The notes under the pieces were generated by a model, which searched no databases, had not been told where the DNA came from, and worked only from the letters and a program-made list of their open reading frames with translations. A stretch of 64,000 nt of DNA from the IMG/VR virus record IMGVR_UViG_3300025138_000015; one strand, given 5' to 3'. The translations under genes were made by a program, and so were the position numbers. The DNA is from a virus. This document shows, piece after piece, positions 1 through 64,000 of the stretch (positions within the stretch are counted from its first letter, which is position 1; each line of letters opens with the position of its first letter).

Positions 1-2
1 TC

Positions 3-3000
3 TGTTTTGAATGTTGATTTAGCAAAAATTTGACCAACACTAGGTCTAAAGTCAACACAATCTGAAAGTTCAAATGTTCCGTCTGGTTCTAAACCACCCA
101 AGTCAACTCTACTTGGAGAGTAAACAGGTATATCTTTGTAATCGATATTGCCATATGAGTTTACATCATAGAAATCACCAGCATTCGCTGCTGAGAAATA
201 ATCAAAGACTACTAAGATGCTTCCTTGAGGAATAGGTTCACCACTTTTGAGTGTTAGTTTTGCTAAGTCATAGAAACCGTCTCTCTGACCATCGTCAAAG
301 AAGTATCTACTTGTAATTTCTGGAGAACCAGTAGACACATTTGTTAATGTTGCAGTTGCACTTGATGTTTTACCGGCAATTACTTCAGTATCTACAAATC
401 TTTGTTCTGTTAAGTAATAGAAATAACTTGTAGTTCCAGTACCATTTAATGTGACTAATACTGCTCTTGCATCTGATGTCTGGCCAACAATTACTTCATG
501 TTCTGAAAAACTTCCTGATGTGACTGTTAATGTTGCATTAGGTGTTATAGGAGTATTATCAACTCCTTCAAATATACCTCTTATTCTAAATACATCTGAA
601 ACACCAAGAGATATTTCTTTGTTGTCGTAATTAGTTCCATAGAAACCATTTCCAGAAGTATCATTACCACTAATTTTTAAACATCTATTTTTATGTAATG
701 TTTTATCTCTGTTTACAGGACTATTAATATCAACTGTATATGTGACTTTTACTACTGCATCGTTATCATCTGAATGAAAACCACCGATTGTTAATGTGCC
801 TGTTCCTGTAGTTTTTGTGTAATCTTCAACATTTAATAAGTCTCCAACTGCCTTTGCATTACCACCACTATTATTTCCTCTTTCAATAACTGCAATTGTT
901 AAATCATCTGTATTAGGGTCAGCAGAATCAAAAGTTTCTCCTGAAGAAACACTAAGTTGAAAAGCACCTGCACTGACTGTGACTGTTTTTTGTCTTCTTA
1001 CTTTTACTTGGTCAGGTGTATGTGATGCAACCCAATCTCTAGGCCAACTGAATATATTTGCAGTTTGTTCTTGGTCAATAATTTTAACTCTTCGTCTTGT
1101 GACATTTCCTTGGAAAGAACCTGTAGATGGTGCTCCCACTAAAACAGCAGCCGTATTATCGGTGACTGATGCAACGACTAATTCTTCACCTGCTCCAGCA
1201 GGATTGTAAACAACATCTCCTTCTTTTAGTTCTCTTGTAAATGTTGTACCAAAACCTGTCAATGCAGTTGATGAATTTGTTAACTGTACTGTTCCTGTTA
1301 ATACAAAAGCTGAATTTGTTATTACATTAGCCGTAAAGTTTTCTCTACTTGTAGCCTGTGTTGTTTGAAAGATAGAACGAACTCTATCTATATTGTATGT
1401 TCTTACTGCGGTGATTGCTCCATTAGTTTTAGTTGAATCTGAAACACCTCTTGACCTAATACCCATTCCTACTTGGAAAGTTCCAACAACATCATGCAAC
1501 ATATAAAGATTATTTGTATTATCACAAATTGCTACTATACCAGTTGCTCCTGTTGGTACTCCATTATTAACCTGTTCAACTCTATCTCCTACTGAGACTT
1601 CGTTAGATGCAGATACACTATTGAAAGTCACTTGTGTGAACATCTTAATATCAAACATAGATAAATCGAATTGTGCATCATCACCATAGACATTATTTGA
1701 GTCTACACCTGAATTGTGTACAATATCTCTTACTCTTGCATACCCAATTGGGTTTCCACTATTCTTTGCCCCTTGACTTGCAACGACACTAGAAAATAAT
1801 TCACATGTTTGAAATGGGTCTTGAACATCTGTTCCAGATTCATTACCAAATTCAGGCAATGAATGTGCTTTTGTGACTCTTAATTTGTTTCCTAATCTTA
1901 TATTAGTATTTGTTGAAGGAAGTGTTGCTGTTGACCTTGCTTTTTCAAATGGTATTATAGAAGTACCGATTTTTTCTACTTCATAACCTTTAACATATGC
2001 TTTACCTGGAGATACTTGCATAACAAATTTGTCTTCTTTACCACCATTTATTGCTGTATAGAAACCTCTGTTAGTAGTATCGTCTAAATGTTCTCTCATT
2101 GATTGAGTGAATTGTTTTACAACAAAATCACCATTTGCATCAAATGTTCTTCGTGCAAGTGTATTTTCTATTTCGTTATACATAGGTCTATTGACATGTA
2201 ATTCAATAATACCTTGATTAACTCTTGTTAATTCGATGAAGTTTGTATCATCTGAAGTAGTTAATTTCTGTTTTGATAAAGTTAGTGCAATTTTAAATCT
2301 ATCTGCACCTGCAGCGTTTTCGTTTGATGTTCCTGTTGCATTATCTAATAGTGTTGAGTCTTCTGCAGAACCTACAAAGGTTTCTGTTATAGAAAGACCA
2401 ACTTTATAACTTGGTTTACCTGAATACTTTTCAAGTATTAATTCCTGTTTAGCAACTTTAAGAAAGAATCCTCTACTAAAGATGACACCTTCTGAAATGT
2501 TTGCTATCGAAGCACGACCATTTGGTTTTTCGTCTGATACTTCTACTTGAAAGTCGTTGTTGTTTGCACTCACATCTGTTGCATTACCTGATGAGTCTAA
2601 AGTCACAAGTTGCAGTTCTTCATTTGCTGTAAAGGCAAAATCATTTGTTGCATTTGTTCCTTGACTTAGGTAATATACAAATAGAGTCGCTTTATCATCT
2701 GTTGTTTCAGCAGATGAAGTGATAATCTTTGCAACTACACCTGATGTTTTACCTTGAATATGTAAACCATGTGTTGCAGTTCTGAATGTTTCTATGTTTG
2801 CATCACCACTTGCATTTGGATTGGCAGACTTGACCTTGACAAAGTATAATCCCATGTCAACATCACATTGACCACCCGATACTATAGAACCTTCTTTAAA
2901 GAAATGATTACCAAATCTTTCTACTTGATTTTGTAAAATAGATTGAGATTGGGTTAATTCTCTTGCTTGAAGTGGTCTACCTGCACGATAAAGAACCTTT

Positions 3001-3068
3001 TGAAAGTTCTTATCTTCGGAGTAGTCATCATAATAGGGTGATATATTTAAATCAGTTTTCTCTGCCAT
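3..3068 (-). CDS. Large virion structural protein, DUF4815/VrlC-like (partial, runs off left edge)
   Basis: Not in the ORF track. ATG at 3068 reads MAEKTDLNISPYYDDYSEDKNFQKVLYRAGRPLQARELTQSQSILQNQVERFG, the typical N-terminus of this family, and it follows gp8. Confidence 0.85.
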   Translation of the reverse strand, partial: MAEKTDLNISPYYDDYSEDKNFQKVLYRAGRPLQARELTQSQSILQNQVERFGNHFFKEGSIVSGGQCDVDMGLYFVKVKSANPNASGDANIETFRTATHGLHIQGKTSGVVAKIITSSAETTDDKATLFVYYLSQGTNATNDFAFTANEELQLVTLDSSGNATDVSANNNDFQVEVSDEKPNGRASIANISEGVIFSRGFFLKVAKQELILEKYSGKPSYKVGLSITETFVGSAEDSTLLDNATGTSNENAAGADRFKIALTLSKQKLTTSDDTNFIELTRVNQGIIELHVNRPMYNEIENTLARRTFDANGDFVVKQFTQSMREHLDDTTNRGFYTAINGGKEDKFVMQVSPGKAYVKGYEVEKIGTSIIPFEKARSTATLPSTNTNIRLGNKLRVTKAHSLPEFGNESGTDVQDPFQTCELFSSVVASQGAKNSGNPIGYARVRDIVHNSGVDSNNVYGDDAQFDLSMFDIKMFTQVTFNSVSASNEVSVGDRVEQVNNGVPTGATGIVAICDNTNNLYMLHDVVGTFQVGMGIRSRGVSDSTKTNGAITAVRTYNIDRVRSIFQTTQATSRENFTANVITNSAFVLTGTVQLTNSSTALTGFGTTFTRELKEGDVVYNPAGAGEELVVASVTDNTAAVLVGAPSTGSFQGNVTRRRVKIIDQEQTANIFSWPRDWVASHTPDQVKVRRQKTVTVSAGAFQLSVSSGETFDSADPNTDDLTIAVIERGNNSGGNAKAVGDLLNVEDYTKTTGTGTLTIGGFHSDDNDAVVKVTYTVDINSPVNRDKTLHKNRCLKISGNDTSGNGFYGTNYDNKEISLGVSDVFRIRGIFEGVDNTPITPNATLTVTSGSFSEHEVIVGQTSDARAVLVTLNGTGTTSYFYYLTEQRFVDTEVIAGKTSSATATLTNVSTGSPEITSRYFFDDGQRDGFYDLAKLTLKSGEPIPQGSILVVFDYFSAANAGDFYDVNSYGNIDYKDIPVYSPSRVDLGGLEPDGTFELSDCVDFRPSVGQIFAKSTFKT

Positions 3069-3088
3069 TGTTTGTCCTAAATTTTAAA

Positions 3089-3110
3089 ATGGGAGTTCTT
3101 TAACTCCCAT
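3089..3110 (-). terminator. Intergenic hairpin / weak intrinsic terminator after gp8
   Basis: ATGGGAGTT-CTTT-AACTCCCAT perfect 9-bp stem, followed by TTTT on the minus strand. Confidence 0.5.
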
Positions 3111-3113
3111 AAA

Positions 3114-4580
3114 TTACATTTCGATAATCAGTTTGATATCTTCAATTTGGTCAGCCGCTCTAGTCACTGCACCTCTATTCTCAATATACATCATTCTACC
3201 AGTGTTTTTTGCAACTTCTGGATTCGCAGGAGCACCGTTGATAGTTCCTATTGAACCAGAACCTATCTTATAGATTGTTTCTGCATTTGCAAAGTTTACA
3301 TAACCACCCTCACTGTTTGCGTGGTGTAGATATGAAACAGAAGTTCCGGTAATTGAAACAACTCTCGCTGCCCCAACTCCAGCACCATCTGCTGATGCAT
3401 TAAAGATTATGTCATCTACTGATAATGAACCGATTGATGAAAGAGTCATAGTGTTATATGCTTTCATACTTGTTGCAGTAGACCTATTTGTTGTTCCAAA
3501 TGCAAATGGGTCTTGACATAGACCAATTCTTCTGAAATCGTTATCTGTTGGGAAGTCACCGCCACCCGCTGCAAATTCTAATCTTGAATTTACAATGATG
3601 AAGTTTCCGCCTAATTCTTCTACAGGGTCAGCACCATGTCCGAAAGGAGGTGAGATTACTGGAGTTGCAACTCCGCCTGAACCACTACCGATACTTGCTA
3701 TATTTGCAACATCAATTGATGCTCTCTTATATCCTGTTCCTCTTGTAGTCACATTGATTTCTCTTAAACCACCTGAAACTACTATTACTTGACATACTCC
3801 ACTTGAACCATCACCATCGATAGCAACATTACTATATGTTCCGTTAGTGTAACCAGAACCTGGATTGTCTACTTTAATATGCAAGACTGAACCATCAACA
3901 GCATTTGTCTCAACTTGATATTGTGAAGAACTATCGTTGTCTGCTGAGGAGTTCAGACCACCGTTTGTGTGAGTTCCAAAAATTTCTGTTTGAGCACCTA
4001 GTGTTTTAACTGGTATAAAGTCGTTAGTCACAAACTTAATTGTGTCTGATGCAGAAATAGTGTACATGTATTTCCAAAGATAAGGCATTCCGTCTGTTCC
4101 ACCTTCATCTGAAGCTGTTCCTTCAAATAGAACTGATACATCTGTTCCTGTAGGTTTGTTAATTGAACCCACAACAGTACCATTTTCATCTCTTCCTGTT
4201 CTAATACATTTATATACATGATACTCGTCTGTTAAGACATAGAATCTTGCTTCGTATAGATTGTTCTTAGATGTTGCAGGTGATAATTTTGTTGCACTGT
4301 AATCATGTGAATACTCATCATAAGTTGTTCCTGATGTCCAGTTATATCTTGTGATACCATGAGATACATCTGCTGGGTCAACTTTTTTAAGTGCCAACAT
4401 ATCTGCCCATGCATCTATTTCTTCACCAACTCCATTTGAAGGTGCTGGTGGGTTATTTTCGTCTGCCCAATCGTATGAACGACCTATGAAAACATATGTT
4501 GATGAATCTGCTTCACCAAAGTCTTCCTTAAACTGTCTCGCGTTATGAACACGAAACTTTTCTGTAATAATTGCTGCCAT
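3114..4580 (-). CDS. gp8: Baseplate wedge subunit gp8
   Basis: MAAIITEKFR N-terminus, RYNWTSGTTYD, YKC, WKYMYTI and C-terminal DQIEDIKLIIEM motifs; synteny. Confidence 0.9.
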   Translation of the reverse strand: MAAIITEKFRVHNARQFKEDFGEADSSTYVFIGRSYDWADENNPPAPSNGVGEEIDAWADMLALKKVDPADVSHGITRYNWTSGTTYDEYSHDYSATKLSPATSKNNLYEARFYVLTDEYHVYKCIRTGRDENGTVVGSINKPTGTDVSVLFEGTASDEGGTDGMPYLWKYMYTISASDTIKFVTNDFIPVKTLGAQTEIFGTHTNGGLNSSADNDSSSQYQVETNAVDGSVLHIKVDNPGSGYTNGTYSNVAIDGDGSSGVCQVIVVSGGLREINVTTRGTGYKRASIDVANIASIGSGSGGVATPVISPPFGHGADPVEELGGNFIIVNSRLEFAAGGGDFPTDNDFRRIGLCQDPFAFGTTNRSTATSMKAYNTMTLSSIGSLSVDDIIFNASADGAGVGAARVVSITGTSVSYLHHANSEGGYVNFANAETIYKIGSGSIGTINGAPANPEVAKNTGRMMYIENRGAVTRAADQIEDIKLIIEM

Positions 4581-4623
4581 TTTTTTAATCTCCTCAGATT
4601 ATTTAACTTTTCTGTAATACTAT

Positions 4624-7600
4624 TTATGCAGTTGCCGACTTGACATATGCATTAAATGTTAAATTTGTTCGTAAATTTTTATGATTGTCATATTCAGATA
4701 CATAGAACTTGGGGTAATATGTTTCTAAATCTGATATTCTTAAACCCTCTCTAATGGATTCTTCCATTAATACACTACCCGAATTATCTTCCATTAAGAT
4801 GTCGTCATTATCCGTTTCATCTTTCATATGATAAGTTATTCGATAAGTGTTTTGTTCACTAATTGTATTTATAGTGTTAAATCGAGACCCTAAAGGAACG
4901 AAACTGACTATGCCATTTTCTGAGTTCTCTTCATCAATTAGTGTGTCTCCATCTTCCATACAGATTCTTTCATTCTCTTCTGTTCGAAGGTATTTTCCTG
5001 CCAACTCTATAGACCTTTCAGTCGTAAAGTAATGAACAGGTTCATCTGTAGTTGCACTTTCTAGTCTGAATATACTTCCGTCTTCCATTGTGAAGACATC
5101 ACCAAAGTCACCTTTGACTCGTGCATCTTTCTCGGGTTCCATTCTTACTACACAAACTTCTTCTTCTAATTCAATAAGTCCACCATCTTCAAGTATTAGT
5201 TGTTCATCGACTAGAGAACCAATTTGTATAATTTTACCTTTGTCTGCAGGTCTTCTTTCTGGACTTCTAACTAAATAATCGTGGTCTGAAGAATCTAATG
5301 ATAGAGATGTTGGTATACCGTCATGTGAACCTTTTGCATGATTTGTTATTCTCATAGCAAACGAATCAATAAAGGTTATGTTTATATGTCTTGACCTATG
5401 TGAACTGTCATAGAACTCTGAATGAGCACCTAAATCTTGTCCTGCTGGGTTTGTTGTGTCAACTGTATTTAATATACCATAAGTACCAATATTGATTCCT
5501 GGAATACCTGCTTCCATTAACTGCATCATAACACCTGAAGCAGTGACTTCACTGTCTGTAGTCCAAAGATTTACAACTCTTGTGGAATTTGCAAATGCAT
5601 TTGGAACTGCAATACCAACATCTAAGTTCATTATAAGTGTTGGTCTAAATCTAAACTGTTCGTCTGCAACTGTATTAATAGATGAGTTAATTGCAACTTC
5701 ACCAAAGAATATGTGTCCTGCTGGGTGAATTAAGTCCTTTAATACACTTCTCCAACTATTAATTGATTCTCCGACTTTAACTACATATGAATGTGTTTGA
5801 TAGTATAGACCATCTTGTATGTTTGATGCATCTGCATCTAATGTTCCTTTATCACCCAATAATGCTTCATTTACTGTTCCTTCTCCAGCAAATTTACCTC
5901 TTCCTGAAATTGGGTCTGATTTAAATACTGTAAACTTATCAACTGAATTGTATTTAACTACTTCACCTTCTAAGAATTCACCTGATAAATCAGTATATGT
6001 TAAAATTTGTCTACCTGTATTATAACTCACAACTTTTGCAGTTGTTCCTGAAGTTGCACCTGTTATAACTAAATCACGATTAAGTGTTGCAGTTGGGGTA
6101 GAGACCAACATAGGATAATGTGAATCTTTTGAAACAACACCATCTGAATCAAAGTTATAACCTTGACCTATGATATTAATTGATTCTGCACCACCAATTT
6201 CATCTGAATATGCAAGGAGTTTTGCACCTGTTCCTGATGAAACTACTTGTTTTCTGTTTACTCTTTGAACACCTGAGAGTGAACCTGTTATCTGTTCATT
6301 GTCCTGAAAAACACCTATATCTGTATGAGTTCTCTTTACAATAATTCTTTTATTTGGTATATCTAGTCTAACAACAGATGCAGTTGCATTTGATACTGAA
6401 CCTGTTATCACTTCATCAACTAAGAAGTCACTTACAGAATCAAAATACAAATAACCACCTGGAAATATTGTTGGTGCGGAAGTATATCCTACACCACCAT
6501 TTTTAATCTCAACAGCTCTGATTCGGCCGTCATCTGAAATAATTGACCCACCTGATTCATAAGCATTGTATGTTATTGGTTTTCCTTGTTCGGATAATAA
6601 TCTATTACTTTCAGTATAGATTTCTACCTTTTCACCACCAGATAGGGGTGTTCCAAATATGACTCTATCATTTTTTGCGATATAAACAGAACCATCACCT
6701 GGGTCTGTTTGTAATAAACCATCTTTATATACTTTTACTGTATGGTCATTGAAGAATACATATCTTCCATTTGTGTCTTTTATATTTGGTCCGCCAAATG
6801 TTGTTTGACCACCTATTGCCGTAAACTCAAATTGACCCCAAAGTGTGGCATTCTCTAATACAATTTCATCACCAGTTGCACCGATAACTCCTTCTGCACC
6901 ATTACCACCTGAATTGGTTTCATCAAATATGACTAAGTCTCCTGCCTCATAATTAATACCACCATTCTCAATAATAACTTCTTCAACTCCACCGTCTGAT
7001 AAACCATCAACTCTTGCAGAAGAGTCTACAACTCCTGCATCAGATTTACCTGCACCAAAAATTATGGTATCATTCATTGAATATAGAGAACCTATTGTAG
7101 ATTTCTCCATAAGAATACCAGAACCATCTTCTGCTAAGATAACGCCGTTATCATTATGTTCTATGTAAGTGGATGAACCACCATCTGTATTAATTGCAGT
7201 ATTAACGCCTGATATAGTTCCTGTATATGATGTAATACCATCTCTATCCAAAACTTGAACACTGGTGTTTTCTATAAATGTGCCGTAATGATTTCTGGAT
7301 ATACTACAAGAATAGACATCTGTAGCAAGTGTATTGATTCTTTCTATATTTGCTTCTGCAAGTATAGTTTTTCCGTCTACATCAAAATAAGTTATCTTAT
7401 CTGTTTCTGCAGGCACCTTTTCAGTAGGCATTTTAAGAACCAATCTTCTTTCTTCACTGTAATCAGATTCAGATATGTAAATTGTCTCTTTATCAGGATA
7501 TCTAACTTCAGCATCCTGAGCATATAAGAGTCTCATTAAGAATTTAATTGACTCTTCACTTCCTTTCTTCTGATACAAATCAGAAATGTTTTTGATTGTT

Positions 7601-8202
7601 AACCTTTTATTCTTTAACTTCGATAAGTCAATAGAAGGTAAGAAGTCTCTCTGGAAGTATTGTAGAAATTCTTCTGTTGTATGGTCGATATCAGAGTAAT
7701 CTAATAATCGATTGTTTGCAAGTATAGAGTTTTCTCTATATTTTTCAACAATTGCAGTTTGCAAACTATTTCTACCCTCAATAGTTTCATCTTTTGAGAA
7801 ACCATTTCCTGATATTGTAGAAATGTAAAGTTTGTTGCCATTGATGACATCTATTCTTGCAATAGAACCGTTATCTTTTCCGTAAATGTATTCACCAACT
7901 TCTAAAGGGTCAGCATTTGCATTCGGATTAGTTGCATTCGATTCATTAATAATTTTTGATGAGTCTTCATCGGGAGACGGTGAGACGGTCGCAACCTCTA
8001 CAAGTAGAGAGCCTTGACCGTCTTCTAAAGCAATACCGTCTAAATCGCTTTGTGATTTAAGAGTTAAACACTCTTTCTCTAAGAATTCAAAATATGCAGA
8101 TAAAAATGCCGTAAAGGCAGGTGCATCTTCTCTTACATGTTCTGGTAAGATTGTATGCAGTCTTTGTGTTATTTTATCTGATGATAATGATTCGTGAGAC
8201 AT
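4624..8202 (-). CDS. gp7: Baseplate wedge initiator gp7-like protein
   Basis: FLSAYFEFLE, IKNISDLYQKKGSEESIKFLMRLLY, QDGLYYQTHSYVVK, HPAG motifs; located between gp6 and gp8. Confidence 0.8.
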   Translation of the reverse strand: MSHESLSSDKITQRLHTILPEHVREDAPAFTAFLSAYFEFLEKECLTLKSQSDLDGIALEDGQGSLLVEVATVSPSPDEDSSKIINESNATNPNANADPLEVGEYIYGKDNGSIARIDVINGNKLYISTISGNGFSKDETIEGRNSLQTAIVEKYRENSILANNRLLDYSDIDHTTEEFLQYFQRDFLPSIDLSKLKNKRLTIKNISDLYQKKGSEESIKFLMRLLYAQDAEVRYPDKETIYISESDYSEERRLVLKMPTEKVPAETDKITYFDVDGKTILAEANIERINTLATDVYSCSISRNHYGTFIENTSVQVLDRDGITSYTGTISGVNTAINTDGGSSTYIEHNDNGVILAEDGSGILMEKSTIGSLYSMNDTIIFGAGKSDAGVVDSSARVDGLSDGGVEEVIIENGGINYEAGDLVIFDETNSGGNGAEGVIGATGDEIVLENATLWGQFEFTAIGGQTTFGGPNIKDTNGRYVFFNDHTVKVYKDGLLQTDPGDGSVYIAKNDRVIFGTPLSGGEKVEIYTESNRLLSEQGKPITYNAYESGGSIISDDGRIRAVEIKNGGVGYTSAPTIFPGGYLYFDSVSDFLVDEVITGSVSNATASVVRLDIPNKRIIVKRTHTDIGVFQDNEQITGSLSGVQRVNRKQVVSSGTGAKLLAYSDEIGGAESINIIGQGYNFDSDGVVSKDSHYPMLVSTPTATLNRDLVITGATSGTTAKVVSYNTGRQILTYTDLSGEFLEGEVVKYNSVDKFTVFKSDPISGRGKFAGEGTVNEALLGDKGTLDADASNIQDGLYYQTHSYVVKVGESINSWRSVLKDLIHPAGHIFFGEVAINSSINTVADEQFRFRPTLIMNLDVGIAVPNAFANSTRVVNLWTTDSEVTASGVMMQLMEAGIPGINIGTYGILNTVDTTNPAGQDLGAHSEFYDSSHRSRHINITFIDSFAMRITNHAKGSHDGIPTSLSLDSSDHDYLVRSPERRPADKGKIIQIGSLVDEQLILEDGGLIELEEEVCVVRMEPEKDARVKGDFGDVFTMEDGSIFRLESATTDEPVHYFTTERSIELAGKYLRTEENERICMEDGDTLIDEENSENGIVSFVPLGSRFNTINTISEQNTYRITYHMKDETDNDDILMEDNSGSVLMEESIREGLRISDLETYYPKFYVSEYDNHKNLRTNLTFNAYVKSATA

Positions 8203-8213
8203 TTAGTTTACTC

Positions 8214-8684
8214 TTATGTTAATGTACAACCGTTGTTAGCAACAACAAACCACTTTGCACCATTCCACATGCATACACAGCCTTCGCCTTGTGCATCAAG
8301 TGTAATTTGTTCTGTTCCATCGACTGAACCACCCCATGAAGCAACAGTAATAGCTGCTGAGCCACCACTGCCCATTCCAGAACAAGCAATTAACATTAAT
8401 TGACCAGTTTGTGTTCCAGCACCTAAATCGAAAACGATTTTTGAACTAAAACCACTACCATTTATAATGTTAGTAAATTGGTTTTGTAATGTTGAACTAG
8501 TTGCCGTATGTGTGACAATATCATCTACTGCTAAATGAGTAGGAATATTTTCAAACAATTGACCAATAGTCATTTTTTTGTTGACAGGTGTTCCACCTGG
8601 GTTGTCAACGATGTGTAGTAAATCATCAGCACCAATTGCTGAATCTGATACTGCTGATAATGCTGATATTTTTTTATCTGCCAT
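8214..8684 (-). CDS. Small virion/fibre protein with KISAL-type N-terminal domain
   Basis: MADKKISALS...DDLLHIVD...NKKMT N-terminus typical of phage tail-fibre attachment domains; strong AGGAG RBS. Confidence 0.6.
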   Translation of the reverse strand: MADKKISALSAVSDSAIGADDLLHIVDNPGGTPVNKKMTIGQLFENIPTHLAVDDIVTHTATSSTLQNQFTNIINGSGFSSKIVFDLGAGTQTGQLMLIACSGMGSGGSAAITVASWGGSVDGTEQITLDAQGEGCVCMWNGAKWFVVANNGCTLT

Positions 8685-8764
8685 TTTATTTCTCCTTTTA
8701 TATAATCCAAATTAATGGGAAACTACTCGCGGGACTCGCGACCACTTTATTCATAACGAATACC

Positions 8765-10636
8765 TTAATATGTAGAACTAGATGTTGATTTAAAACCAAC
8801 CCCAGCACTACTCTCACCACTTGCGATGGTGTCTATTTCACCTTTAATCGTGACATCGGCAGAAGAGATATCTACTAGAGAACCTCTTGTTGCCACTACA
8901 TCGTAGCTGTCAGGAATAATTGTGAAATCAATCGTTGTATTGGTGTTTACTGTTGAGGTAACCATCAATGCATTGATTGTAATTTTACCTGTAGTGTAAT
9001 CTACTACACCTGCAGTAGTATCACTATAGATTCTTGTTGAACCAGATAGATAGTATCTTCTTAGATTACCATTACCATCGTCATCAAAATATTGTGTGTT
9101 TACAGAATCACCTGTAACCGTAAATCCTGTGGAATCCAAAATTCCACCTAAATCTTTGTTGTATGCTGTATTTGGATGATAGAAAGGGTTACCAAATTCA
9201 TTTATATAACCAATCTTTTTGTTTAGGGTCATATTTGAGGCTTTCTTCAACCTTATGTTTGTTATGTTAGATAAAATTGATGTATCTGTTGCATCAATGT
9301 CTTTTACTAAATTTGAATGTCTGAATATACTATCGAAGTTAGCAAGATTATCATTATCGTAAGTATTTATTGTTGTATTGACCAACTGTTCTAACTCACC
9401 TTTTGAAAGTGTTGTAAAGTTATTATTGTATTTGAATATTGTTGAGATAAGAATCTTAATAATTTCTGGATTTACAATCTCAGGTCTTACAGTAACCATA
9501 TTCAATCCATTTAGTTTTCTGACAACTTCTGCCTTCTCTACTTCTGTTAAGTAGTCTGAGTTTTTAGGTTTAATTGCAAGAAATACTTTTCCATATTCTG
9601 GTGGACTGTTATCTTCACCACCCCATACTGCAACTGCATCTGCATTCGGGTAATACTCACTGACTTTTGCTTTGTAGTCATTCAGTGTTACCAGTCTGTT
9701 CTGAGATGTAAAGAATTTGTTTGCTTTGAACTTAATTGATTCTATCGATTCTTTCTCTGCACCACCTGTTGATTTCGATGTGGTGGTAATAACGGAATCT
9801 GAGTAACCATTTATTGCAGTAATTTGTGAAAAGGTTTTTGCACCATCGGCATGGTCTGTATCAACTACTATATAAGTCACAGTGATTATATCACCGTCTA
9901 AGAGTTCTTTTCCTAATACACCATCACCAAAGTATACTTCTAAATAACCTTCTTCATTTTCTTGTGTGTAGTAAACTTTAGATGTTGTTGATATAGTTGA
10001 AATGTCTGTAGACAATGCATATGTTTCTGAAACACCAGCAGAATTAACTACTAATGATAATTTACTTCTATCAACTCTCTCGTTGGATAGAACAAACTTT
10101 GCATTCTTAATTTGTCTATCATAGACAAAAGAATCAACCATATATGTACCTTGTGATATCTCAACACCTGAATAGTTGAAAGTAGTACCATTTTGAGTTG
10201 GTTTATTTGTATCTGTAGTCACAAAGTCATATGATACACCATCAAAAACTGTACCAAAAATATGTCCTCTAGGAATAGTCATCTCTGAAAGTGTAGGAGA
10301 AGTTCCGTCTGCAAGAACAACATTGTTAAGTGCAATATCAACAATAGCAGATGACACCTTTTCAGATGCAGGTGTAAAACCTAAATCTTTTGCACGAGAT
10401 ACTACATTCTTTCTAATTTGAGCAGAATCTAAGAAGAGTTCTGACGCTGCAATATTAGTATTGACTGCACCAATATGTGATGAATATGCAAGTAAGTCAA
10501 TCAATGTTGACATTGTTGAACCTTCAAAGTTATAATCTTTTAACTTATCTTGTCCTTTAAGATACGCTTTTAAGTTATCTGAGATTGCATCAAAATCTAA
10601 TTCTGTAATATTTATTTGTGAACTCTTTGTTGCCAT
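8765..10636 (-). CDS. gp6: Baseplate wedge subunit gp6
   Basis: LDFDAI...DYNFEGS, ESIESIKF, QNRLVTLNDY, WGGEDNSPPEYGKVF motifs. Confidence 0.95.
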   Translation of the reverse strand: MATKSSQINITELDFDAISDNLKAYLKGQDKLKDYNFEGSTMSTLIDLLAYSSHIGAVNTNIAASELFLDSAQIRKNVVSRAKDLGFTPASEKVSSAIVDIALNNVVLADGTSPTLSEMTIPRGHIFGTVFDGVSYDFVTTDTNKPTQNGTTFNYSGVEISQGTYMVDSFVYDRQIKNAKFVLSNERVDRSKLSLVVNSAGVSETYALSTDISTISTTSKVYYTQENEEGYLEVYFGDGVLGKELLDGDIITVTYIVVDTDHADGAKTFSQITAINGYSDSVITTTSKSTGGAEKESIESIKFKANKFFTSQNRLVTLNDYKAKVSEYYPNADAVAVWGGEDNSPPEYGKVFLAIKPKNSDYLTEVEKAEVVRKLNGLNMVTVRPEIVNPEIIKILISTIFKYNNNFTTLSKGELEQLVNTTINTYDNDNLANFDSIFRHSNLVKDIDATDTSILSNITNIRLKKASNMTLNKKIGYINEFGNPFYHPNTAYNKDLGGILDSTGFTVTGDSVNTQYFDDDGNGNLRRYYLSGSTRIYSDTTAGVVDYTTGKITINALMVTSTVNTNTTIDFTIIPDSYDVVATRGSLVDISSADVTIKGEIDTIASGESSAGVGFKSTSSSTY

Positions 10637-11052
10637 TATCTTGCCCTTTTAAGTGTCATGTTGACTTCTTGATTCGGCATACCATTTAAAATCGTATAAT
10701 TAATTGTGATATGCAAATCATTATTTCTTTTTATTGTGAATTGAGGTATTACATTTGAAACTCTTGGTTCAAAATCCTCAATAACTTCTTTAATTTTCAT
10801 TTGTGCAGTTTTGACTCTTCTTTCGGTGTTAAGTGCAAACAATAAGTCTCTCATTCCACCAGCAAGAGCAGGTTTGAATGGTCTTTCATAGTAATTCGTC
10901 AACATGATATTCTTAATTGACTGTTTGATTGCATCTGAGTCTTTCTTAATTGTTATATCACCTGTTATAGGGTGTGCAGTAAAGTTCATGTCTAAATCTG
11001 CATAAACTTCCTTCGATGCTACATTCTTTCCTTGTGATTTTAAATCTGCCAT
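10636..11052 (-). CDS. gp25: Baseplate wedge subunit gp25
   Basis: YADLDMNF..HPITGD, AIKQSIKNIMLTNYYERPF, FEPRV motifs. Confidence 0.92.
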   Translation of the reverse strand: MADLKSQGKNVASKEVYADLDMNFTAHPITGDITIKKDSDAIKQSIKNIMLTNYYERPFKPALAGGMRDLLFALNTERRVKTAQMKIKEVIEDFEPRVSNVIPQFTIKRNNDLHITINYTILNGMPNQEVNMTLKRAR

Positions 11053-11057
11053 ATATC

Positions 11058-11065
11058 TATTTATA
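11058..11065 (-). promoter_or_regulatory. T4-type late promoter TATAAATA
   Basis: Exact TATAAATA 5 nt upstream of the gp25 ATG. Confidence 0.8.
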
Positions 11066-11069
11066 CTCC

Positions 11070-12299
11070 CTATTTACCTTTCACTGAAGTATATTTACCT
11101 GCACTTGAACCACCTTTTACAGTCGTTTCATGTTTGTGGGTTGCAAGTGTTATTCCATTTCCAGCATCTGTTGATACATCACCAACTGCGTCAATTGTAG
11201 AATCATTTGTCTGAGCACCAGTGATATGAACTGTACCGTCAACTTTCAAGTTAGTGGTCATTGTTGTTTCAGGAGATGTAAAGGTAGTATTACCAACAAC
11301 ATCTGCATTTAATGTTCCTTGAATTTGTGCATCAACATTTCCTTTCAATACATTCATATTAACATTACCTGTATCAACTGTTATATTAACATTGCCGTGA
11401 CCAACTTGTAAGTCTGCATTACCGGCAATATACACTTTGTCGTCTTTAAGTATTGCAGTATAATTATTGTTTACAATTCTGGTGACTTCTGAACCGTCTG
11501 CATGAATCTCATGGAAAGTTCCTGACCTGTGATGAACATTTATTCTTTCTGATTTTGGGGTGTCATCGATTTCTAAAACATGGCCGGCCTCGGTTTGCAA
11601 AACCTTGTTGTAAGGATATACAGGTTTTGCTTGGACATCCACAAAATCTCCTAAAATCTTTTGTGTTGATGTGTGAAGCATGCCACCGTTAATTGCATGG
11701 TCTAAAATACCACCTCTTGAAATAGAAGATAAATCTGATTCATCAACATATAAAGGGTAGTAAGGCAACATGTCTGCAGTCAATTCCAATTCTGTTATTG
11801 TAGAACCTGTTGCATCATAGTTAATTACAATCTCTTTTGGGGTTTTTGGTGCAGTATCTAATGCAGTTGATAAACCGTGTGAACGATTTGGTGCTTGTTC
11901 AGGATTAGGTCCGTCTGGAGTATCTTTATACTCATCAACAGTTAGTCTTCGAGGGTCATTGAATCCCTTTTCAATATTTCTGTTTAGTAGTTCGTCTTTA
12001 GTTGTTTCTTTATATCCTTTTTGAGGAATACCGGCAGATACATGAGTAATTACAGGGTCTTGTCTAGTTTTACCATCTCTAAAGAATCCAAAAACTGTAG
12101 AACCTTCGATAAGTCCATGTTGAGTTCCTATTCCAGATAATCCTGCAGAAGTTGTTGGTAATAAAACTTGTGCCCACGGCAGGTCAGGTGTCGCAATGAA
12201 TTGTTTATTTTCTGAATGAATTCCATGTATTCTTACACGAACTCTTCCTACCTTTAAAGGGTCTTGTCTATCTTCAACTATTCCATAAAATGTTATCAT
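11070..12299 (-). CDS. gp5: Baseplate hub/central spike gp5 (no lysozyme domain evident)
   Basis: GIVEDRQDPLKVGRVRVRIHG OB-fold, YPYNKVLQTEAGHVLEIDDTP..ERI, beta-helix repeats, terminal HKH. Confidence 0.92.
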   Translation of the reverse strand: MITFYGIVEDRQDPLKVGRVRVRIHGIHSENKQFIATPDLPWAQVLLPTTSAGLSGIGTQHGLIEGSTVFGFFRDGKTRQDPVITHVSAGIPQKGYKETTKDELLNRNIEKGFNDPRRLTVDEYKDTPDGPNPEQAPNRSHGLSTALDTAPKTPKEIVINYDATGSTITELELTADMLPYYPLYVDESDLSSISRGGILDHAINGGMLHTSTQKILGDFVDVQAKPVYPYNKVLQTEAGHVLEIDDTPKSERINVHHRSGTFHEIHADGSEVTRIVNNNYTAILKDDKVYIAGNADLQVGHGNVNITVDTGNVNMNVLKGNVDAQIQGTLNADVVGNTTFTSPETTMTTNLKVDGTVHITGAQTNDSTIDAVGDVSTDAGNGITLATHKHETTVKGGSSAGKYTSVKGK

Positions 12300-13738
12300 G
12301 CTTCTCTCGGTGTCGCAGTATTGTCTAATGGTGTTGCAGTTTCTACCTTCTGCATGTAAGATTCTTTAACACATTCCATTGTCATTGTACCTGTTAATTC
12401 TGTTGGGTCACCAGTTATTTTTAAATCTGTTATAAGATATCTATCATCGTTTAATTTATCTGATGTATCTTGTTCTGAAGTTGGTTCGGCTGCAGGAAGT
12501 GATAGTTGAATAATTTGTCCCACATTCATATCAGTTCTTAAAGGAACAGTCACAACTATTCGATGTTGATTCAATATTTCAAAAAGTGCATTTCTTTCTA
12601 GTTTCGCATTGTCTCTAATTTCTTGTCCTCTGAAAAGTTCTTGAGCAGTCAAATCCTCATTGTCATCATATGAGTGTCTCATATCAGTTGCCTCAATGAA
12701 AAACGCGTTAAAATGCTGGTTTGGAGGTAAGTCAACATCTACCTCTGAATATGATGGTGGTTCTCCTTCACCTACAGAGTTTTCAACTGTAAATGTGTAT
12801 TCATATTCACCATTATGAATCATAGGATAACCAGATATATGTTTTCCTCTTTTAAATGTTTCTTCCATGTCATAAACTTCTTCTGATTCTAATTTACGCA
12901 AAGGGTCGTATACTTTCATATGAGATGCATAAGCACCTCTGACTGTACCTTTTAATGTATCAAACATTTGTGGTTTTCTATAAGAAAGAATCTGACTATT
13001 CAAACCACCAGGAGCATTTAAGTCCATATCTTCTGTTGGAGATGAGTTTCTTGGTTTCATACTGAATGAAACAGGAAATTCTTGTGCAAACATCTCATCA
13101 ATAGACTTAAATCTAAATCCACCATTCAATGTTTGAAAGAAGAACATACTGTTTCTGTAATTTGTATCACCACCCACATTTGCCTCTCTGACACAATAGT
13201 CTATGATGTTATTTGTAGTCCAATTAGGAACTATAAATTGGAAATTGTCTGGTTTGGTTTCTTCCCAATGGTCGAACTCTTCCATAGGTATCTTTGCTTC
13301 ATTTACAAGAACATTCTCTAACATGTCATCATAAGAACCTCTCAATGTTCTACTTAATCTAGTTCTTTGTAGATTAAACAATCTAGGTTCACATAAACTC
13401 AATACATATGCTTGAATCTTTTCTCCTTGTCTGGAAATATTGTCTGCTTTAAATACTCTGAATGTTTTATCAATACTATACATTGCATCTGCAGTATCAC
13501 CCATGCCTTCTTTCTGTTTGATTGATATACGAATGAATTCTTGTCCTGTAAAACGATAGTTCTTTAATAGATTAAGACCGTCAATAATACCCACAACACC
13601 TGATGAAAATTTTCTATGTATACTTTCAGATAATTCAAATTCACCAACAATTCCTGAGATATCTAAAGTCTCACCAAATTGATTGACTAGTGCTAGAGAT
13701 TCTACTAAGAATTCTCCTTGTCTTAAAGGTGCTCCCAT
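12296..13738 (-). CDS. Baseplate hub protein (gp27-like)
   Basis: Lies between gp53 and gp5; FFFQTLNGGFRFKSID and GQIIQL...DDRYLIT hub-like motifs. Confidence 0.6.
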   Translation of the reverse strand: MGAPLRQGEFLVESLALVNQFGETLDISGIVGEFELSESIHRKFSSGVVGIIDGLNLLKNYRFTGQEFIRISIKQKEGMGDTADAMYSIDKTFRVFKADNISRQGEKIQAYVLSLCEPRLFNLQRTRLSRTLRGSYDDMLENVLVNEAKIPMEEFDHWEETKPDNFQFIVPNWTTNNIIDYCVREANVGGDTNYRNSMFFFQTLNGGFRFKSIDEMFAQEFPVSFSMKPRNSSPTEDMDLNAPGGLNSQILSYRKPQMFDTLKGTVRGAYASHMKVYDPLRKLESEEVYDMEETFKRGKHISGYPMIHNGEYEYTFTVENSVGEGEPPSYSEVDVDLPPNQHFNAFFIEATDMRHSYDDNEDLTAQELFRGQEIRDNAKLERNALFEILNQHRIVVTVPLRTDMNVGQIIQLSLPAAEPTSEQDTSDKLNDDRYLITDLKITGDPTELTGTMTMECVKESYMQKVETATPLDNTATPREA

Positions 13739-14448
13739 TATGATGCCATTACTTTTTCAAATTCTGATACGACTCTTCGTATATACTCAGGTCTTATAAC
13801 TTTTATTTTTCTTGACTTCTCATTCTGTTCATAGTCATGTGTATAGTAAGTCACTGGTGTAAAACCTGTTGTTGAGGTGTTTCTTTTATGACCTTCTGAG
13901 TTGACATAATGGTCAACACCATCAGAACCGTTCTGAACGGATGATACCGTGAATGATTTACCACTCACTTTGCCTGTGACAACATCATTTGCATTCCAAG
14001 TTCCACCTACAACACCAATTCTATTGAATGTGGGTTGAACTGATATGACATTACCTTGTTGTGTTCCTGTTTCGATTATTTCTCCTAACAACCATTTGTT
14101 TGTTGAACTTACTATGTCTGATGAGTTAGTTGAAGTCAACCAATATTCAGGATACATTTCTTTAATATGGTTTTCAAATGTGACTTGGTCTTTATACCAT
14201 TGATAATAATTATCCATTTCATTGACCAAGAAAAATGTCCAATGTAAATCACTATCACCATATAATCTATCTGCAACAACATCTGGTCTTTCACCGTCTT
14301 GTATTTCATAGAATGTGTATGAGATTACACTGTTAACAGATTCCTGTTCTATTGTAGACTTTCTAAAGAAGTCTTTAATGGTAACAATCTTACCTGTTGA
14401 TAAAGTATATTGTATTTCTGGAAAGTTTTTAAATAATTGATTTGACAT
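13738..14448 (-). CDS. gp53: Baseplate wedge subunit gp53
   Basis: FKNFPEIQY, YEIQDGERPDVVADRLYGDSDLHW LysM-like motif, NEKSRKIKVIRPEY. Confidence 0.92.
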   Translation of the reverse strand: MSNQLFKNFPEIQYTLSTGKIVTIKDFFRKSTIEQESVNSVISYTFYEIQDGERPDVVADRLYGDSDLHWTFFLVNEMDNYYQWYKDQVTFENHIKEMYPEYWLTSTNSSDIVSSTNKWLLGEIIETGTQQGNVISVQPTFNRIGVVGGTWNANDVVTGKVSGKSFTVSSVQNGSDGVDHYVNSEGHKRNTSTTGFTPVTYYTHDYEQNEKSRKIKVIRPEYIRRVVSEFEKVMAS

Positions 14449-14456
14449 ATTTTACC

Positions 14457-15626
14457 TTATGGATTTTTCTTGTTCTTCTTAGAATCTTTTATTGCTTGTT
14501 CACCGGCAGAACCTGCTTTTAAGTTTGCGTCTCTAGCATCTGCGTCTTGCGCATTTTCATCAATGATACTAGGCATAGATTTAAGACCTGATTCTGCACC
14601 CATTGAGTTTGCAGTAATTTCTTGATAAGATTCTTGTGTAAGTATTTTAAGTTCTTGAAATCCTAAGTCCATTTTAATACTTGTTGGTTGTCCTTCTTTG
14701 AAGAAAGTCATAGAAGTTGCATCTCCCTCATAGGTGACTTTACAACTCTGTAAAACCATAGGAAGATATCCATCAACCTTATTTGAAATAGGTCCTTCTA
14801 ACTCTGCTTTCCATGTATTGGGATAGTTAAAGAATCCCTCTGCATCTGATGACGCTGCACCTAATGCCGGATATGTATCAGGCAACATTGCAGTTTTAAA
14901 GTAATAGATAATATCATTTATCTGGTCTGCCTCTGCTTGAGAAGTTGGTGACATAGTATAAGAAAAGGATAGACTTCTAAAGTCAACACCCTCTAAGGAC
15001 ATTTCTTGCATAGGGTTTACTGCTTTACCTTGCATGATAAACATTGCATTACCAGTCATACTGTTTAAAAGTTTTGACGCTGCTTGTGATAGACCTTGAA
15101 TCATACCAGTAATAAATCCTGTTCCACCTTGTGCCGCTCCTCTTGCAAGTGAACCAACATCTTTTGCGGCATACTTAACAGAAGCTTCTTGTTCTAGTGT
15201 TAAAGGAATATGTAATGCAATCTGAACTTGTCCGTCTGCTGTATTCATAAGAGATGCTCTTTTTGTGTCTGCACCCATAACCATACCATCTGATTCTCTT
15301 CGTTGACGATTGATTCTTGCACGACTTGTGAATACTATGTAATTATCGTGTTGCTCTTCGAACGGATATTGAAGTTCAATTAGTTGTCCGTCTGGAGACT
15401 TCTTTGCTTTGTTCTTTGCTTTGTTGTTTGCATTCAAAGACTTCTGTAATGACGACTTTCTTTTCTCTAAAGTCTGTTTTGCAATTTCTGCCTGTGCTTC
15501 CAACTCGTTAGAGTTGATTACTGAGTTGTAGTTCAGTTGTGATAGTTTGGATTTGATTCCTTTTGCACTAGAAATAGCAGATTTTGCTTTATTTACTTTA
15601 CTTAAAATTTTGTTAATATTGGGCAT
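14457..15626 (-). CDS. gp48: Baseplate tail-tube cap gp48
   Basis: NPMQEMSLEGVDFRSLSFSYTMSP, IIYYFKTAMLP, LGFQELKILT motifs. Confidence 0.85.
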   Translation of the reverse strand: MPNINKILSKVNKAKSAISSAKGIKSKLSQLNYNSVINSNELEAQAEIAKQTLEKRKSSLQKSLNANNKAKNKAKKSPDGQLIELQYPFEEQHDNYIVFTSRARINRQRRESDGMVMGADTKRASLMNTADGQVQIALHIPLTLEQEASVKYAAKDVGSLARGAAQGGTGFITGMIQGLSQAASKLLNSMTGNAMFIMQGKAVNPMQEMSLEGVDFRSLSFSYTMSPTSQAEADQINDIIYYFKTAMLPDTYPALGAASSDAEGFFNYPNTWKAELEGPISNKVDGYLPMVLQSCKVTYEGDATSMTFFKEGQPTSIKMDLGFQELKILTQESYQEITANSMGAESGLKSMPSIIDENAQDADARDANLKAGSAGEQAIKDSKKNKKNP

Positions 15627-15664
15627 ATAAATATCCTTAAACGAGTTATATACATCTATTTATG
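15626..15664. promoter_or_regulatory. Late promoters at the divergent gp48/gp4 junction
   Basis: TATAAATA on + at 15626-15633 (for gp4) and CATAAATA on - at 15657-15664 (for gp48). Confidence 0.7.
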
Positions 15665-16093
15665 TCATACAGTGGTAAGTTCAAACCAAAGAATTACAAA
15701 AAATACAAAGGAGACCCAACAAAAATCTTCTATCGTTCGCTATGGGAGCGAAGATTCATGGTTTATTGCGATAATAACGAAAATGTCATTGAATGGGGCA
15801 GTGAAGAAGTCATAATTCCTTATAAATCACCTTTAGACAAGAGAGTTCATCGTTATTTTCCCGATTTTTACATAAAATATGTAAATTCTGCTGGTCAAAC
15901 AGTAAGAGAAGTGATTGAAGTCAAACCAAAGAGACAATTACTGCCTCCGAAACCCCCAAAACGACAAACTAAGAGATATCTCAACGAAGTAGCTACATAT
16001 GCCGTAAATCAAGCTAAATTTAAAGCAGCGGAAGCATTTTGTAAAGAAAGAAGACTAAAATTTCGAATTTTAACTGAAGACCACCTTACATAA
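15662..16093 (+). CDS. gp4: Head completion nuclease gp4
   Basis: YSGKFKPKNYKKYKGDPT..YRSLWE, HRYFPDF, EVKP (TnsA-like endonuclease). Confidence 0.95.
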   Translation: MSYSGKFKPKNYKKYKGDPTKIFYRSLWERRFMVYCDNNENVIEWGSEEVIIPYKSPLDKRVHRYFPDFYIKYVNSAGQTVREVIEVKPKRQLLPPKPPKRQTKRYLNEVATYAVNQAKFKAAEAFCKERRLKFRILTEDHLT

Positions 16094-16109
16094 TACATAA
16101 ATAGTATGT

Positions 16110-16685
16110 ATGTTAGACTTACTTGATAAAATTCAAAATGAATCTCCTTTGGAAAATGCTCAAAGAAGTAAAGAGAGTCTTGAATGGTTTAAAGGCAGAC
16201 TTAGAAAGATAAGACAACCAGTAAATAAACTACTAACTGATGATGATTTTCCTATAGTTAGTAGACCAGAGTTAGGCAGAATGTATATGTATCTTTATGA
16301 TGCAAAATACCAAGATTTGATGCCTTATTGGGATAAATTTCCACTCACTATTGTATTTGACTTACTTACAGACGGTTTTATGGGCATAAATTTACATTAC
16401 ATTGCACCAAGATATAGAACTGCATTACTTTTGAGTCTTTATGAGATTGCAGTTGATAACGATGACGATGAAGAACAAAGAGTTGCATTATCTTATCAAT
16501 TAATTAAGTCTGTTTCAGGTCTTAGATATGCAAAACCATGTGTAAAGAGATATCTTTACGGTCATGTCAACTCCAGAATAGCAGAAATTCCTATGGAGAA
16601 TTGGGACATGATGGCAATGTTGCCCTCACAAAAATTTAATGTAAACGCAAACACTGTATATGCAGAAAGTAGAGAGAAATTTTAA
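16110..16685 (+). CDS. gp2: DNA end protector protein gp2
   Basis: GRMYMYLYDAK..MPYWDKFPL, GINLHY, KPCVKRYL motifs. Confidence 0.92.
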   Translation: MLDLLDKIQNESPLENAQRSKESLEWFKGRLRKIRQPVNKLLTDDDFPIVSRPELGRMYMYLYDAKYQDLMPYWDKFPLTIVFDLLTDGFMGINLHYIAPRYRTALLLSLYEIAVDNDDDEEQRVALSYQLIKSVSGLRYAKPCVKRYLYGHVNSRIAEIPMENWDMMAMLPSQKFNVNANTVYAESREKF

Positions 16686-17368
16686 TGGATATTAATAAGA
16701 TAAAGGCCAATTTCGATTCAGGTGCGATGAACAATAGATTCGCAGTTAACATGTTCGGACCTGGTGGCATAAAGTTAGAAGGAGTTAGATGTGAAACTGC
16801 ATCACTTCCTGGTAGAAGTTTAACAACAAAAGATTTTGCAACGACAGGAACAATAACAAAAAAAGTCACACAAGTAAATAATACAAATGAAGTAGATTTC
16901 TCATTTGTGTGTGATTCAAGTTTCTTTGATAGATATATCATCGAGGCATGGCAATCTTCTATCTTCACTGCAGAAGACGGAAATAGTATCAAACCAATCT
17001 TTAATTATCCAAAAGATTATTATGGTACAATAGAAGTAGAACAATTTAGAAGAGATGATTCAATGGCATTAAGATACAAATTTCATGATGCATTTCCAGT
17101 CTCTTACGAACCAATGGCACTGTCAATGAGTGAAGGTGCCTTATTAAAATTTTCATGCAAATTTGCATTTAAAACATTTGATACTGAATATGGGGATGCC
17201 CCTCAACTTTCGGTACTAAATAAAGGAAGACGATATCTTGATTTAGCAAGAGAGAGTCTTACAGTTGCTAGTCGATACAACAACAAGTCTAAGGACTTTT
17301 TAGGGAAACTTAATAACTTAGATTCGGCGGGGTCAAGACTGAGCAATTTACTAGGTGGTGGCATCTAG
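16685..17368 (+). CDS. gp54: Baseplate tail-tube initiator gp54 (tail-tube fold)
   Basis: CETASLPGR, FNYPKDYYGTIEV, DAFP motifs; synteny. Confidence 0.75.
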   Translation: MDINKIKANFDSGAMNNRFAVNMFGPGGIKLEGVRCETASLPGRSLTTKDFATTGTITKKVTQVNNTNEVDFSFVCDSSFFDRYIIEAWQSSIFTAEDGNSIKPIFNYPKDYYGTIEVEQFRRDDSMALRYKFHDAFPVSYEPMALSMSEGALLKFSCKFAFKTFDTEYGDAPQLSVLNKGRRYLDLARESLTVASRYNNKSKDFLGKLNNLDSAGSRLSNLLGGGI

Positions 17369-17390
17369 TAATAACATTATGGAGTAAATT

Positions 17391-18092
17391 ATGGGATTAC
17401 CAATCCAATCAGCACCGACATATAAAACGGTGCTACCAAGTAATGGTCTTGAAATAAAGTTTCGACCTTTTCTTGTTAAAGAACAAAAGGTATTGATGTT
17501 GGCAAAAGAGGGTGATGATAAAACTGAATCCCTCGAAGCAGTCAAAAATATGATTAATGATGTTACCTTTGGAGAGATTGATGCGAATGATTTAGCAATG
17601 ATAGACCTTGAATGGTTGTTCATTCAAATTCGTACAAAATCTGTTGGTGAAAGTGCAACTGTTAAAATGAAATGTCTGGAAGATGACTGTTCAGGAACAG
17701 GTGAGGCTTTAATCAATTTCGAGGAAGTAGAAGTTAAGGGAGAAATTCTTGACAATACTATAATGGTTAGTGATGATGTTGGAGTAGTTTTGAGATTACT
17801 CAAAGTAGAAGATACTAAAAGTGTACAAGATATGCCTGAAAATGAGGTGATATTTTATCTATTGAATAAGTCTATAGATAGAATCTTTGATGCAGAAAGT
17901 GTCTATGAGAGAACTGATATTAGTGACGCGGATGTAGATGAGTTTATTGAAAACTTAACCTTTGCACAACTAGGATTATTATCGGAATACTTTGAGAAAA
18001 CTCCTAAACTAACGAAAGAAGTAAATTTCAAATGTGAAATTTGCGGAACTCAACAGAGTAGAGTTTTAGAAGGATTACAAAATTTTTTCTAA
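17391..18092 (+). CDS. gp26: Baseplate hub assembly protein gp26
   Basis: LPSNGLEIKFRPFLVKEQKVL, DLEWLFIQIRTKSVGE, terminal LEGLQNFF. Confidence 0.92.
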   Translation: MGLPIQSAPTYKTVLPSNGLEIKFRPFLVKEQKVLMLAKEGDDKTESLEAVKNMINDVTFGEIDANDLAMIDLEWLFIQIRTKSVGESATVKMKCLEDDCSGTGEALINFEEVEVKGEILDNTIMVSDDVGVVLRLLKVEDTKSVQDMPENEVIFYLLNKSIDRIFDAESVYERTDISDADVDEFIENLTFAQLGLLSEYFEKTPKLTKEVNFKCEICGTQQSRVLEGLQNFF

Positions 18093-18271
18093 TAGCCCTT
18101 TCTCACGAGTCGGTGTATAACTATTATAACACCAACTTTCAGTTGATGCAACATCATAATTATCAATTATCAGAATTAGAAGATATGATGCCGTGGGAGA
18201 GGGAGATTTATACGAGTCTTCTCTTAAACTACTTAGAACAGGAAAAACAGAGACAGAAAAGTAAACAATAA
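18080..18271 (+). CDS. gp51: Baseplate hub assembly catalyst gp51-like ORF (in the -1 frame of gp26; start uncertain, possibly reached by frameshift)
   Basis: Not in the ORF track. Frame reads LIALSHESVYNYYNTNFQLMQHHNYQLSELEDMMPWEREIYTSLLLNYLEQEK, with the NF.LMQHH..L.E.E.MMPWER motif of gp51 homologues. Confidence 0.85.
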   Translation, partial: KFFLIALSHESVYNYYNTNFQLMQHHNYQLSELEDMMPWEREIYTSLLLNYLEQEKQRQKSKQ

Positions 18272-18313
18272 TCTTTATTATGTATGCCGTGATTAACAAT
18301 ATGGAGTTATAAA

Positions 18314-18694
18314 ATGGCAGAAGAACACAAAGACATGTCAAGCAATGAGGTGGAAATTGATTTAGATAAGTATATGGCACTTATCGAAAAACTTGACGCA
18401 CAAGAAGATGTAATCCGAGAAATGAAAGAAGATGCCATTAAGGCAAAACGCGGATTAGAACCACCAAAAAGAAAGTTTATAGATTTGTTCTTAGACGACA
18501 ATGATTTGAATGAGAAAGCAATCATCGGATTCATCTCATTCTTTTTAATGATGTGTTTCGGTATAACAGACTTAGTCACAGCACTAGTTTGGGATATAGA
18601 CTTAAAAGTCTCTGAAACAATCTATACATCATTTGTAGTAGTCACACTAGGTGCATTTGGAATATCAGAAGCTGGAAAAGCATTCGGTAAATAA
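18314..18694 (+). CDS. Coiled-coil plus two-TM membrane protein (holin candidate)
   Basis: Two C-terminal hydrophobic helices; GGAG RBS. Confidence 0.45.
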   Translation: MAEEHKDMSSNEVEIDLDKYMALIEKLDAQEDVIREMKEDAIKAKRGLEPPKRKFIDLFLDDNDLNEKAIIGFISFFLMMCFGITDLVTALVWDIDLKVSETIYTSFVVVTLGAFGISEAGKAFGK

Positions 18695-18705
18695 AGGAAA
18701 ATTAA

Positions 18706-20823
18706 ATGGCAGACGAAGAGATAAAAAAGGTTCGTAAACAGATTTTAGACGAACTCAAAGACGCCCAAAAGAAAGAGAAAAAAATTCGTGCAGAGTTTAA
18801 TACAGAACTTGAAGAGTCTACTGTAGGAACAACTAAAGAATTTAAGAATGTTATCTCTAGTCTCGCTAAAACAAGACCAGAGGCAGCTAAAATTGTTTCT
18901 GAGTTTAAAGGTTTGTCTGCCGACACATTTAAAGGTGCCGTTCTTAATAGAGACCTTATTAAAGGTATGTCTGCTGCGACTGAAATGGCAGAAAAGGGTT
19001 GGAGTAATCTAACCGAAGAACAACAAGACATTCTATCAGATGTATTTGGTGGACAAGTTGCAAGAATGCAAGGTCTTGAACGAGAAGAAGAGAAATTTAC
19101 TAACCTTAGAAAAGAGGCCTTAATAAAACAAGGACAAACTCAACAAAAGATTACCGACTTAGATAAAGTAATGGCAGATGAGAAATCTTCTGCTCTTTCC
19201 GATGCAATGAAAGCAGTAAAAGATGCAGAAAAGAAAGCAGCGGAAAATGAAACAAAATCACAAGACTTTAAACTACAGGCAAAAATAGAACAGGCTAAAA
19301 ATGCTCTTGCAGACGAAGAATCAAACCAAGAAAAGATATTAAAAGAAAAATACAAAGGTCAACAAGAACTATTGTCTAAAGAAATGAAGGACAAAACTTT
19401 CTTTGTTGACCAACATGAAGAATCATTGTCTTCAATTGCACAACACCAAGAGAATGCTTCAAAAGAACTTAAAGCATCTATTGATAAATCTAAAGAAGAA
19501 CAGATGCAAGGCCTTTCAAATTTCTCTGATGGTTTTAAAGAACTTGTTGGTTTTGATATCATGGGAACATTCGATGGTGCAACTAAGAAGTTAAATGCAC
19601 TAGGTAAAGTTTTCGGTGGAGATGGAGTCTTAGGTGATAAGATTATGGGCAATCTCGGAAGAGTAATGCAAGATGCAGGAAAAGGAATTGGAAAAGCTGC
19701 AGGAAGTCTTAAAAAATCTTTGGGTTCTATGCTTTCAGGAGGCATGACGGCTCTTCGAGGTGCTTTCACGGCCATAGGTACAGGACTCGCAGCAGCGGGA
19801 ACTGCCTTAATGACAACACTGACCGCATTCGCTGCTGGTGCCGCTGCATTCATAGGTGGTTTAGCTATGACCGCAGGTGGTCTATTACTTGCCGCTGCAC
19901 CGTACATACTTGCAGGTATAGCTATTGTTGGTTTAGTCATGGCAGGTATGAAACTATATGAAGAGTCTGAAGGATTCAAGGCAGCGGTCGATACAGTTAT
20001 AGATTACTTCATAGATATTAAAGACTCTATCTTTACAATCTTTGGTGGATTCTTTGACTTCTTTAAAGGTCTATTTACAGGAGACTTCGACCTAATGTTC
20101 TCTGGTCTAAAAGATTCATTTGGTGGATTATGGGATTTAATAAAGGCACCATTTAAAGCAATCGGTAACTTCTTTAAGAATGTATTCGGTATTGACATTG
20201 GTAAGTTTATAAAAGACATGGCAAAGAAACTGTTACCAGATTGGGCAGTCAATCTGATATTCGGCAAAGATGATGAAGCACCGGCAGAAGAAGAACCTTT
20301 AAAGGAAAGAGATAAGTCTAAAGAAGCACTACAAGAACAAAATTTGGCCAGTGCTGAAGAATCTGGATTGTATGAAAAGGTTGGAATGTTTGGTAAGAGT
20401 CAAGTAAACAAAGACATGATTATCACTGCACCTAATAATCAGTTGAACGCCATTCTTTCTGATGATGATATTGCCGATGAGTCTAAAGAACTAATTCAAA
20501 AAGAACTAGAGGCAAGAAAATCAATCATTGCAGATTATAACGAAGCTAAAACAGCTCTTGCAAATGGTGAGACAAACTTAGCAGACGGTTCTGATGCAAG
20601 TCTAGTTATGGAATTTGCAGAAGACGATATGGCAAAGAGACGAGGTGATGATATCGAACAAGCAACACAAGATGCAAAACCAAATATAAATGCGGCCGCA
20701 GAGGCAGTTGCTTCAGTTGTTCAACAGAATAATAATAACTCTTCTACTAATGTTTTAGTTCGTAAGGATACTGCTAGAGACGAGAACGATAGATATTATA
20801 ACGATATGGTTGGTGACTTTTAA
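18706..20823 (+). CDS. Tail tape-measure / baseplate hub protein (gp29-like)
   Basis: Long coiled coil plus Ala/Gly-rich hydrophobic segment and F/W-periodic repeats; C-terminal VVQQNNNNSSTNV; follows gp26/gp51. Confidence 0.7.
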   Translation: MADEEIKKVRKQILDELKDAQKKEKKIRAEFNTELEESTVGTTKEFKNVISSLAKTRPEAAKIVSEFKGLSADTFKGAVLNRDLIKGMSAATEMAEKGWSNLTEEQQDILSDVFGGQVARMQGLEREEEKFTNLRKEALIKQGQTQQKITDLDKVMADEKSSALSDAMKAVKDAEKKAAENETKSQDFKLQAKIEQAKNALADEESNQEKILKEKYKGQQELLSKEMKDKTFFVDQHEESLSSIAQHQENASKELKASIDKSKEEQMQGLSNFSDGFKELVGFDIMGTFDGATKKLNALGKVFGGDGVLGDKIMGNLGRVMQDAGKGIGKAAGSLKKSLGSMLSGGMTALRGAFTAIGTGLAAAGTALMTTLTAFAAGAAAFIGGLAMTAGGLLLAAAPYILAGIAIVGLVMAGMKLYEESEGFKAAVDTVIDYFIDIKDSIFTIFGGFFDFFKGLFTGDFDLMFSGLKDSFGGLWDLIKAPFKAIGNFFKNVFGIDIGKFIKDMAKKLLPDWAVNLIFGKDDEAPAEEEPLKERDKSKEALQEQNLASAEESGLYEKVGMFGKSQVNKDMIITAPNNQLNAILSDDDIADESKELIQKELEARKSIIADYNEAKTALANGETNLADGSDASLVMEFAEDDMAKRRGDDIEQATQDAKPNINAAAEAVASVVQQNNNNSSTNVLVRKDTARDENDRYYNDMVGDF

Positions 20824-21023
20824 GAGTCTTTGGAATACTTTTCTTTCCTTGGTATAATCTTAGTTTTGTCTTTATGCATCTGAGTAGATGCGTGTGAAGG
20901 TGTTTCTTTTCTAGCTTTTACTTCTGGTTTCTTTTTACCAAATGCGAGTTCCCAACCGTCAGCATAGGCATCTTCGTTAGAGTTCCTTCTCTTAGAACCT
21001 TTTCCCCCATGCCACTCATTCAT
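20820..21023 (-). CDS. Small basic hypothetical protein
   Basis: WHGGKGSKRR motif; coupled to the bS21 stop. Confidence 0.65.
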   Translation of the reverse strand: MNEWHGGKGSKRRNSNEDAYADGWELAFGKKKPEVKARKETPSHASTQMHKDKTKIIPRKEKYSKDS

Positions 21024-21256
21024 TATCTTGGTCTATAACCTTTTTGTGAAGCCCTTTTTGCATCAAGTTTCTTTCGTCTTTTGATGTCCTGATTTCTTTG
21101 ATTCTTTGTATCGTTAGGTTTTTCATGATATTGTCTATCACGAACCTCTTGAACTATACCTGCCCTCTCACATTCTTTCTTAAATCTCCTAAGCATTCTA
21201 TCGAAAGGTTCTTCCTGTCGATTCTTAGGGTTGATTTTTGGTCTCACTTCTGGCAT
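21023..21256 (-). CDS. rpsU: 30S ribosomal protein bS21
   Basis: [32 protein letters not shown] matches the S21 consensus (E. coli [32 protein letters not shown]); AGGAG RBS. Confidence 0.93.
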
Positions 21257-21276
21257 AATTCTCCTGTTTTAAATAA

Positions 21277-21440
21277 GTGCATAGTCGCCCCACGCTTTAC
21301 AGCATCCCGCTCTATACCGATTATTCCGCTATTAGCCAATAATCTTTCCCTTACTTGGTGCCCCCATTTCTGTCCACGGTCCAAGTCTGCCCTTGTTCTT
21401 GCATCACTCATACATAATATAAACACAAGGGCACCCAACT
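21277..21440 (-). ncRNA. Candidate structured RNA between gp32 and rpsU
   Basis: GC-rich intergenic region with four consecutive hairpins and an alternative pairing. Confidence 0.5.
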
Positions 21441-21446
21441 CAAAGA

Positions 21447-22346
21447 TTAACTGTCTTCAGCTAATCTTTTGAAGTAATCCATCGCGTCGTCGCCGTCACT
21501 TGTTTGTTCAGTTGACGATTCTGCTGATGCGATTACAGGTTCAGTTGCAACACTTTCAGTGTTTACATTTCCCCAAGGCACTTCCTCTTGGTCTTCTGCA
21601 ATACTTTCTGCTGTGCTACCTGATACTGCACCTGATAGACCTAACACTCTATCAAGTTTCTCTTTGAGTTCGTCATAAGACTTGAACTCGTCTGGAGAGA
21701 TTACTTCACTTAAAGAATGAACTTGACTAAATGTAGAGTTAATCATTGCTTCATCACCTAACGGAGATGTAGAGTCGAACTCTGATTTGTCGTAGTTCCA
21801 GTAACCATCAACTTTTCTGATTTTGATTTTAAAGTTTGCACCTTCGGTCATATCAAATGGGTTGATTGCACTTTCATCTTCAAATGCTGGAGAGATTGCT
21901 TCTTTGAGTTGTTCAAAGATTTTCTTTCCAAATCTGTATTTGAAAACTCTACCTTCATTGTCTGGATTTTTAGGGTCTGAAACAACATAGACATTTGAGA
22001 CATAGTGAAGTCTACGCTTCTGCTTTCTCGCACTTTCTTTGTTTGCTTCAATACCTGTATTCCATAATGTAGTATTGTATTCAGACACAGGGTCTTTTTT
22101 ATTAAGAGTCGTTAGAGACTTCTCAATATACCACCCACCAGGTCCTTGAAATCCGTGGTCCCAATATGAAACCCATGGCATTTCTTCGCCTTCTGGAGTT
22201 GGTAAAAAACGAACTACTGCATAACCGTTACCTGATTTATCAAGTTCTGGTTTCCACATAGTATCGTCATTAAAGGATTTTTTCTCACCTTGAGCTGGTG
22301 ATGCGGTTTCCATGGCCGCTCTGAGCTTATCTAATGATGCTGACAT
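21447..22346 (-). CDS. gp32: Single-stranded DNA-binding protein gp32
   Basis: WKPELDKSGNGYAVVRFLP, HGFQGPGGWYIE, YWNYDKSEF, acidic tail DDAMDYFKRLAED. Confidence 0.97.
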   Translation of the reverse strand: MSASLDKLRAAMETASPAQGEKKSFNDDTMWKPELDKSGNGYAVVRFLPTPEGEEMPWVSYWDHGFQGPGGWYIEKSLTTLNKKDPVSEYNTTLWNTGIEANKESARKQKRRLHYVSNVYVVSDPKNPDNEGRVFKYRFGKKIFEQLKEAISPAFEDESAINPFDMTEGANFKIKIRKVDGYWNYDKSEFDSTSPLGDEAMINSTFSQVHSLSEVISPDEFKSYDELKEKLDRVLGLSGAVSGSTAESIAEDQEEVPWGNVNTESVATEPVIASAESSTEQTSDGDDAMDYFKRLAEDS

Positions 22347-22423
22347 TGTATTCTCCTATTATATTCGTATAACATTGTATTTGCATTTTATTAAACAGTA
22401 CAAACCTATGCACTGCCTAGTCC

Positions 22424-22452
22424 ATTATAAGACTTACATAGTGTCCTGTCAA
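22424..22452 (-). promoter_or_regulatory. Consensus sigma70 promoter for gp32
   Basis: TTGACA-17 nt-TATAAT. Confidence 0.88.
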
Positions 22453-22482
22453 CCAGGTTTTCTGTAAAACTTATAAAGTCCT

Positions 22483-22498
22483 GGGTATATTTATACCC
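22483..22498 (-). promoter_or_regulatory. Late promoter TATAAATA embedded in a palindrome
   Basis: GGGTATAAATATACCC. Confidence 0.75.
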
Positions 22499-22508
22499 AA
22501 AATTGGTA

Positions 22509-23099
22509 CTACTCACACAAATCTATTAGTAATGATTTGTATTTCACTCGGTTGAATTCCACGAATGATTTGTATTTGTTTATTTTGACATGAATTCCAG
22601 GATAAATGATTCTCTCTGATATCAATCTATCCCAATCTTTAGTGAATCCTATAATACCATCCATTATACAGATTGTTTCTAAAGATACTTTCTTTGCCAT
22701 AAACTCTTTTAAAAGAATAGGGTGTTGTCCGTTTTTAACTTCTAACACCTTCTGAATCTTCCTTTTACGAAGTAAATCGCTTACTTCGGTTTCGAATAGA
22801 TAAGATAACTTTTGATTATTCTTTTTCCATTCTTTGTAAACTTTAACACACTCATCACTCAATAAGTCTCCTGCCCACAAATCTTTTTTAGAAAGGTTTG
22901 CAATATAGAAATCTTGTAGTTCGTGTTTGTATGTTCTAAACAGTTTACCAAAATGATATCTGTCCTTTCGTTTGAGAAAGGACTTTATATCTGCTTTGAC
23001 TTTGCCATTATACTTAACAAAGTCATAGTCGTTAGAATAGAAGTGTAATTTTATACCAAGGTATAAAGTGTATGCATCATATCCTTCACGACTCGTCAT
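22509..23099 (-). CDS. gp59: Helicase loader gp59
   Basis: YTLYLGIKLHF..DYDFVKYNGK, RKDRYHFGKL, HPILLK, SLET motifs. Confidence 0.92.
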   Translation of the reverse strand: MTSREGYDAYTLYLGIKLHFYSNDYDFVKYNGKVKADIKSFLKRKDRYHFGKLFRTYKHELQDFYIANLSKKDLWAGDLLSDECVKVYKEWKKNNQKLSYLFETEVSDLLRKRKIQKVLEVKNGQHPILLKEFMAKKVSLETICIMDGIIGFTKDWDRLISERIIYPGIHVKINKYKSFVEFNRVKYKSLLIDLCE

Positions 23100-23407
23100 T
23101 AAGTAATGATTTTCTTTTCAGGTGGTGTTTGAATTAATGGTTCTTCTTTACCAATATTCGCAACTGCAGTTTGATGTGCCTCTGCTACCATTTCATTACA
23201 CTCTGATACGAATACATAAGTTTGTACAACCATAGATTCAGGATTTTCTTTTCCTGTCACTGCGACTCCTTTAGCAAACCCCATACCACCTTCTGGATTC
23301 TTAACAATCATTTTCGGATTTTTAAGAGTCAATGGTTCAGTCTTTGCAAGTTCCCCTACATACTCTCCAGTAAAAGTCACAACGGTGACTACATCTCCTT
23401 TTTTCAT
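23099..23407 (-). CDS. Hypothetical protein (possible Sm-like beta-barrel)
   Basis: GDVVTVVTFTGEYVGEL..LTLKNP pattern; AGGAG RBS. Confidence 0.55.
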   Translation of the reverse strand: MKKGDVVTVVTFTGEYVGELAKTEPLTLKNPKMIVKNPEGGMGFAKGVAVTGKENPESMVVQTYVFVSECNEMVAEAHQTAVANIGKEEPLIQTPPEKKIIT

Positions 23408-23418
23408 AATATCTCCTA

Positions 23419-23661
23419 TTATTTTTTAGTGTCAAAGAAACCTGATAAGGTTGCTTGACTATTAGTTCCACGATTTACCATATTTAAACCTGTTGCCTCT
23501 GCTTCTAACTTCTCCTTTAAAGGTGGAGATAAAAGTCTTTTGGCACTTTCAGGTTCTAATTGGTTCTCTTCACATACTTTAAGTATAGCAGACATTACAT
23601 CTGATTTACCATAACGGCATATCTTCTCTACTTTTTCTGTAAATTCTTTTTTTGATATCAT
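23419..23661 (-). CDS. gp33: Late transcription co-activator gp33
   Basis: AILKVCEENQLEPESAKRLLSPPLKEKLEAEATGLN motif. Confidence 0.88.
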   Translation of the reverse strand: MISKKEFTEKVEKICRYGKSDVMSAILKVCEENQLEPESAKRLLSPPLKEKLEAEATGLNMVNRGTNSQATLSGFFDTKK

Positions 23662-23928
23662 CTAAATTTCTCCAACTTCGTAAGTGGTATCGAAACCACC
23701 TTTTCTCATAGTCCACATATCTTCGTATGAGTCAAGTGTATCTAAATCACAAATAAGGTCATTGATTGCATTTTGTTTATCGTCTGAAAGTTCTTCAATC
23801 TCATCTTCAAGGAAAGACATGAACTCTTCTTCTGTGACTCCAATCTCTGTCAACATTTCTGTTTCAACTTCCTTTTGATTAGCAATCTTAGTTTGATGCC
23901 ATTCGTTTTCTATAAATCTAATTCCCAT
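23662..23928 (-). CDS. Acidic hypothetical protein
   Basis: Tightly packed ORF with GGAG RBS. Confidence 0.65.
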   Translation of the reverse strand: MGIRFIENEWHQTKIANQKEVETEMLTEIGVTEEEFMSFLEDEIEELSDDKQNAINDLICDLDTLDSYEDMWTMRKGGFDTTYEVGEI

Positions 23929-23929
23929 T

Positions 23930-24598
23930 TTATACTCCGTATATGTTTTTATATTGTTTTCTTAATTGAACTAAATCATCAATGTAGTCTAAAGGATTAC
24001 ATGAGAATAATTGAAAAGCATTAAGACCTTCTACTGCTACTAGAGCAACACATTCTTGTACTGCCTGTCCTGTCAACTCTTCTACCATAAGTGCATATGC
24101 AGTCATTTGAATAAACCATGGTTTTGCCATGTACTCTTCTTTATACTTACCACTTGTTTTGAAATCTATAATACATAATTGTTCATCTAAGATACCGACA
24201 CAATCAACACGACCTGCCATTTCCAGATTTGGTGAGAACAAAGGTGCCTCTAAAGCAAGAGGTATAATTTCATCTAATACAGGTTGCATTGCATTGAACA
24301 TGCCTCGTTGTAAATCATTCTCTATAACAATATCTTTCTCAGCACGAAGATAGTCTTCTACTAATTGATGAAAGTTTGTTCCTCGTTTTGTTGCTGATGC
24401 TGTAATCTTGTTTGCAGTCTCTTCACCAACTCGTTTTCTCCAGAGTTTGATGTGTTCTCTATTTAAAAGACCTGTGACTGTTGTGACTGAAGGATACTTT
24501 GCTTCCATACCCTCGAACTGATACATTCTTTTACCGTCTTCACTTACAGTCTTTGCTTGTAGATTTTCTAAATCTGTTATTTCTATAAAATTTTGCAT
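23930..24598 (-). CDS. PD-(D/E)xK exonuclease (Cas4-like)
   Basis: YPSVTTV, RGTNFH, AGRVDC, IIDFKTS, Q..AY motifs; start refined to MQNFIE. Confidence 0.88.
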   Translation of the reverse strand: MQNFIEITDLENLQAKTVSEDGKRMYQFEGMEAKYPSVTTVTGLLNREHIKLWRKRVGEETANKITASATKRGTNFHQLVEDYLRAEKDIVIENDLQRGMFNAMQPVLDEIIPLALEAPLFSPNLEMAGRVDCVGILDEQLCIIDFKTSGKYKEEYMAKPWFIQMTAYALMVEELTGQAVQECVALVAVEGLNAFQLFSCNPLDYIDDLVQLRKQYKNIYGV

Positions 24599-24617
24599 TT
24601 GTTTATACATTATACTA

Positions 24618-24950
24618 CTACTTGTTGTTTTTGGATAGGCGGTTTTTAGTTTGTAAGTCAACATGTTTATTGACTATCTCTCTGGTCTTAATATCTTTTG
24701 CATCTTGTACACCAGCAATCTTATCTGCCATTGGTGAGAGTTTATGACCAGATGCAACTTTATGTAATACTTCTTTAAACCCTCCGTCAACTTTAACACG
24801 GTCTCCGTGGCCACCAACAATACTAGGAGTTCCAAGTATCTTTTGTAATAGGTGTGGATTGTCTAATTTGAATTGGTCGAGTTTGGTGTAAGACATGTTA
24901 TGTTCTTCTATTTCACCAGTCTCATTATTTAAAAAATCATATAAGGGCAT
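24618..24950 (-). CDS. FmdB-like putative regulatory protein
   Basis: MPLYDFLNNETGE N-terminus, NPHL, GFKEVL motifs. Confidence 0.65.
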   Translation of the reverse strand: MPLYDFLNNETGEIEEHNMSYTKLDQFKLDNPHLLQKILGTPSIVGGHGDRVKVDGGFKEVLHKVASGHKLSPMADKIAGVQDAKDIKTREIVNKHVDLQTKNRLSKNNK

Positions 24951-24952
24951 AA

Positions 24953-25489
24953 TTATCTCATCATAAAATGTGGAATATCTCGTTGAGTCCACTTTGCGAA
25001 ATCTTTTTTGTATTCGCGGTAGTATTTATGATAGGCCTCAATAGAGTTTCCTGGAACTTTGACATCTTCAGGCATACATTGAGGTGGTTCTGACCAAGTA
25101 CCTAATGTGATATTATCAGGTAAACAATTAAGAATGTTTCTAAGTTTAGTATCAGTTAGGTGTTCTCTCTCATATCTGTATGTGTATTCGTCACACAATG
25201 CAGTAAACATATCGAATGCATATTGATATTGAATTGCATTCTCACGCACCCACCTGGTAGAGGGATGATTGATATGTGATGCCTTGTATAAGATATCTTC
25301 TCTATCGTAATCTAATCTCCACCTTTGAATTCTACGACCACTAGATGCATCAGTGTATTGTTCACCGTCTAACATTCTATGTGCAGTGGATAACATTTGT
25401 GCATACTCGATAATCATCTTAACTACATGTTTATCACAATGTAGTTTTGCACTGACTTCGGGTTCTTCGTGTAAGTAAAATAAATTCAT
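24953..25489 (-). CDS. Pyrimidine-dimer DNA glycosylase (DenV)-related protein
   Basis: MNLFYL...HCDKHVVKMIIEYAQMLSTAHR, YKASHINHPS, PPQCMP motifs. Confidence 0.75.
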   Translation of the reverse strand: MNLFYLHEEPEVSAKLHCDKHVVKMIIEYAQMLSTAHRMLDGEQYTDASSGRRIQRWRLDYDREDILYKASHINHPSTRWVRENAIQYQYAFDMFTALCDEYTYRYEREHLTDTKLRNILNCLPDNITLGTWSEPPQCMPEDVKVPGNSIEAYHKYYREYKKDFAKWTQRDIPHFMMR

Positions 25490-25791
25490 AGTTCCTTGAT
25501 TTCTTGTAGAATAGATTCTACATTATCCCATGCAAGGTGTCCAACGACATCTTGTGTTATAGGAGTATGGTATGTTATTTCACCTGTTTTGTCAACCGTG
25601 AAATCTAAGACTGCAAGTTCCCATAATCCATTCTGACCACCATAACTGAAATCGTGTTTCACTACAGAGGCACCATAATCATTGCTGAACTTATAACGAT
25701 GTTGAACACCATTATTAATATAGTCCGTGTTTAAGAGAAACTCTCTATGTCGTTTATGACCATGAACTTTGTCTATCGGTTTATCATACAT
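25486..25791 (-). CDS. Conserved phage hypothetical protein
   Basis: FSNDYGASVV, GLWELAVL, YHTPITQDVVGHL. Confidence 0.75.
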   Translation of the reverse strand: MYDKPIDKVHGHKRHREFLLNTDYINNGVQHRYKFSNDYGASVVKHDFSYGGQNGLWELAVLDFTVDKTGEITYHTPITQDVVGHLAWDNVESILQEIKEL

Positions 25792-26153
25792 TATACTAAC
25801 TCCTTAATAATACTAACTAACACATTACCGTATTGTGCAAACCAACCTTGTTCTTCTGTTAGTGCAATACCATATTGGTCTGCAATCAGTATTGCAGTGT
25901 CGGTACCTAAGAATAGATTTCCTGCAAGTGTAAAACCTGCAACACTAATCAATAGAATCAGGTGGTCATTTGTTTTAAAACTATGAATCATATATCCTAA
26001 ACAACCAATCATTATCGCTGATAGACTATAAATCTCCATGTGAAAGTTCCCACTCATTGCAAGTGTAAGACCGGCAAATACAAATACTGTGGAGACTATT
26101 TTAAGTCCAGTCAACATTGCATTTGTTATTTTAGTTTTAGTTCTCTTAGTCAT
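25791..26153 (-). CDS. Hypothetical membrane protein
   Basis: Three hydrophobic segments; AGGAG RBS. Confidence 0.65.
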   Translation of the reverse strand: MTKRTKTKITNAMLTGLKIVSTVFVFAGLTLAMSGNFHMEIYSLSAIMIGCLGYMIHSFKTNDHLILLISVAGFTLAGNLFLGTDTAILIADQYGIALTEEQGWFAQYGNVLVSIIKELV

Positions 26154-26156
26154 AAT

Positions 26157-26312
26157 TTACTCCTTTATGTCTCTCAACCAATCCCTATAATGAACTGGAT
26201 TTTCTGTTACCTTTAAATACTCTTGGTACTCTTCTTTGTTTTCTTTTGACTTTGTCATAGCAGTAACCCAACCGTCTGAGTTATCTTGCCATGTCTTAGT
26301 ATTTTCTGTCAT
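26157..26312 (-). CDS. Hypothetical protein
   Basis: MTENTKTWQDNSDGW; in line with neighbouring genes. Confidence 0.55.
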   Translation of the reverse strand: MTENTKTWQDNSDGWVTAMTKSKENKEEYQEYLKVTENPVHYRDWLRDIKE

Positions 26313-26372
26313 AAACCTAATATGAAAGCCAAAGGGATAAAAATATATAAACCCCAAATTAATTTTTCTACT

Positions 26373-26540
26373 CTATCGAATTGTTCTTTTGTCGGCATGT
26401 TTTTCTCCTTCGTCTTCATCAAATGGACAACCATTGTGTCCTATCATTGATTTGTTTTTTTGTTCTTCTCTCCATCTTAGGAAGTCTATTGCAACCTCTT
26501 TTGATGTATGTGTAAGTGTTGATATCTTTTGTCTTTTCAT
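26373..26540 (-). CDS. Hypothetical protein
   Basis: ATG overlaps the SleB stop; IGHNG motif. Confidence 0.55.
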   Translation of the reverse strand: MKRQKISTLTHTSKEVAIDFLRWREEQKNKSMIGHNGCPFDEDEGEKHADKRTIR

Positions 26541-27052
26541 TTGTAAAATATGTGATGTGTTATTTGAACTGTTTCGTTTAAGGTATCTGCCCAATACGGC
26601 TCAACCCATAAGTTGTGGTAATGTGTTGCACCCTCTGTAATGTCTGGATACTTACCCATAAGAACATCTTGTGCAACTATATAAGATTCGTAAAATGTAT
26701 CAGTGTCTAAAGGTTCGTCTGATTTACCATCACAGAACCAACTAAACTGACATTGATTCCTAATCGGAATCATATTGCCCTTCCAGTTCTCTTTGTACTT
26801 CGCATCATATACAACACCACACACATTTTCTGGATATGCACTATGTTCCATTCTGTTAAGAACAACATGTGCAACTGCAACTTTACCTGCAAGGGGTTGA
26901 TTGCCTGCCTCGAAGTAAATGTTTTTTGCGAGACAAACATTCTCACCGTTCTCATCTGAGGCATGAAGAAGACTAGGCATTAACATGATGAACATAAGTA
27001 ATGCACCAAATCCCATACCAATTAAAAAAGCTCTGTAAGTATCACTCATCAT
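26537..27052 (-). CDS. Cell-wall hydrolase, SleB/Hydrolase_2 family
   Basis: CLAKNIYFEAG, AVAHVVLNR, CQFSW, GATHYH, HIFYK; N-terminal TM/signal. Confidence 0.92.
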   Translation of the reverse strand: MMSDTYRAFLIGMGFGALLMFIMLMPSLLHASDENGENVCLAKNIYFEAGNQPLAGKVAVAHVVLNRMEHSAYPENVCGVVYDAKYKENWKGNMIPIRNQCQFSWFCDGKSDEPLDTDTFYESYIVAQDVLMGKYPDITEGATHYHNLWVEPYWADTLNETVQITHHIFYK

Positions 27053-27152
27053 TTTTCTCCCAAGGAAAGGGTTTGTTAATATGCAACCCTATAAAAATCA
27101 TACTAAACATAATCACACATAGTAAGAAACCTCCTAAAAATCCTATTTCCAT
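27042..27152 (-). CDS. Small membrane protein
   Basis: MEIGFLGGFLLCVIMFSMIFIGLHINKPFPWE. Confidence 0.5.
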   Translation of the reverse strand: MEIGFLGGFLLCVIMFSMIFIGLHINKPFPWEKNDE

Positions 27153-27153
27153 A

Positions 27154-27360
27154 TTAACACCCACTGGTTGTGTGTGCATATGCATCGGGACAATCTTTGA
27201 CTCCACACATACATTCGTCTTCGAACATATCACCTTGATTTGGGTTCATGTCTTGTGCGTTAGTTGTTCCGTAAGTTGCAAGATTATAAACATCATCTGC
27301 TGATAACTTACCCTCTGTACATTGTGCAATTAGTTTTGCACTTTCGTAATTAAGCGACAT
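27154..27360 (-). CDS. Hypothetical protein
   Basis: GGAG RBS; CMCGVKDCPDAYAH C-terminal motif. Confidence 0.6.
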   Translation of the reverse strand: MSLNYESAKLIAQCTEGKLSADDVYNLATYGTTNAQDMNPNQGDMFEDECMCGVKDCPDAYAHTTSGC

Positions 27361-27739
27361 ATCTTTCTCCGTTATGGTTCTCACCGTTTCTATTAAAGTT
27401 ATCAAGTATCATGTCAACAACATCTGTTGCCCATATTGATTTACCACCAACATGCCATTGATACTCTTCAGTAGGAATTCTACCGTCTTTCCAATTATAA
27501 ATTGTGACTGTCTCATAGTTCCAGTCGTCATAGTCAATCTCATCAACATTATTTGCATCGTACCATTTGGTATCTAAGTACCACTCACAATTGACTTTGT
27601 CATATGGGTCTGCACTTGTGAATGTTGGTGGACCTAAAACTTGACACAACCTGTCATAGGTTGTTGTCTTATATCCTTGCAATGAAGTCCCACCTGATGT
27701 CATATCAGGAGAACACACTTCGTAATCTTTTATTATCAT
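27350..27739 (-). CDS. Conserved phage hypothetical protein (early)
   Basis: TSLQGY...LGPPT, DKVNCEW, TIYNWK, WHVGG; directly behind a promoter cassette. Confidence 0.75.
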   Translation of the reverse strand: MIIKDYEVCSPDMTSGGTSLQGYKTTTYDRLCQVLGPPTFTSADPYDKVNCEWYLDTKWYDANNVDEIDYDDWNYETVTIYNWKDGRIPTEEYQWHVGGKSIWATDVVDMILDNFNRNGENHNGERYVA

Positions 27740-27744
27740 ATTAA

Positions 27745-27797
27745 GTCTCCTTTTTCACTATAGGTATATGGTATCAAAAAGTGATACGCATTGTCAA
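27745..27797 (-). promoter_or_regulatory. Early promoter + RBS cassette, copy 1 of a 53-bp direct repeat
   Basis: TTGACA-18-TACCAT...AAAGGAG; 52/53 identical to 28377-28429. Confidence 0.85.
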
Positions 27798-27800
27798 GCC

Positions 27801-27995
27801 CTATCTTGGATAAATTGTAAATGTTGTTGCATACTCTTTGATGCAATGATGAGGTGTTCTATTGTAAACACCTGGTATTGATTTGCCTCTGTACCTAATC
27901 CTCGAAGGATTATTCTTTAGAAAGTCTAAAACGAATTTGTGGTTCCTTACATTCATAGGAAGATTGGCATATTTAATATCGTATAAATTATCCAT
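27801..27995 (-). CDS. Hypothetical protein
   Basis: RIRYRG..., C-terminal FTIYPR; GGAGG RBS. Confidence 0.55.
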   Translation of the reverse strand: MDNLYDIKYANLPMNVRNHKFVLDFLKNNPSRIRYRGKSIPGVYNRTPHHCIKEYATTFTIYPR

Positions 27996-28372
27996 TAAAC
28001 AAACCCTCCGTCTCTCTTTGTTCCTGCAATTGCACCTGAACAATAACCAGGTCCGTACATGAATCTATCACCTAATTTAAGAACAGGATAACCATCTACG
28101 AGATTACCTCTTGCTTTGTTTAGAGCAGGAGTTCCCCACCCAGCAGCGAGAAGAACATCTCCTTCTTTGAAATTTGGATTTGATTTGTTGATGAAGCCCC
28201 ATACAGAACCACCACCACCATTTGAATCATCATAAGATACTATTTTAATATACTTACGACCTGCTTTAGCAACATAATAAGCACCATCTTCGGCACAATG
28301 AGGCCACCTTTCACATTTAAGTTCAGTCAATTCTGCACAAAGTTGGTCTACATATTCGTTTAAGTCTTTCAT
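27995..28372 (-). CDS. Conserved phage hypothetical protein (early)
   Basis: GRKYIKIV, VWGFINK, GDVLLAAGWGTPALNKARGN; start refined to MKDLNE behind AGGAG. Confidence 0.75.
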   Translation of the reverse strand: MKDLNEYVDQLCAELTELKCERWPHCAEDGAYYVAKAGRKYIKIVSYDDSNGGGGSVWGFINKSNPNFKEGDVLLAAGWGTPALNKARGNLVDGYPVLKLGDRFMYGPGYCSGAIAGTKRDGGFV

Positions 28373-28376
28373 AATT

Positions 28377-28429
28377 GTCTCCTTTTTCATTATAGGTATA
28401 TGGTATCAAAAAGTGATACGCATTGTCAA
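28377..28429 (-). promoter_or_regulatory. Early promoter + RBS cassette, copy 2 of the 53-bp direct repeat
   Basis: TTGACA-18-TACCAT...AAAGGAG. Confidence 0.85.
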
Positions 28430-28431
28430 CC

Positions 28432-28509
28432 CTATAAGAATAGAACTACATATGCACATGTGAAACATAGACCGATAAATCCAATTATCATCATTCTGTC
28501 GTCATTCAT
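28432..28509 (-). CDS. 25-aa membrane peptide
   Basis: Not in track; MNDDRMMIIGFIGLCFTCAYVVLFL with AGGAG RBS. Confidence 0.5.
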   Translation of the reverse strand: MNDDRMMIIGFIGLCFTCAYVVLFL

Positions 28510-28518
28510 ATATTTCTC

Positions 28519-28695
28519 CTAAATTTCGTATGGCAAATAGTCTTCTACTATCTCTTTGACTTTCTTTTCAGAGTACCAAAGACCACTGAACATTGATTCA
28601 GTTCCATCTTCCCATTGAACATAGTATCTCTTATAACCGAATGGTCTATCTGAAAAGATTCTAATATTTCCGTATGATTCTACTAATACTCTCAT
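28519..28695 (-). CDS. Hypothetical protein (58 aa)
   Basis: Not in track; MRVLVESYGNIRIFSDRPFGYKRYYVQWEDG; ATGA overlap with the upstream gene. Confidence 0.6.
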   Translation of the reverse strand: MRVLVESYGNIRIFSDRPFGYKRYYVQWEDGTESMFSGLWYSEKKVKEIVEDYLPYEI

Positions 28696-28922
28696 GCAAG
28701 TAACCCCTCATTTAAATCTAAGAACTCTAAAATTATTTCTCGTTCTGACTTCTTTAAGTCTTTTATTTCTTGGAGACCCCAAGTAGTTCCGATAGTCGTG
28801 AGTCTATTGCCAGCAACAACACAAGTATTCCACTTTGCATCATCTTTAGCAAACACTTTATTCTCTTCTGCCTGTGTTATCATTTCTCGACCTAGTTTGA
28901 CTAACTTCATTGTTTCGTCCAT
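28692..28922 (-). CDS. Hypothetical early protein
   Basis: AGGAG RBS; downstream of a sigma70 promoter. Confidence 0.65.
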   Translation of the reverse strand: MDETMKLVKLGREMITQAEENKVFAKDDAKWNTCVVAGNRLTTIGTTWGLQEIKDLKKSEREIILEFLDLNEGLLA

Positions 28923-28954
28923 GTTATACTCCTGTATTGTTATTAACAGTGTCT

Positions 28955-28984
28955 AGTATACTAAAAAGTGTAGGGTAATGTAAA
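28955..28984 (-). promoter_or_regulatory. Sigma70-type early promoter
   Basis: TTTACA-18-TATACT with the CACTTTTT spacer motif shared with other early promoters. Confidence 0.7.
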
Positions 28985-28990
28985 GCGGTT

Positions 28991-29239
28991 TTATAAACTC
29001 TTTTGAATGTCGTCTAATTCTTGGAGTTTCTTATTGATAATTTCCACTCTGTTAGGCCAGTAGATGTAATCCTTATCTGAATCCTTTGCAAGATTCTCTA
29101 ACAGTGGTCTTACAAAGTTATCCAATTTGTTGATTACATCCGTTGCAGTTGTAGTCTTCTCAATTATCTTTGTATCAATGGCCGCAAGTTCGTCTGCATC
29201 CATCGCTGTAAATCCGAAATCGTTATATTCTGTACTCAT
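28991..29239 (-). CDS. Conserved T4-like hypothetical protein
   Basis: DFGFTAMD, PLLENLAKD..KDYIYWPNR; CTAAATA late box 5 nt upstream. Confidence 0.75.
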   Translation of the reverse strand: MSTEYNDFGFTAMDADELAAIDTKIIEKTTTATDVINKLDNFVRPLLENLAKDSDKDYIYWPNRVEIINKKLQELDDIQKSL

Positions 29240-29243
29240 AGTA

Positions 29244-30170
29244 TTATTTAGTAAAGATGAACTCACTTAATTTGGATAAAGTTTCACCATATTGACCATG
29301 TGTATTCTGTCCTAAGAGATTGCAAAACTCTATTTGTTTTAACTCTATGTTATCAGAGTTAAGAATAGTATCAACTCTATTTGTCATAGAACAAAATTCA
29401 TACACTAGTGATTCAGATTTCTCTCCAATTTGTTTTTTAATTTCTTCTCTTGTGATTTTTTCTGCATCAAAATTATAATACTCTGTTCCATAGATTGAAT
29501 GAAACCAACATGCCTTTATAACATCTTCACTGAACTCATGCTCTTGAGCAATCTTTCCAGTGGTGAGTAAGTGTTCGAAAAAAGTTCCTCCACTGTGTTC
29601 TGCATTCTTTGTTTGTTGATAGAGATAATCTAAACATGGTGTGGTGTAATTTAGGTCAAAGTATTTAAACACTAACACTCTTCTGATATTACCGAATGTT
29701 TTACTTAGAGGTCTTGCGGCATGTAATAAACTAGAATTAAATATGAATACTCTTCCCTCTTTTGGTAATACTGATTTTATAATTTCATCATTCTCAAATA
29801 TAACAGTCTCACCACCCCAATTGATATCCCATTCTTCATTCAAATATATGATTGCTGTCTTTTGAGGAATATTTGAATTTTTAGAATCTACATGTGCCGC
29901 TGCATCATTACCAAAACAATAACCATTAATGTATGCTCGTTGAATACCCCAACCATCCATGTCTAATTCTTGGTGTATTTTTTCTAAAATTGGTGACCAC
30001 ATTTCAACAGACCTCATATCAAAATAAGTATCAAATCCGGCATCACATATGTTGTGATTCCAATGTAAGAATTCTTTTGTGTCGACATTCGAAGGCCAAC
30101 CATAGTGAAAGGGTAGAGATTGTTGTGACACTCCTCTGACCAAGTCATTTGAAACCTGTTTAACAATCAT
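29244..30170 (-). CDS. 2OG-Fe(II) oxygenase fused to an HD-like C-terminal domain
   Basis: HVD, IIYLNEEWDINWGGET, LLHAAR; C-terminal HSGGTFFEHL...FHSIYGTEYY. Confidence 0.85.
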   Translation of the reverse strand: MIVKQVSNDLVRGVSQQSLPFHYGWPSNVDTKEFLHWNHNICDAGFDTYFDMRSVEMWSPILEKIHQELDMDGWGIQRAYINGYCFGNDAAAHVDSKNSNIPQKTAIIYLNEEWDINWGGETVIFENDEIIKSVLPKEGRVFIFNSSLLHAARPLSKTFGNIRRVLVFKYFDLNYTTPCLDYLYQQTKNAEHSGGTFFEHLLTTGKIAQEHEFSEDVIKACWFHSIYGTEYYNFDAEKITREEIKKQIGEKSESLVYEFCSMTNRVDTILNSDNIELKQIEFCNLLGQNTHGQYGETLSKLSEFIFTK

Positions 30171-30748
30171 TAACTGAATCTCTTCATATCTCTTAGAGTT
30201 TCTTTATCACTTTGTATGTTCTGATAATTAGCATGTGCCTGAAGTGTAATCTCTGGAATCTCATACTGTGGAAAAGATGTAATTAGTTTGTGAATTAGAC
30301 CTGCAACATCTTGGTGTTTAACACTCGGTAGATTATCATCATTAAGTAATCCTAAATTAAGTGTGGTCATTTTGTATCTCTTCTTAGAGTTGTACTGGTA
30401 ATTATTTGCAAGGTGATTGAGTTGTGCTTTCTCACTTGCATACACATAACCTTTTGATATGTTTGGTTGACTTGCACGACTGGAGATATTGATAATGAAT
30501 TTTGTTTTCTCACCTTCCCAGGCTTCGTGTGCAATCGATAGAATCTCTGATTGGTCTTGATGTGCAAGATTGATTAGAACATCACAAGGTTTGTATCCTC
30601 TGAACACCCAACAATCTGCCCCATTCATTGTAATATCTTCACAACGAATTGGTGATACCTCTATTGTATTACCTTGATAAGGTGTTGCTTCAAGTGTGTC
30701 TTTAATAATCTTTGCAAGACCACTAGTTCCTGTTATTGCTATTCTCAT
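30170..30748 (-). CDS. Short-chain dehydrogenase/NAD(P)-dependent epimerase-like protein
   Basis: IAITGTSGLA Rossmann motif, IINISS, YASEK (YxxxK). Confidence 0.8.
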   Translation of the reverse strand: MRIAITGTSGLAKIIKDTLEATPYQGNTIEVSPIRCEDITMNGADCWVFRGYKPCDVLINLAHQDQSEILSIAHEAWEGEKTKFIINISSRASQPNISKGYVYASEKAQLNHLANNYQYNSKKRYKMTTLNLGLLNDDNLPSVKHQDVAGLIHKLITSFPQYEIPEITLQAHANYQNIQSDKETLRDMKRFS

Positions 30749-31658
30749 AATACTCCTTAACTATATCAAATGATTGTTTACCAAATAGTGAACCATCAAC
30801 ACTACATTTATTACAAGGGGACATACTTCTATTTCCCTTTATTAATTTCTTACGAATCTTTGTCATAGGTTTACTAAACCACACATCATGTAATGTGGAA
30901 TGCATCAAGTTACCTACGACATGTTCTCTGCCCCAATCGTTAGAACAAAACAATACATCTCCGTTCCAATCAACAAACATCTTGTAGAAAGGATAGTGAC
31001 ACACTTTGCCCTTTAGATTCTCTATGGTGTCGTCTTCTATTCCAACCCAATCCATAACTCCACTTCTATTGTTTAGAATAAGTCCGTGGGTTTCGAAATC
31101 ACCCCAATGCATACGATACTTGTATTTGTTTTCTGGAATATATTTCATGACTTCATCAAAGTGTTCCATTTGTTCCACTCCGTCATAAAGATTAATGTAA
31201 AGTAAATCCAATCCACTAAACTCGAACAACTCTTCTGCATATTCTCTAGTAAGTTTATCACCGTTAGTATTACATTCTATTGTTGCATAAGGAACTGTAC
31301 TTCTAAATGTATGTACGATTTCTCTGAATCTTGGGTTGAGTAGATTCTCTCCGTAACCACTTAAAGATATCTTACCTCTGAATCCATTCTCATGTAATTC
31401 CTTTCCAATGAGTTCTGCACCCTTAGGTGTCATGTGTAAGTTTCTATTTGGAAAGACTTCAGGATTTGCACGAGGACAAAACGAACATGTTCTGTTGCAC
31501 AACTCTGTAGTGTTAACTTCGACTGTAAGAATAGAACTGAGTTCATTCAGTTGGTCTTGGTCTTGTCGACTCCAATGTCTCTTTTCTTGTTCTCTTCTAT
31601 GTTCCAAGAAATCATATTGGTCTACTGCCTGAATAGGAATGTTTCTTTTATCCGACAT
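30723..31658 (-). CDS. Radical SAM / SPASM(twitch) domain protein
   Basis: CNRTCSFC motif; C-terminal C..PF...GDVLFC...GN...CNKC. Confidence 0.92.
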   Translation of the reverse strand: MSDKRNIPIQAVDQYDFLEHRREQEKRHWSRQDQDQLNELSSILTVEVNTTELCNRTCSFCPRANPEVFPNRNLHMTPKGAELIGKELHENGFRGKISLSGYGENLLNPRFREIVHTFRSTVPYATIECNTNGDKLTREYAEELFEFSGLDLLYINLYDGVEQMEHFDEVMKYIPENKYKYRMHWGDFETHGLILNNRSGVMDWVGIEDDTIENLKGKVCHYPFYKMFVDWNGDVLFCSNDWGREHVVGNLMHSTLHDVWFSKPMTKIRKKLIKGNRSMSPCNKCSVDGSLFGKQSFDIVKEYYENSNNRN

Positions 31659-32106
31659 GTACTTCTATGTACCTTTCAGTATCTAGTCCTGATTCTTTAA
31701 CAAATTGAAATTCAACAACATCTTCGTCTTCTAAATTACACCAATCTTGTGGTAGTAAAATAAATTGTGGGTCGTCTTCTTGATTGATGAGACAAGACCT
31801 AGGGTCTCCATTCTCTTTGTAGTTGTAGAGTTGAACTTCTAATGCCTCTAATGTATTACCTATTCGTGGACAAGGATAAGAGATTGCACTAATGTAAAAG
31901 TTCTCTTTCTTTTTACTGTCCAACTTTTTAAATAGATATACGGATTGTCTGAACTGTAAACCAAGAAAGATTGTTTGGTCTTCTGGCAGATTGAACCTGA
32001 GCAGATTCTTTTCAAAGGGTCTCTCTGAATAGATTCTGCTTACTTGGTCTTTATTGAATTGTGAAACGGTATACTTTCGTTTAGAAGTATCCACCATCTC
32101 TGACAT
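31648..32106 (-). CDS. Hypothetical protein (start uncertain)
   Basis: Overlaps both neighbours in the operon. Confidence 0.6.
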   Translation of the reverse strand: MSEMVDTSKRKYTVSQFNKDQVSRIYSERPFEKNLLRFNLPEDQTIFLGLQFRQSVYLFKKLDSKKKENFYISAISYPCPRIGNTLEALEVQLYNYKENGDPRSCLINQEDDPQFILLPQDWCNLEDEDVVEFQFVKESGLDTERYIEVHVG

Positions 32107-33466
32107 CATCATCACCATCTTTTTTCTCCTCGTCACTTCGAGTTGCTTCTGTTTCAGATGCACTGATGAAATCACCGTCTTCTTGCAATGATGCAATAAA
32201 CGATTCTGTTTGTTCTTCAAACTGGTCAATCATTTCTTCTTTTGAACCACTTAGTTCGAACCCTAACTTATCACCCTCTTCTTGTACTTCTGTTTTAGAA
32301 ATGTTTTCTAATTCTGACCTTGAAGGAATTGTAATCTCTTCATACTCTTCTTCTGCATCATCAATCTTTGCTTGAGCAGAGGCGAGAAGTTCTTCTTCAG
32401 TATCAAAGGTCGGAATAGTTTTCTTTTCTTCTTCTACTGGTGCAGTAATGTTTTCAGGTTCACTTACTTGTGCTTGAATGTTTGGGGCATTACCACCTGA
32501 GATTATAGGTTTAGATGTGACTTGTCCTGTAGAAACAACTGGTTCTGAATCCTCTAAACTTTCAAGTGTGTCTTCAAACTTTTCGTTGACATCTTCTAAT
32601 GCTTGTTCTGGTGAAACACCATTATAAAACATTTCATCATCTACGAAGTCTGCATCTTCATCGAAGTCGTCTGCAAAACCTATTTCAACATCTTCAAAGA
32701 CATCAGGTTCTACCAACAATTCATCGGCAGCTGCAACTTCGTTAACTTTTTCTACTTCGTCATAGAATGATTCTACTGTATCACCTTTTGGAACAAATTG
32801 TGTATCTGCATTTGGAGTTATGGTAACAGACTCTTCTTCAAAGTCTTTGAATGCCTTCTTGGCTTCTGCAACTTGATTTGCAGTTTCACCAATAAATGGT
32901 TCTTCAGGTCTTGCCTGTCTTACCATGTCCCATGCTTTAGACTTTGGCCTATCAGAGGCATTCATTTCAGCAGATGCTCTTGACTCGTCTAGTAAATCTT
33001 GTATTGGTTTAGATGTGACATTGTTCTGAACATTTGATAATGCTTCGAGTTGTGCCTGAAGAATTTTGTTTTGTTCTGCAACAATTTTTAATTCTTGTTG
33101 TGCAAGTTTCTTCGCCTGTCTTTCTGCAACAACCAGTTCATCCTTTTCTGCAAGACTAGATGCAATTAAGTCCCTTTGTTTTTGAACTTCTTCTTGTTCT
33201 AGTTCTTGTATTCTTTTAGTTGCAACTTGTACTTGGGTATTGTAATCTATAATACCTGCATTGACCTGTTCTCTGATTTGAACAAGTGCGTCTAGTTCAT
33301 CTAGTTTAAAGTTACCTGCTGATAACCCTTTCTGCATGATTTGATTAACTTGTTCTGCGTTAGCAGGTTTTAATCCTACAGTAAAGGTGTTAAGTCTGTT
33401 GGTGATTCGTTCTAACTCGGAGAGTTCCACTGTTTCACTTGCAAATGTTGATTGTTCGTCTGCCAT
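32081..33466 (-). CDS. Very acidic coiled-coil protein with a possible HeH/SAP-like motif
   Basis: Coiled-coil N-half, D/E-rich C-half, ELENISKTEV...GFELSGSKEEMIDQF. Confidence 0.7.
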   Translation of the reverse strand: MADEQSTFASETVELSELERITNRLNTFTVGLKPANAEQVNQIMQKGLSAGNFKLDELDALVQIREQVNAGIIDYNTQVQVATKRIQELEQEEVQKQRDLIASSLAEKDELVVAERQAKKLAQQELKIVAEQNKILQAQLEALSNVQNNVTSKPIQDLLDESRASAEMNASDRPKSKAWDMVRQARPEEPFIGETANQVAEAKKAFKDFEEESVTITPNADTQFVPKGDTVESFYDEVEKVNEVAAADELLVEPDVFEDVEIGFADDFDEDADFVDDEMFYNGVSPEQALEDVNEKFEDTLESLEDSEPVVSTGQVTSKPIISGGNAPNIQAQVSEPENITAPVEEEKKTIPTFDTEEELLASAQAKIDDAEEEYEEITIPSRSELENISKTEVQEEGDKLGFELSGSKEEMIDQFEEQTESFIASLQEDGDFISASETEATRSDEEKKDGDDDVRDGGYF

Positions 33467-33575
33467 AATATATCCTAAAAATCCATGGAGTGGTACTCGA
33501 CTAGAAGTTTATACATCGAAGTTAAACTAAACTCCCTTTCTTTTATGTATAGTCTCTGACCACATTAATATTTAT

Positions 33576-34094
33576 TTAAACTTGTATCTCAGGAAACGCT
33601 TCTGATGCAATTTCCTTTGTTATGTTAGGGAATGGATTCTTCTTATCCTTAACCAAGTCAATTAGTTCTGCTTCTCTATGATGCATACCTTCTAACAGTT
33701 CAATCCACATTGTCTCTCTACGAGCCTGTGGTACCTGTTCAGTCACAAAGTATTGAAACTTTTTAAACTCAAACTTTAATCCTGTTTCAGATAGTTGTGA
33801 ATCAGGTGCATCATTCTTTTTGTAAGGAGTTTGTCCTTCAGGTAATGTTGAATGAATGTTCTTATCGAACAACCACCTTAACACTTTGCTTACTGCACCG
33901 TTTCTATCATTACATATTCTTAAACCGTTTACTGCAGTTGGTATATCATCTTCTGCAATGATATTCGCTTGACATAATACTTCGTATACATCTGCTCCGT
34001 TTTGAAGTCTCACTCTTTCAGTGATTAACTCCATCTTTGGTTTGTTAGGAGCACCCTTCGGTCTTCCTCTTCCTTTTTTCTTTTCTGTTGTCAT
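33576..34094 (-). CDS. Conserved T4-like hypothetical protein with N-terminal AT-hook
   Basis: KKGRGRPKG; LPEGQTPY, RRETMWIELLEGMH..EAELI. Confidence 0.75.
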   Translation of the reverse strand: MTTEKKKGRGRPKGAPNKPKMELITERVRLQNGADVYEVLCQANIIAEDDIPTAVNGLRICNDRNGAVSKVLRWLFDKNIHSTLPEGQTPYKKNDAPDSQLSETGLKFEFKKFQYFVTEQVPQARRETMWIELLEGMHHREAELIDLVKDKKNPFPNITKEIASEAFPEIQV

Positions 34095-34097
34095 AAT

Positions 34098-34952
34098 TTA
34101 GGTCCTCACCATATTATATTGTGTAAAATCACCAATGTTGTCCATCAATTCATTCAATCTATGCTCTCTAAGATAATCAAATACTTTACCACTCGGTGGT
34201 GTAGACTCACCAAAACAGTCAAGAATATTTTCTACGACATCATCTGGTATAAATTCTAAGTCAATCAAAGTTTGATTTCTTAAATAGTTCCGATAGTATT
34301 TATCGTCCTTTTCAATGCTAATCCTGAGGTACTTATCGACTACAGGTTTTCTTAAAGGGGTTTGTCTGATACCTTCATCTAAACAATTGTCTGCTGATAG
34401 TATATTTGGTATACCGTCTGACTTATCTCCTCTGAGAATGTGTTCTTTTAGAAATGTATCTGCATCATCTGGTGCAACGAACTTGTTTAGATTAGGAGAC
34501 CATTGTTTTACATAGTCATACTTCTGCAACTGTTGGAAGTCCTTATCACCTGAGACGATTAGGACTGGTTCCTTTGAATGTTTAGTTAGAACTGCAATGA
34601 TATCATCAGCCTCACATCTTTCGACATACAGGTAGTGGTAGGGAAAGTTATCTCTTATCTCGTCTTTAACTTTCTGCAGTGTGTCGAAGATAAGTTTCCA
34701 ATCCATATCAGATGCATCTCTTGTCTTCTTACGGTTTGCTTTGTATTGTGGAAAGTATTCTCGTCTCCAAGGATTACTTGCATCAGTACATAGAACTATT
34801 TGTCCATACTGAGACGAGTATCGTTTACTGTAATTTCTTACAGAGTTTAGAATCATGTGTCTTAACATATCTTCGTTAATCTCACCATCATTCATTTTGA
34901 GTTGTGCCATCAGACCTGCTATTATGGTCTGAGTAAAATCTATTAGTATCAT
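34098..34952 (-). CDS. rnh: T4-type RNase H (5'-3' exonuclease)
   Basis: MILIDF, WRREYFPQYKANR, EADDIIA, SGDKDFQQL, GDKSDGIPN. Confidence 0.95.
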   Translation of the reverse strand: MILIDFTQTIIAGLMAQLKMNDGEINEDMLRHMILNSVRNYSKRYSSQYGQIVLCTDASNPWRREYFPQYKANRKKTRDASDMDWKLIFDTLQKVKDEIRDNFPYHYLYVERCEADDIIAVLTKHSKEPVLIVSGDKDFQQLQKYDYVKQWSPNLNKFVAPDDADTFLKEHILRGDKSDGIPNILSADNCLDEGIRQTPLRKPVVDKYLRISIEKDDKYYRNYLRNQTLIDLEFIPDDVVENILDCFGESTPPSGKVFDYLREHRLNELMDNIGDFTQYNMVRT

Positions 34953-35659
34953 TTAATCACTTTTATTAATAATGTATTCTTAGTAATTCTATTGTTTCCT
35001 TCTTTCTCTTTAGAACGAGGTATCTCGTCCATGAAACCTTTAGCAATAATATTACCACCTGATACCAGTCTATCAAGTAAAGTTAAATCTGTCAAGGTCT
35101 TTTCTATACATTCGTCTGCATCTATTATCTTACTACCATTCACTCTAAGACCACCATAGGATTTAAACATGGTAAGTTTCTTTGTGGATGTGTTGTATCC
35201 AAACAACAACGATGCACGAATGATATCCTCTGGATTTATGGATTTATATTTCTTCCACTCTGAAAGATAAGGAAGTTTCTTTACTAACTGTGCTGGGGTT
35301 TTAGGTTTAGGTGGTTTACGAACTGGTGTATACTCTGCAATATACTTTTCAATATCGGTTTCAAACTCTTTAAGTTTCTTTATAATCTTTGTCTTCTGAC
35401 CTTTAGTAAGGAAGTTATATGCCTCATCTAATTGAGGACAACCTTCTTTGTTGGTCATCTCGTATTGCATTTCTTCTGTAAACCCTTTCATGTATGCAAC
35501 AACTTTACCAGAGTAATCTAATTGTTTGAGATACTTGTACATAGAGAAAGGTATGGACTTCTTATCCATAAGAGTATCGATTTGTGCTTCGACTTCGTCT
35601 AAGGCACCAATGGCCTTATTCTTCATTCTCTCTTGTATACTAACCGTTTGCGTGTTCAT
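34949..35659 (-). CDS. Conserved T4-like hypothetical protein
   Basis: QLDEAY, SINPEDII, NRITKNTLLIKV; usual neighbour of rnh. Confidence 0.7.
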   Translation of the reverse strand: MNTQTVSIQERMKNKAIGALDEVEAQIDTLMDKKSIPFSMYKYLKQLDYSGKVVAYMKGFTEEMQYEMTNKEGCPQLDEAYNFLTKGQKTKIIKKLKEFETDIEKYIAEYTPVRKPPKPKTPAQLVKKLPYLSEWKKYKSINPEDIIRASLLFGYNTSTKKLTMFKSYGGLRVNGSKIIDADECIEKTLTDLTLLDRLVSGGNIIAKGFMDEIPRSKEKEGNNRITKNTLLIKVIK

Positions 35660-37028
35660 CGTTTCTATTTGTTAACATAAATTTACGAGCAGGATTTATC
35701 ATCAAGTTTGCTCTCTTCATAAAGTCTCTGTTAGCAAGAAAAGGTATTTGATTCCTTTTATCTAACGAAACTTCTATTTCATAAATTGTATTTAGAAAAT
35801 TTATTTCCAATAGAACGACTGGCCTTTTTTCGGCAGGTTTTAACAACTCTACATATCGATGTAGAGGTTCTTTGTATTTTACTCCTTCGGTAGTCCATGA
35901 GACTACTTTATTTTTCACGGTTAAATCATCCGCGTGCAAGGCACATGTCGTTGTATTATTACCAGTATCCATCTTAACAGTTAGTTCCTGTCCTTCAACT
36001 TCTAATGTTTCTAATACACCACATTCTGTTGCACTTCGTTTCCATGAATCTCTGTCGAGGAGATTATCTAAAACAATTTTATTAATATCACCATCAATTA
36101 CTTTGTTGATACCTTCGGTACCAGGTGAATGGTTAACTTCGATAATGAATGGTGAGTCTTTATCTCTGTTCTTTGCTGGCATAAAGTCTACACCAACCCA
36201 TTGTCCGTTCACCGCTTTGGCTGCCTGTAAGACTGCCTCTTGTTCAACTTCAGTAAGTTTAATCTCTTCAGGTTCAGAACCTTGTGAAACATTACTTCTA
36301 AAGTCGTCAAGTATCTTAGGTCGTTTCATCGCACCTATGATTTCTTTGTTCACAACAATACATCTAACATCGTAATCAACTTCAATGTATTCTTGTAATA
36401 GTATATCTGCATAAGGGTCAATCTTATAAACCAACTGAACGGTTGATTGTAATGACCTTTCTGTTTCAATCAATAGAACACCAACACCTTTACTTCCTTG
36501 TAGTGTCTTTAACACCATAGGGAACTTAGACTTCAATGCCTCATGGGCAGTCTCTATTGATTCTTTATCTGCATTTGGTATCAGTACGGTCTTAGGTTGA
36601 TTCATACCAATCTCTTGCAGTCTAAGATAACATCTAAACTTATCTGCACATACTTCAATTGTTTCTCTGAAGTTGCAAACAGGAATACCATATCTTTCTA
36701 ATTGAGATACTAAATCCAGATATGAATCTTTTTTACCAACTGCACCACGAATGATTACAACTGTATCTTCATCGATTTCAAATCCAAATGAATCATCTTC
36801 TTTGTGTATAGTTATGGTACCTTTATCTTCATCACGCATGATGAATGCACCATTGACACGACAATCATATACTTCGTGTCCTAGTTTCTCTGCAAGTTTA
36901 ACTAACTTTGCACTCGTCGCTTTAGGGTTTGACTTCTTCGGTTTTTCTGCGAGTACAACCAGACGATAAGGATTTTTAGCATCCTTATTCTCCGTTATTG
37001 TTTGCAACTCATTAAAACTTTTAATCAT
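35640..37028 (-). CDS. RimK-family ATP-grasp ligase fused to a retropepsin-like (RimB-like) protease
   Basis: DKF..Y, PKT, FPMVLKTLQGSKGVGV, QEYI, DFRSNVSQG, GVD, IEVNHSPG; C-terminal KMDTGN..ALHA, RPVV, NPARKF. Confidence 0.88.
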   Translation of the reverse strand: MIKSFNELQTITENKDAKNPYRLVVLAEKPKKSNPKATSAKLVKLAEKLGHEVYDCRVNGAFIMRDEDKGTITIHKEDDSFGFEIDEDTVVIIRGAVGKKDSYLDLVSQLERYGIPVCNFRETIEVCADKFRCYLRLQEIGMNQPKTVLIPNADKESIETAHEALKSKFPMVLKTLQGSKGVGVLLIETERSLQSTVQLVYKIDPYADILLQEYIEVDYDVRCIVVNKEIIGAMKRPKILDDFRSNVSQGSEPEEIKLTEVEQEAVLQAAKAVNGQWVGVDFMPAKNRDKDSPFIIEVNHSPGTEGINKVIDGDINKIVLDNLLDRDSWKRSATECGVLETLEVEGQELTVKMDTGNNTTTCALHADDLTVKNKVVSWTTEGVKYKEPLHRYVELLKPAEKRPVVLLEINFLNTIYEIEVSLDKRNQIPFLANRDFMKRANLMINPARKFMLTNRNDEHANG

Positions 37029-37374
37029 CAATTCTACTTTCCTTTTCTTTATGTAATTCTACAAAATATTCTGCATCTACTACAGCAAGTGGTTTCTTAC
37101 CATTCTTTTTAATTACTACAAGAGGTTCATAACTTTTGCAATTAGACTCTGCTTGTTCCATTGCTGACCAGATATTAACTTTCTCCTGATTCTTACATTC
37201 TACACTATAAGGGAAGATTTGTCTAGTCTGTTTTCCCATGATGATATCTTCACCACTAGAACCCATAGGTCTTGATTCTAAATCTTCTTCGTCTGCATTT
37301 AGATGTTCGACTAACATCTTTGCAACCCATTGTTGTAATCTTCTGCCTTTAGCTTTGGCTGACGAGGTCTTCAT
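37021..37374 (-). CDS. Holliday-junction-resolvase-like PD-(D/E)xK endonuclease
   Basis: SAKAKGRRLQQWV, MGSSGEDI, SVECKNQE, PLVVIKKN. Confidence 0.75.
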   Translation of the reverse strand: MKTSSAKAKGRRLQQWVAKMLVEHLNADEEDLESRPMGSSGEDIIMGKQTRQIFPYSVECKNQEKVNIWSAMEQAESNCKSYEPLVVIKKNGKKPLAVVDAEYFVELHKEKESRIDD

Positions 37375-37681
37375 TAAATTGTATACTCACTCCACATCCA
37401 CAAGAAGATACTTCTTTTGGATTTATAATTTTAAAATATTCATTAAGACCGTCTTTAACCCAATCTAAAGTTGAACCACTCAAATAAGGTACAGACATCT
37501 CATCTAACACTACATTAAATTTACCATAGTCAACAAGTTTATCAGACATGTTAATATAATCTGATGCGTCTTCAATATAATATTCGTAACCTGCACACCC
37601 ACCACCTTTAACTCCGAGTCGGATAAAACCGACCTTCTTCTTAATGAGTTGTTGTATTGCTGTATCAGTTACCTCTATCAT
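37349..37681 (-). CDS. iscA: Fe-S cluster carrier, IscA/HesB family
   Basis: IRLGVKGGGCAGYEY, NP..SSCGCGVS. Confidence 0.92.
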   Translation of the reverse strand: MIEVTDTAIQQLIKKKVGFIRLGVKGGGCAGYEYYIEDASDYINMSDKLVDYGKFNVVLDEMSVPYLSGSTLDWVKDGLNEYFKIINPKEVSSCGCGVSIQFNEDLVSQS

Positions 37682-37690
37682 ACCACCTAT

Positions 37691-38311
37691 TTATTCGTTT
37701 GAGTCCTGTTCCTCGAATAAACTTACTTTCTTAGGTTTAATCATTGTGTAAGGTATATGAATGTCTTGGTCTTCAGGCACATACAAATAATTAATCTGAC
37801 TGTTCTGACATGTTGTGATTGCATCTTCGATTGTCTCGACCAATGCCTCACCACCTAGATTGAATGATGTATTAAATATCATTGGACAACCTGTGATGTT
37901 ATAGAATGCTTCTATGAGTTCGTAATAGTTTTTGTTCTGTTCTTTTGTGACTGTTTGTATTCTACAAGTACCGTCTGCATGAACTAAACTAGGAACATCT
38001 CTGTATGCTTTCTCTCTTGCTTGTATCGCAAAGGACATCCAAGGTGATTCTTTTAATTGTTTCATGTCGAAGTAATCGTTTGCATGTTCTAACATAACTG
38101 AACCTGCAAATGGTCTATAGTCTTCTCTTTGTTTAACTGTATTCACAATTTGTTTTGCCATAGGATTTCTAGGGTCAAATAATATACTACGATTACCTAA
38201 TGCACGAGGACCCCATTCGGATTCTCCTTGAAAGATTGCAACGATTTGTGCTCTGTCAATCAGTAAGTCAACGACTGTATCTAAGTCTCTTATAATTTTA
38301 GTCTTTATCAT
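37691..38311 (-). CDS. Carbamoyltransferase (NodU/CmcH/TobZ) C-terminal domain
   Basis: FQGESEWGPRALGNRSIL, RPFAGSV, HADGTCRIQTV, NTSFN; own AGGAG RBS at ATG 38311. Confidence 0.9.
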   Translation of the reverse strand: MIKTKIIRDLDTVVDLLIDRAQIVAIFQGESEWGPRALGNRSILFDPRNPMAKQIVNTVKQREDYRPFAGSVMLEHANDYFDMKQLKESPWMSFAIQAREKAYRDVPSLVHADGTCRIQTVTKEQNKNYYELIEAFYNITGCPMIFNTSFNLGGEALVETIEDAITTCQNSQINYLYVPEDQDIHIPYTMIKPKKVSLFEEQDSNE

Positions 38312-39473
38312 TTTGTTCTCCTGGAGGATTTGCAACCAGTGTTCGTTCAAACCAGAGGGCTGCACCTGCAGCGGTACCTCCGTCATGTGGCATAGGGTCT
38401 ACAAAGAACTGGTGTTCTGGAAAGGCATCGAGATACTTATAGTTGTTCGTGCAATTGAGAGAGTATCCACCACTGAGAACAATGTTCTTACAATCTGGAT
38501 TCGCATCGACTGCCATCTGAATTGTTTTAATTGATTCTGCTAGTGTTTTCTCTTCGAGTTCTTGTGCAACTGAGAAGTTATTAAATACACCTGTCTCACT
38601 AATTGATTTGGCGTATGAGGCAAGACCCATAACTTTACCTGCACCTGTACCGATTTCGTCACAACCTAATGCAACTGACATCTGACTGAAGTTCATACCA
38701 CTTGAAGGTGCTGATGTGAATTCTAATTCGACACCATCTTTGTTTACGACTAGGGGTTCCATACAATGAAATGCATCGAACGCCATGTTAGGGAACTGCC
38801 AACCTATATCGGACACCATACGATGATTAGATAATTTCTGGTACTGGAGTTCTGGTTCCATACCAGGTTTGCATAAGTAGACTGAATCAGTCTCTTGATA
38901 AGAAGGATACTCATCGTGATACCTCATGGCACCACCACCATCCCAAACGATTGCGATTGCATCTTCGTTGTTCTTATAGTAAGGACTTAAATGATACCCA
39001 CACTCTGCATGATAGAAGTGATGTTCAGGTTCACAATGATAGTTTTCTAAATTCCAATGATAACCTGCTAACATATCTGCAATCTCAAAGTCTCTATCAC
39101 CTAGGTTATCTGATAGGTCGACATACTTGCCGTATGTCTCCATTAAAAATTCTATTCGTTCTCTTGTCAACTGTTCTGCACTGACATCTTTTGCAAACTG
39201 TTCTGCGAGAAGTCTATCTTCAATCAGTTGTGGGTCATCGATTGACCATACGAGATTTGCCCTATGGAAGGTTGCAAAGATTAAATGGTCTGGTTCTTGT
39301 ATGTTCGACTGGTCAATACACTGAAGGCCTTTATCGTGTTGAGCATCCAGTTTATCGGGGTCCCAAAATTTATGTCTACGAAATCTTGCCTCGTCATGAC
39401 AATACTTTAGTTCTCCGTTTTCAACTTCTGCTACCGATGTGTCGTGTGAAATATTTATTCCAATGATTCTCAT
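38298..39473 (-). CDS. Carbamoyltransferase N-terminal (Kae1-like) domain
   Basis: GINISHD, EHHFYHA, DGGG, GKVMGLASY, LSGGYSLNC, HDGGTAAGAA. Confidence 0.9.
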   Translation of the reverse strand: MRIIGINISHDTSVAEVENGELKYCHDEARFRRHKFWDPDKLDAQHDKGLQCIDQSNIQEPDHLIFATFHRANLVWSIDDPQLIEDRLLAEQFAKDVSAEQLTRERIEFLMETYGKYVDLSDNLGDRDFEIADMLAGYHWNLENYHCEPEHHFYHAECGYHLSPYYKNNEDAIAIVWDGGGAMRYHDEYPSYQETDSVYLCKPGMEPELQYQKLSNHRMVSDIGWQFPNMAFDAFHCMEPLVVNKDGVELEFTSAPSSGMNFSQMSVALGCDEIGTGAGKVMGLASYAKSISETGVFNNFSVAQELEEKTLAESIKTIQMAVDANPDCKNIVLSGGYSLNCTNNYKYLDAFPEHQFFVDPMPHDGGTAAGAALWFERTLVANPPGEQNDKD

Positions 39474-39494
39474 AATATAATCCTGTGTGTGTTA

Positions 39495-39674
39495 TTACTT
39501 ATTGTTATTATTACTATAATTCTTTTCTATCTGGTCTAATGTCACCAATTTATCATCAATGAATAATTCAACTGTTCGTTGACTACCTGATTTTTCTCCT
39601 GCAAAGAAGCCCCAAAGAAAGGAACCACCTGCACATGCAGATATAAAAATAAAATGTATAATATATAAATCCAT
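39495..39674 (-). CDS. Small membrane protein
   Basis: N-terminal hydrophobic helix. Confidence 0.5.
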   Translation of the reverse strand: MDLYIIHFIFISACAGGSFLWGFFAGEKSGSQRTVELFIDDKLVTLDQIEKNYSNNNNK

Positions 39675-39678
39675 ATAA

Positions 39679-40179
39679 CTATTTAGACATGTTCTCAATG
39701 TAGTTAATATTCAGACACACTCGTCTATAGGCATCATCTGTATTTGAAGTAGAGGCATGAGGTATATGACCATTAAATATAACCATACGATTGGCAACTG
39801 ACCTTACTTTCTCATCTTTAAACAATGTATCACCATCGTTATCATTTAAATAAAGTATTGCAGTTGTGTAATCATTCTTCGTATTAGGTAAATCGGTATG
39901 AAACTCATGTTCGACTCGTGACTCTGTTCTAGGTACAAGATTTAATTTCATTCTTAATAGTGAAAAGACATTGAGTTGTTTCAGTATAGGTTCAAAGTGT
40001 TCAAACATCCGAGACTTGACCTGACCTTCACTGTACAACATATGAGTATACTGAGGCGAAGGTGAATCATGGTAGGTGTTAATACCCTCATGGAAATACC
40101 AAGGGAAGTCCTCATCAAAGACATCTTTGACTAGGTCATTAAAATATTGTTTGTGCAAAAAATCATTTACGATTTGCAT
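39679..40179 (-). CDS. 2OG-Fe(II) oxygenase
   Basis: FHTD, TAILYLNDNDGDT, SVANRMVIFNG..PHAS, R..LNINY. Confidence 0.85.
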   Translation of the reverse strand: MQIVNDFLHKQYFNDLVKDVFDEDFPWYFHEGINTYHDSPSPQYTHMLYSEGQVKSRMFEHFEPILKQLNVFSLLRMKLNLVPRTESRVEHEFHTDLPNTKNDYTTAILYLNDNDGDTLFKDEKVRSVANRMVIFNGHIPHASTSNTDDAYRRVCLNINYIENMSK

Positions 40180-40354
40180 ACACACTCTTTAGTTTATCAA
40201 CACACCAGTATACACCGTCTACGATACCGTCCCACACTACGAAGCGTTTCGACCATACATAGACTACGATTCCGACCCATACTAACACCGAACCGAAATA
40301 TTTAATTGTCCATATAAGGACATTAAAGGGCATAAAAAATAAAAACTCTAACAT
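40163..40354 (-). CDS. Small membrane protein
   Basis: MLEFLFFMPFNVLIW; AGGGAG RBS. Confidence 0.5.
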   Translation of the reverse strand: MLEFLFFMPFNVLIWTIKYFGSVLVWVGIVVYVWSKRFVVWDGIVDGVYWCVDKLKSVYANRK

Positions 40355-40439
40355 AGTATACTCCCTACGAAGGCCACCCATAAAGGTAGGGTGACTAGAC
40401 CAGTAAATTCTATTATATATCTGTGGAACAATTCTTCCA

Positions 40440-40727
40440 TTATAATACCTCAAATAAATTACGAAGTAGAAGAGCAACCCCTACACCATTTAATAACACA
40501 AGGGCTCTATCTTTCCATAGTAGACCTACGACTAACCATCCTGTGACACCTACTGTAGACAATATCAAATCATATAACTGATACTCTGGTATACCTCTCA
40601 TAGACATAGACACCATAATGAATATAGATGCAATCCATTTAACATACCATGAGTAGTCATACTTAGGAGTAGCCGACTTAAATATTCGTTTACTATTCTC
40701 TAACTCTTTTCTATCATACTTATCCAA
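40440..40727 (-). CDS. Conserved membrane protein
   Basis: SWYVKWIAS, GWLVVGLLWKDRALVLLN. Confidence 0.7.
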   Translation of the reverse strand: MDKYDRKELENSKRIFKSATPKYDYSWYVKWIASIFIMVSMSMRGIPEYQLYDLILSTVGVTGWLVVGLLWKDRALVLLNGVGVALLLRNLFEVL

Positions 40728-40842
40728 GATACCCTCCGTCTAACAACACAGCCATTATAACAACGGCACTCAAAACATACAAGGTGTATTTAATTAAAAA
40801 CCATATACATTTACCTATGAGAATGAATATATTATCTAACAC
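40720..40842 (-). CDS. Small membrane peptide (GTG start)
   Basis: Not in track; 40-aa hydrophobic ORF filling the gap between two genes. Confidence 0.35.
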   Translation of the reverse strand: MLDNIFILIGKCIWFLIKYTLYVLSAVVIMAVLLDGGYLG

Positions 40843-41050
40843 TGAACCACCTACGAATAGTATAGACTCTCGTATATGCAACGAAGGTCATTAATGCAGT
40901 AATCAGTGTACCTATGTGAAAAGTATTTGTCATGTCCCACACATCTATGCATATAAACAATAGAAATAAATTCAATGGATAATTAATTAACAGACCAGTA
41001 CCAACAGTGGTAGCAGTCTCTTTGTGTAATTGTCTTGATGCTTTACTCAT
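40832..41050 (-). CDS. Conserved small membrane protein
   Basis: ETATTVGTGLLINYPL, RVYTIRRWF. Confidence 0.65.
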   Translation of the reverse strand: MSKASRQLHKETATTVGTGLLINYPLNLFLLFICIDVWDMTNTFHIGTLITALMTFVAYTRVYTIRRWFSVR

Positions 41051-41173
41051 ATAAAATCTCTGGTGGTAAAAAAGTTTACCGGAAAAAAATTCTTCATTCA
41101 CGCTTAGATAGGTGCTTTACTCTCTACCACCACGATATACGGTCCCTTAATCACTGTTTGCTCAGATATACCT

Positions 41174-41361
41174 CTAAGACTTCACAGGAGACTCTCTCCT
41201 TAATTCAATGACATGACCCTTTGTCTCGTATTGTCTTGCAAGTTTCAACCCTTCCTTTAAAGGTAGAGGTTCCACTGTACGACAAGTCAATGGTTCTGTT
41301 CTATTCTTAGGCATACTGTATAAACTTACAGTAGTCCACTCGTACTTTGAACCATCCATTA
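41174..41361 (-). CDS. Hypothetical protein (start uncertain)
   Basis: ORF downstream of the promoter at 41358-41386. Confidence 0.35.
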
Positions 41362-41398
41362 TAACATATTCCTCATGCTTTGGCAACGCCTTCGGAGA
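41358..41398 (-). promoter_or_regulatory. Sigma70 promoter with conserved upstream element
   Basis: TCTCCGAAGGCG-TTGCCA-17-TATAAT. Confidence 0.75.
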
Positions 41399-41431
41399 TG
41401 CAGTAACCATACGGCTCTCCGACTATATAAT

Positions 41432-41504
41432 TGGAGCGGAGACATAGACTTGAACTATGAACTCAAACATGGAATGATTGCGTGTTGCATTACACCATCT
41501 CCGC
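41432..41504 (-). tRNA. tRNA-Gly(UCC)
   Basis: GCGGAGA acceptor, anticodon loop ATTCCAT, T-arm CATAG-TTCAAGT-CTATG, U73, CCA end; atypical D-loop. Confidence 0.85.
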
Positions 41505-41621
41505 TGAATAGGTGAGTATCTCTCTCATGTACTCTTGGCATTCTCAGTATACCTCTCTAGTGACTTACCTCTCTGCAATCCACGAACACATTCACTAGTT
41601 GATTTCGCTTCTTATACATCT

Positions 41622-41650
41622 ATTATACACCTATTGAGCGTATAATACAA
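41622..41650 (-). promoter_or_regulatory. Sigma70-type promoter upstream of tRNA-Gly
   Basis: TTGTAT-17-TATAAT. Confidence 0.6.
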
Positions 41651-41658
41651 GTGGTTTT

Positions 41659-41874
41659 TTAATGAAATACTGATTTATTTCCGTTAACCACTAAGTAATC
41701 TATCTGAATCTGACCTCGAATTTCGATATCAGTACGCAATTTAACATTCTCACACATGACATTCCAATCATGGTTACCACCTGCATGTATCAACTGCATC
41801 TCTCTTGCACTCAAAGGTATCTCTACCGCTTGTGAAGTTGCAAGGTGGACACCAATCAAACCATTCTCTATCAT
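41659..41874 (-). CDS. Hypothetical early protein
   Basis: 71-aa ORF coupled to an upstream peptide. Confidence 0.6.
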   Translation of the reverse strand: MIENGLIGVHLATSQAVEIPLSAREMQLIHAGGNHDWNVMCENVKLRTDIEIRGQIQIDYLVVNGNKSVFH

Positions 41875-41969
41875 GATATTAAACCTATGATGAGTGGTAC
41901 TATGAACAAGGATAACCCTTGAAGGAAGTCAGTATCTAATAATCCGTTTTTCTTTATTGCTTTTATCAT
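41871..41969 (-). CDS. 32-aa membrane peptide (leaderless)
   Basis: Not in track; MIKAIKKNGLLDTDFLQGLSLFIVPLIIGLIS; ATG 6 nt after the -10 box. Confidence 0.5.
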   Translation of the reverse strand: MIKAIKKNGLLDTDFLQGLSLFIVPLIIGLIS

Positions 41970-41975
41970 GGTACT

Positions 41976-42005
41976 AGTATATCAAAAAGTGAACAGCATT
42001 GTCAA
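41976..42005 (-). promoter_or_regulatory. Sigma70 early promoter
   Basis: TTGACA-18-TATACT with the CACTTTTTGA spacer shared with the 27.7/28.4 kb cassettes. Confidence 0.8.
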
Positions 42006-42045
42006 CGCCATGTATATCACTAGAATGGACTAGACAATAGGGGGT

Positions 42046-42086
42046 ATGGTACAGGTGTTTTAAGCAAATGGCAACGCCTTCGGAGA
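42046..42086 (-). promoter_or_regulatory. Sigma70 promoter with conserved upstream element
   Basis: TCTCCGAAGGCG-TTGCCA-17-TACCAT; 18 bp identical to 41381-41398. Confidence 0.65.
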
Positions 42087-42375
42087 CCTATCAACCACAG
42101 GGGTTAGGAGGGTGTCTCTCATGCTCTCTGAGACATCTATTCGCGTCTCTGAGATGCAGTGGGAGTAGGGGTTCCCGAGTGCTTTGACCCCATGCGTAAA
42201 ATGTGTTTTGTATCTCTTAACACGCTCAGTGAAACCAGTAAACTCCACCGTAGGCGAAACCATGATATATTTGATTATTTTCTCACACTTTGACACACTT
42301 CTGCACACATTATATTCGATTACAGAATGGACTCTGAGAAATTATATTCCAACATGCATTCCTACTGCATTCCTT

Positions 42376-42450
42376 TGGCGTCCCTACTAGGATTCGAACC
42401 TAGACTAAGAGTTTAGAAGACTCTGGTGCTATCCATTACACTATAAGGAC
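42376..42450 (-). tRNA. tRNA-Arg(UCU)
   Basis: Cloverleaf; AGAGT-CTTCTAA-ACTCT; GTTCGAATC; CCA end. Confidence 0.95.
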
Positions 42451-42460
42451 TATAAGAGAA

Positions 42461-43108
42461 TTACTTTGAGTTGAATCTATTCGTTATTCTCTTCATTCTA
42501 TCATGCATATTCATATGTGATATGAAGTCGGTGGTTTCACTCTCTATTTGTTCTTTGATGAGTGGGTGGTTATCATGGTATATGTCCATTGCCATTGATA
42601 TACGAGGGGTATTACTCATGTGTGAGTTGACTCCGTGTTCTACCATACTACCTATCAGGTGCATGACTCCTTGTGAATTACGCTCGTAGGTTTCGTTGTA
42701 GTGTGTACCTGTTGTTTCAGGTCCTGATATGAATGTGTTTGATGCGTAGAAGTTGTTGTAGTCTGTAGGTATATTCTCTTCCGCGTGGAAGTGTGGTGGT
42801 ATATTCTCTGTCTGACGGAGTATATTGACCCAACATTGAACATATAGTACCTCTTCGTCTTGGAATTCGGGAAGCGTAAAGAGTCTCTTCGGTATATCGA
42901 ATATCTCTAGGTCTGGATTGTTTAACCAATTGTATACTGGAAATTGATTTGTTGTACCTGTGTACGATGACTTTTGGTTATTCGGTATCGAAAGTACCAT
43001 ACGCTCGTCGCGTAATAGTATCTTCGATAGTCGATTGCACTCTTCTGGTGTGAAGAGGTTGTATTGTGACCTATGTGTGTAGGGGTCGTATTCTTTTATA
43101 AAACCCAT
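42461..43108 (-). CDS. Putative 2OG-Fe(II) oxygenase
   Basis: WVNILR..IPPHFH, VEHGV, PRISMAMD. Confidence 0.7.
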   Translation of the reverse strand: MGFIKEYDPYTHRSQYNLFTPEECNRLSKILLRDERMVLSIPNNQKSSYTGTTNQFPVYNWLNNPDLEIFDIPKRLFTLPEFQDEEVLYVQCWVNILRQTENIPPHFHAEENIPTDYNNFYASNTFISGPETTGTHYNETYERNSQGVMHLIGSMVEHGVNSHMSNTPRISMAMDIYHDNHPLIKEQIESETTDFISHMNMHDRMKRITNRFNSK

Positions 43109-44016
43109 AGTCGTAGATAAAGGTCTTGCATCATACCTTCTCCTTTGACTGATAGAAATCTACAATGACGATTAAGTCTTTTCCACTCATGTCCGAAGTA
43201 TACAAATGCTGATTCCATTTGTTCTATTCCTTCTGGACCTGGTGCTCCATCCCATATTCCAGGGAAGTAAGGTAATACTTTCTCATCCCATACATCATTG
43301 AATTCTGTATTTCTATTCTCGTCATTAATATACCAAGGTGCATATGTTCCAGGAGGTGGTGCAAGTTTCATACCTGTGAAGTTGTCACTGATATATGCAC
43401 CTAATCCTTTCTCTTGTTCTTCTGGTGTATATGTCTCTTTAGTGAGTTCTGAACAGTCATTACCATTGAATCTAATTAAGTCTGTCTGAATACTAGGTGT
43501 GTCTTCCCACCATGAGGAGGTGACTCCTAGATATGGTGATTTAGTATCTCTGATTGATACCATTTGTTCACCTGTCAATTTGATGTGAGTCGGTAGTTCT
43601 GATATCTCACCTGCCATAGGGATTCTTTCAATGTAGAACTTCTGACATAGTTCAAGTGGTAAGAAATTGATGTCGTTGATAACAATCATGTCTTCTGAAG
43701 ACCAATCACCGTTTTTAAACAAGTCTAACTTATAGAACTCATCGTTGGTGATATCATCTCTCTTAGTAAGAGGTTTAATAGTCATACCAAAGTTTGTTTC
43801 GAGTCCTTCTGCATTATCAGTATAACAGATAACATTAAGTTTAAGAAAAGGTAATATAACATCTACTCTATGACGAAGTAGTAGTTTCTGTATTGCGTTG
43901 ACCTTATCGATTGAATCTTGGTCATGTGTAGTCTTTAATAAAACTACATTTAAATTGGTTTGATTTGTTAAACCTTGACTATGTTGTTCTTCTATTGATT
44001 GTGTTGTGTCATTCAT
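43096..44016 (-). CDS. Hypothetical protein, possible glycosyltransferase (GT-A-like)
   Basis: ICYTDN..GL and YKLDLF resemble phage GT-like proteins; DxD not clearly conserved. Confidence 0.45.
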   Translation of the reverse strand: MNDTTQSIEEQHSQGLTNQTNLNVVLLKTTHDQDSIDKVNAIQKLLLRHRVDVILPFLKLNVICYTDNAEGLETNFGMTIKPLTKRDDITNDEFYKLDLFKNGDWSSEDMIVINDINFLPLELCQKFYIERIPMAGEISELPTHIKLTGEQMVSIRDTKSPYLGVTSSWWEDTPSIQTDLIRFNGNDCSELTKETYTPEEQEKGLGAYISDNFTGMKLAPPPGTYAPWYINDENRNTEFNDVWDEKVLPYFPGIWDGAPGPEGIEQMESAFVYFGHEWKRLNRHCRFLSVKGEGMMQDLYLRLWVL

Positions 44017-44048
44017 TATTATTCAATTTCTCCATGTTATATGAATAT

Positions 44049-44402
44049 TTATCTTCTCATACGAGCAAGGTCTTTTGCATATTGACCTTTCTCACCTATT
44101 TCCTCTTCAAAGACTGGCACAAGATTACTCTTATGCATGACTGCAATACCTAGGAGTTTTCTTTCACCTGTATATTGCATAGGTTCTTGTTTACACATAT
44201 GTGACAAGTCACCTGTAGTCCCTGTATATGAGGGATAGTCCTCGATTCTCAATTCAGATACAATTTTATTGTATTGTCTTTGTTGAGATTCTAATAACTC
44301 ATTGTATTTAGTTCGTTTGGATTTAACAGAAAAGGCCTTTGTCTTTCTTTTCTTACCATGTGGTCCGTATTTAATACTTGACCCTAAATTAATAAAACCC
44401 AT
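44049..44402 (-). CDS. Conserved phage hypothetical protein
   Basis: YTGERKLLGIAVMHKSNLVPVF...DLARMRR. Confidence 0.75.
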   Translation of the reverse strand: MGFINLGSSIKYGPHGKKRKTKAFSVKSKRTKYNELLESQQRQYNKIVSELRIEDYPSYTGTTGDLSHMCKQEPMQYTGERKLLGIAVMHKSNLVPVFEEEIGEKGQYAKDLARMRR

Positions 44403-44408
44403 ACACTA

Positions 44409-44437
44409 AGTATACTCGGTGTATGGGGTTTTGTCAA
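44409..44437 (-). promoter_or_regulatory. Sigma70 promoter (leaderless transcript)
   Basis: TTGACA-17-TATACT, 6 nt from the ATG. Confidence 0.8.
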
Positions 44438-44442
44438 GTGTT

Positions 44443-44580
44443 TTATGAAACTAATTTTACTACTTTGTGTAGTCGTCCTGATTTCATTAACTTGTTAAAT
44501 CTGCCTAATGGTCGTCTATAAGTTATCTTTGAAAGATATCTAGTGATGAACGAGGCAGACAATGATGCTCTATATGACAT
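44443..44580 (-). CDS. 45-aa basic peptide
   Basis: Not in track; MSYRASLSASFITRYLSKITYRRPLGRFNKLMKSGRLHKVVKLVS; AGGAG RBS. Confidence 0.6.
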   Translation of the reverse strand: MSYRASLSASFITRYLSKITYRRPLGRFNKLMKSGRLHKVVKLVS

Positions 44581-44598
44581 TGTTATCTCCTGTTGTGT

Positions 44599-44693
44599 TG
44601 AAACTCTCCGACATCTGCACTTCGATTTCTCTACTTAGTCTTGTGTCTTACTTGTTTCAGTTATGTGTCATTTGTGTGACACTAGTATTTATA
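44599..44693 (-). promoter_or_regulatory. Late promoter TATAAATA (44686-44693) plus structured 5' leader
   Basis: Exact late box, then hairpins including AGUA-GA-GAAA-UC-GAA. Confidence 0.55.
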
Positions 44694-44700
44694 AGGAAAG

Positions 44701-44790
44701 TGGCGGAAGATGAAGGATTCGAACCTTCGATACCGATAAAGGTATGCTGGTTTTCAAGACCAGTGCATTCAACCACTCTGCCAATCTTCC
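44701..44790 (-). tRNA. tRNA-Ser(UGA)
   Basis: CTGGT-CTTGAAA-ACCAG, long variable arm, CCA end. Confidence 0.95.
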
Positions 44791-44797
44791 TTATAAG

Positions 44798-44873
44798 TGG
44801 TGGAGCTAGAGGGAATCGAACCCACGACCTACTGATTGCAAACCAGTCGCTCTCCCAACTGAGCTATAGCCCC
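44798..44873 (-). tRNA. tRNA-Ala(UGC)
   Basis: GGGGCTA acceptor with G3:U70, anticodon loop TTTGCAA, CCA end. Confidence 0.95.
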
Positions 44874-44881
44874 TTAATTGT

Positions 44882-45049
44882 TTATTCTTTTGTCTTCTTA
44901 GTCTTTGTTGTTCTTGACTTATAGACCTTTTTGTATGCTTCGTTAACATCAGGTGTTGATTTGTCGTCTGCAACATAACGACCTTTCTCGTCTCTTGCTC
45001 TAACAGTTTCGTAACCTAACCATGTTGTTAATTTATCCCAAAATGCCAT
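44882..45049 (-). CDS. Small conserved hypothetical protein
   Basis: Not in track; RARDEKGRYVADDKSTPDVNEAY motif. Confidence 0.65.
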   Translation of the reverse strand: MAFWDKLTTWLGYETVRARDEKGRYVADDKSTPDVNEAYKKVYKSRTTKTKKTKE

Positions 45050-45272
45050 TTTCTTTTTCCTCAGTTGTGAATACTATGTTAGCTAATCCTAACTTTCTTC
45101 GTCTATCAAACTCAATGTTGATTTTTCTTTTTAATCTACCAGTTGTATTGGCATTGTTAAACTTTTCAATCAATGTTTTAATTGATTGTTGTTTCATATA
45201 TTGGTGAGTAGTGGTTTTCTTACCTGTTCCTCTCTCTACTGTGACCTGTGTCGGTCCAAATTTTACTGGCAT
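45033..45272 (-). CDS. Hypothetical basic protein
   Basis: MPVKFGPT; AGGA RBS. Confidence 0.65.
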   Translation of the reverse strand: MPVKFGPTQVTVERGTGKKTTTHQYMKQQSIKTLIEKFNNANTTGRLKRKINIEFDRRRKLGLANIVFTTEEKENGILG

Positions 45273-45273
45273 A

Positions 45274-45420
45274 TTATTTCCTGTTTTCTTGATACCATTT
45301 CAGTGAACACTCAGGTCCACAAAAAATGATAGCTTCATTGTTTTCATTTGGTGCAGTGTGATACTTTACCTCTTCTATAGGTACCATTGTATCACAAACT
45401 TCACATTTATAATAGTGCAT
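45274..45420 (-). CDS. Small TRASH/YHS-like metal-binding protein
   Basis: Not in track; CEVC...FCGPECS. Confidence 0.6.
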   Translation of the reverse strand: MHYYKCEVCDTMVPIEEVKYHTAPNENNEAIIFCGPECSLKWYQENRK

Positions 45421-46054
45421 TATATGTTAAACTTTCAGTTTCTTCTAACATATCATCATTAGCAGCTTGTATGACTTCATCTGGTAATGGGTCATGTGAT
45501 AACTCATTCTGAAACCATACTGCAAGAACTGTTCTTATTCCTGTTTTCACTGTTGAGACACCATGCCATACAGATGTAGAATGATTAAATAATACTGCAT
45601 CACCTTGATTTGCATTAAATGTAATATCATCTACAATTAAATTGCCACCTGTGTAATCATCATCTAAAAAAATGACTGCAGTTGCAGTATCGAATGTGTC
45701 TGCATTGTCGTTATGAAACGGCATGCTAGAACCTGTTGGATATTCCATTACTTGCATGTATGAAATAAACTCAAAATCTTTATGCTCTGGTATAGTAGGC
45801 ATTATCTTATCTGCAAAATACATGTAATCTTCTTCAGAAGAGGGTGTTATGTTCCAACATAATCTACCTAGTTTATCTATATACTTGAAACTGTCCTTCT
45901 CATCATCATTTACAACTTGCACTTCTTGTTCTTCTAGGTACTCAACTTCAGTTTTTTCTTTCTGTTTAAACTTATGCATTATAAGACGACAAGTATCCTT
46001 TTTCATTGACTTAGGCGTATACATAAGTATTCTTGGCTCAGTAGAACTTGTCAT
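45407..46054 (-). CDS. 2OG-Fe(II) oxygenase (prolyl-4-hydroxylase-like)
   Basis: FHND, FLDDDYTGG, WHGVSTVKTGIR..LAVWF. Confidence 0.88.
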   Translation of the reverse strand: MTSSTEPRILMYTPKSMKKDTCRLIMHKFKQKEKTEVEYLEEQEVQVVNDDEKDSFKYIDKLGRLCWNITPSSEEDYMYFADKIMPTIPEHKDFEFISYMQVMEYPTGSSMPFHNDNADTFDTATAVIFLDDDYTGGNLIVDDITFNANQGDAVLFNHSTSVWHGVSTVKTGIRTVLAVWFQNELSHDPLPDEVIQAANDDMLEETESLTYNALL

Positions 46055-46055
46055 T

Positions 46056-46739
46056 TTATCTGGTCTCCGGATGTAAGAATCTAACTTGTGAACATCTCCA
46101 AGAATCCTTCAGTTTAGAGTAGTCATCTACCCATGCACCGTGTATTCTATTGCCTGGAAATATAACACATCTATTGAATTTTGCAGGTATAACTCTGTTA
46201 GTAGTAAATCGGTCATTTACAGGATACATGAGATTAAACCTTTCATCATTTGTTACCCATTCACCCTCATATACGGCAGTTCCACCATCTTCTAGTTTGT
46301 CTAAGTAGACAATCATGTTCAGTGTAGAACGAGTATCTGGTGTGGACAACTCCTCGTCTGTATGTGGGTAATGTTGTATCTTAGGGTTATCAATGTTAAT
46401 TGACTGAAACAAATTGAACTCATAAAAGTGTGACCAATGATAGTCACCTTTCCAGAAATGTTTTCTACAAAAGTGCAACACTCTATCCATATCTGAATAA
46501 TACTTTCTTGTAGGGTGTGATATGTTATCGTTGATTCTGCAATCATAGTAATCTACACCATTTGCACTATTTCTTTCTGCATTGTATTTCCACAATGGGA
46601 AATCTCTTTGCATTATATGGTCATGTAGGTCTTCTGGATTCTCATAGAAGTTATCAATCGTTAAACAGAAACCATCGAATGTTGGATTCCAGTTGTCTGC
46701 AAACGAATAGAGTTCATCCATGTCATAGACTTTACTCAT
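46056..46739 (-). CDS. 2OG-Fe(II) oxygenase-like protein
   Basis: IDNFYENP, PHTD, VYL..GGTAVY, KFNRCVIF...HGA, R. Confidence 0.78.
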   Translation of the reverse strand: MSKVYDMDELYSFADNWNPTFDGFCLTIDNFYENPEDLHDHIMQRDFPLWKYNAERNSANGVDYYDCRINDNISHPTRKYYSDMDRVLHFCRKHFWKGDYHWSHFYEFNLFQSINIDNPKIQHYPHTDEELSTPDTRSTLNMIVYLDKLEDGGTAVYEGEWVTNDERFNLMYPVNDRFTTNRVIPAKFNRCVIFPGNRIHGAWVDDYSKLKDSWRCSQVRFLHPETR

Positions 46740-47632
46740 AGTAATAATCCACCTTTAGGTCTGTTATCACTCTTCTCACTCGCACCAAGAGGGTCAAGTA
46801 AAACTCTTTCTCTTCTCGATAAATCTAAATTCTTTTCTACAGGCATATCTTCTCTTTCAACAACTTGTTGTTCTTGTACTGGTTGTTCTAAGAAACCATA
46901 TTCTAAATCATCGGTTGATTCACCTTGATTGGGAACTCCGACTGGATGATGTAGATTGAATGAGATAGATATTCTCTCATATTCTGGTTCTGTATTTCTT
47001 ATTGGTGGGACTTCATGCATTAACATACTTGGCCATAATAAGAACTCGTTTGTTCTAGGGAAAAATTCTATCATATCATGATAACAAGGTCCACCTATAA
47101 ATTTTGCATTGTCATATTCAGGTTTACTCCAGTCGTTAGTAGGTAAATTAAGTGCATGAGCAAATGCTGGATTAGGATTTCTAAACTGTATTGGTTGAGT
47201 ATCTTCATCTTGAATTGATGGATACCATGTGCCTGACATATAAGAATTTATGTGATTATGTGATGGATGACTATGTTCTTTATTATAGACATTGACCCAT
47301 GCAAATAAGTGTAAATCATTTCTTTTGATATGACCAACTGATTGACCATAACAAACTTGTATGAATTGTATGTAAGTGTCTTTGATTTGTTCTGCAAATT
47401 CTTTATACCATGGTAATAGTATTAGTTTCTGTCTCAGTTCTTCGTTAAAATAACTAGTATAGTTCTTAGATTCATCATCGTTATGCAGTTCTTTTGCCTC
47501 TGCAACTAAACTCCTACAATCACTTTGAACCTGTTCTAAATCCATATCTCTGAGTATTCCTCTTAATATGGGTGTAGAAAAGATATCTATCTGTTCACAA
47601 TCACTTGCAGCTTTCCAATCACTTGTTTGCAT
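46736..47632 (-). CDS. Putative 2OG-Fe(II) oxygenase (TIGR02466-like)
   Basis: WVNVY..HPSHNH..SGTWY, WPSMLMHEV, RISISFN. Confidence 0.82.
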   Translation of the reverse strand: MQTSDWKAASDCEQIDIFSTPILRGILRDMDLEQVQSDCRSLVAEAKELHNDDESKNYTSYFNEELRQKLILLPWYKEFAEQIKDTYIQFIQVCYGQSVGHIKRNDLHLFAWVNVYNKEHSHPSHNHINSYMSGTWYPSIQDEDTQPIQFRNPNPAFAHALNLPTNDWSKPEYDNAKFIGGPCYHDMIEFFPRTNEFLLWPSMLMHEVPPIRNTEPEYERISISFNLHHPVGVPNQGESTDDLEYGFLEQPVQEQQVVEREDMPVEKNLDLSRRERVLLDPLGASEKSDNRPKGGLLL

Positions 47633-47634
47633 AA

Positions 47635-48168
47635 TTAATCCTTTTTTTCTACTTGAACACCAACACCTTTTTCACCGTTAGGCATAGTGACATCACGATA
47701 ATATATCACGACCTCACCTAGTTGTTTGATGTATCGTTTTAGTTCTTGCATATCTTCTGCCATGACTTTGTAATCACCAACAGTAGATGCAACGAAGACG
47801 ACTTCTCCGTTATTTAACTCTTTCATTTCATCTAAGAATCTATCTAAGTATGTATAACCCTCAGGCCAATCTGGATTTTCTCTTTCTGATAAATCACATG
47901 CCTTAGGTCTTTTGAGTTGTTCTACACCTTTATCATCAAATCTTTTAGGTTCAAATGATAGTGTTCTCTTACATGGGTTTACTATTCGTGCCTCTGATAC
48001 GACATACCATTTTGGTGCAGTCAAATTGACTGGTCTTGGTAAATCAGGTTGCATGATGTCAATCACAACAGGTTTAGATACTATCTCTACTTGTTTTGTC
48101 CCCAATAGAGAACAACCACTAGTCGTTAGTAGTAGGATTGCCAATACTATATAATTTCTTAGTATCAT
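47635..48168 (-). CDS. Outer-membrane spanin (Rz1-like lipoprotein)
   Basis: Lipobox TSGC, Pro-rich segment, C-terminal ELKRYIKQL..VVIYY; overlaps the i-spanin. Confidence 0.7.
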   Translation of the reverse strand: MILRNYIVLAILLLTTSGCSLLGTKQVEIVSKPVVIDIMQPDLPRPVNLTAPKWYVVSEARIVNPCKRTLSFEPKRFDDKGVEQLKRPKACDLSERENPDWPEGYTYLDRFLDEMKELNNGEVVFVASTVGDYKVMAEDMQELKRYIKQLGEVVIYYRDVTMPNGEKGVGVQVEKKD

Positions 48169-48502
48169 CTTCGAGTCCCTCCATCACTGCCTCTGAGGCA
48201 TTGTTAAATCTTAGTTCTATCATACCTGGTTTTTTCATTGCAAGTAAGTCTAAATTGTGTCTACTGAATATTGAAAGATACTCTGCCTTCTCTTGTTCGA
48301 TTTGTGCATTTACTCTTGTCATGTTCATCAGTGCCTTACCTTGTTTTTCGTAAGACTCTTTCATCGCCGTCATGGTGGCTTTCTGTTCTTCTACTGCAGT
48401 TTCTAACTTAAAGTTGTTTGCAGTGAGTGTTTGATTTTCTTGGTATAACCAGTAAGATGCTAATCCTAGTACCAGTAATATACCTATAAGTGCTTGTTGC
48501 AT
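48119..48502 (-). CDS. Inner-membrane spanin (Rz-like)
   Basis: N-terminal TM then coiled coil; LAMKKPGMIE..N motif as in T4-like i-spanins. Confidence 0.72.
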   Translation of the reverse strand: MQQALIGILLVLGLASYWLYQENQTLTANNFKLETAVEEQKATMTAMKESYEKQGKALMNMTRVNAQIEQEKAEYLSIFSRHNLDLLAMKKPGMIELRFNNASEAVMEGLEDDTKKLYSIGNPTTND

Positions 48503-48744
48503 TATTTCTCCTCTATTTTATAGTCTAGTCCTTTTGAAGACCTGACTTCTATCATCTTCTTACTTTCCCAATCACGAAACTTTAGATGTTTTTCTTTTTG
48601 AATGATTACCTTTCTGGCAACATAATGTGATTTGTACATTTGACCAGTGGTTTCAGATTGTCTGTATAGTGTGATTTCATATTCAGTGTGAAACAAACTT
48701 CTGAGAAAATTCATCAGTTTGTCCATGAATGTTTTGTTGTCCAT
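48502..48744 (-). CDS. Hypothetical protein
   Basis: GAGG RBS; CTAAATA late-like box upstream. Confidence 0.65.
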   Translation of the reverse strand: MDNKTFMDKLMNFLRSLFHTEYEITLYRQSETTGQMYKSHYVARKVIIQKEKHLKFRDWESKKMIEVRSSKGLDYKIEEK

Positions 48745-48778
48745 AATATATCCTCGATATACCTTTATTTAGTATGCG

Positions 48779-48812
48779 AAAAAAGGTGGGTTTCTTTAAA
48801 GTCTAAACCCAC
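48779..48812 (-). terminator. Intrinsic terminator
   Basis: GTGGGTTT...AAACCCAC followed by CTTTTTT on the minus strand. Confidence 0.7.
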
Positions 48813-48887
48813 ACACCGAAAAATCGACTCGCAATTTCAGTTATATTATTTTAAGTCGTTATAACTGGACGCAATGCTCAAGAACGA

Positions 48888-49385
48888 CTATTTTCTTAAT
48901 TTTTTAAGTTCATTGATTGTGTTCTCAGCACTAGTATGAACAATACCAATACCACCATTCTCAACCCAACTATCAATGTTCTTTTGTCTATCATCAACTA
49001 GAATACTACCTTCAAAGGCATACATTCCTTTCTGACTGCCAGTGAATGTGCAAGTGACCGCAATTGTAGGGTCAACGAACTCTCTAATCCACTCGTTTTT
49101 ATCATAAACACATAACTCTCTGTTGACTTCACCAGCCGCAGTTAATATCTCCCACGGTACCTTTGTGTGTCTAACATATGCAAGTAAATCATACATATCT
49201 ACCATCGGTGGTAGATTTCTGAATAATCTCTTGTTGGTTAACTCTTCTTTTCTTGCATCATAAATCGCATGACCATGTGCATCTGGTGTAATATTGACTC
49301 CTGCCAACTTAGATGCACCAGCCTGGAAATCGGCCAACACACCATCCATATCAAGGAAAATTCTTTTTATCTCAATCTTTTTCAT
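48888..49385 (-). CDS. HAD-family 5'(3')-deoxyribonucleotidase
   Basis: FLDMDGVLADF, ILTA, K, ILVDDRQKNIDSW..GGIGIVH. Confidence 0.88.
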   Translation of the reverse strand: MKKIEIKRIFLDMDGVLADFQAGASKLAGVNITPDAHGHAIYDARKEELTNKRLFRNLPPMVDMYDLLAYVRHTKVPWEILTAAGEVNRELCVYDKNEWIREFVDPTIAVTCTFTGSQKGMYAFEGSILVDDRQKNIDSWVENGGIGIVHTSAENTINELKKLRK

Positions 49386-49391
49386 ACTTAT

Positions 49392-49421
49392 ATTATACCA
49401 GAAATCATACCGCTTTGGCAA
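49392..49421 (-). promoter_or_regulatory. Sigma70 promoter (leaderless transcript)
   Basis: TTGCCA-18-TATAAT, 6 nt from ATG 49385. Confidence 0.7.
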
Positions 49422-49731
49422 GCGTTTTCAGTGTTTTTTCTAGTGCATATGCCTCTGATTCATCTATTGTTCCGTTCTCTAAAACTTGACGGACATGCAC
49501 CATTTCGTGTGCAAGGGTGATGAATCTTTCGTTGTCATATTTGATGTAAATGTCTAAGTGAACCTTAGAGTCATCTTTTTTGTGTGGGTATTCTATCAAT
49601 CCAGACTGCCTGAACTGAGGTGGTAATCGTTTGATGTATAAAACAGACTTAGGTATGTCTGTTATGCCTAACTGTTCTGCAATATAGACTGCATTAGTTA
49701 ACATCCAACTGTCTTTACAATAAATCTCCAT
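49405..49731 (-). CDS. Zincin-like metallopeptidase domain protein
   Basis: TLAHEMVHVRQ...ESEAY (HExxH + E). Confidence 0.72.
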   Translation of the reverse strand: MEIYCKDSWMLTNAVYIAEQLGITDIPKSVLYIKRLPPQFRQSGLIEYPHKKDDSKVHLDIYIKYDNERFITLAHEMVHVRQVLENGTIDESEAYALEKTLKTLAKAV

Positions 49732-49861
49732 CGTCTTCTATCTCATCACTATAAGTATCTCCACAGAACGGACAAAACCTTAATTCATTGTCTCCGTCAT
49801 GTTCGATTTCACATTCACTCATACAGTTATTACAAAACATCATTTCTTTTTCATTTCTCAT
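49715..49861 (-). CDS. Small zinc-ribbon protein
   Basis: Not in track; CNNC...FCPFCG. Confidence 0.65.
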   Translation of the reverse strand: MRNEKEMMFCNNCMSECEIEHDGDNELRFCPFCGDTYSDEIEDDGDLL

Positions 49862-50145
49862 TATAATAAATCCTCATCAAAAGTTGTTCCGTCTATCGCT
49901 TTTTGTGTTTTGACCATAATCCTATCGAATGCCTCTGGAAAACCTGTCACTTTTCCATTAACTGTTAAGTATGGTGGTTTTGCCTCTACAGAGGACTTTT
50001 CTACATCTAATCCTACTATGTATGTTCTACATGTTTGATATTCTCTATCAACCATTTTCATAAGATGCTCATATCTTTGACAAATCAATTTGGTTTCACC
50101 GACTTGGTCTACAGTTGCAGGAAGATATAACAAATACTCGTTCAT
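49861..50145 (-). CDS. Hypothetical protein (possible degenerate thioredoxin fold)
   Basis: PPYLTVNGKVTGF resembles the glutaredoxin C-terminal half. Confidence 0.55.
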   Translation of the reverse strand: MNEYLLYLPATVDQVGETKLICQRYEHLMKMVDREYQTCRTYIVGLDVEKSSVEAKPPYLTVNGKVTGFPEAFDRIMVKTQKAIDGTTFDEDLL

Positions 50146-50384
50146 TATTCTACCAATAGTTTTCTATTGTTGTGCCATTCTTGTAGGTTATCAAAACCAC
50201 CTATTGCTTCACCATCAATTCTAATTTGTGGGAAAGTTCTTGCAGTTGGAAATTCTTCGAAGAGTTGTTCTCTTGTAAAATCCTCATCTAACATTTTGTA
50301 GGTGTACTCGTATCCATGTTGTTCACATAGATTTTTTGCCTTTACACAGTAAGGGCATGCTGGTTTACTGAATATTTCTATCAT
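50145..50384 (-). CDS. nrdC: Glutaredoxin
   Basis: CPYC, RTFPQI, IGGF. Confidence 0.93.
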   Translation of the reverse strand: MIEIFSKPACPYCVKAKNLCEQHGYEYTYKMLDEDFTREQLFEEFPTARTFPQIRIDGEAIGGFDNLQEWHNNRKLLVE

Positions 50385-50551
50385 AATAAGTGTTCACTCC
50401 TTGTTTTCTTAGCAGTATATATTGTTCCTGTCTTACGACCATAATATGGGGTTTTTTCTACACCTTTAGTGCCTTCTGCAAAAAAGATTAATGACACTAG
50501 TGACACTAGTGCAACCCATAAAATTCCTATTAATAATATTGCGTCTATCAT
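50381..50551 (-). CDS. Small membrane protein
   Basis: Not in track; MIDAILLIGILWVALVSLVSLIFFAEG; overlaps both neighbours. Confidence 0.55.
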   Translation of the reverse strand: MIDAILLIGILWVALVSLVSLIFFAEGTKGVEKTPYYGRKTGTIYTAKKTRSEHLL

Positions 50552-51645
50552 AATTTAAAGTCCTCGAATGTAGAATCATCTACATCTTGTTTTATGCCAC
50601 CAATGAGATAAGATTCAATCTCAGTCTCTTGTGGAGCATTCTGTAATCCTCTACTATTGAACCAATGTTGTGTCCATGGTAAAGGGTTGTTTGTTGAAGA
50701 GATATCGTATATGGGATTTAATCCTATTGCACGAAGTCTCTTGTTTGCAATAAATTCTACATAGTTTCCTAGTAGTTGTGTTGATAGTCCAATCATTGAA
50801 CCATCTTTGAATAGAAACTCTGCCCATTCTTTTTCTTGTTCTACTGCATCTTCATATAATTTGTATACTTCTGGTTCACAATCTTTCATGACCTTGTTCA
50901 TCAACTTATCGTTTTCTTGTTTCTGATAACACTTCAGTATATGTTGTGATATTGCAAGGTGTTGTGATTCGTCTCTTGCAATAAGAGAGATAATCTTTGC
51001 ACTGCCTTCCATCTGTTTTAACTCACCGAATCCGAATGAACACGCAAATGATACAAAGAATCTAATACCTTCTAGTATGTTTACTGATATAAGTGCCAGA
51101 TATAATGCTTTGTACAGGTCATAATCCTCAACTTTGAGTCCTAGTAATCTCCTTCTACCTAGTTGGATAAATTCATCATACTTCTCCGTGACCATTTCTG
51201 CTCTCTTGACAATTGCAGGTTCATCTAATATGGTATCGAAGACATCACTAGGGTCTGCATAAATGTTCTTAATGATGTGTGTATATGAACGACTATGAAT
51301 AGTCTCCATGAAGTCCCATGTAATAATACAAGACTCTAGTTCAGGCAAGGTCACGAATGGTAAGAATGCTATGCTTGGTGCCCTCCCTTGAACTGAGTCG
51401 AGTAAAGTCTGATATCTTAGATTAGAGGTGAATATGTGTTTTTGTGCATCAGATAGATTCTGATAATCACTTCTGTCTTTCTGTAAAGATACCTCTTCTG
51501 GTCTCCAGAAGAAACTAAGTTGTCTTTGTGTTAGTTTATCAAATATAGGATACTTGAACTCGTCAAATCTTTGCGTGTTCAATTCTTCACCGAAGAACAT
51601 TTTGTTCTTCTTAAAGTCTACATTGTTTTTGTTAAATACCGTCAT
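50548..51645 (-). CDS. nrdB: Ribonucleotide reductase class Ia beta subunit
   Basis: FFWRPEEV, LDSVQGR, ETIHSRSY, EGIRFFVSF, RDESQH, APQETE. Confidence 0.97.
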   Translation of the reverse strand: MTVFNKNNVDFKKNKMFFGEELNTQRFDEFKYPIFDKLTQRQLSFFWRPEEVSLQKDRSDYQNLSDAQKHIFTSNLRYQTLLDSVQGRAPSIAFLPFVTLPELESCIITWDFMETIHSRSYTHIIKNIYADPSDVFDTILDEPAIVKRAEMVTEKYDEFIQLGRRRLLGLKVEDYDLYKALYLALISVNILEGIRFFVSFACSFGFGELKQMEGSAKIISLIARDESQHLAISQHILKCYQKQENDKLMNKVMKDCEPEVYKLYEDAVEQEKEWAEFLFKDGSMIGLSTQLLGNYVEFIANKRLRAIGLNPIYDISSTNNPLPWTQHWFNSRGLQNAPQETEIESYLIGGIKQDVDDSTFEDFKL

Positions 51646-52601
51646 TAAATTAAATCCTCTTCCACCTTTCCTGTCAAATATGAATAGTTGTTCACATACA
51701 AATGTTTGTCTGGTGTGTTATCCCACACTTTAGTACACCAGTTATCAAGACTATGTTCACCTTGTATTGGTTCATCAGACCATCTGCTCTCTCTTCCATC
51801 CCATTCAGTCACCAGATTTCTACTATGTGGGTTAGTACCTGGTTTATTGTATGAATAACCATCTAAACTACACAATTTACTTCTCATGTTAACAAAATGT
51901 AAGAACATGTGATAACTGTAATCACCACAAAAGGTATTTCTCCAATGTGGTATATTAGGTCCTTGATATAGTAAGACATCACCTACTTCAAGTTCTACTG
52001 CAATACCGTCATGTATATCTTGTGTGACTTGTTTAATCCAATGTTGCCCTTGTTGGTCATTGTGATTTGAATAATTATGTTTGTTATTTAACCATATCTT
52101 CCAAGGTGTATTATCATCTGATTTATATTTTAAAGGAAATGTACAACTAATTTCACAAGATGGTCTATCTGTATGTGATGACAATGATGCACCTCTGATA
52201 TATCTTCTACTGAATGAATAGGTCTCTTGTAGTTTTATATCTAAGACAGGATTAAGTGCATTCTTCATCCAACGATGTAGACCTACTGCAGGTGGAAAAT
52301 TGTATGCACCATGAGATTTGTTTCTCTGTTCTTTTGGTGTAGAATGTGTTAACTCATCTTCTTTCATGAAGTGTGCATTGTATTGTCTTTCATCATTCTC
52401 AATGCATTCCCACGAATCATTGACCATGTCTATGATTTCTTTTGGTATGAAATTCTTTAGAACAACATATCTGTTGTTAACAAAATCTAAAGTTGTCTGA
52501 CTTGTTTTACCTGTCCATTTGATTTTGTCGGCATCTTGCCTATTCTCTTTTACTGAAACATCAAAGTCGTATAACTTATCTTTTTTAGATTGCACATGCA
52601 T
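51645..52601 (-). CDS. 2OG-Fe(II) oxygenase inserted between nrdA and nrdB
   Basis: TYSFSRRY, HTDRPSCEIS, GDVLLYQG..HWR, FLHFV. Confidence 0.8.
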   Translation of the reverse strand: MHVQSKKDKLYDFDVSVKENRQDADKIKWTGKTSQTTLDFVNNRYVVLKNFIPKEIIDMVNDSWECIENDERQYNAHFMKEDELTHSTPKEQRNKSHGAYNFPPAVGLHRWMKNALNPVLDIKLQETYSFSRRYIRGASLSSHTDRPSCEISCTFPLKYKSDDNTPWKIWLNNKHNYSNHNDQQGQHWIKQVTQDIHDGIAVELEVGDVLLYQGPNIPHWRNTFCGDYSYHMFLHFVNMRSKLCSLDGYSYNKPGTNPHSRNLVTEWDGRESRWSDEPIQGEHSLDNWCTKVWDNTPDKHLYVNNYSYLTGKVEEDLI

Positions 52602-54900
52602 CGCAGTCTTCCTCGTCTGTATTTGGGGAAGATATCATTGGTGGGACATAATCATTCATTGCTGAGTTTTCATCTTTCACCACATCTTCAGTTTTACCAT
52701 CCATAGTATTCTGATAGTAAGATGTCTTCCATCCGTATTTGTATGTATTTAGTAAGTCCTTTGCCATTACTGATATAGGAACTTCACCGTTTTCGTAGTT
52801 CTCTGGATTGTATGACCAGTTACCACTTATTGCCTGGTCAAAGAACTTCTGCATTACTGCAACTACTTTTATATAACCTTCATTTGAAGGCATATCCCAT
52901 AATAGGGTGTAAAAGTTCTTTAACATTTGGTATTGTGGTACAACTTGTTTCAGTGTACCTTTCTTACTCTTCTTAACTGACAAGTGGTCTCTAGGTGGTT
53001 CAATACCATTTGTTGCATTCGATACAACACTAGATGATTCACTAGGCATTTGTGCAGTAAGTGTAGAGTGTCTAAGACCGTGAACTTTAATTCTTGTTCT
53101 TAGTTTTTCCCAATCCAACTTGTATATAGGTTTAACTAAAGTGTCCACATCTTTTTTATAGTGGTCAATAGGCAGTTTTCCCGCTGCATATTTTGTTGAA
53201 GTGAATCCGTCACACTGACCTTTCTCTGATGCAATCTGATTAGATGCACATAGTAAATGATATTGAAATGTTTCTGTCAATTCATGTACTAATTCTAATG
53301 ATTCTTCTGAACCATATTCAACCTTATTCTTTGCAAGAAAATGAGCAAGACCAATATAACCAATACCAAGACTTCTTCTCGCCTTAGTTGATTTCTCGGC
53401 TGCCCTTACAGGATACTCTTGGTAATCTATCAGTTCTTCAAGTCCTCTCACTGCTAAATCACACAAGTTGCTCATCTCATCTAGTTTAATTATGCCAACA
53501 TTGACCGCACTGAGAATACAAAGTGCAATCTCACCTTTACCATCGATATGTTGAATAGGGTCTGTTGGTAAAGTAATTTCTTGACAAAGATTACTCATGT
53601 ATACTTTGTCAAGAAAACTACTATGTGTATTGCAGTGGTCTATATTCATAATATAGATTCTGCCTGTCTCAGCTCTTTCTTTTAATAAATCTGTAAATAA
53701 GTCTCTTGCACTTACTTTTGTTTTTGGTATAGATGTTGCTCTCTCATATCTTTCATAGAGTTCATCAAACTCTGGTGTACCAAAGGCCTCATATAAACCA
53801 GGTACATTATGAGGAGAGAATAGTGTTATTTCTGAATTAGATAAAAATCTCTTATAGAATATCTCTGACAACTGAATAGAGTAATCTAGTTTTCGTACTC
53901 TGTTATCTTCTGTTCCCTTATTGTTCTTTAATACTAGAATGTCTTCTATTTCTTGGTGCCAGACTGGGAAATGAACTGTTGCACTGCCTCCTCGAACACC
54001 ATTTTGTGTGCAACTTCTAACTGTTGCTTCAAATTTTTTAAGGAAAGGGATAACTCCTGTATGTTGGACTTCACCACCTCTAATCTTTGAACCAAGGCCT
54101 CTAATTCTTCCTGCGTTAATTCCGATTCCTGCCCTTTGTGCAACATAGCGTCCAATGGCCATATCACTGCTGAATAGAGAATCGAGCGTGTCGTCTGAGT
54201 CGACAAGAACACATGATGCAAATTGTCTAAGTGGTGTTCTAACTCCTGCCATAATCGGCGTTGGGATAGATATTTTAAATGTTGAGATTGCGTCGTAGTA
54301 TCTTTTGACATAGTCTAACCTTTTATCATCGTCATAGTTTTGAAATAGAGTCATTGAAATTAACATATACATGAATTGAGGTGTCTCATAGACTAGATTA
54401 ACTGACCTATCTTGTACAAGATATTTGTCAACAACCTGTTGCAATCCCGCATATGTAAAATCGAAGTCTCTGTTGTGTCTGATGTAGGAGTTTACTTTAT
54501 CAAACTCTTCATCACTGTAATGATTTAGGATTTCTTTGTCGTAAACCCCATAATCAATATTTCTTTCTACTATCTCTTTAAGTTGTGGATAGATTGTTGA
54601 ATCTTTCCACTTTGTATTGAATACTTGTTTCTGAATACCGAATAGTAATAGTCTCGCTGCTACAAATTGATAGTTTGGTGAATCAAGTGAGATTAAATCA
54701 CTTGCACTTTTTACTAAAATTTGTTGAATATCTTTTGTGGTAATACCGTCATAAAATTGTAGACCACTATTCATTTCTACTAATGATTCTGATACACCTG
54801 CAAGGTCTTTACATGCCTTATGTACCATTCTATGTATTTTATCTAGGTCTATCTCAACTTTCGCACCATCGGACTTAACTACTTTTATTTCTGAATTCAC
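52585..54900 (-). CDS. nrdA: Ribonucleotide reductase class Ia alpha subunit
   Basis: ATP-cone, PTPIMAG, QFASCVL, SNLCQEI, MPSESSS, C-terminal CDACAI. Confidence 0.97.
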   Translation of the reverse strand: MNSEIKVVKSDGAKVEIDLDKIHRMVHKACKDLAGVSESLVEMNSGLQFYDGITTKDIQQILVKSASDLISLDSPNYQFVAARLLLFGIQKQVFNTKWKDSTIYPQLKEIVERNIDYGVYDKEILNHYSDEEFDKVNSYIRHNRDFDFTYAGLQQVVDKYLVQDRSVNLVYETPQFMYMLISMTLFQNYDDDKRLDYVKRYYDAISTFKISIPTPIMAGVRTPLRQFASCVLVDSDDTLDSLFSSDMAIGRYVAQRAGIGINAGRIRGLGSKIRGGEVQHTGVIPFLKKFEATVRSCTQNGVRGGSATVHFPVWHQEIEDILVLKNNKGTEDNRVRKLDYSIQLSEIFYKRFLSNSEITLFSPHNVPGLYEAFGTPEFDELYERYERATSIPKTKVSARDLFTDLLKERAETGRIYIMNIDHCNTHSSFLDKVYMSNLCQEITLPTDPIQHIDGKGEIALCILSAVNVGIIKLDEMSNLCDLAVRGLEELIDYQEYPVRAAEKSTKARRSLGIGYIGLAHFLAKNKVEYGSEESLELVHELTETFQYHLLCASNQIASEKGQCDGFTSTKYAAGKLPIDHYKKDVDTLVKPIYKLDWEKLRTRIKVHGLRHSTLTAQMPSESSSVVSNATNGIEPPRDHLSVKKSKKGTLKQVVPQYQMLKNFYTLLWDMPSNEGYIKVVAVMQKFFDQAISGNWSYNPENYENGEVPISVMAKDLLNTYKYGWKTSYYQNTMDGKTEDVVKDENSAMNDYVPPMISSPNTDEEDCDACAI

Positions 54901-55940
54901 TTCTTCTTATACTCCTTAAATTTCAATTTCGCTGAGAGACCATTATATGTATTAGAAGTAATTATATCAGCTATATCTAGTGCTGTCAATCCACTTTGTA
55001 TCATGTCGTTAATATCTTTTAGTCCGTTTACTCTTCTGTCTGACCAGAGGCATACTGACCAACCTAAATCAATAACTTCGTCTATCTTTTTTAATATCTC
55101 TGTATTTCTTGGTTCATTGTCATAAATGAGTATTGCTTTTTCTTTTATACTATCATCTATCTTCTTGAAATCACTACCTGCAACTGCTATAGAGTTGGGT
55201 AGGAATAGACTGTCTATCGGTCCCTCAGTGACATAGATAGTCTTTGATTTGTCCACATTATTATAGTTGAAGATGAGTGGAACATCATCTTGGAATCTCA
55301 TAGTTAAATAACGAAGTGGTGAATCATTGATTGCACGACCTGTTACCCCTAATAACTCCCCACTCTCACTAACGAATGGCAGAATGACTCTTGGGTCATT
55401 TCCAAGAACTCTCTCTCTATACTTAGTGTGTAGATGAGATAGAACTTGTGCGTTGTCTACAAACCAGAGTTTCTTAATTACTTCATCTGGTATGTTTCTT
55501 GCCTGTAAATAGTCTCTACTTACAATTCTATCATATGCACCATGACAAACTGCTTTGAGATTTTCTACAGACATTGACTCAACATTTTTATTTAGTAAAT
55601 CTGGATTGGGAGTAAACTTGAATGCATTCGATGAAGGCATTTTTTGTTGTCGTTTCGGACCTTTTCCACTTTCTTTTAACCATTCTTTAATATACTCTTT
55701 GTGTATCACAGGAAAATTATCTTTCAAAAAGTTCACTGATGAAGTGGACTTGCCACAATTGTGGCATTTGAAGATAAAACTTTGCTCTAACGCAAAATGA
55801 TATCCTCGTGCTTTATGTTGATTTTTTGATGAGTCACCACAATACGGACATCGGTGATTCAATGTATTATCGTTCTTCCATTTGGCCAAGTCAAGATTTG
55901 ACACGACCATTGAAAGGTATTTCCTTTCTAACCATAGCAT
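54897..55940 (-). CDS. gp61: DNA primase gp61
   Basis: CPYCGDS...CHNCG zinc finger, EGPIDS, DNEPRN, KDINDM. Confidence 0.96.
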   Translation of the reverse strand: MLWLERKYLSMVVSNLDLAKWKNDNTLNHRCPYCGDSSKNQHKARGYHFALEQSFIFKCHNCGKSTSSVNFLKDNFPVIHKEYIKEWLKESGKGPKRQQKMPSSNAFKFTPNPDLLNKNVESMSVENLKAVCHGAYDRIVSRDYLQARNIPDEVIKKLWFVDNAQVLSHLHTKYRERVLGNDPRVILPFVSESGELLGVTGRAINDSPLRYLTMRFQDDVPLIFNYNNVDKSKTIYVTEGPIDSLFLPNSIAVAGSDFKKIDDSIKEKAILIYDNEPRNTEILKKIDEVIDLGWSVCLWSDRRVNGLKDINDMIQSGLTALDIADIITSNTYNGLSAKLKFKEYKKK

Positions 55941-55947
55941 AACTACT

Positions 55948-55976
55948 ATTATACTATGATTAGTCTGGAATTACAA
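55948..55976 (-). promoter_or_regulatory. Sigma70 promoter for primase
   Basis: TTGTAA-17-TATAAT, 7 nt from the ATG. Confidence 0.65.
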
Positions 55977-55983
55977 GTGGTTT

Positions 55984-56196
55984 TTAGCCGTCTATAAGTG
56001 TTTGTACTTCGGCGATTTGAGCTGTGTTTGTAGTCACTGAAGCGTCGTATGCAACTTTTTCTGGTGCATCTGCCGCCATTGAATCGTAACCACTAGGTTT
56101 TGCAGGTGCTCCTGCTCCTTCAAACCATGCTTTTCTACCTGCTAAGTCATCCATTCCTGGAATCGTAGGTGTAGAGTATCCTTCTGGTGCTGCCAT
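55984..56196 (-). CDS. Hypothetical protein
   Basis: AGGAG RBS. Confidence 0.65.
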   Translation of the reverse strand: MAAPEGYSTPTIPGMDDLAGRKAWFEGAGAPAKPSGYDSMAADAPEKVAYDASVTTNTAQIAEVQTLIDG

Positions 56197-56227
56197 GTTG
56201 TTCTCCTAAATGTTAAATTTAACAGTT

Positions 56228-57412
56228 TTATTTAGGCTTTTTCATGTTTAGAATCTTATCTTTTGGTACTTGTAAAACATATCTATTCTCTACAGTTTTT
56301 GGTTTAATTGTACCTGTCTTAGGGTGTGCTATAAGACCAATTGATGTGATTAAGAGTAGAATGGCCAAAGGGTCAAACACAAATATAATAGCAAATATAA
56401 CCCATCGTATTGCGTTATCGAGATAATCTCTGGCAGTTTCCTGACCGTATATGACTTCAGCGACATATTTAATAGGTCCAACTTCTCTCTCAAAATTTAG
56501 TATCTCCTGTTCAAATGGGAATCTTTCTTCCTTGTATACACTTATTGTATCATATAAGTCATCTATCTGCAACTGGTATTCTGTGGTTCTATTGATAATA
56601 TCATCTGCATCTCCTGTAGATGATATCTGAAGTCTCTTAATCTCATCATTGGCATTGTCTATAGTTGTTTGTGCTTGTGTTCTATACTTGTCTATGTTTG
56701 ATTGTTGTTGTGATATATCAGTTCTTATTTGTTGTCTTTGTTCTGATTGTTGTTCAAACAATGTATTTGCCTGTACAACATAGTCGATTGTCTGCTTCTC
56801 ATCACCTTGGAAGAGACCTCCTTCATCGGTGGTGATAACCTCAACACCTTTGTTTCTTAATTCATTGACTGCAGTATCTAAGGAAGTCATCTGAGTTCTA
56901 AGACTTTCTATCTGAACTTGTGCATAGTCTATATCTCCTTGAACTCTTTCCCATGCACCATCTCTGATGACCTCTTGTTGTCGAATTGATTCTGACACAT
57001 CTATCTTGGAAGTTCCAAGGGAATTCATTCTTTCCTCTAAAAGGGAAATCGAGTTGCCGGTTCGGAGTATTTTACCATCTATTTTCTGAAGTTCTGATTG
57101 TGCAACTGATGTTTTATATGATGTATCTGAACTTGCCTTTGCAAGGTAACCAAATATACCAAGTGATGTGATTAACATCAATATGAATACTGAGAATGTG
57201 AGATAGTATTTCATGTAGTTTAGTCTATCCCAATATAGATGTAGATAGGCAGCCGTCACAATCTTACCAAATTCCAAAGCACCTGCCATAACAACAACAC
57301 CTAAGAAAGCACCTGCAAATATAGTAGCAAGACCAATCACGGAGAAATACGCAGCTATGCCTGCGATTGACATAGAGGTAAATAGGGCGAGGTAATTCAA
57401 AAATTTATTCAT
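56228..57412 (-). CDS. Membrane-anchored coiled-coil protein
   Basis: N-terminal TMs (AAYFSVIGL..F.GA, LEFGK, ITSLGIFGYL), long coiled coil, GPIKYVA and FVFDPLA C-terminal TM. Confidence 0.8.
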   Translation of the reverse strand: MNKFLNYLALFTSMSIAGIAAYFSVIGLATIFAGAFLGVVVMAGALEFGKIVTAAYLHLYWDRLNYMKYYLTFSVFILMLITSLGIFGYLAKASSDTSYKTSVAQSELQKIDGKILRTGNSISLLEERMNSLGTSKIDVSESIRQQEVIRDGAWERVQGDIDYAQVQIESLRTQMTSLDTAVNELRNKGVEVITTDEGGLFQGDEKQTIDYVVQANTLFEQQSEQRQQIRTDISQQQSNIDKYRTQAQTTIDNANDEIKRLQISSTGDADDIINRTTEYQLQIDDLYDTISVYKEERFPFEQEILNFEREVGPIKYVAEVIYGQETARDYLDNAIRWVIFAIIFVFDPLAILLLITSIGLIAHPKTGTIKPKTVENRYVLQVPKDKILNMKKPK

Positions 57413-57415
57413 AAT

Positions 57416-58180
57416 TTACTTGGAGTATTTCTTAATGAGGTCAAACAGTTTTGATGGTTCATACTTGTTTTTCTTCCTCACTATGGGTACATTGGTAGAT
57501 ACCGATGAACCTGTTGCATTTATAGGTGCGTCCTCTTCAAGTTTTGTGTATTTGAAATACTTCATAACTTGGTCTGCAATTTGATATGCACACATTTTAT
57601 CGGAAGGATAATGAACTCCTGCATCAATTCTTCCTTGTGCAGATTTATCTGCATTTAAATGTAAATTTGTTTTGTGTTCTGGATAGATTGAACTGTAATA
57701 ATGTGCAACTACCTTTGCCTGTAGGGCATGATTAGACGGATATGAAGGTGAATCAGTTGTATCAGTCTCCATGTAGTCATATTTGATGCCTAGTTTCTCT
57801 GCAACTTGTCTTGGTCTAGGTCTTTGAAACTCAATCTTATAGTGTCTACCAATATGTTTAGCTGCATCTATAATCTTTTCTATATCATCTAGTTCCCACG
57901 ACAGGTCATTATTAGACATATACTCTTTCATATAATATGATGTATCATGGTCTGTATTGATGTATGCTTTCTTCTGTTCGTCTGATAAGTTCTGCATGTT
58001 TTTTACCATGCCTTCTATCTCTCTTTTTGTTTGTGTTGATGAGTTTGCAGGTGGTGGTGTGACATCAATGTCTTCCATCCAACCATCTCTGAATAGTTTC
58101 TTTGCTTCTTTTGGTTTAAACTCTTTGGTTATTTTACCATATTGAAGATTGTCTATTTCTAATACTTCTTTAATATACAT
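57416..58180 (-). CDS. PAP2/haloperoxidase-family phosphatase
   Basis: K..FQRPRP, SPSYPSNH, R..AGVHYPSD. Confidence 0.87.
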   Translation of the reverse strand: MYIKEVLEIDNLQYGKITKEFKPKEAKKLFRDGWMEDIDVTPPPANSSTQTKREIEGMVKNMQNLSDEQKKAYINTDHDTSYYMKEYMSNNDLSWELDDIEKIIDAAKHIGRHYKIEFQRPRPRQVAEKLGIKYDYMETDTTDSPSYPSNHALQAKVVAHYYSSIYPEHKTNLHLNADKSAQGRIDAGVHYPSDKMCAYQIADQVMKYFKYTKLEEDAPINATGSSVSTNVPIVRKKNKYEPSKLFDLIKKYSK

Positions 58181-58745
58181 CGTCTTGTGTCACCAATACT
58201 CTATGCTCATCGATATAACCAATATAACATGTTATACCAAATATGAGACTATGTTCTTGTAATATATGAACAGGTGTTTTTTCGGGATATACGATAAAAT
58301 CTCCTTGTTCATCAAAATTCTGTTTGAGTTGTCTTTTTAGACCGTATGTTTCTCCTAAGTTCAGAGTTCCTACTTTATGTGCCTCTGATAACATCTCTGC
58401 CTCTAAAACATTTTCATCTTTAAGATGTCTATAGAACTTTTCACATAGTTCTTCCATCTGTTCTGCATTTAGGTTTTGTTGTTCTTTTAGAAGTGCAAGT
58501 GCAATTGCGTAAGAGGCAAATGCAGTCTTACCGAATGGTACTTTTTGTATGATTCTTTTGATATTGAATACAAGTCTAGTCAACATATCCAATGCATCTT
58601 TTTCTGCGGCAGTGTTTAACCCTTTAGACTTGATACGATTACCATTCTTATCTATGAGTCCTAGTTTAAATGCGTCAAAGTCTTTCCACTTTGTCACAAG
58701 CATTTTTAGAACCTTGAATACTACTAGTGTGTTTATTATACCCAT
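58170..58745 (-). CDS. Conserved T4-like late protein
   Basis: DAFKLGLIDKNG, RLVFNIKR, SYAIALALLKE. Confidence 0.78.
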   Translation of the reverse strand: MGIINTLVVFKVLKMLVTKWKDFDAFKLGLIDKNGNRIKSKGLNTAAEKDALDMLTRLVFNIKRIIQKVPFGKTAFASYAIALALLKEQQNLNAEQMEELCEKFYRHLKDENVLEAEMLSEAHKVGTLNLGETYGLKRQLKQNFDEQGDFIVYPEKTPVHILQEHSLIFGITCYIGYIDEHRVLVTQDDVY

Positions 58746-58750
58746 ACTTC

Positions 58751-58758
58751 TATTTATA
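58751..58758 (-). promoter_or_regulatory. Late promoter TATAAATA
   Basis: Exact match 5 nt upstream of the ATG. Confidence 0.8.
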
Positions 58759-58763
58759 TAATC

Positions 58764-58839
58764 TGGAGCTACTGGTCAGAATCGAACTGACTACCTGCTG
58801 ATTACAAATCAGCTGCTCTACCGAATGAGCTACAGTAGC
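58764..58839 (-). tRNA. tRNA-Thr(UGU)
   Basis: GCTGA-TTTGTAA-TCAGC, GTTCGATTC, CCA end. Confidence 0.95.
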
Positions 58840-59211
58840 TTATAATTCCCTTAATCTTTCTGCAAGTTCAAAATCAATATTTATATCAGTATTCCAACTT
58901 TCATCGATATATCCTAGATACAATAACATTGTTTTGACACTTGGCCAATATGAGTCTTCTTTGATTTTAAACTTTAACATTCTCATACATGCCTCAAAAC
59001 CAAAGACATTGAATAGTGTTATAAGGTGGTTTAACATGAGTCTTTCTCTCATCTCACCATTTTCGTGATAACGATGTAATAATCGTTTTAGATATCTGAA
59101 TCTTCGTAAGTCTTCTTCGAAGTCCTCAATGTCGGTGCATTGAGGGTCATCGTAGTTTTGCAGTGCGAATGCACTGAAGTTTTTTGCGGTTAGTTTGTCA
59201 AATAGACCCAT
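58840..59211 (-). CDS. Conserved T4-like hypothetical protein
   Basis: YDDPQC..EDFEEDLRRFRYLKRLL, ERLMLNHLI..FNVF. Confidence 0.8.
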   Translation of the reverse strand: MGLFDKLTAKNFSAFALQNYDDPQCTDIEDFEEDLRRFRYLKRLLHRYHENGEMRERLMLNHLITLFNVFGFEACMRMLKFKIKEDSYWPSVKTMLLYLGYIDESWNTDINIDFELAERLREL

Positions 59212-59255
59212 AATATAATAAATTGTTGTTTACACTATTATATAGTGTAAGAGGA

Positions 59256-59726
59256 TTATACTTTTAAACCCTTTTTAGAAGCTGCTTGTTTCAGACCTTT
59301 AGACCATTTGAATTTCTTGCTTATTTTGTTTTTAGACTTTTTGAGAAACTTCATGGCCATTTGTTTTGCTTTATCTAACATACCTTCTGATATAAGACCG
59401 TCTTCTAATGCTGAAGAAACTAACCAGGATATAAAGTCGTTATGGTTATCATATTCATCTGTAGAATCACCATTTTCTGAATAGGCCTCTCCGTGGAAAT
59501 TTGTTATAACATCTCCTGCATCACCATGAACCATATAATAACCTATTTCTTGGCCTTGGTGATTTACATCAAAACCCCACTCTTCATTTTCTTCATCTTG
59601 GTGAAACATGTTTATATCAACCTTAATGCCCATTACAGTGGTTGAAGTTTTACCTTTGCCTTTGAATATAGACATACCTATATTCTCGTAGAAAGTTCTG
59701 ATGTCTTCGAGAAGTTGTCTTGTCAC
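59256..59726 (-). CDS. Hypothetical protein, possible internal head protein
   Basis: Acidic core, LISE site, very basic tail. Confidence 0.6.
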   Translation of the reverse strand: MTRQLLEDIRTFYENIGMSIFKGKGKTSTTVMGIKVDINMFHQDEENEEWGFDVNHQGQEIGYYMVHGDAGDVITNFHGEAYSENGDSTDEYDNHNDFISWLVSSALEDGLISEGMLDKAKQMAMKFLKKSKNKISKKFKWSKGLKQAASKKGLKV

Positions 59727-59727
59727 T

Positions 59728-60114
59728 TTAGATAGAACCGTATACCTTGTATGAACCGTTTTCTAACATTTCATACTTAACTTTAAGTGAAACAATCTTC
59801 TCTTCTTTTTCTATTTCGTCATATGGTGTATCTACTGATTTACCCATGATTTCACCATAACGAGAGAAGTTTAAATCAAATTCACCTGACTCAGAAAACT
59901 CCATATCTTCGTTTGAAACTGGATTCAAACCGATTTGTGAAAGTTTTGACTTCATCTGTTCAACGGCTGCCTGTGGATTCATGTATTCTGACACTGCAAC
60001 ATGTCCTAAGACTGCGTTTACTCTCGCAACAACATCTGCATCGTCTAATTCATAAGGTGCTTGACCATTTTCAAGTCCTGAATCTTCGAATAAAAAGTTT
60101 TTAAATGTTTTCAT
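59728..60114 (-). CDS. Probable internal head protein
   Basis: N-terminus MKTFKNFLFE resembles the T4 capsid-targeting sequence MKTYQEFIAE. Confidence 0.7.
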   Translation of the reverse strand: MKTFKNFLFEDSGLENGQAPYELDDADVVARVNAVLGHVAVSEYMNPQAAVEQMKSKLSQIGLNPVSNEDMEFSESGEFDLNFSRYGEIMGKSVDTPYDEIEKEEKIVSLKVKYEMLENGSYKVYGSI

Positions 60115-60122
60115 AATTTTCC

Positions 60123-60350
60123 CTATTGATTATCGTAATAGTTTTTATTTAACTCACCACGAATTATTGTTTCACCAATTTTTCTACACTTAATGTAGAC
60201 TCTTTCAGTATTACCACCAATTGATGTAAATGTTCTAATACCGTTTGCAATTGTACCATTCGAATCGGAGTATGTATCTGCATCTGATTTAGTTGCAGTA
60301 TTTTCATACTCCCATATGTTATTCGAACCTGCTACAGTGACATAAGCCAT
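60123..60350 (-). CDS. Hypothetical virion protein
   Basis: MAYVTVAGSNNIWEYEN; in the late cluster. Confidence 0.6.
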   Translation of the reverse strand: MAYVTVAGSNNIWEYENTATKSDADTYSDSNGTIANGIRTFTSIGGNTERVYIKCRKIGETIIRGELNKNYYDNQ

Positions 60351-60359
60351 TTAATTGAC

Positions 60360-60914
60360 TTACGCTACTACAGTAATTGTACCAGCTGCTGTACCAATAC
60401 CTGCTACTGAGGTAATTGTTGATACAGTTGAAGTACCTTTGTCTTTAATTGTTCCACCAGCAAGTGCAAGTGGGTTAGCACCAATTGAAAGTACATCGTT
60501 AGCATCAGTTGCGGCATTTGCAGCTGCAATTCCTAATGCGAATGTAAGTTCGTTAGTACCTGAACCTGATAAGTATGTTAATACATGATTTGCATTTACA
60601 CTATTAACTACTGTAAGTGTAGGTGAACCAGTCACATCGACTGCTTCGTTGAATACTACTTTAAGCGATAGTGTTCCACCTGCTGATTTATCAAATGCTG
60701 TAGTAATCCAATCAATATCAGTGATGTTTGCAGCTCCAAGTGCAGTTGTAAGTGCTGAACTTGACCATGCAACTAATGTTTCAGTCAATGTTCTTGCTCC
60801 CACGATTTTCTTTAATTCCCAGCCATATGGTTTGGCTTGAGTGTTTGTTTTTTCAGCATCGGTTAACCAATTTGGTTTTGATTCGCTTCCGCTTGTATGT
60901 CCCCATAGTGCCAT
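60360..60914 (-). CDS. Virion decoration protein with Ig-like domain
   Basis: MALWG N-terminus; VFNEAVDVTGSPTL, YLSGSGTNELTF Ig-like motifs. Confidence 0.7.
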   Translation of the reverse strand: MALWGHTSGSESKPNWLTDAEKTNTQAKPYGWELKKIVGARTLTETLVAWSSSALTTALGAANITDIDWITTAFDKSAGGTLSLKVVFNEAVDVTGSPTLTVVNSVNANHVLTYLSGSGTNELTFALGIAAANAATDANDVLSIGANPLALAGGTIKDKGTSTVSTITSVAGIGTAAGTITVVA

Positions 60915-60939
60915 GTTTTTCTCCAGTTTTTAAATTCTA

Positions 60940-61512
60940 TTATGATGCAACTTTTAATATAGCATCATATGTTTTTTTGAAAGATTTAGCATCTTTTGCT
61001 AATAATCTAATGTATTTATCCCTTATTGGTGCTTTAACCTTCATTAAAGTGTCATGAACTAACGCTGCATCTTTGCCTTTTACCTTAGTTTTCTTATTAT
61101 CTTTAGTTTGGATTTCACCATCTCTCTTTGTATCAGTAAATTTCTTTAACTGAACGAAGATGTTATTGTCTGCCCAAGCAGCCGAACCACTGGACTTATC
61201 ATTCCATGCATCGAGAGCCCTTTGCATGACTTCATCTTCTGAAGCTTCTGAGTATTTCCCACCTGCCATTTTAGATATTTTATCTAACTTTGCTTCGAGG
61301 TCTTTCTCATTCTTTGCTTGTGCAACTGCACGAGCAATCTTCTTGTTTCCTGCATCAGACATCATTGAGAAATCTGATTGTCTTTCCATAACTTTTCTAA
61401 CTTCTGTAGCTTTCTCTTTGACATAACCAAGTTTTCTAATCTTCTCTTTGAAGACTTTGTATCTTGCATCTGTTGTTAGAACTGTTTCTATGTCTGCCTT
61501 AGTTGGTTTCAT
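60940..61512 (-). CDS. Hypothetical protein, possible internal head protein
   Basis: KLGYVKE, Lys-rich; coupled to the upstream gene. Confidence 0.6.
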   Translation of the reverse strand: MKPTKADIETVLTTDARYKVFKEKIRKLGYVKEKATEVRKVMERQSDFSMMSDAGNKKIARAVAQAKNEKDLEAKLDKISKMAGGKYSEASEDEVMQRALDAWNDKSSGSAAWADNNIFVQLKKFTDTKRDGEIQTKDNKKTKVKGKDAALVHDTLMKVKAPIRDKYIRLLAKDAKSFKKTYDAILKVAS

Positions 61513-61838
61513 TACTCTTCTAAGTCCACTTTACCATCCCATTTGCCTTGTTCAATTTCTCGTATCAAGTCATAACATGTTCTTTCAACTTGTTGTAGGC
61601 CTTTAAATATATTAGATGGTCCGTCTGCACGATTGTTATATTGAAACTTCTCGTGGTCTTTGTTAATCTTCTCAATAGTCTTTAAAATCTTTTTATAACC
61701 ATTGATTTCTAATTTTCTATCGAACTCAGAACCTTTCTTTTCTGCAGGACTTTTCCCATGAAAGTTTATTCTTTCAATGATTTCTTCTTTGCCATCATTG
61801 TGTTCTTTAATTACTTGTACTAGACTTTTATATTCCAT
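61512..61838 (-). CDS. Hypothetical protein, possible internal head protein
   Basis: MEYKSLVQVIKE N-terminus, IIE site. Confidence 0.6.
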   Translation of the reverse strand: MEYKSLVQVIKEHNDGKEEIIERINFHGKSPAEKKGSEFDRKLEINGYKKILKTIEKINKDHEKFQYNNRADGPSNIFKGLQQVERTCYDLIREIEQGKWDGKVDLEE

Positions 61839-61839
61839 G

Positions 61840-63915
61840 TTATTTCTCGTCAAAATGTGTAATTGTTGAAGGGTCACCAAATGATGATTTACCTCTTGCA
61901 ATTGCATCAAAGTCTCTGAGTTTCTTCTTAGTTCCACTCATAACGATTACTGTATCGTCTCTACCTTTGTCCATAGTAATCTTTAAACCCATCATTTTTG
62001 CAGACTGAACAAATTTTTGTTCTTCGGGTCTCTGCATCTTCTTAACTCTGTAAGTAATCATTTCTTCATTGATTGATTCTTTAATACCAAGTTTCTTCAT
62101 CTCAGCTTCGATTTCTTTATTGATTGCTTTTAGAGCATTCAATGAAGGATTTTTAACCTTTGACTTGTTTTGTGCTTTGTCGATTGCTTCCATCTCTTTT
62201 GCTTTCTTCAATAATAAGTTTGAGTATTTTAGGTACTTGCCTTCTTCGATAGAGGCATCTTGCCACATTTGTCTGTAAGAATCCATAACATTTTTGTATG
62301 CACCTTTACTTCTCTTTTCTTTTCTATCGATTGCTATTGCCGCCTGTTGTGCTACTGATACTGCTTCTTGTGTCATAACTTTTGGTTTTAACATTTTCAT
62401 AACTTCTTTGTGTTGTTTAGTCATGTCGTTTTTACCGGCATCGATTGCTAGTTCAAATTGACTTAATCCGTCATCGTTGATGTCTAGTTTGATTAACTGT
62501 TGTCCTTTAAAGTAGTCTAATGCTTTCTGAGCATCTCTTTTGTTTCTGAATTTGTATTCAACATATTCTACTTTTTCTGATATATTTTCTTCAGTCATAC
62601 CCAGCAACTTAAATAAGTCTTTCTTAAATCCACCAGCCATTGGTTTTGGAGATGAGATTTGTGTATAATCATTCTTTGAGTCTGAGACATATGCATCATG
62701 TTTCTTCATGATTTTGTCTATGTCTTTTTTGAACTGTTTGTATAATCTTGTTGAGAGACCCATTTTTTCTTCTGTAATCTCTTCTGATATGTTATCACCT
62801 TGTTTTAGAAGTTTTGCAGCTTTAATTCTGTCATGATAGAAGAACTCATGGTCTTTCTTAGTCTTGTCATCTCTTACAGTGTAAGATTGTCTTGACATCT
62901 TAGTGACTTTACCCATGTACTTTGCACCATCTTTTTGGTAATAATCAATTTCTGTTCCAACTTTGATTGACTTAGGTGTCTCTGTTCCCATACCATGTTT
63001 TGCAAGTTTTCTATAGTTTTCTTGAATTGGTGAATTGAATGTTTCTTCTGCAAGTTTATCCCAACCACCACCGTGGTCTTCTGCAGTCTTTAGTTTACTT
63101 AATGCAACATATAAAGGTTGTAAGTCTACACCATTTTTATAGTCATCTGTTTTACTATATGTTGGGTCAATCATAAGACCGACTTTGTATGCACTTGAAC
63201 CTTCCATTGGTGTTGAGTAAACTGGTTTTTGTTTGATTTTGTTTTTCTTACAGTATGCATCAATCATATCTGTTGCTTTAATGAAGTCTTTCTTATTCTC
63301 TTCTGAAGTGATTCTGTCTCCTTTACCACCTCTGAATTGAATGTAGAAGTCTACACATCTAGGAAATTGTTGTGAAAGGTAAGGAGAGAATTTCTCAGAA
63401 ACATCTTCTTTGATTTTACCCTTAACTATATCTTCTAAGTCACGAGATAACCAATCAAAAAAGTCGTCTGGGTCATCGGTTTTAACTTCACCGTTATCCA
63501 TTGCCCACTGCATTAAGTCGTCTTCTGCTTTTCTGGCTGCTGGTGACATGAAAGATAGGTCTCCAGATTTGTATGCTTTTGTAAGTTCTCTTTTGTGTTT
63601 CTTGAAGATATCTTTCATCTTCATTCTCTCTATAATAGTTTCTTCGTTTGCATACTGTAATGCATTCTGAACTTCTTTTGATTTGAGAATCTTATCACCG
63701 TAGAACTTTTTGATTTCTTGTCTTGCTATAGTATCTGCACCAGACATGTCAAGTGCAACTTCTACTGCCTTTTTAACTTTTGCATCTGATACTTTGTTTT
63801 TTCTGAAGTAATTTGCAACTTCTTGACCAGTAAGTTTCATCTTACCGTAAGGACCTAATGGATTTACTTTACCATCTTTGTCTAAAACTTTCTTTGCTTC
63901 ATGAAATAGATTCAT
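61840..63915 (-). CDS. Large modular protein with recurrent prohead-protease-type sites (candidate internal head polyprotein)
   Basis: ATG 63915 (MNLFHEAKK) behind GGAG; Lys-rich modules separated by I/L/V-x-E(E) linkers. Confidence 0.7.
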   Translation of the reverse strand: MNLFHEAKKVLDKDGKVNPLGPYGKMKLTGQEVANYFRKNKVSDAKVKKAVEVALDMSGADTIARQEIKKFYGDKILKSKEVQNALQYANEETIIERMKMKDIFKKHKRELTKAYKSGDLSFMSPAARKAEDDLMQWAMDNGEVKTDDPDDFFDWLSRDLEDIVKGKIKEDVSEKFSPYLSQQFPRCVDFYIQFRGGKGDRITSEENKKDFIKATDMIDAYCKKNKIKQKPVYSTPMEGSSAYKVGLMIDPTYSKTDDYKNGVDLQPLYVALSKLKTAEDHGGGWDKLAEETFNSPIQENYRKLAKHGMGTETPKSIKVGTEIDYYQKDGAKYMGKVTKMSRQSYTVRDDKTKKDHEFFYHDRIKAAKLLKQGDNISEEITEEKMGLSTRLYKQFKKDIDKIMKKHDAYVSDSKNDYTQISSPKPMAGGFKKDLFKLLGMTEENISEKVEYVEYKFRNKRDAQKALDYFKGQQLIKLDINDDGLSQFELAIDAGKNDMTKQHKEVMKMLKPKVMTQEAVSVAQQAAIAIDRKEKRSKGAYKNVMDSYRQMWQDASIEEGKYLKYSNLLLKKAKEMEAIDKAQNKSKVKNPSLNALKAINKEIEAEMKKLGIKESINEEMITYRVKKMQRPEEQKFVQSAKMMGLKITMDKGRDDTVIVMSGTKKKLRDFDAIARGKSSFGDPSTITHFDEK

Positions 63916-63916
63916 T

Positions 63917-64000
63917 CTACTCTCCAAATATTGCGTATGATAGTATATCGTCTTGCATGATGATTTCTGCCATTTCTTCTCTGAATGCAGTGTCACCATC
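63917..64000 (-). CDS. C-terminal fragment of the upstream gene (partial)
   Basis: DGDTAFREEMAEIIMQDDILSYAIFGE*, ending 1 nt before the next ATG. Confidence 0.5.
   Translation of the reverse strand, partial: DGDTAFREEMAEIIMQDDILSYAIFGE

Follow-up and report, generated by a model that had tools for sequence, protein, structure and literature searches.

The frameshift that produces tail assembly chaperones is among the most widely conserved viral recoding events, and T4 is the best-studied contractile-tailed phage. A −1 shift on a heptamer also makes the tau and gamma products of Escherichia coli dnaX, where the shift truncates the protein, is stimulated by an SD-like sequence within the gene, some 10 nt upstream, and involves, in addition, a strong stem-loop downstream. 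Among phages, the reference case is lambda gpG/gpGT, in which G binds the tape measure protein while the T part of GT recruits the tube protein, the ratio being 30:1 (PMC5009743); this system and the conserved chaperone frameshift go back to Levin 1993 and to Xu, Hendrix, and Duda 2004, 2013, and 2014, cited here as reviewed in PMC5009743. In the contractile-tailed phage P2, E and E+E' arise by a −1 shift on TTTTTTG with no downstream structure, according to the summary of Christie et al. 2002 in PMC3091744. T4 itself is named by Atkins et al. 2016 as an exception to the G-T frameshift (PMC5009743). Leiman et al. 2010 (PMC3004832) list its gp26 and gp51 as chaperones of hub assembly, and gene 51 is essential, with gp51 being needed for assembly yet absent from the finished tail (PMC3004832).

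We analyzed a 64-kb stretch of DNA (IMG/VR virus record IMGVR_UViG_3300025138_000015; hereafter the window) from an uncultured marine T4-like phage in which, as we consider very probable from its sequence, a programmed −1 ribosomal frameshift makes a gp26-51 fusion. The features relevant to this proposal are the following:

16685-17368, tube-family gene directly upstream of the gp26 gene (phrog_45, 4e-26)
17391-18092, plus strand, gp26-like gene of 233 aa from the open reading frame (ORF) list (PF12322 T4_baseplate, 1.3e-49; phrog_150 "baseplate hub", 1.4e-53)
18069-18074, plus strand, SD-like GAAGGA, 8 nt 5' of the T_TTT_TTC heptamer (9 nt from its last G), a candidate stimulator of the dnaX type
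18080-18086, plus strand, second heptamer A_AAT_TTT in zero-frame phase, named in the initial annotation
18083-18089, plus strand, slippery heptamer T_TTT_TTC, an X_XXY_YYZ sequence in zero-frame phase and the proposed −1 shift site
18089-18271, plus strand, −1 frame extension with the gp51-specific module, 60 codons plus stop (predicted long product of 293 aa)
18090-18092, plus strand, zero-frame stop TAA, which abuts the heptamer ("shifty stop" context)
18314-18694, plus strand, 126-codon ORF from the ORF list, separating the chaperone gene from the tape-measure-like gene (SD −5.9 kcal/mol)
18706-20823, plus strand, gp29-like protein of 705 aa, probable tape measure or hub protein and presumed chaperone client

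The gp26-like ORF belongs to PF12322 with 169.2 bits against a curated cut-off of 24.5 and matches T4 gp26 over its full length (BLASTP 6e-9), the two proteins sharing a common end with the motif GL..FF. Its surroundings are of the T4 morphogenesis type: A gp48-like tube cap gene lies on the opposite strand, and genes for a gp4-like head completion protein and a gp2-like DNA end protector are also found 5' of the gp26 gene, whose direct 5' neighbor is the tube-family gene. On the 3' side, beyond the 126-codon ORF, follows a weakly identified tape-measure-like gene. Its 705-aa product gave weak PHROG matches (9e-5 and 1e-4) to families of tail length tape measure proteins, a weak BLASTP match to T4 gp29 (1e-3), and no match in a Pfam search, and its assignment as a tape measure or gp29-like protein is moderately supported by position and composition. 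The 126-codon ORF itself had no match in Pfam and PHROG searches; small ORFs occupy the equivalent position in the phages Mosig, Melnitz, phiM9, and phiM19. The initial annotation had placed the frameshift upstream of the tape measure gene, and it is indeed upstream but not adjacent, with this ORF lying in between.

The gp26-like gene ends with CAA AAT TTT TTC TAA and thereby contains two overlapping heptamers in phase, just as the initial annotation, whose statements on the sequence are all correct, had reported. An open −1 frame extends from 18062 to a stop codon at 18269-18271, which corresponds to the 63 codons that had been counted from 18080 and to 60 new codons after a slip on T_TTT_TTC. 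Such a slip predicts a junction reading ...GLQNFF followed by LIALSHES..., and the predicted GluC peptide across the gp26-51 junction is GLQNFFLIALSHE. That the −1 frame encodes a gp51-like sequence was borne out by a match of the −1 piece to phrog_634 "baseplate hub assembly catalyst" (7e-26) and of the −1 peptide to residues 193-249 of T4 gp51 (BLASTP 5e-7). The −1 piece also matches the C-terminal part of phrog_150 (231-276 of 282), the same family as the gp26 body. Its first ATG (18146) lies within a conserved LMQHH motif, and the sole earlier start-like codon is the GTG at 18113. The SD duplex energies of these codons are +1.6 and −1.8 kcal/mol, respectively, in agreement with the weak ribosome binding site noted earlier at the GTG, compared to −5.6 to −5.9 kcal/mol at the starts of gp26, of the 126-codon ORF, and of the tape-measure-like gene. 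The gp51 piece of the window thus appears to have no usable independent start because there is no SD at either codon.

For a comparison that counts the window itself as one locus, we collected 80 IMG/VR loci related to the gp26 gene of the window (from 100% down to 32% gp26 identity) and added the cultured marine phages ACG-2014e (Synechococcus), P-HM1 (Prochlorococcus), Mosig (Pelagibacter), and Melnitz (Methylophilales). Distant phages found with the −1 peptide were Aeromonas phages Ahp1 and AS-zj, Vibrio phage ValKK3, Sinorhizobium phages phiM9 and phiM19, and Paraglaciecola phage GD1, and 3 further loci were added later, giving a total of 53 distinct junctions from several phage families. 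A gp51-like piece was found in the −1 frame in 85/85 loci of the first survey, in 91/91 loci with the distant phages (all 91 with an intact −1 ORF), and in the later loci. The gp26 3' ends share the sequence xxT TTT TTN in the same zero-frame phase in 53/53 distinct junctions, down to 32% gp26 identity, so that the heptamer and the −1 phase postulated for the window are invariant across the survey. Variable phase in combination with good independent gp51 starts, which would speak against a frameshift, was not seen. Of the two heptamers that had been put forward, only the one at T_TTT_TTC stood up to this comparison; A_AAT_TTT is present in 11 of 44 distinct junctions and was rejected as the working site. 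By conservation, the putative working heptamer is T_TTT_TTC.

The last base of the heptamer varies freely among the first 50 junctions (20 C, 18 A, 11 T, and 1 G), as predicted for the Z of X_XXY_YYZ, and even changes Phe to Leu. In 50/50 junctions, TTT occupies the P site, and the preceding codon, whether for N, S, D, or G, always ends in T. Outside the junctions, these genes use TTT for 80% of their Phe residues and have T at 80% of two-fold NNY third positions; the resulting argument of 0.64 per junction overstates independence since the loci are related, so we take the invariant codons as support and not as a formal probability. It should also be considered that FF is conserved as protein and alone gives five of the six T's. 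The zero-frame stop codon follows the heptamer immediately in 17/50 junctions and after 1 codon in another 30 (0-1 codons in 47/50). In several relatives (L001, L002, L004, L029, and L073), a −1-frame stop directly 5' of the heptamer is combined with a zero-frame stop directly 3' of it, which means that a change of frame is possible only on the heptamer in these loci.

The peptide that follows the heptamer has the consensus FFxIxLSHDSLxNYYxTNF..., with L6, S7, H8, N13, Y14, N18, and F19 conserved in 41-48 of 50 sequences. Over the 24 bases right after the heptamer, column entropy by codon phase in the −1 frame is highest at position 3 (1.46), lower at position 1 (0.93), and lowest at position 2 (0.68), with the same pattern further downstream, and therefore indicates protein-level selection in the −1 frame from the heptamer on. 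Candidate gp51 starts are found in variable places that are mostly within the conserved peptide: The first ATG is located at codon 20-21 or later in most of the 50 sequences, and the earliest start-like codon of whatever kind ranges from codon 3 to codon 34. As judged from these alignments, selection at the protein level acts on the predicted −1 peptide as early as the slip site, 5' of any usable start codon.

The relation of this arrangement to T4 is one of homology. The gp26 (208 aa) and gp51 (249 aa) proteins of T4 come from two separate genes transcribed in divergent directions, but both match PF12322 over around 200 residues (gp26 with 215.6 bits and 8.8e-64, gp51 with 177.5 bits and 3.9e-52) as well as each other and are therefore paralogues; GenBank record MT409116 labels both of them "tape measure protein assembly chaperone". 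T4 gp51 combines the PF12322 domain with a C-terminal stretch (about residues 193-249) in a single polypeptide. When the zero frame up to the heptamer was joined by script to the −1 frame after it, these virtual fusions aligned to six T-even gp51 proteins without any gap through the junction, whereas T-even gp26 proteins end 3-6 residues past the junction column. A −1 shift in the window would thus recreate the architecture of T4 gp51, while standard decoding gives that of gp26, and the gp51-specific module is contiguous with the PF12322 body only via the −1 shift. The 3' ends of T-even-type gp26 genes (T4, Acinetobacter phage Octan, Krischvirus KFS-EC, Aeromonas phage 44RR2.8t, Proteus phage Pm5461, and RB16) keep FF or FL at this place but contain no heptamer, with the equivalent site of T4 gp26 reading GAG TTC TTT GAG. 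Complete genomes encode one PF12322 gene in P-HM1, Mosig, ValKK3, and phiM9 but two in T4. The window has a single PF12322-like region and a single region with the gp51 module, and no second gp26/gp51-type gene was found in its 64 kb or in the four complete frameshift-type genomes. The window and the T-even phages therefore differ in that the former has one gene with a −1 extension, of which the short form resembles gp26 and the predicted long form has its domains ordered as in gp51, while the latter have two separate, mostly divergent paralogous genes without the heptamer.

Sequences around the heptamer suggest how a shift might be stimulated. The upstream GAAGGA pairs with the anti-SD at −5.5 kcal/mol, and the mean energy of the upstream SD-like duplex over 50 junctions is −6.4 kcal/mol compared to −1.8 kcal/mol in other 16-nt windows of the same genes. 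The SD-like sequence (GAGG or AAGGA) is formed by conserved Glu-Gly codons with a distinctive codon choice, as Glu is encoded by GAG in 19/28 cases (background 25%) and Gly by GGT in 18% (background 48%). This signal is suggestive only because it is partly forced by the conserved E-G residues; with this proviso, the element and the stop codon next to the heptamer are plausible candidates for stimulators acting at the level of the ribosome. RNAalifold gave no consensus for a conserved downstream RNA stem across the junctions. Two hairpins were considered and rejected: One of alignment columns 13-20 with 25-32, attractive in some lineages, is paired in only 64% of cells despite apparent third-position covariation of Leu and Asp/Glu codons, and its version in the window, a proximal hairpin (−2.4 kcal/mol), is no better than shuffled sequences; a more distal one at 18107-18138 (z −2.3) begins 17 nt past the heptamer and is lost in close relatives.

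An AlphaFold2 model of the gp26-like protein (pLDDT 85.6, from an alignment of 31 sequences) was compared over residues 1-95 to 48,161 chains, and the top three matches were 3fgx (Z 7.7), 2ob9, a tail assembly chaperone of HK97 (Z 7.0; 81 residues aligned, rmsd 3.6), and YqbN (3klu, Z 6.7), although Z scores of about 7 lie in a range regarded as common for this kind of search. ORF12 of lactococcal phage p2 (3d8l) scored Z 2.9 in the same search. Foldseek against the PDB returned nothing for the model, Pfam searches at E values up to 10 gave no tail-chaperone family, and a sequence search of solved structures gave nothing relevant. The modeled N-terminal domain thus likely has a tail assembly chaperone fold, which we do not regard as established because the Z scores lie in the common range and Foldseek found nothing. 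For the −1 extension, AlphaFold2 predicts a small four-helix module (pLDDT 83), and a fold search with these 62 residues gave no match above Z 4.7.

The gp51-like piece could alternatively be a separate small gene that is expressed without any recoding, either from its own start or by termination-reinitiation, at GTG 18113, ATG 18146, or the non-canonical ATA 18092. Annotators have treated it in this way in P-HM1, Mosig, Melnitz, ValKK3, phiM9, and phiM19, and separate initiation is possible in phiM9-like phages, phiM19, ValKK3, and GD1, where an ATG overlaps or abuts the gp26 stop. Across the survey, however, the first start-like codon is not only variable but mostly situated past 10-20 conserved residues, whereas protein-type conservation begins at the heptamer, and the codon at the position of the ATA varies between ATA, ATT, GTA, GTG, and TTA. 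ACG-2014e has no start codon until inside the conserved motif, and its gp51 was left unannotated. Independent initiation would also leave the invariant heptamer and the fixed −1 phase unexplained, and we consider it unlikely. Another idea, that the −1 frame is the decaying remnant of a once-fused gene and that the T run is incidental to the FF motif, can draw on the fact that FF is also kept in T-even gp26, which needs no shift. It is contradicted by the residue conservation and codon-phase entropy, which are at odds with neutral evolution. The extension is conserved as protein across families (7 invariant and 11 nearly invariant columns), and its ORF is intact in all 91 loci. Moreover, this is the sole copy of the gp51-specific module in complete genomes, and its T4 equivalent, gene 51, is essential (PMC3004832), which makes decay extremely improbable.

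A third explanation would yield the very same protein, since RNA polymerase could slip on the T run and add one U so that part of the mRNAs encode the fusion in frame. The site is homopolymeric, with T6 in the window and T7-T8 in 11/50 junctions, and sequence conservation alone cannot tell transcriptional slippage from a ribosomal shift. Yet efficient transcriptional slippage in bacteria has been described on runs of about 9 or more A or T, and the run consists of only six T's in the window and in 39/50 junctions. The Z position is not enriched for T (11/50), so run length has not been maximized, and neither the SD-like element nor the stop codon next to the heptamer would act on the polymerase, both being signals for ribosomes. 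The shift of P2 on the closely similar TTTTTTG is likewise reported as translational in the summary given in PMC3091744. We therefore view transcriptional slippage as very unlikely and retain programmed −1 ribosomal frameshifting as the favored explanation.

Under ribosomal frameshifting, most ribosomes translating the gp26-like gene would stop at the TAA at 18090 and release the 233-aa protein, while a minority would slip back by one base with two tRNA-Phe on the TTT TTC of T_TTT_TTC, both of which would re-pair with TTT. These ribosomes would read CTA from 18089 and add 60 residues to give the 293-aa protein, with the gp51 architecture of a gp26-like body that carries a small helical module at its C-terminus. 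Stimulation would likely come from the stop codon next to the heptamer and from the GAAGGA 8 nt upstream, and downstream RNA structure would be unnecessary, as for P2 E/E+E'. The analogy to lambda G/GT, together with T4 genetics, suggests that the shared body may hold the gp29-like tape measure or hub protein and that the extra module of the rare long form may link this complex to another component of the hub or tube. With one gene and one mRNA, we propose that the ratio of short to long form would be fixed. The sequence signals, their conservation, and the homology to T4 are observed directly; that ribosomes slip here, how efficiently they do so, and which proteins the products bind is what we infer from them.

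The closest precedent is P2 E/E+E', which, in the description given in PMC3091744, shares with the window a contractile tail, a small tail gene with a six-T heptamer close to its 3' end, the lack of a downstream structure, and a common N-terminus of both products. The same description gives 91 aa for E and 142 aa for E+E' compared to 233 and 293 aa here, where an extra Cys-containing domain is present, and places the P2 gene directly between the tube and tape measure genes, whereas the 126-codon ORF intervenes in the window. There is no detectable sequence similarity between the two systems, and the P2 shift, as summarized there, was shown experimentally while that of the window is predicted from sequence. 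Lambda is similar in that a single gene, located 5' of the tape measure gene or, in the window, of its probable counterpart, yields (in the window by prediction) a short chaperone in abundance and rarely a −1-extended form, that neither product is found in the virion, just as T4 gp51 is absent from the finished tail (PMC3004832), and that the best matches of the modeled N-terminal domain include the HK97 chaperone 2ob9. It differs by its heptamer (G_GGA_AAG instead of T_TTT_TTC) and by the protein family, as the window encodes a PF12322 protein of about twice the length; furthermore, the partners of G (tape measure) and T (tube protein) were shown for lambda, while those in the window are assigned by analogy. 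The proposal in the initial annotation that gp26/gp26-51 is the T4-like equivalent of lambda G/G-T gains support from the paralogous, chaperone-like gp26 and gp51 of T4, from the modeled N-terminal domain, and from the review in PMC5009743. With dnaX, the locus has in common a comparable upstream SD-like element that lies at a suitable distance and is enriched across junctions; unlike in dnaX, there is no conserved stem, and the shift extends rather than truncates the protein.

A full-text literature search found no report of a gp26/gp51 frameshift. Database records matching the −1 piece number 576, and none of ten frameshift-type records that we examined has a joined coding sequence (CDS) at the site; most annotate a separate small gp51 CDS and two have none. 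If the site works, several hundred deposited genomes would require corrected gene models, their gp51 being mis-annotated or missing.

The mechanism proposed here is of a known kind, and its added value is that it would account for the T4 exception and suggests that the 26/51 pair of T-even phages is a frameshift resolved by duplication. T4 being cited as an exception would be explained by the fact that it makes the pair from two genes, 26 and 51. It is somewhat more probable than the opposite that a G/GT-type frameshift is ancestral to the T4 superfamily (Kyanoviridae, Pootjesviridae, Emdodecavirus, and the KVP40-like and Aeromonas branches of Straboviridae) and that T-even 26/51 represents its resolution into two genes. 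If true, paralogues would here have naturally taken the place of a recoded gene pair, with the long enigmatic gp51 of T4 as the "GT" form and gp26 as the "G" form. Should the site function as predicted, the T4 exception would disappear, since most T4-like phages, including abundant marine cyanophages and pelagiphages, would frameshift while T-even phages encode both forms separately. The T-even phages would then constitute a natural experiment in replacing a fixed-ratio recoding device by two genes.

Some lineages carry a strong hairpin 6-7 nt 3' of the slippery heptamer at which gp26 is proposed to shift into the -1 frame, as at the gp26/gp51 junctions of the compared loci L054, L041, L068 and L002, with stems such as GGCTATC-tcac-GATAGCC and GCCCTC-tttcac-GAGGGC. 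At these four junctions, the third position of an Asp or Glu codon compensates that of a Leu codon. The strong hairpin is limited to certain lineages, and the clade of the window is without it. In the distant relatives ValKK3 (L088), phiM9 (L089), phiM19 (L090), GD1 (L091) and two further loci (L105 and L106), an ATG shares bases with the stop codon of gp26 or adjoins it (TAATG, TGATG or ATGA) immediately 3' of the conserved heptamer. These phages could make a small gp51 from a start of its own, either beside the frameshift product or instead of it.

The following features of the window concern gp26 itself and other genes:

15662-16093, + strand: gp4-like head completion protein (phrog_218, 1e-60)
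17673-17690 and 18033-18044: cysteine pattern C-x4-C ... C-x2-C (C95, C100, C215, C218) in the second domain of gp26
18314-18694, + strand: 126-codon ORF that separates the chaperone gene from the tape-measure-like gene
41432-58839, - strand: five tRNA genes (Gly-tcc, Arg-tct, Ser-tga, Ala-tgc, Thr-tgt), none of them for tRNA-Phe

The 126-codon ORF has a good Shine-Dalgarno sequence and encodes two hydrophobic stretches, and it matched none of the Pfam and PHROG families searched; in Mosig, Melnitz, phiM9 and phiM19, small ORFs without annotated function take the same position. The gp4-like protein also matches the Pfam Tn7_TnsA-like_N endonuclease N-terminal domain (2.5e-24).

In a structural search, zinc-ribbon-like folds (NrdR, ZPR1) were weak matches of the second domain of the AlphaFold2 model of gp26. 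Only C95 is invariant among the four cysteines across 31 homologues, and the last pair is gone from many cyanophage-type sequences. T4 gp26 retains C-x-C ... C-x2-C. The pattern may represent a degenerating zinc ribbon.

T-even gp26 proteins (T4, L005, 3803-3830 on the minus strand, and L099-L103) continue for 3-6 residues beyond the FF/FL column, reading ELL, EVL, KIL or KVVG. Because these ends resemble the start of the gp51-specific extension (KLL, KIL, KII), the sequences hint that a fused or frameshifting ancestor gave rise to the gp26/gp51 pair.

Follow-up and report, generated by a model that had tools for sequence, protein, structure and literature searches.

A phage bS21, a fused RimK ligase-peptidase and promoter-adjacent start codons in a T4-like marine myophage

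The DNA analyzed here (the window, 64,000 nucleotides in length) belongs to a marine myophage of the T4-like type, a relative of the pelagimyophages, and contains T4-type homologs of gp32, gp59, dexA, RNase H, gp25, gp2 and gp61. Three further features are of interest: a gene for the ribosomal protein bS21, a gene for a two-domain protein that is called RimK-B below, and nine genes with an ATG 5-7 nt past a late (TAAATA) or sigma70-type -10 box (Table 1). Judged by RimK-B, the nearest cultured relative is Pelagibacter phage Mosig (41% identity). The sequence-only reading of the window had joined the three features into one system for remodeling the ribosome platform. All three are genuine, but they are probably separable and do not constitute a single obligatory system.

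Table 1. Genes, domains and promoter-to-ATG units of the window
Feature	Coordinates	Strand	Remarks
bS21 (rpsU)	21023..21256	-	77 aa; SD-led; gammaproteobacterial-like type
RimK-B, single-chain RimK-family alpha-L-glutamate ligase + retropepsin-like (RimB/RloA-type) peptidase	35640..37028	-	462 aa
ATP-grasp ligase domain of RimK-B	36054..36968	-	about residues 21-325
Retropepsin-like PF05618 domain of RimK-B	35664..36041	-	DTGN residues 354-357, codons 35958-35969
N-terminal leader of RimK-B, MIKSFNELQTITE	36990..37028	-	13 residues; T4 capsid-targeting-like; I-x-E end
TATAAATA + 5 nt + ATG	11050..11065	-	gp25-like baseplate wedge gene (10636-11052)
CATAAATA + 6 nt + ATG	16096..16112	+	gp2-like DNA end protector gene (16110-16685)
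ACTAAATA + 5 nt + ATG	29237..29252	-	82-aa gene (28991-29239)
Late-type box AATAAATA + 6 nt + ATG	37679..37695	-	IscA-like gene (37349-37681)
TCTAAATA + 5 nt + ATG	39672..39687	-	59-aa membrane-like ORF (39495-39674)
TATAAATA + 5 nt + ATG	58743..58758	-	191-aa gene (58170-58745)
TTGACA-N17-TATACT + 6 nt + ATG	44400..44437	-	117-aa gene (44049-44402)
TTGCCA-N18-TATAAT + 6 nt + ATG	49383..49421	-	deoxyribonucleotidase-like gene (48888-49385)
TTGTAA-N17-TATAAT + 7 nt + ATG	55938..55976	-	gp61-like primase gene (54897-55940)

bS21 and the promoter-adjacent start codons

The bS21 gene called from the sequence alone is genuine, because its product exceeds the cut-offs of both Pfam Ribosomal_S21 (PF01165; 49.2 bits, cut-off 27) and TIGR00030 (46.2 bits, cut-off 28.95). 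It is preceded by a canonical SD sequence (AACAGGAGAATT-ATG). Phage bS21 genes were already known, as the sequence-only reading had noted: bS21 is a published core gene of all pelagimyophages and belongs to no gene cluster (PMC7029224). The window protein is of the same Pfam family as pelagimyophage bS21 (HTVC008M; Mizuno 2019, Zaragoza-Solas 2020), and its gene is likewise found in a T4-like marine myophage, conserved throughout the clade and located outside any translation gene cluster. However, the window-clade protein is closest to gammaproteobacterial bS21, with 47-56% identity to bS21 from Gammaproteobacteria MAGs and only 28-40% to that of HTVC008M, Mosig and Melnitz, and a basic ORF of 67 aa, translationally coupled, lies behind its gene. 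bS21 is a loosely bound protein of the 30S platform, and the window gene appears to be the phage copy already known throughout the clade, represented in the window sub-clade by a putative gammaproteobacterial-like xenologue. The HTVC008M protein incorporates into E. coli ribosomes (PMC6375957), and the window bS21, a different xenologue, most likely exchanges into host ribosomes.

The transcription starts considered here are predictions from promoter geometry, and the leaderless status of the genes rests on the geometry of T4 late promoters, for which the T4, Syn9 and S-RIM8 genomes served as the sole calibration. Late boxes precede six of the nine genes, at exactly 5 nt from the ATG in four cases and at 6 nt in two. 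The other three have the ATG 6-7 nt past a sigma70-type -10 box that is accompanied by a -35 box. The sequence-only reading had proposed at least nine genes with the ATG at the predicted transcription start, and nine were retained. A tenth candidate (27995-28390, minus strand) was rejected, because its relatives start at its Met7, which has AAGGAG upstream. In the window alone the raw motif counts are only in modest excess over shuffled sequence (4 versus 1.8, and 6 versus 1.7), yet all matches at 5 nt lie on the coding strand and fall at the initial ATG of a long ORF. A strong SD core is present on about half of the window genes, bS21 among them.

Orthologous genes keep the 5-nt spacing, with varying spacer sequences. 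Orthologs of the gp25-like gene have it in the relatives G005, G009, G014, G015, G024 and G026 and in HTVC008M, with spacers that differ. The gp2-like and IscA-like genes, in which the window spacing is 6 nt, have orthologs with 5 nt: in G009, G014, G015, G024 and G026 for the former, and in G014 and G015, behind TATAAATA, for the latter. The geometry of the 82-aa gene is kept in G005, G009, G014, G015, G024 and G026. Conservation is weaker at the 59-aa membrane-like ORF, as its ortholog has 7-nt spacing in G005 and is SD-led in G009. Among the sigma70-type cases, HTVC008M carries a unit (TTGCCA...TATAAT-N6-ATG) nearly identical to that of the deoxyribonucleotidase-like gene, and the primase orthologs of HTVC008M and Mosig start 4-11 nt past a -10 box and lack an SD.

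Across the relatives the histogram of spacings has one sharp peak, at 5 nt (46 of about 140). The number of late boxes exactly 5 nt from an ATG is 4 in the window (plus 2 at 6 nt), 10 in G005, 11 in G036, 10 in HTVC008M, 5 in Mosig and 3 in Melnitz, compared to 0 in S-RIM8, 0 in Syn9 and 1 in T4, where the spacing peaks at 21-28 nt. The sharp peak is thus found in every bS21-bearing T4-like phage tested (6/6, with 3-11 cases per genome) and is absent from the bS21-free controls (0/3; the cyanophages S-RIM8 and Syn9, and T4). Similarly, a sigma70-type -10 box 6-8 nt from the ATG occurs 2-6 times per bS21 phage and 0 times in the three controls. Such starts are found in early and late transcription units alike. 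In many early and late units the first gene probably starts at the predicted +1 and would hence be leaderless.

Leaderless mRNAs are known from Actinobacteria, Deinococcus-Thermus and archaea, and from some phage genes (for example lambda cI). The phage cases described here resemble them in having the start codon within 0-2 nt of the predicted +1, and those in the window leave no room for an SD. They differ in that the geometry is tied to the gp55-type TATAAATA late promoter and to host sigma70-type promoters, and is systematic across a phage clade. No description of such a promoter-tied, clade-wide phage geometry was found in the literature searched.

The RimK-peptidase fusion

The ligase part of RimK-B matches Pfam RimK (124 bits, residues 129-322) and TIGR00768 (170 bits, cut-off 143.4), and the RimK subfamily is its best family match. 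It aligns to Pseudomonas RimK (7qyr; residues 104-323, E 3e-25) and also to 5zct, the closest solved structures being those of Pseudomonas and E. coli RimK. The Lys, Asp, Glu and Asn columns are conserved in the alignment, and the ATP and Mg columns are invariant across the phage homologs. The S6-glutamate ligase equivalog NF007764 is not reached, however (93.5 bits versus a cut-off of 331).

The C-terminal domain of the window protein, taken alone, falls marginally below the PF05618 cut-off (26.5 bits versus 27), whereas the orthologs from Mosig (30.3) and YerA41 (32.5) exceed it and 34/45 family members match the model. The family profile of this domain finds RloA2 (9g59, E 5e-22), RloA (9g58, 1e-20) and 2pma (1e-18) in the PDB. 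An AF2 model (pLDDT 87.7) is most similar in Foldseek to the same three structures (TM 0.69-0.75), followed by HIV-1 protease and Ddi1. The DTGN motif is invariant, with the DTG at residues 354-356 of the window protein. The fusion of a RimK ligase to a DTG protease, proposed earlier from the sequence, is therefore borne out by the RimK profiles, the motif and the retropepsin fold.

The order of the domains, RimK (129-322) and then PF05618 (346-452), is kept in all distant homologs of the C-terminal domain. The same module also occurs within proteins of 700-1325 aa that have cytidylyltransferase-like and DUF6267 domains. More than 2000 metagenomic homologs of RimK-B were found, and the nearest Atlas clusters are 91-100% viral. 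RimK-B is probably a cassette typical of viruses and, from its distribution, an accessory one. RimK-B shares the ATP-grasp RimK-family ligase and the DTG PF05618 peptidase with the Pseudomonas RimK/RimB pair and with the bacterial RimBK hybrid (Little 2016, 2025; Grenga 2020), and its peptidase domain has the fold of the RloA and DUF785 structures. Unlike the hybrid, in which the protease comes first (Little et al. 2025), RimK-B has the ligase first. Unlike both the pair and the hybrid, it is viral, has an N-terminal leader of 20 residues, lacks a RimA partner and scores below the S6-ligase equivalog. RimB, RimBK and RloA cleave polyglutamate (PMC11957791, PMC12239564). RimK-B probably combines a poly-alpha-glutamate ligase and a polyglutamate-specific peptidase in one polypeptide, which would add glutamate tails to a target and trim them; host bS6 is a candidate target by homology only.

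Orthologs of RimK-B begin with MKTFNEIISE, MKTFSEIVE, MIKSFSDILLKE, MIRTFNEIVLQE and similar sequences. In the T4 genome, IPII and IPIII start with MKTYQEFIAE and a third ORF with MKTFKEFIKE, so that the leader shares the pattern MK(T/S)(F/Y)xE(I/F)(I/V)xE with these internal proteins. The regular expression for the leader was drawn up with the RimK-B N-terminus in view, and a match to it is consequently not an independent test. The leader ends in a prohead-protease site, (I/L)-x-E, as in T4 capsid-targeted cargo, and a late promoter likewise lies upstream of the gene: RimK-B belongs to a compact run (IscA-like, RusA-like, RimK-B, ORF236, RNase H) with a late-type box at its head. The leader and the promoter together suggest that RimK-B is packaged and injected. 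It would probably be loaded into the prohead, cut after I-x-E, and delivered into the cell with the DNA. In T4 the cargo is either a small inhibitor or the Alt ADP-ribosyltransferase, whereas the putative cargo here is a 50-kDa fusion of two enzymes. A distant homolog in Yersinia phage YerA41 was listed as particle-associated by LC-MS/MS, although carry-over is possible because the same virion proteome includes polymerases and ribonucleotide reductase (PMC7354516). In Mosig and Melnitz the gene directly upstream of the RimK gene is regA, which codes for a translational repressor.

Relationships between the three features

All RimK-B relatives in IMG/VR that extend to the bS21 position carry bS21 (11/27 records, the rest being short fragments). 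In the window sub-clade most long contigs have both genes, separated by a constant ~14 kb, which leaves room for a functional link between them in this sub-clade. Cultured phages represent every combination: Mosig has both genes, HTVC008M has bS21 without RimK, YerA41 has RimK-B without bS21, and cyanophage S-RIM8 has a RimK without the protease and without bS21. Two contigs with window-type bS21 lack any RimK, namely G036 (151 kb, 83% complete) and G033 (65 kb). In G036 the RimK-B slot, flanked by the RusA-like gene and ORF236, is filled by a different gene. Leaderless starts are equally frequent where RimK is missing, as the late-box counts of HTVC008M and G036 given above show.

The sequence-only reading had suggested a survey of related phages for co-occurrence. 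The survey left a correlation of bS21 with leaderless starts and found RimK to be independent of both, which is the independent occurrence that the reading had named as evidence against itself. The three-part system is therefore not supported. Nor is the proposed switch between SD-led and leaderless initiation during infection indicated, because the absence of RimK does not lower the frequency of leaderless starts and because early genes have them as well as late ones, leaving no temporal change between transcript classes. The remaining candidate link, a correlation, is that of bS21 with the leaderless design.

It is quite improbable that bS21 replaces its host counterpart while RimK-B rewrites the C-terminal glutamate tail of bS6, together shifting initiation between SD-led and leaderless messages. 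Such a system would account for the co-occurrence of the two genes in the sub-clade and in Mosig, and would suit the position of RimK after regA. In addition, RpsF is acted on by RimK and RimB in Pseudomonas, and bS6, bS18 and bS21 are described as forming the pocket for the anti-SD tail in Bacteroidia ribosomes (PMC9976891). However, bS21 and RimK are separable in both directions, leaderless starts do not depend on RimK, leaderless early genes need translation ahead of any phage bS21 synthesis, and pelagimyophage bS21 stands outside gene clusters. Furthermore, the ligase scores far below the S6-glutamate ligase equivalog, and the characterized bacterial RimBK hybrid gave no RpsF glutamylation. 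An influence of bS21 alone is rather unlikely, though less so: a host-matched phage bS21 would tune the 30S so that leaderless and weak-SD phage messages gain in competition with host mRNAs, with an unrelated role for RimK-B. This agrees with the 6/6 versus 0/3 distribution of the 5-nt peak and with the location of the bS21 gene itself 6 nt past TATAAATA in G014 and G026. With HTVC008M bS21 in the ribosomes, translation of an SD-led GFP template was ~5% of control, and the bS21 of HTVC008M and Mosig is alpha-like (PMC6375957) whereas that of the window clade is gamma-like, suggesting repeated acquisition or replacement under selection. The correlation is real, but host (SAR11/OM43-type versus cyanobacteria or E. 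coli) and shared ancestry confound it, so that it amounts to effectively one or two independent contrasts, and a pelagipodovirus control lacked statistical power. Translation of the early leaderless genes precedes phage bS21, and a strong SD is still present on about half of the window genes, including bS21.

For RimK-B, a job away from the ribosome is a tentative possibility. The protein, injected or acting late, might synthesize free poly-alpha-glutamate and set its length, or it might add glutamate tails to a phage or host protein different from bS6 and remove them again. Synthesis of free poly-alpha-glutamate is known for RimK and is stimulated by RimB, and the substrates of RimK-family enzymes further include cofactors (MptN, CofF) and LysW-type carriers. 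The MptN, CofF and LysW-type models score 139, 82 and 105 bits against RimK-B, compared to 93.5 for the S6 ligase. The capsid-targeting-like leader and the occurrence of the module in large proteins with cytidylyltransferase-like and DUF6267 domains point the same way. On the other hand, neither a Glu-rich C-terminus nor a poly-E run occurs in any window ORF, the RimK subfamily remains the best family match, and the nearest solved structures are the RimK proteins of Pseudomonas and E. coli.

Leaderless gene starts and phage bS21

The most useful result is the systematic, predicted leaderless architecture of the T4-like phages that carry bS21, a description of which was not found in the literature searched. 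The sequence-only reading had listed at least nine window genes with an ATG at the predicted transcription start, and promoter geometry agrees with this for nine. In six of them the ATG lies 5 or 6 nt past a TAAATA late-type box, and in three it lies 6-7 nt past a sigma70-type -10 sequence that is accompanied by a -35 box. The T4 late box occupies positions of about -13 to -6 relative to +1.

In the window by itself the motif is only slightly more frequent than in shuffled sequences, and the decisive evidence is comparative. For each [ACT]TAAATA site, spacing was taken up to the first ATG with an ORF of 50 or more codons behind it. The distances form one sharp peak, at 5 nt, to which the window contributes 4 cases and the related contigs G005 and G036 10 and 11. 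The window has 15 qualifying sites over 41 bins, so that four in one bin have a Poisson probability of about 6e-4. Cultured phages with bS21 show the same spacing: 10 cases in HTVC008M and 5 in Mosig, both Pelagibacter phages, and 3 in the OM43 phage Melnitz. The bS21-free controls have none (cyanophages S-RIM8 and Syn9) or one (T4), and their distances are concentrated at 21-28 nt, as is usual for a leader with a Shine-Dalgarno (SD) sequence. The orthologues of gp25, gp2, an 82-aa gene and an IscA-like gene have kept the 5-nt spacing, although the letters of the spacer have changed. Sigma70-type promoters with an ATG at 6-8 nt occur two to six times per bS21 phage and are absent from the three controls.

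Among T4-like phages a countable trait, the ATG at the predicted +1 of late and early promoters, tracks phage bS21 and makes the vague idea of a 'translation takeover' testable. The correlation is clean but shallow, and it remains confounded by host and ancestry. The bS21-free pelagipodoviruses HTVC010P and HTVC019P, which infect the same host, have too few promoter-like sites for a spacing comparison.

One gene that had been considered leaderless (27995-28390) was rejected: in its relatives the start is Met7, with AAGGAG in front, and this is probably the true start. The same promoter-like sequence, CACTTTTTGATACCATATACCTATA, is found upstream of this gene and of its neighbor at 27350-27739. 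TTGACA precedes CACTTTTTGATACCATATACCTATA in the former; the sequence read at the latter stops short. The pair looks like a duplicated early promoter.

Positions of the features discussed (window coordinates unless a contig is named)
Feature	Position	Strand	Remarks
67-aa basic ORF	20820-21023	-	overlaps the bS21 stop codon (TAATG)
bS21 gene	21023-21256	-	clear family match; canonical SD at the 5' side
gp32-bS21 intergenic stretch	21257-21446	-	190 nt, relatively G+C-rich
Gene downstream of first CACTTTTTGATACCATATACCTATA copy	27350-27739
First CACTTTTTGATACCATATACCTATA region	27740-27790	-
Gene downstream of second CACTTTTTGATACCATATACCTATA copy	27995-28390
Second CACTTTTTGATACCATATACCTATA region	28391-28440	-
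RimK-B	35640-37028	-	462 residues
Carbamoyltransferase	37691-39473	-	two ORFs (N-terminal 391 aa, C-terminal 231 aa), 89-nt overlap
128-aa protein	59728-60114	-	begins MKTFKNFLFE
Gene in the RimK-B slot of G036 (locus L242)	G036:C1:84618-85386		about 770 nt

The RimK-retropepsin fusion and its leader

RimK-B had been described as a RimK ligase fused to a DTG protease, and both parts are recognizable in its single chain. Residues 129-322 match RimK with 124 bits, and the full-length protein scores 170 bits on TIGR00768, the RimK subfamily model, above the cut-off of 143; the S6-ligase equivalog, with a cut-off of 331 bits, is not reached (93.5 bits). The nearest solved structures of the ligase are those of Pseudomonas and E. 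coli RimK. The C-terminal domain of the window protein alone is borderline on PF05618 (26.5 bits, cut-off 27), which is passed by 34 of the 45 C-domain homologues found in an exhaustive search. A profile built from these 45 matches the polyglutamate peptidases RloA2 (E 5e-22) and RloA (E 1e-20), both retropepsin-like, and DTGN is invariant. An AlphaFold2 model of the domain made with 14 close homologues had a pLDDT of 43.5 and was discarded; a deeper alignment raised the pLDDT to 87.7, and this model resembles 2pma, 9g58 and 9g59 (TM about 0.7), followed by HIV-1 protease and Ddi1.

RimB and RloA cut polyglutamate tails, and RimK is stimulated by RimB (PMC11957791, PMC12239564). In the bacterial RimBK hybrid, which does not glutamylate RpsF, the protease comes first (Little et al. 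2025), whereas in RimK-B and every distant homologue examined the ligase precedes the protease. More than 2000 metagenomic homologues were found, and viral proteins make up 91-100% of the nearest Atlas clusters. The viral RimK-B module, with the ligase in front and a leader at its N-terminus, adds a new variant to the Rim system; its family is large, almost exclusively viral and bears a leader of the capsid-targeting type. The same order of RimK and PF05618 is also embedded in four larger proteins (P0188, P0152, P0135 and P0222), which are 700-1325 aa long and have cytidylyltransferase-like, DUF6267 or DUF3140 domains as well.

The leader resembles those in the T4 genome, where IPII and IPIII begin with MKTYQEFIAE and a third ORF with MKTFKEFIKE. 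RimK-B orthologues begin with MKTFNEIISE, MKTFSEIVE, MIKSFSDILLKE, MIRTFNEIVLQE or MRSFSEVIRE, and the roughly ten residues that follow are variable. The RimK-only protein of Melnitz starts with (M)TQKFSQFITE; the N-terminus of cyanophage RimK carries no such leader. The RimK-B gene sits in a compact run with a late box at its head. The homologue in phage YerA41 was reported to be particle-associated, although the same proteome lists many replication enzymes (PMC7354516). Because of the T4-type leader, the late-box-headed run and the YerA41 report, RimK-B is probably made late; that it is also packaged and injected is a tentative reading, somewhat more doubtful than not. If injected, RimK-B would represent a novel type of host-modifying enzyme, supplied ready-made, by which polyglutamate is written and erased. 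No window ORF ends in a Glu-rich C-terminus or contains a poly-E run that would suggest a phage-encoded substrate.

The 128-aa protein of the window begins with a sequence very close to the T4 capsid-targeting sequence and is, by this likeness, likely to be an internal, injected head protein.

Separability of bS21, RimK and leaderless starts

The window has mostly minus-strand genes, a G+C content of about 35% and five tRNAs; an Rfam scan found only tRNAs. Its homologues of T4 gp32, gp59, dexA, RNase H, gp25, gp2 and gp61 identify the source, on sequence grounds, as a marine myophage of the T4-like kind with affinity to the pelagimyophages. By the RimK fusion, Mosig is the nearest phage in culture, with 41% identity across 98% of the protein. 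A megablast search of phage records with the 16-kb region gave no match, and none of the cultured phages is nearly identical to the window; the RimK gene recurs with 100% identity in an IMG/VR fragment (G001/G012).

Occurrence of bS21, RimK and the PF05618 protease
Phage or contig	bS21	RimK	PF05618 protease
HTVC008M	yes	no	no
Melnitz	yes	yes	no
YerA41	no	yes (fusion)	yes (fusion)
Cyanophage S-RIM8	no	yes	no
G036 (151 kb, 83% complete)	yes, window type	no
G033 (65 kb)	yes, window type	no

It had been proposed that bS21, a RimK/RimB-like writer-eraser and leaderless mRNAs form one system that remodels the ribosome platform. Within the window sub-clade, bS21 and RimK-B do usually occur together, about 14 kb apart, and all RimK-B contigs that reach the bS21 position have bS21. 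The co-occurrence is not obligate, however: HTVC008M, G036 and G033 have bS21 and no RimK, and the reverse is true of YerA41 and S-RIM8. The flanks of the RimK-B slot in G036 (carbamoyltransferase, RusA-like gene, ORF236 and RNase H) are intact, and a different gene replaces RimK-B between the RusA-like gene and ORF236; the site is thus a swap point for accessory genes. Leaderless starts are just as common in the RimK-less HTVC008M and G036. Early genes, such as that for primase, are leaderless too and need translation before any phage bS21 exists. About half of the window genes, bS21 included, have a strong SD core. The separability of RimK, the leaderless starts that persist in its absence and the leaderless early genes therefore argue against an integrated system and do not indicate a temporal switch from SD-led to leaderless translation. 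The observations behind the proposal stand, the integration mostly does not: the ligase is an accessory cassette, dispensable for the leaderless design.

A broader scheme would have the first genes of many early and late units rebuilt as leaderless in T4-like phages of streamlined marine heterotrophs, with a host-matched phage bS21, gained or exchanged on no fewer than two occasions, as the ribosomal adaptor through which ribosomes of the infected cell favour these messages; in many lineages a capsid-delivered RimK-B would also rewrite the glutamate tail of the neighbouring bS6 at DNA entry, before expression of any phage gene. We regard this scheme as quite unlikely in its entirety.

The carbamoyltransferase near the RimK-B slot is a single gene in HTVC008M, whereas its two parts abut in G036 and overlap in the related contig G009, as in the window. 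The two ORFs may represent a split gene or a frameshift.

The bS21 gene and its surroundings

The bS21 gene is as had been read. bS21 is the commonest ribosomal protein encoded by viruses, and its presence in phages is already known; to our knowledge, no function is known for it there. Identity between the window-clade protein and bS21 of HTVC008M, Mosig and Melnitz is only 28-40%; tblastn with the window protein missed the first two, which a Pfam-based genome search recovered. The nearest cellular relatives are gammaproteobacterial (47-56% identity) in an alignment-based scan whose two peptide patterns introduce a bias; a single-protein scan of genome contigs gave one match. Judged from identities, the gene would have been acquired at least twice or replaced once. 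The HTVC008M protein, reportedly closest to that of its SAR11 host, is incorporated into E. coli ribosomes, where it greatly reduces translation of an SD-led template (PMC6375957).

Window-type bS21 is also encoded in two contigs assigned to bacterial genomes, one labelled Sphingobacteriales (L125, JAAXIF010000105.1, 121 kb; 76% identity) and one Rhodobacterales (L126, CAZOIZ010000001.1, 111 kb; 64%). They have the size of phage genomes, and both are probably mis-binned phage contigs.

The 67-aa ORF has no family match and directly follows bS21 in G005, G036 and G009 as well; its overlap with the bS21 stop codon suggests that the two are probably translationally coupled. The intergenic stretch on the other side of bS21 opens with a strong hairpin (GCCCUUGU...ACAAGGGC), folds somewhat better than shuffled sequences (z = -2.3) and has no Rfam match. 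In the related contigs G026 and G014 (loci L031/L032) bS21 starts 6 nt after TATAAATA and lacks an SD, whereas the window gene has one; closely related lineages therefore differ in how bS21 is expressed.
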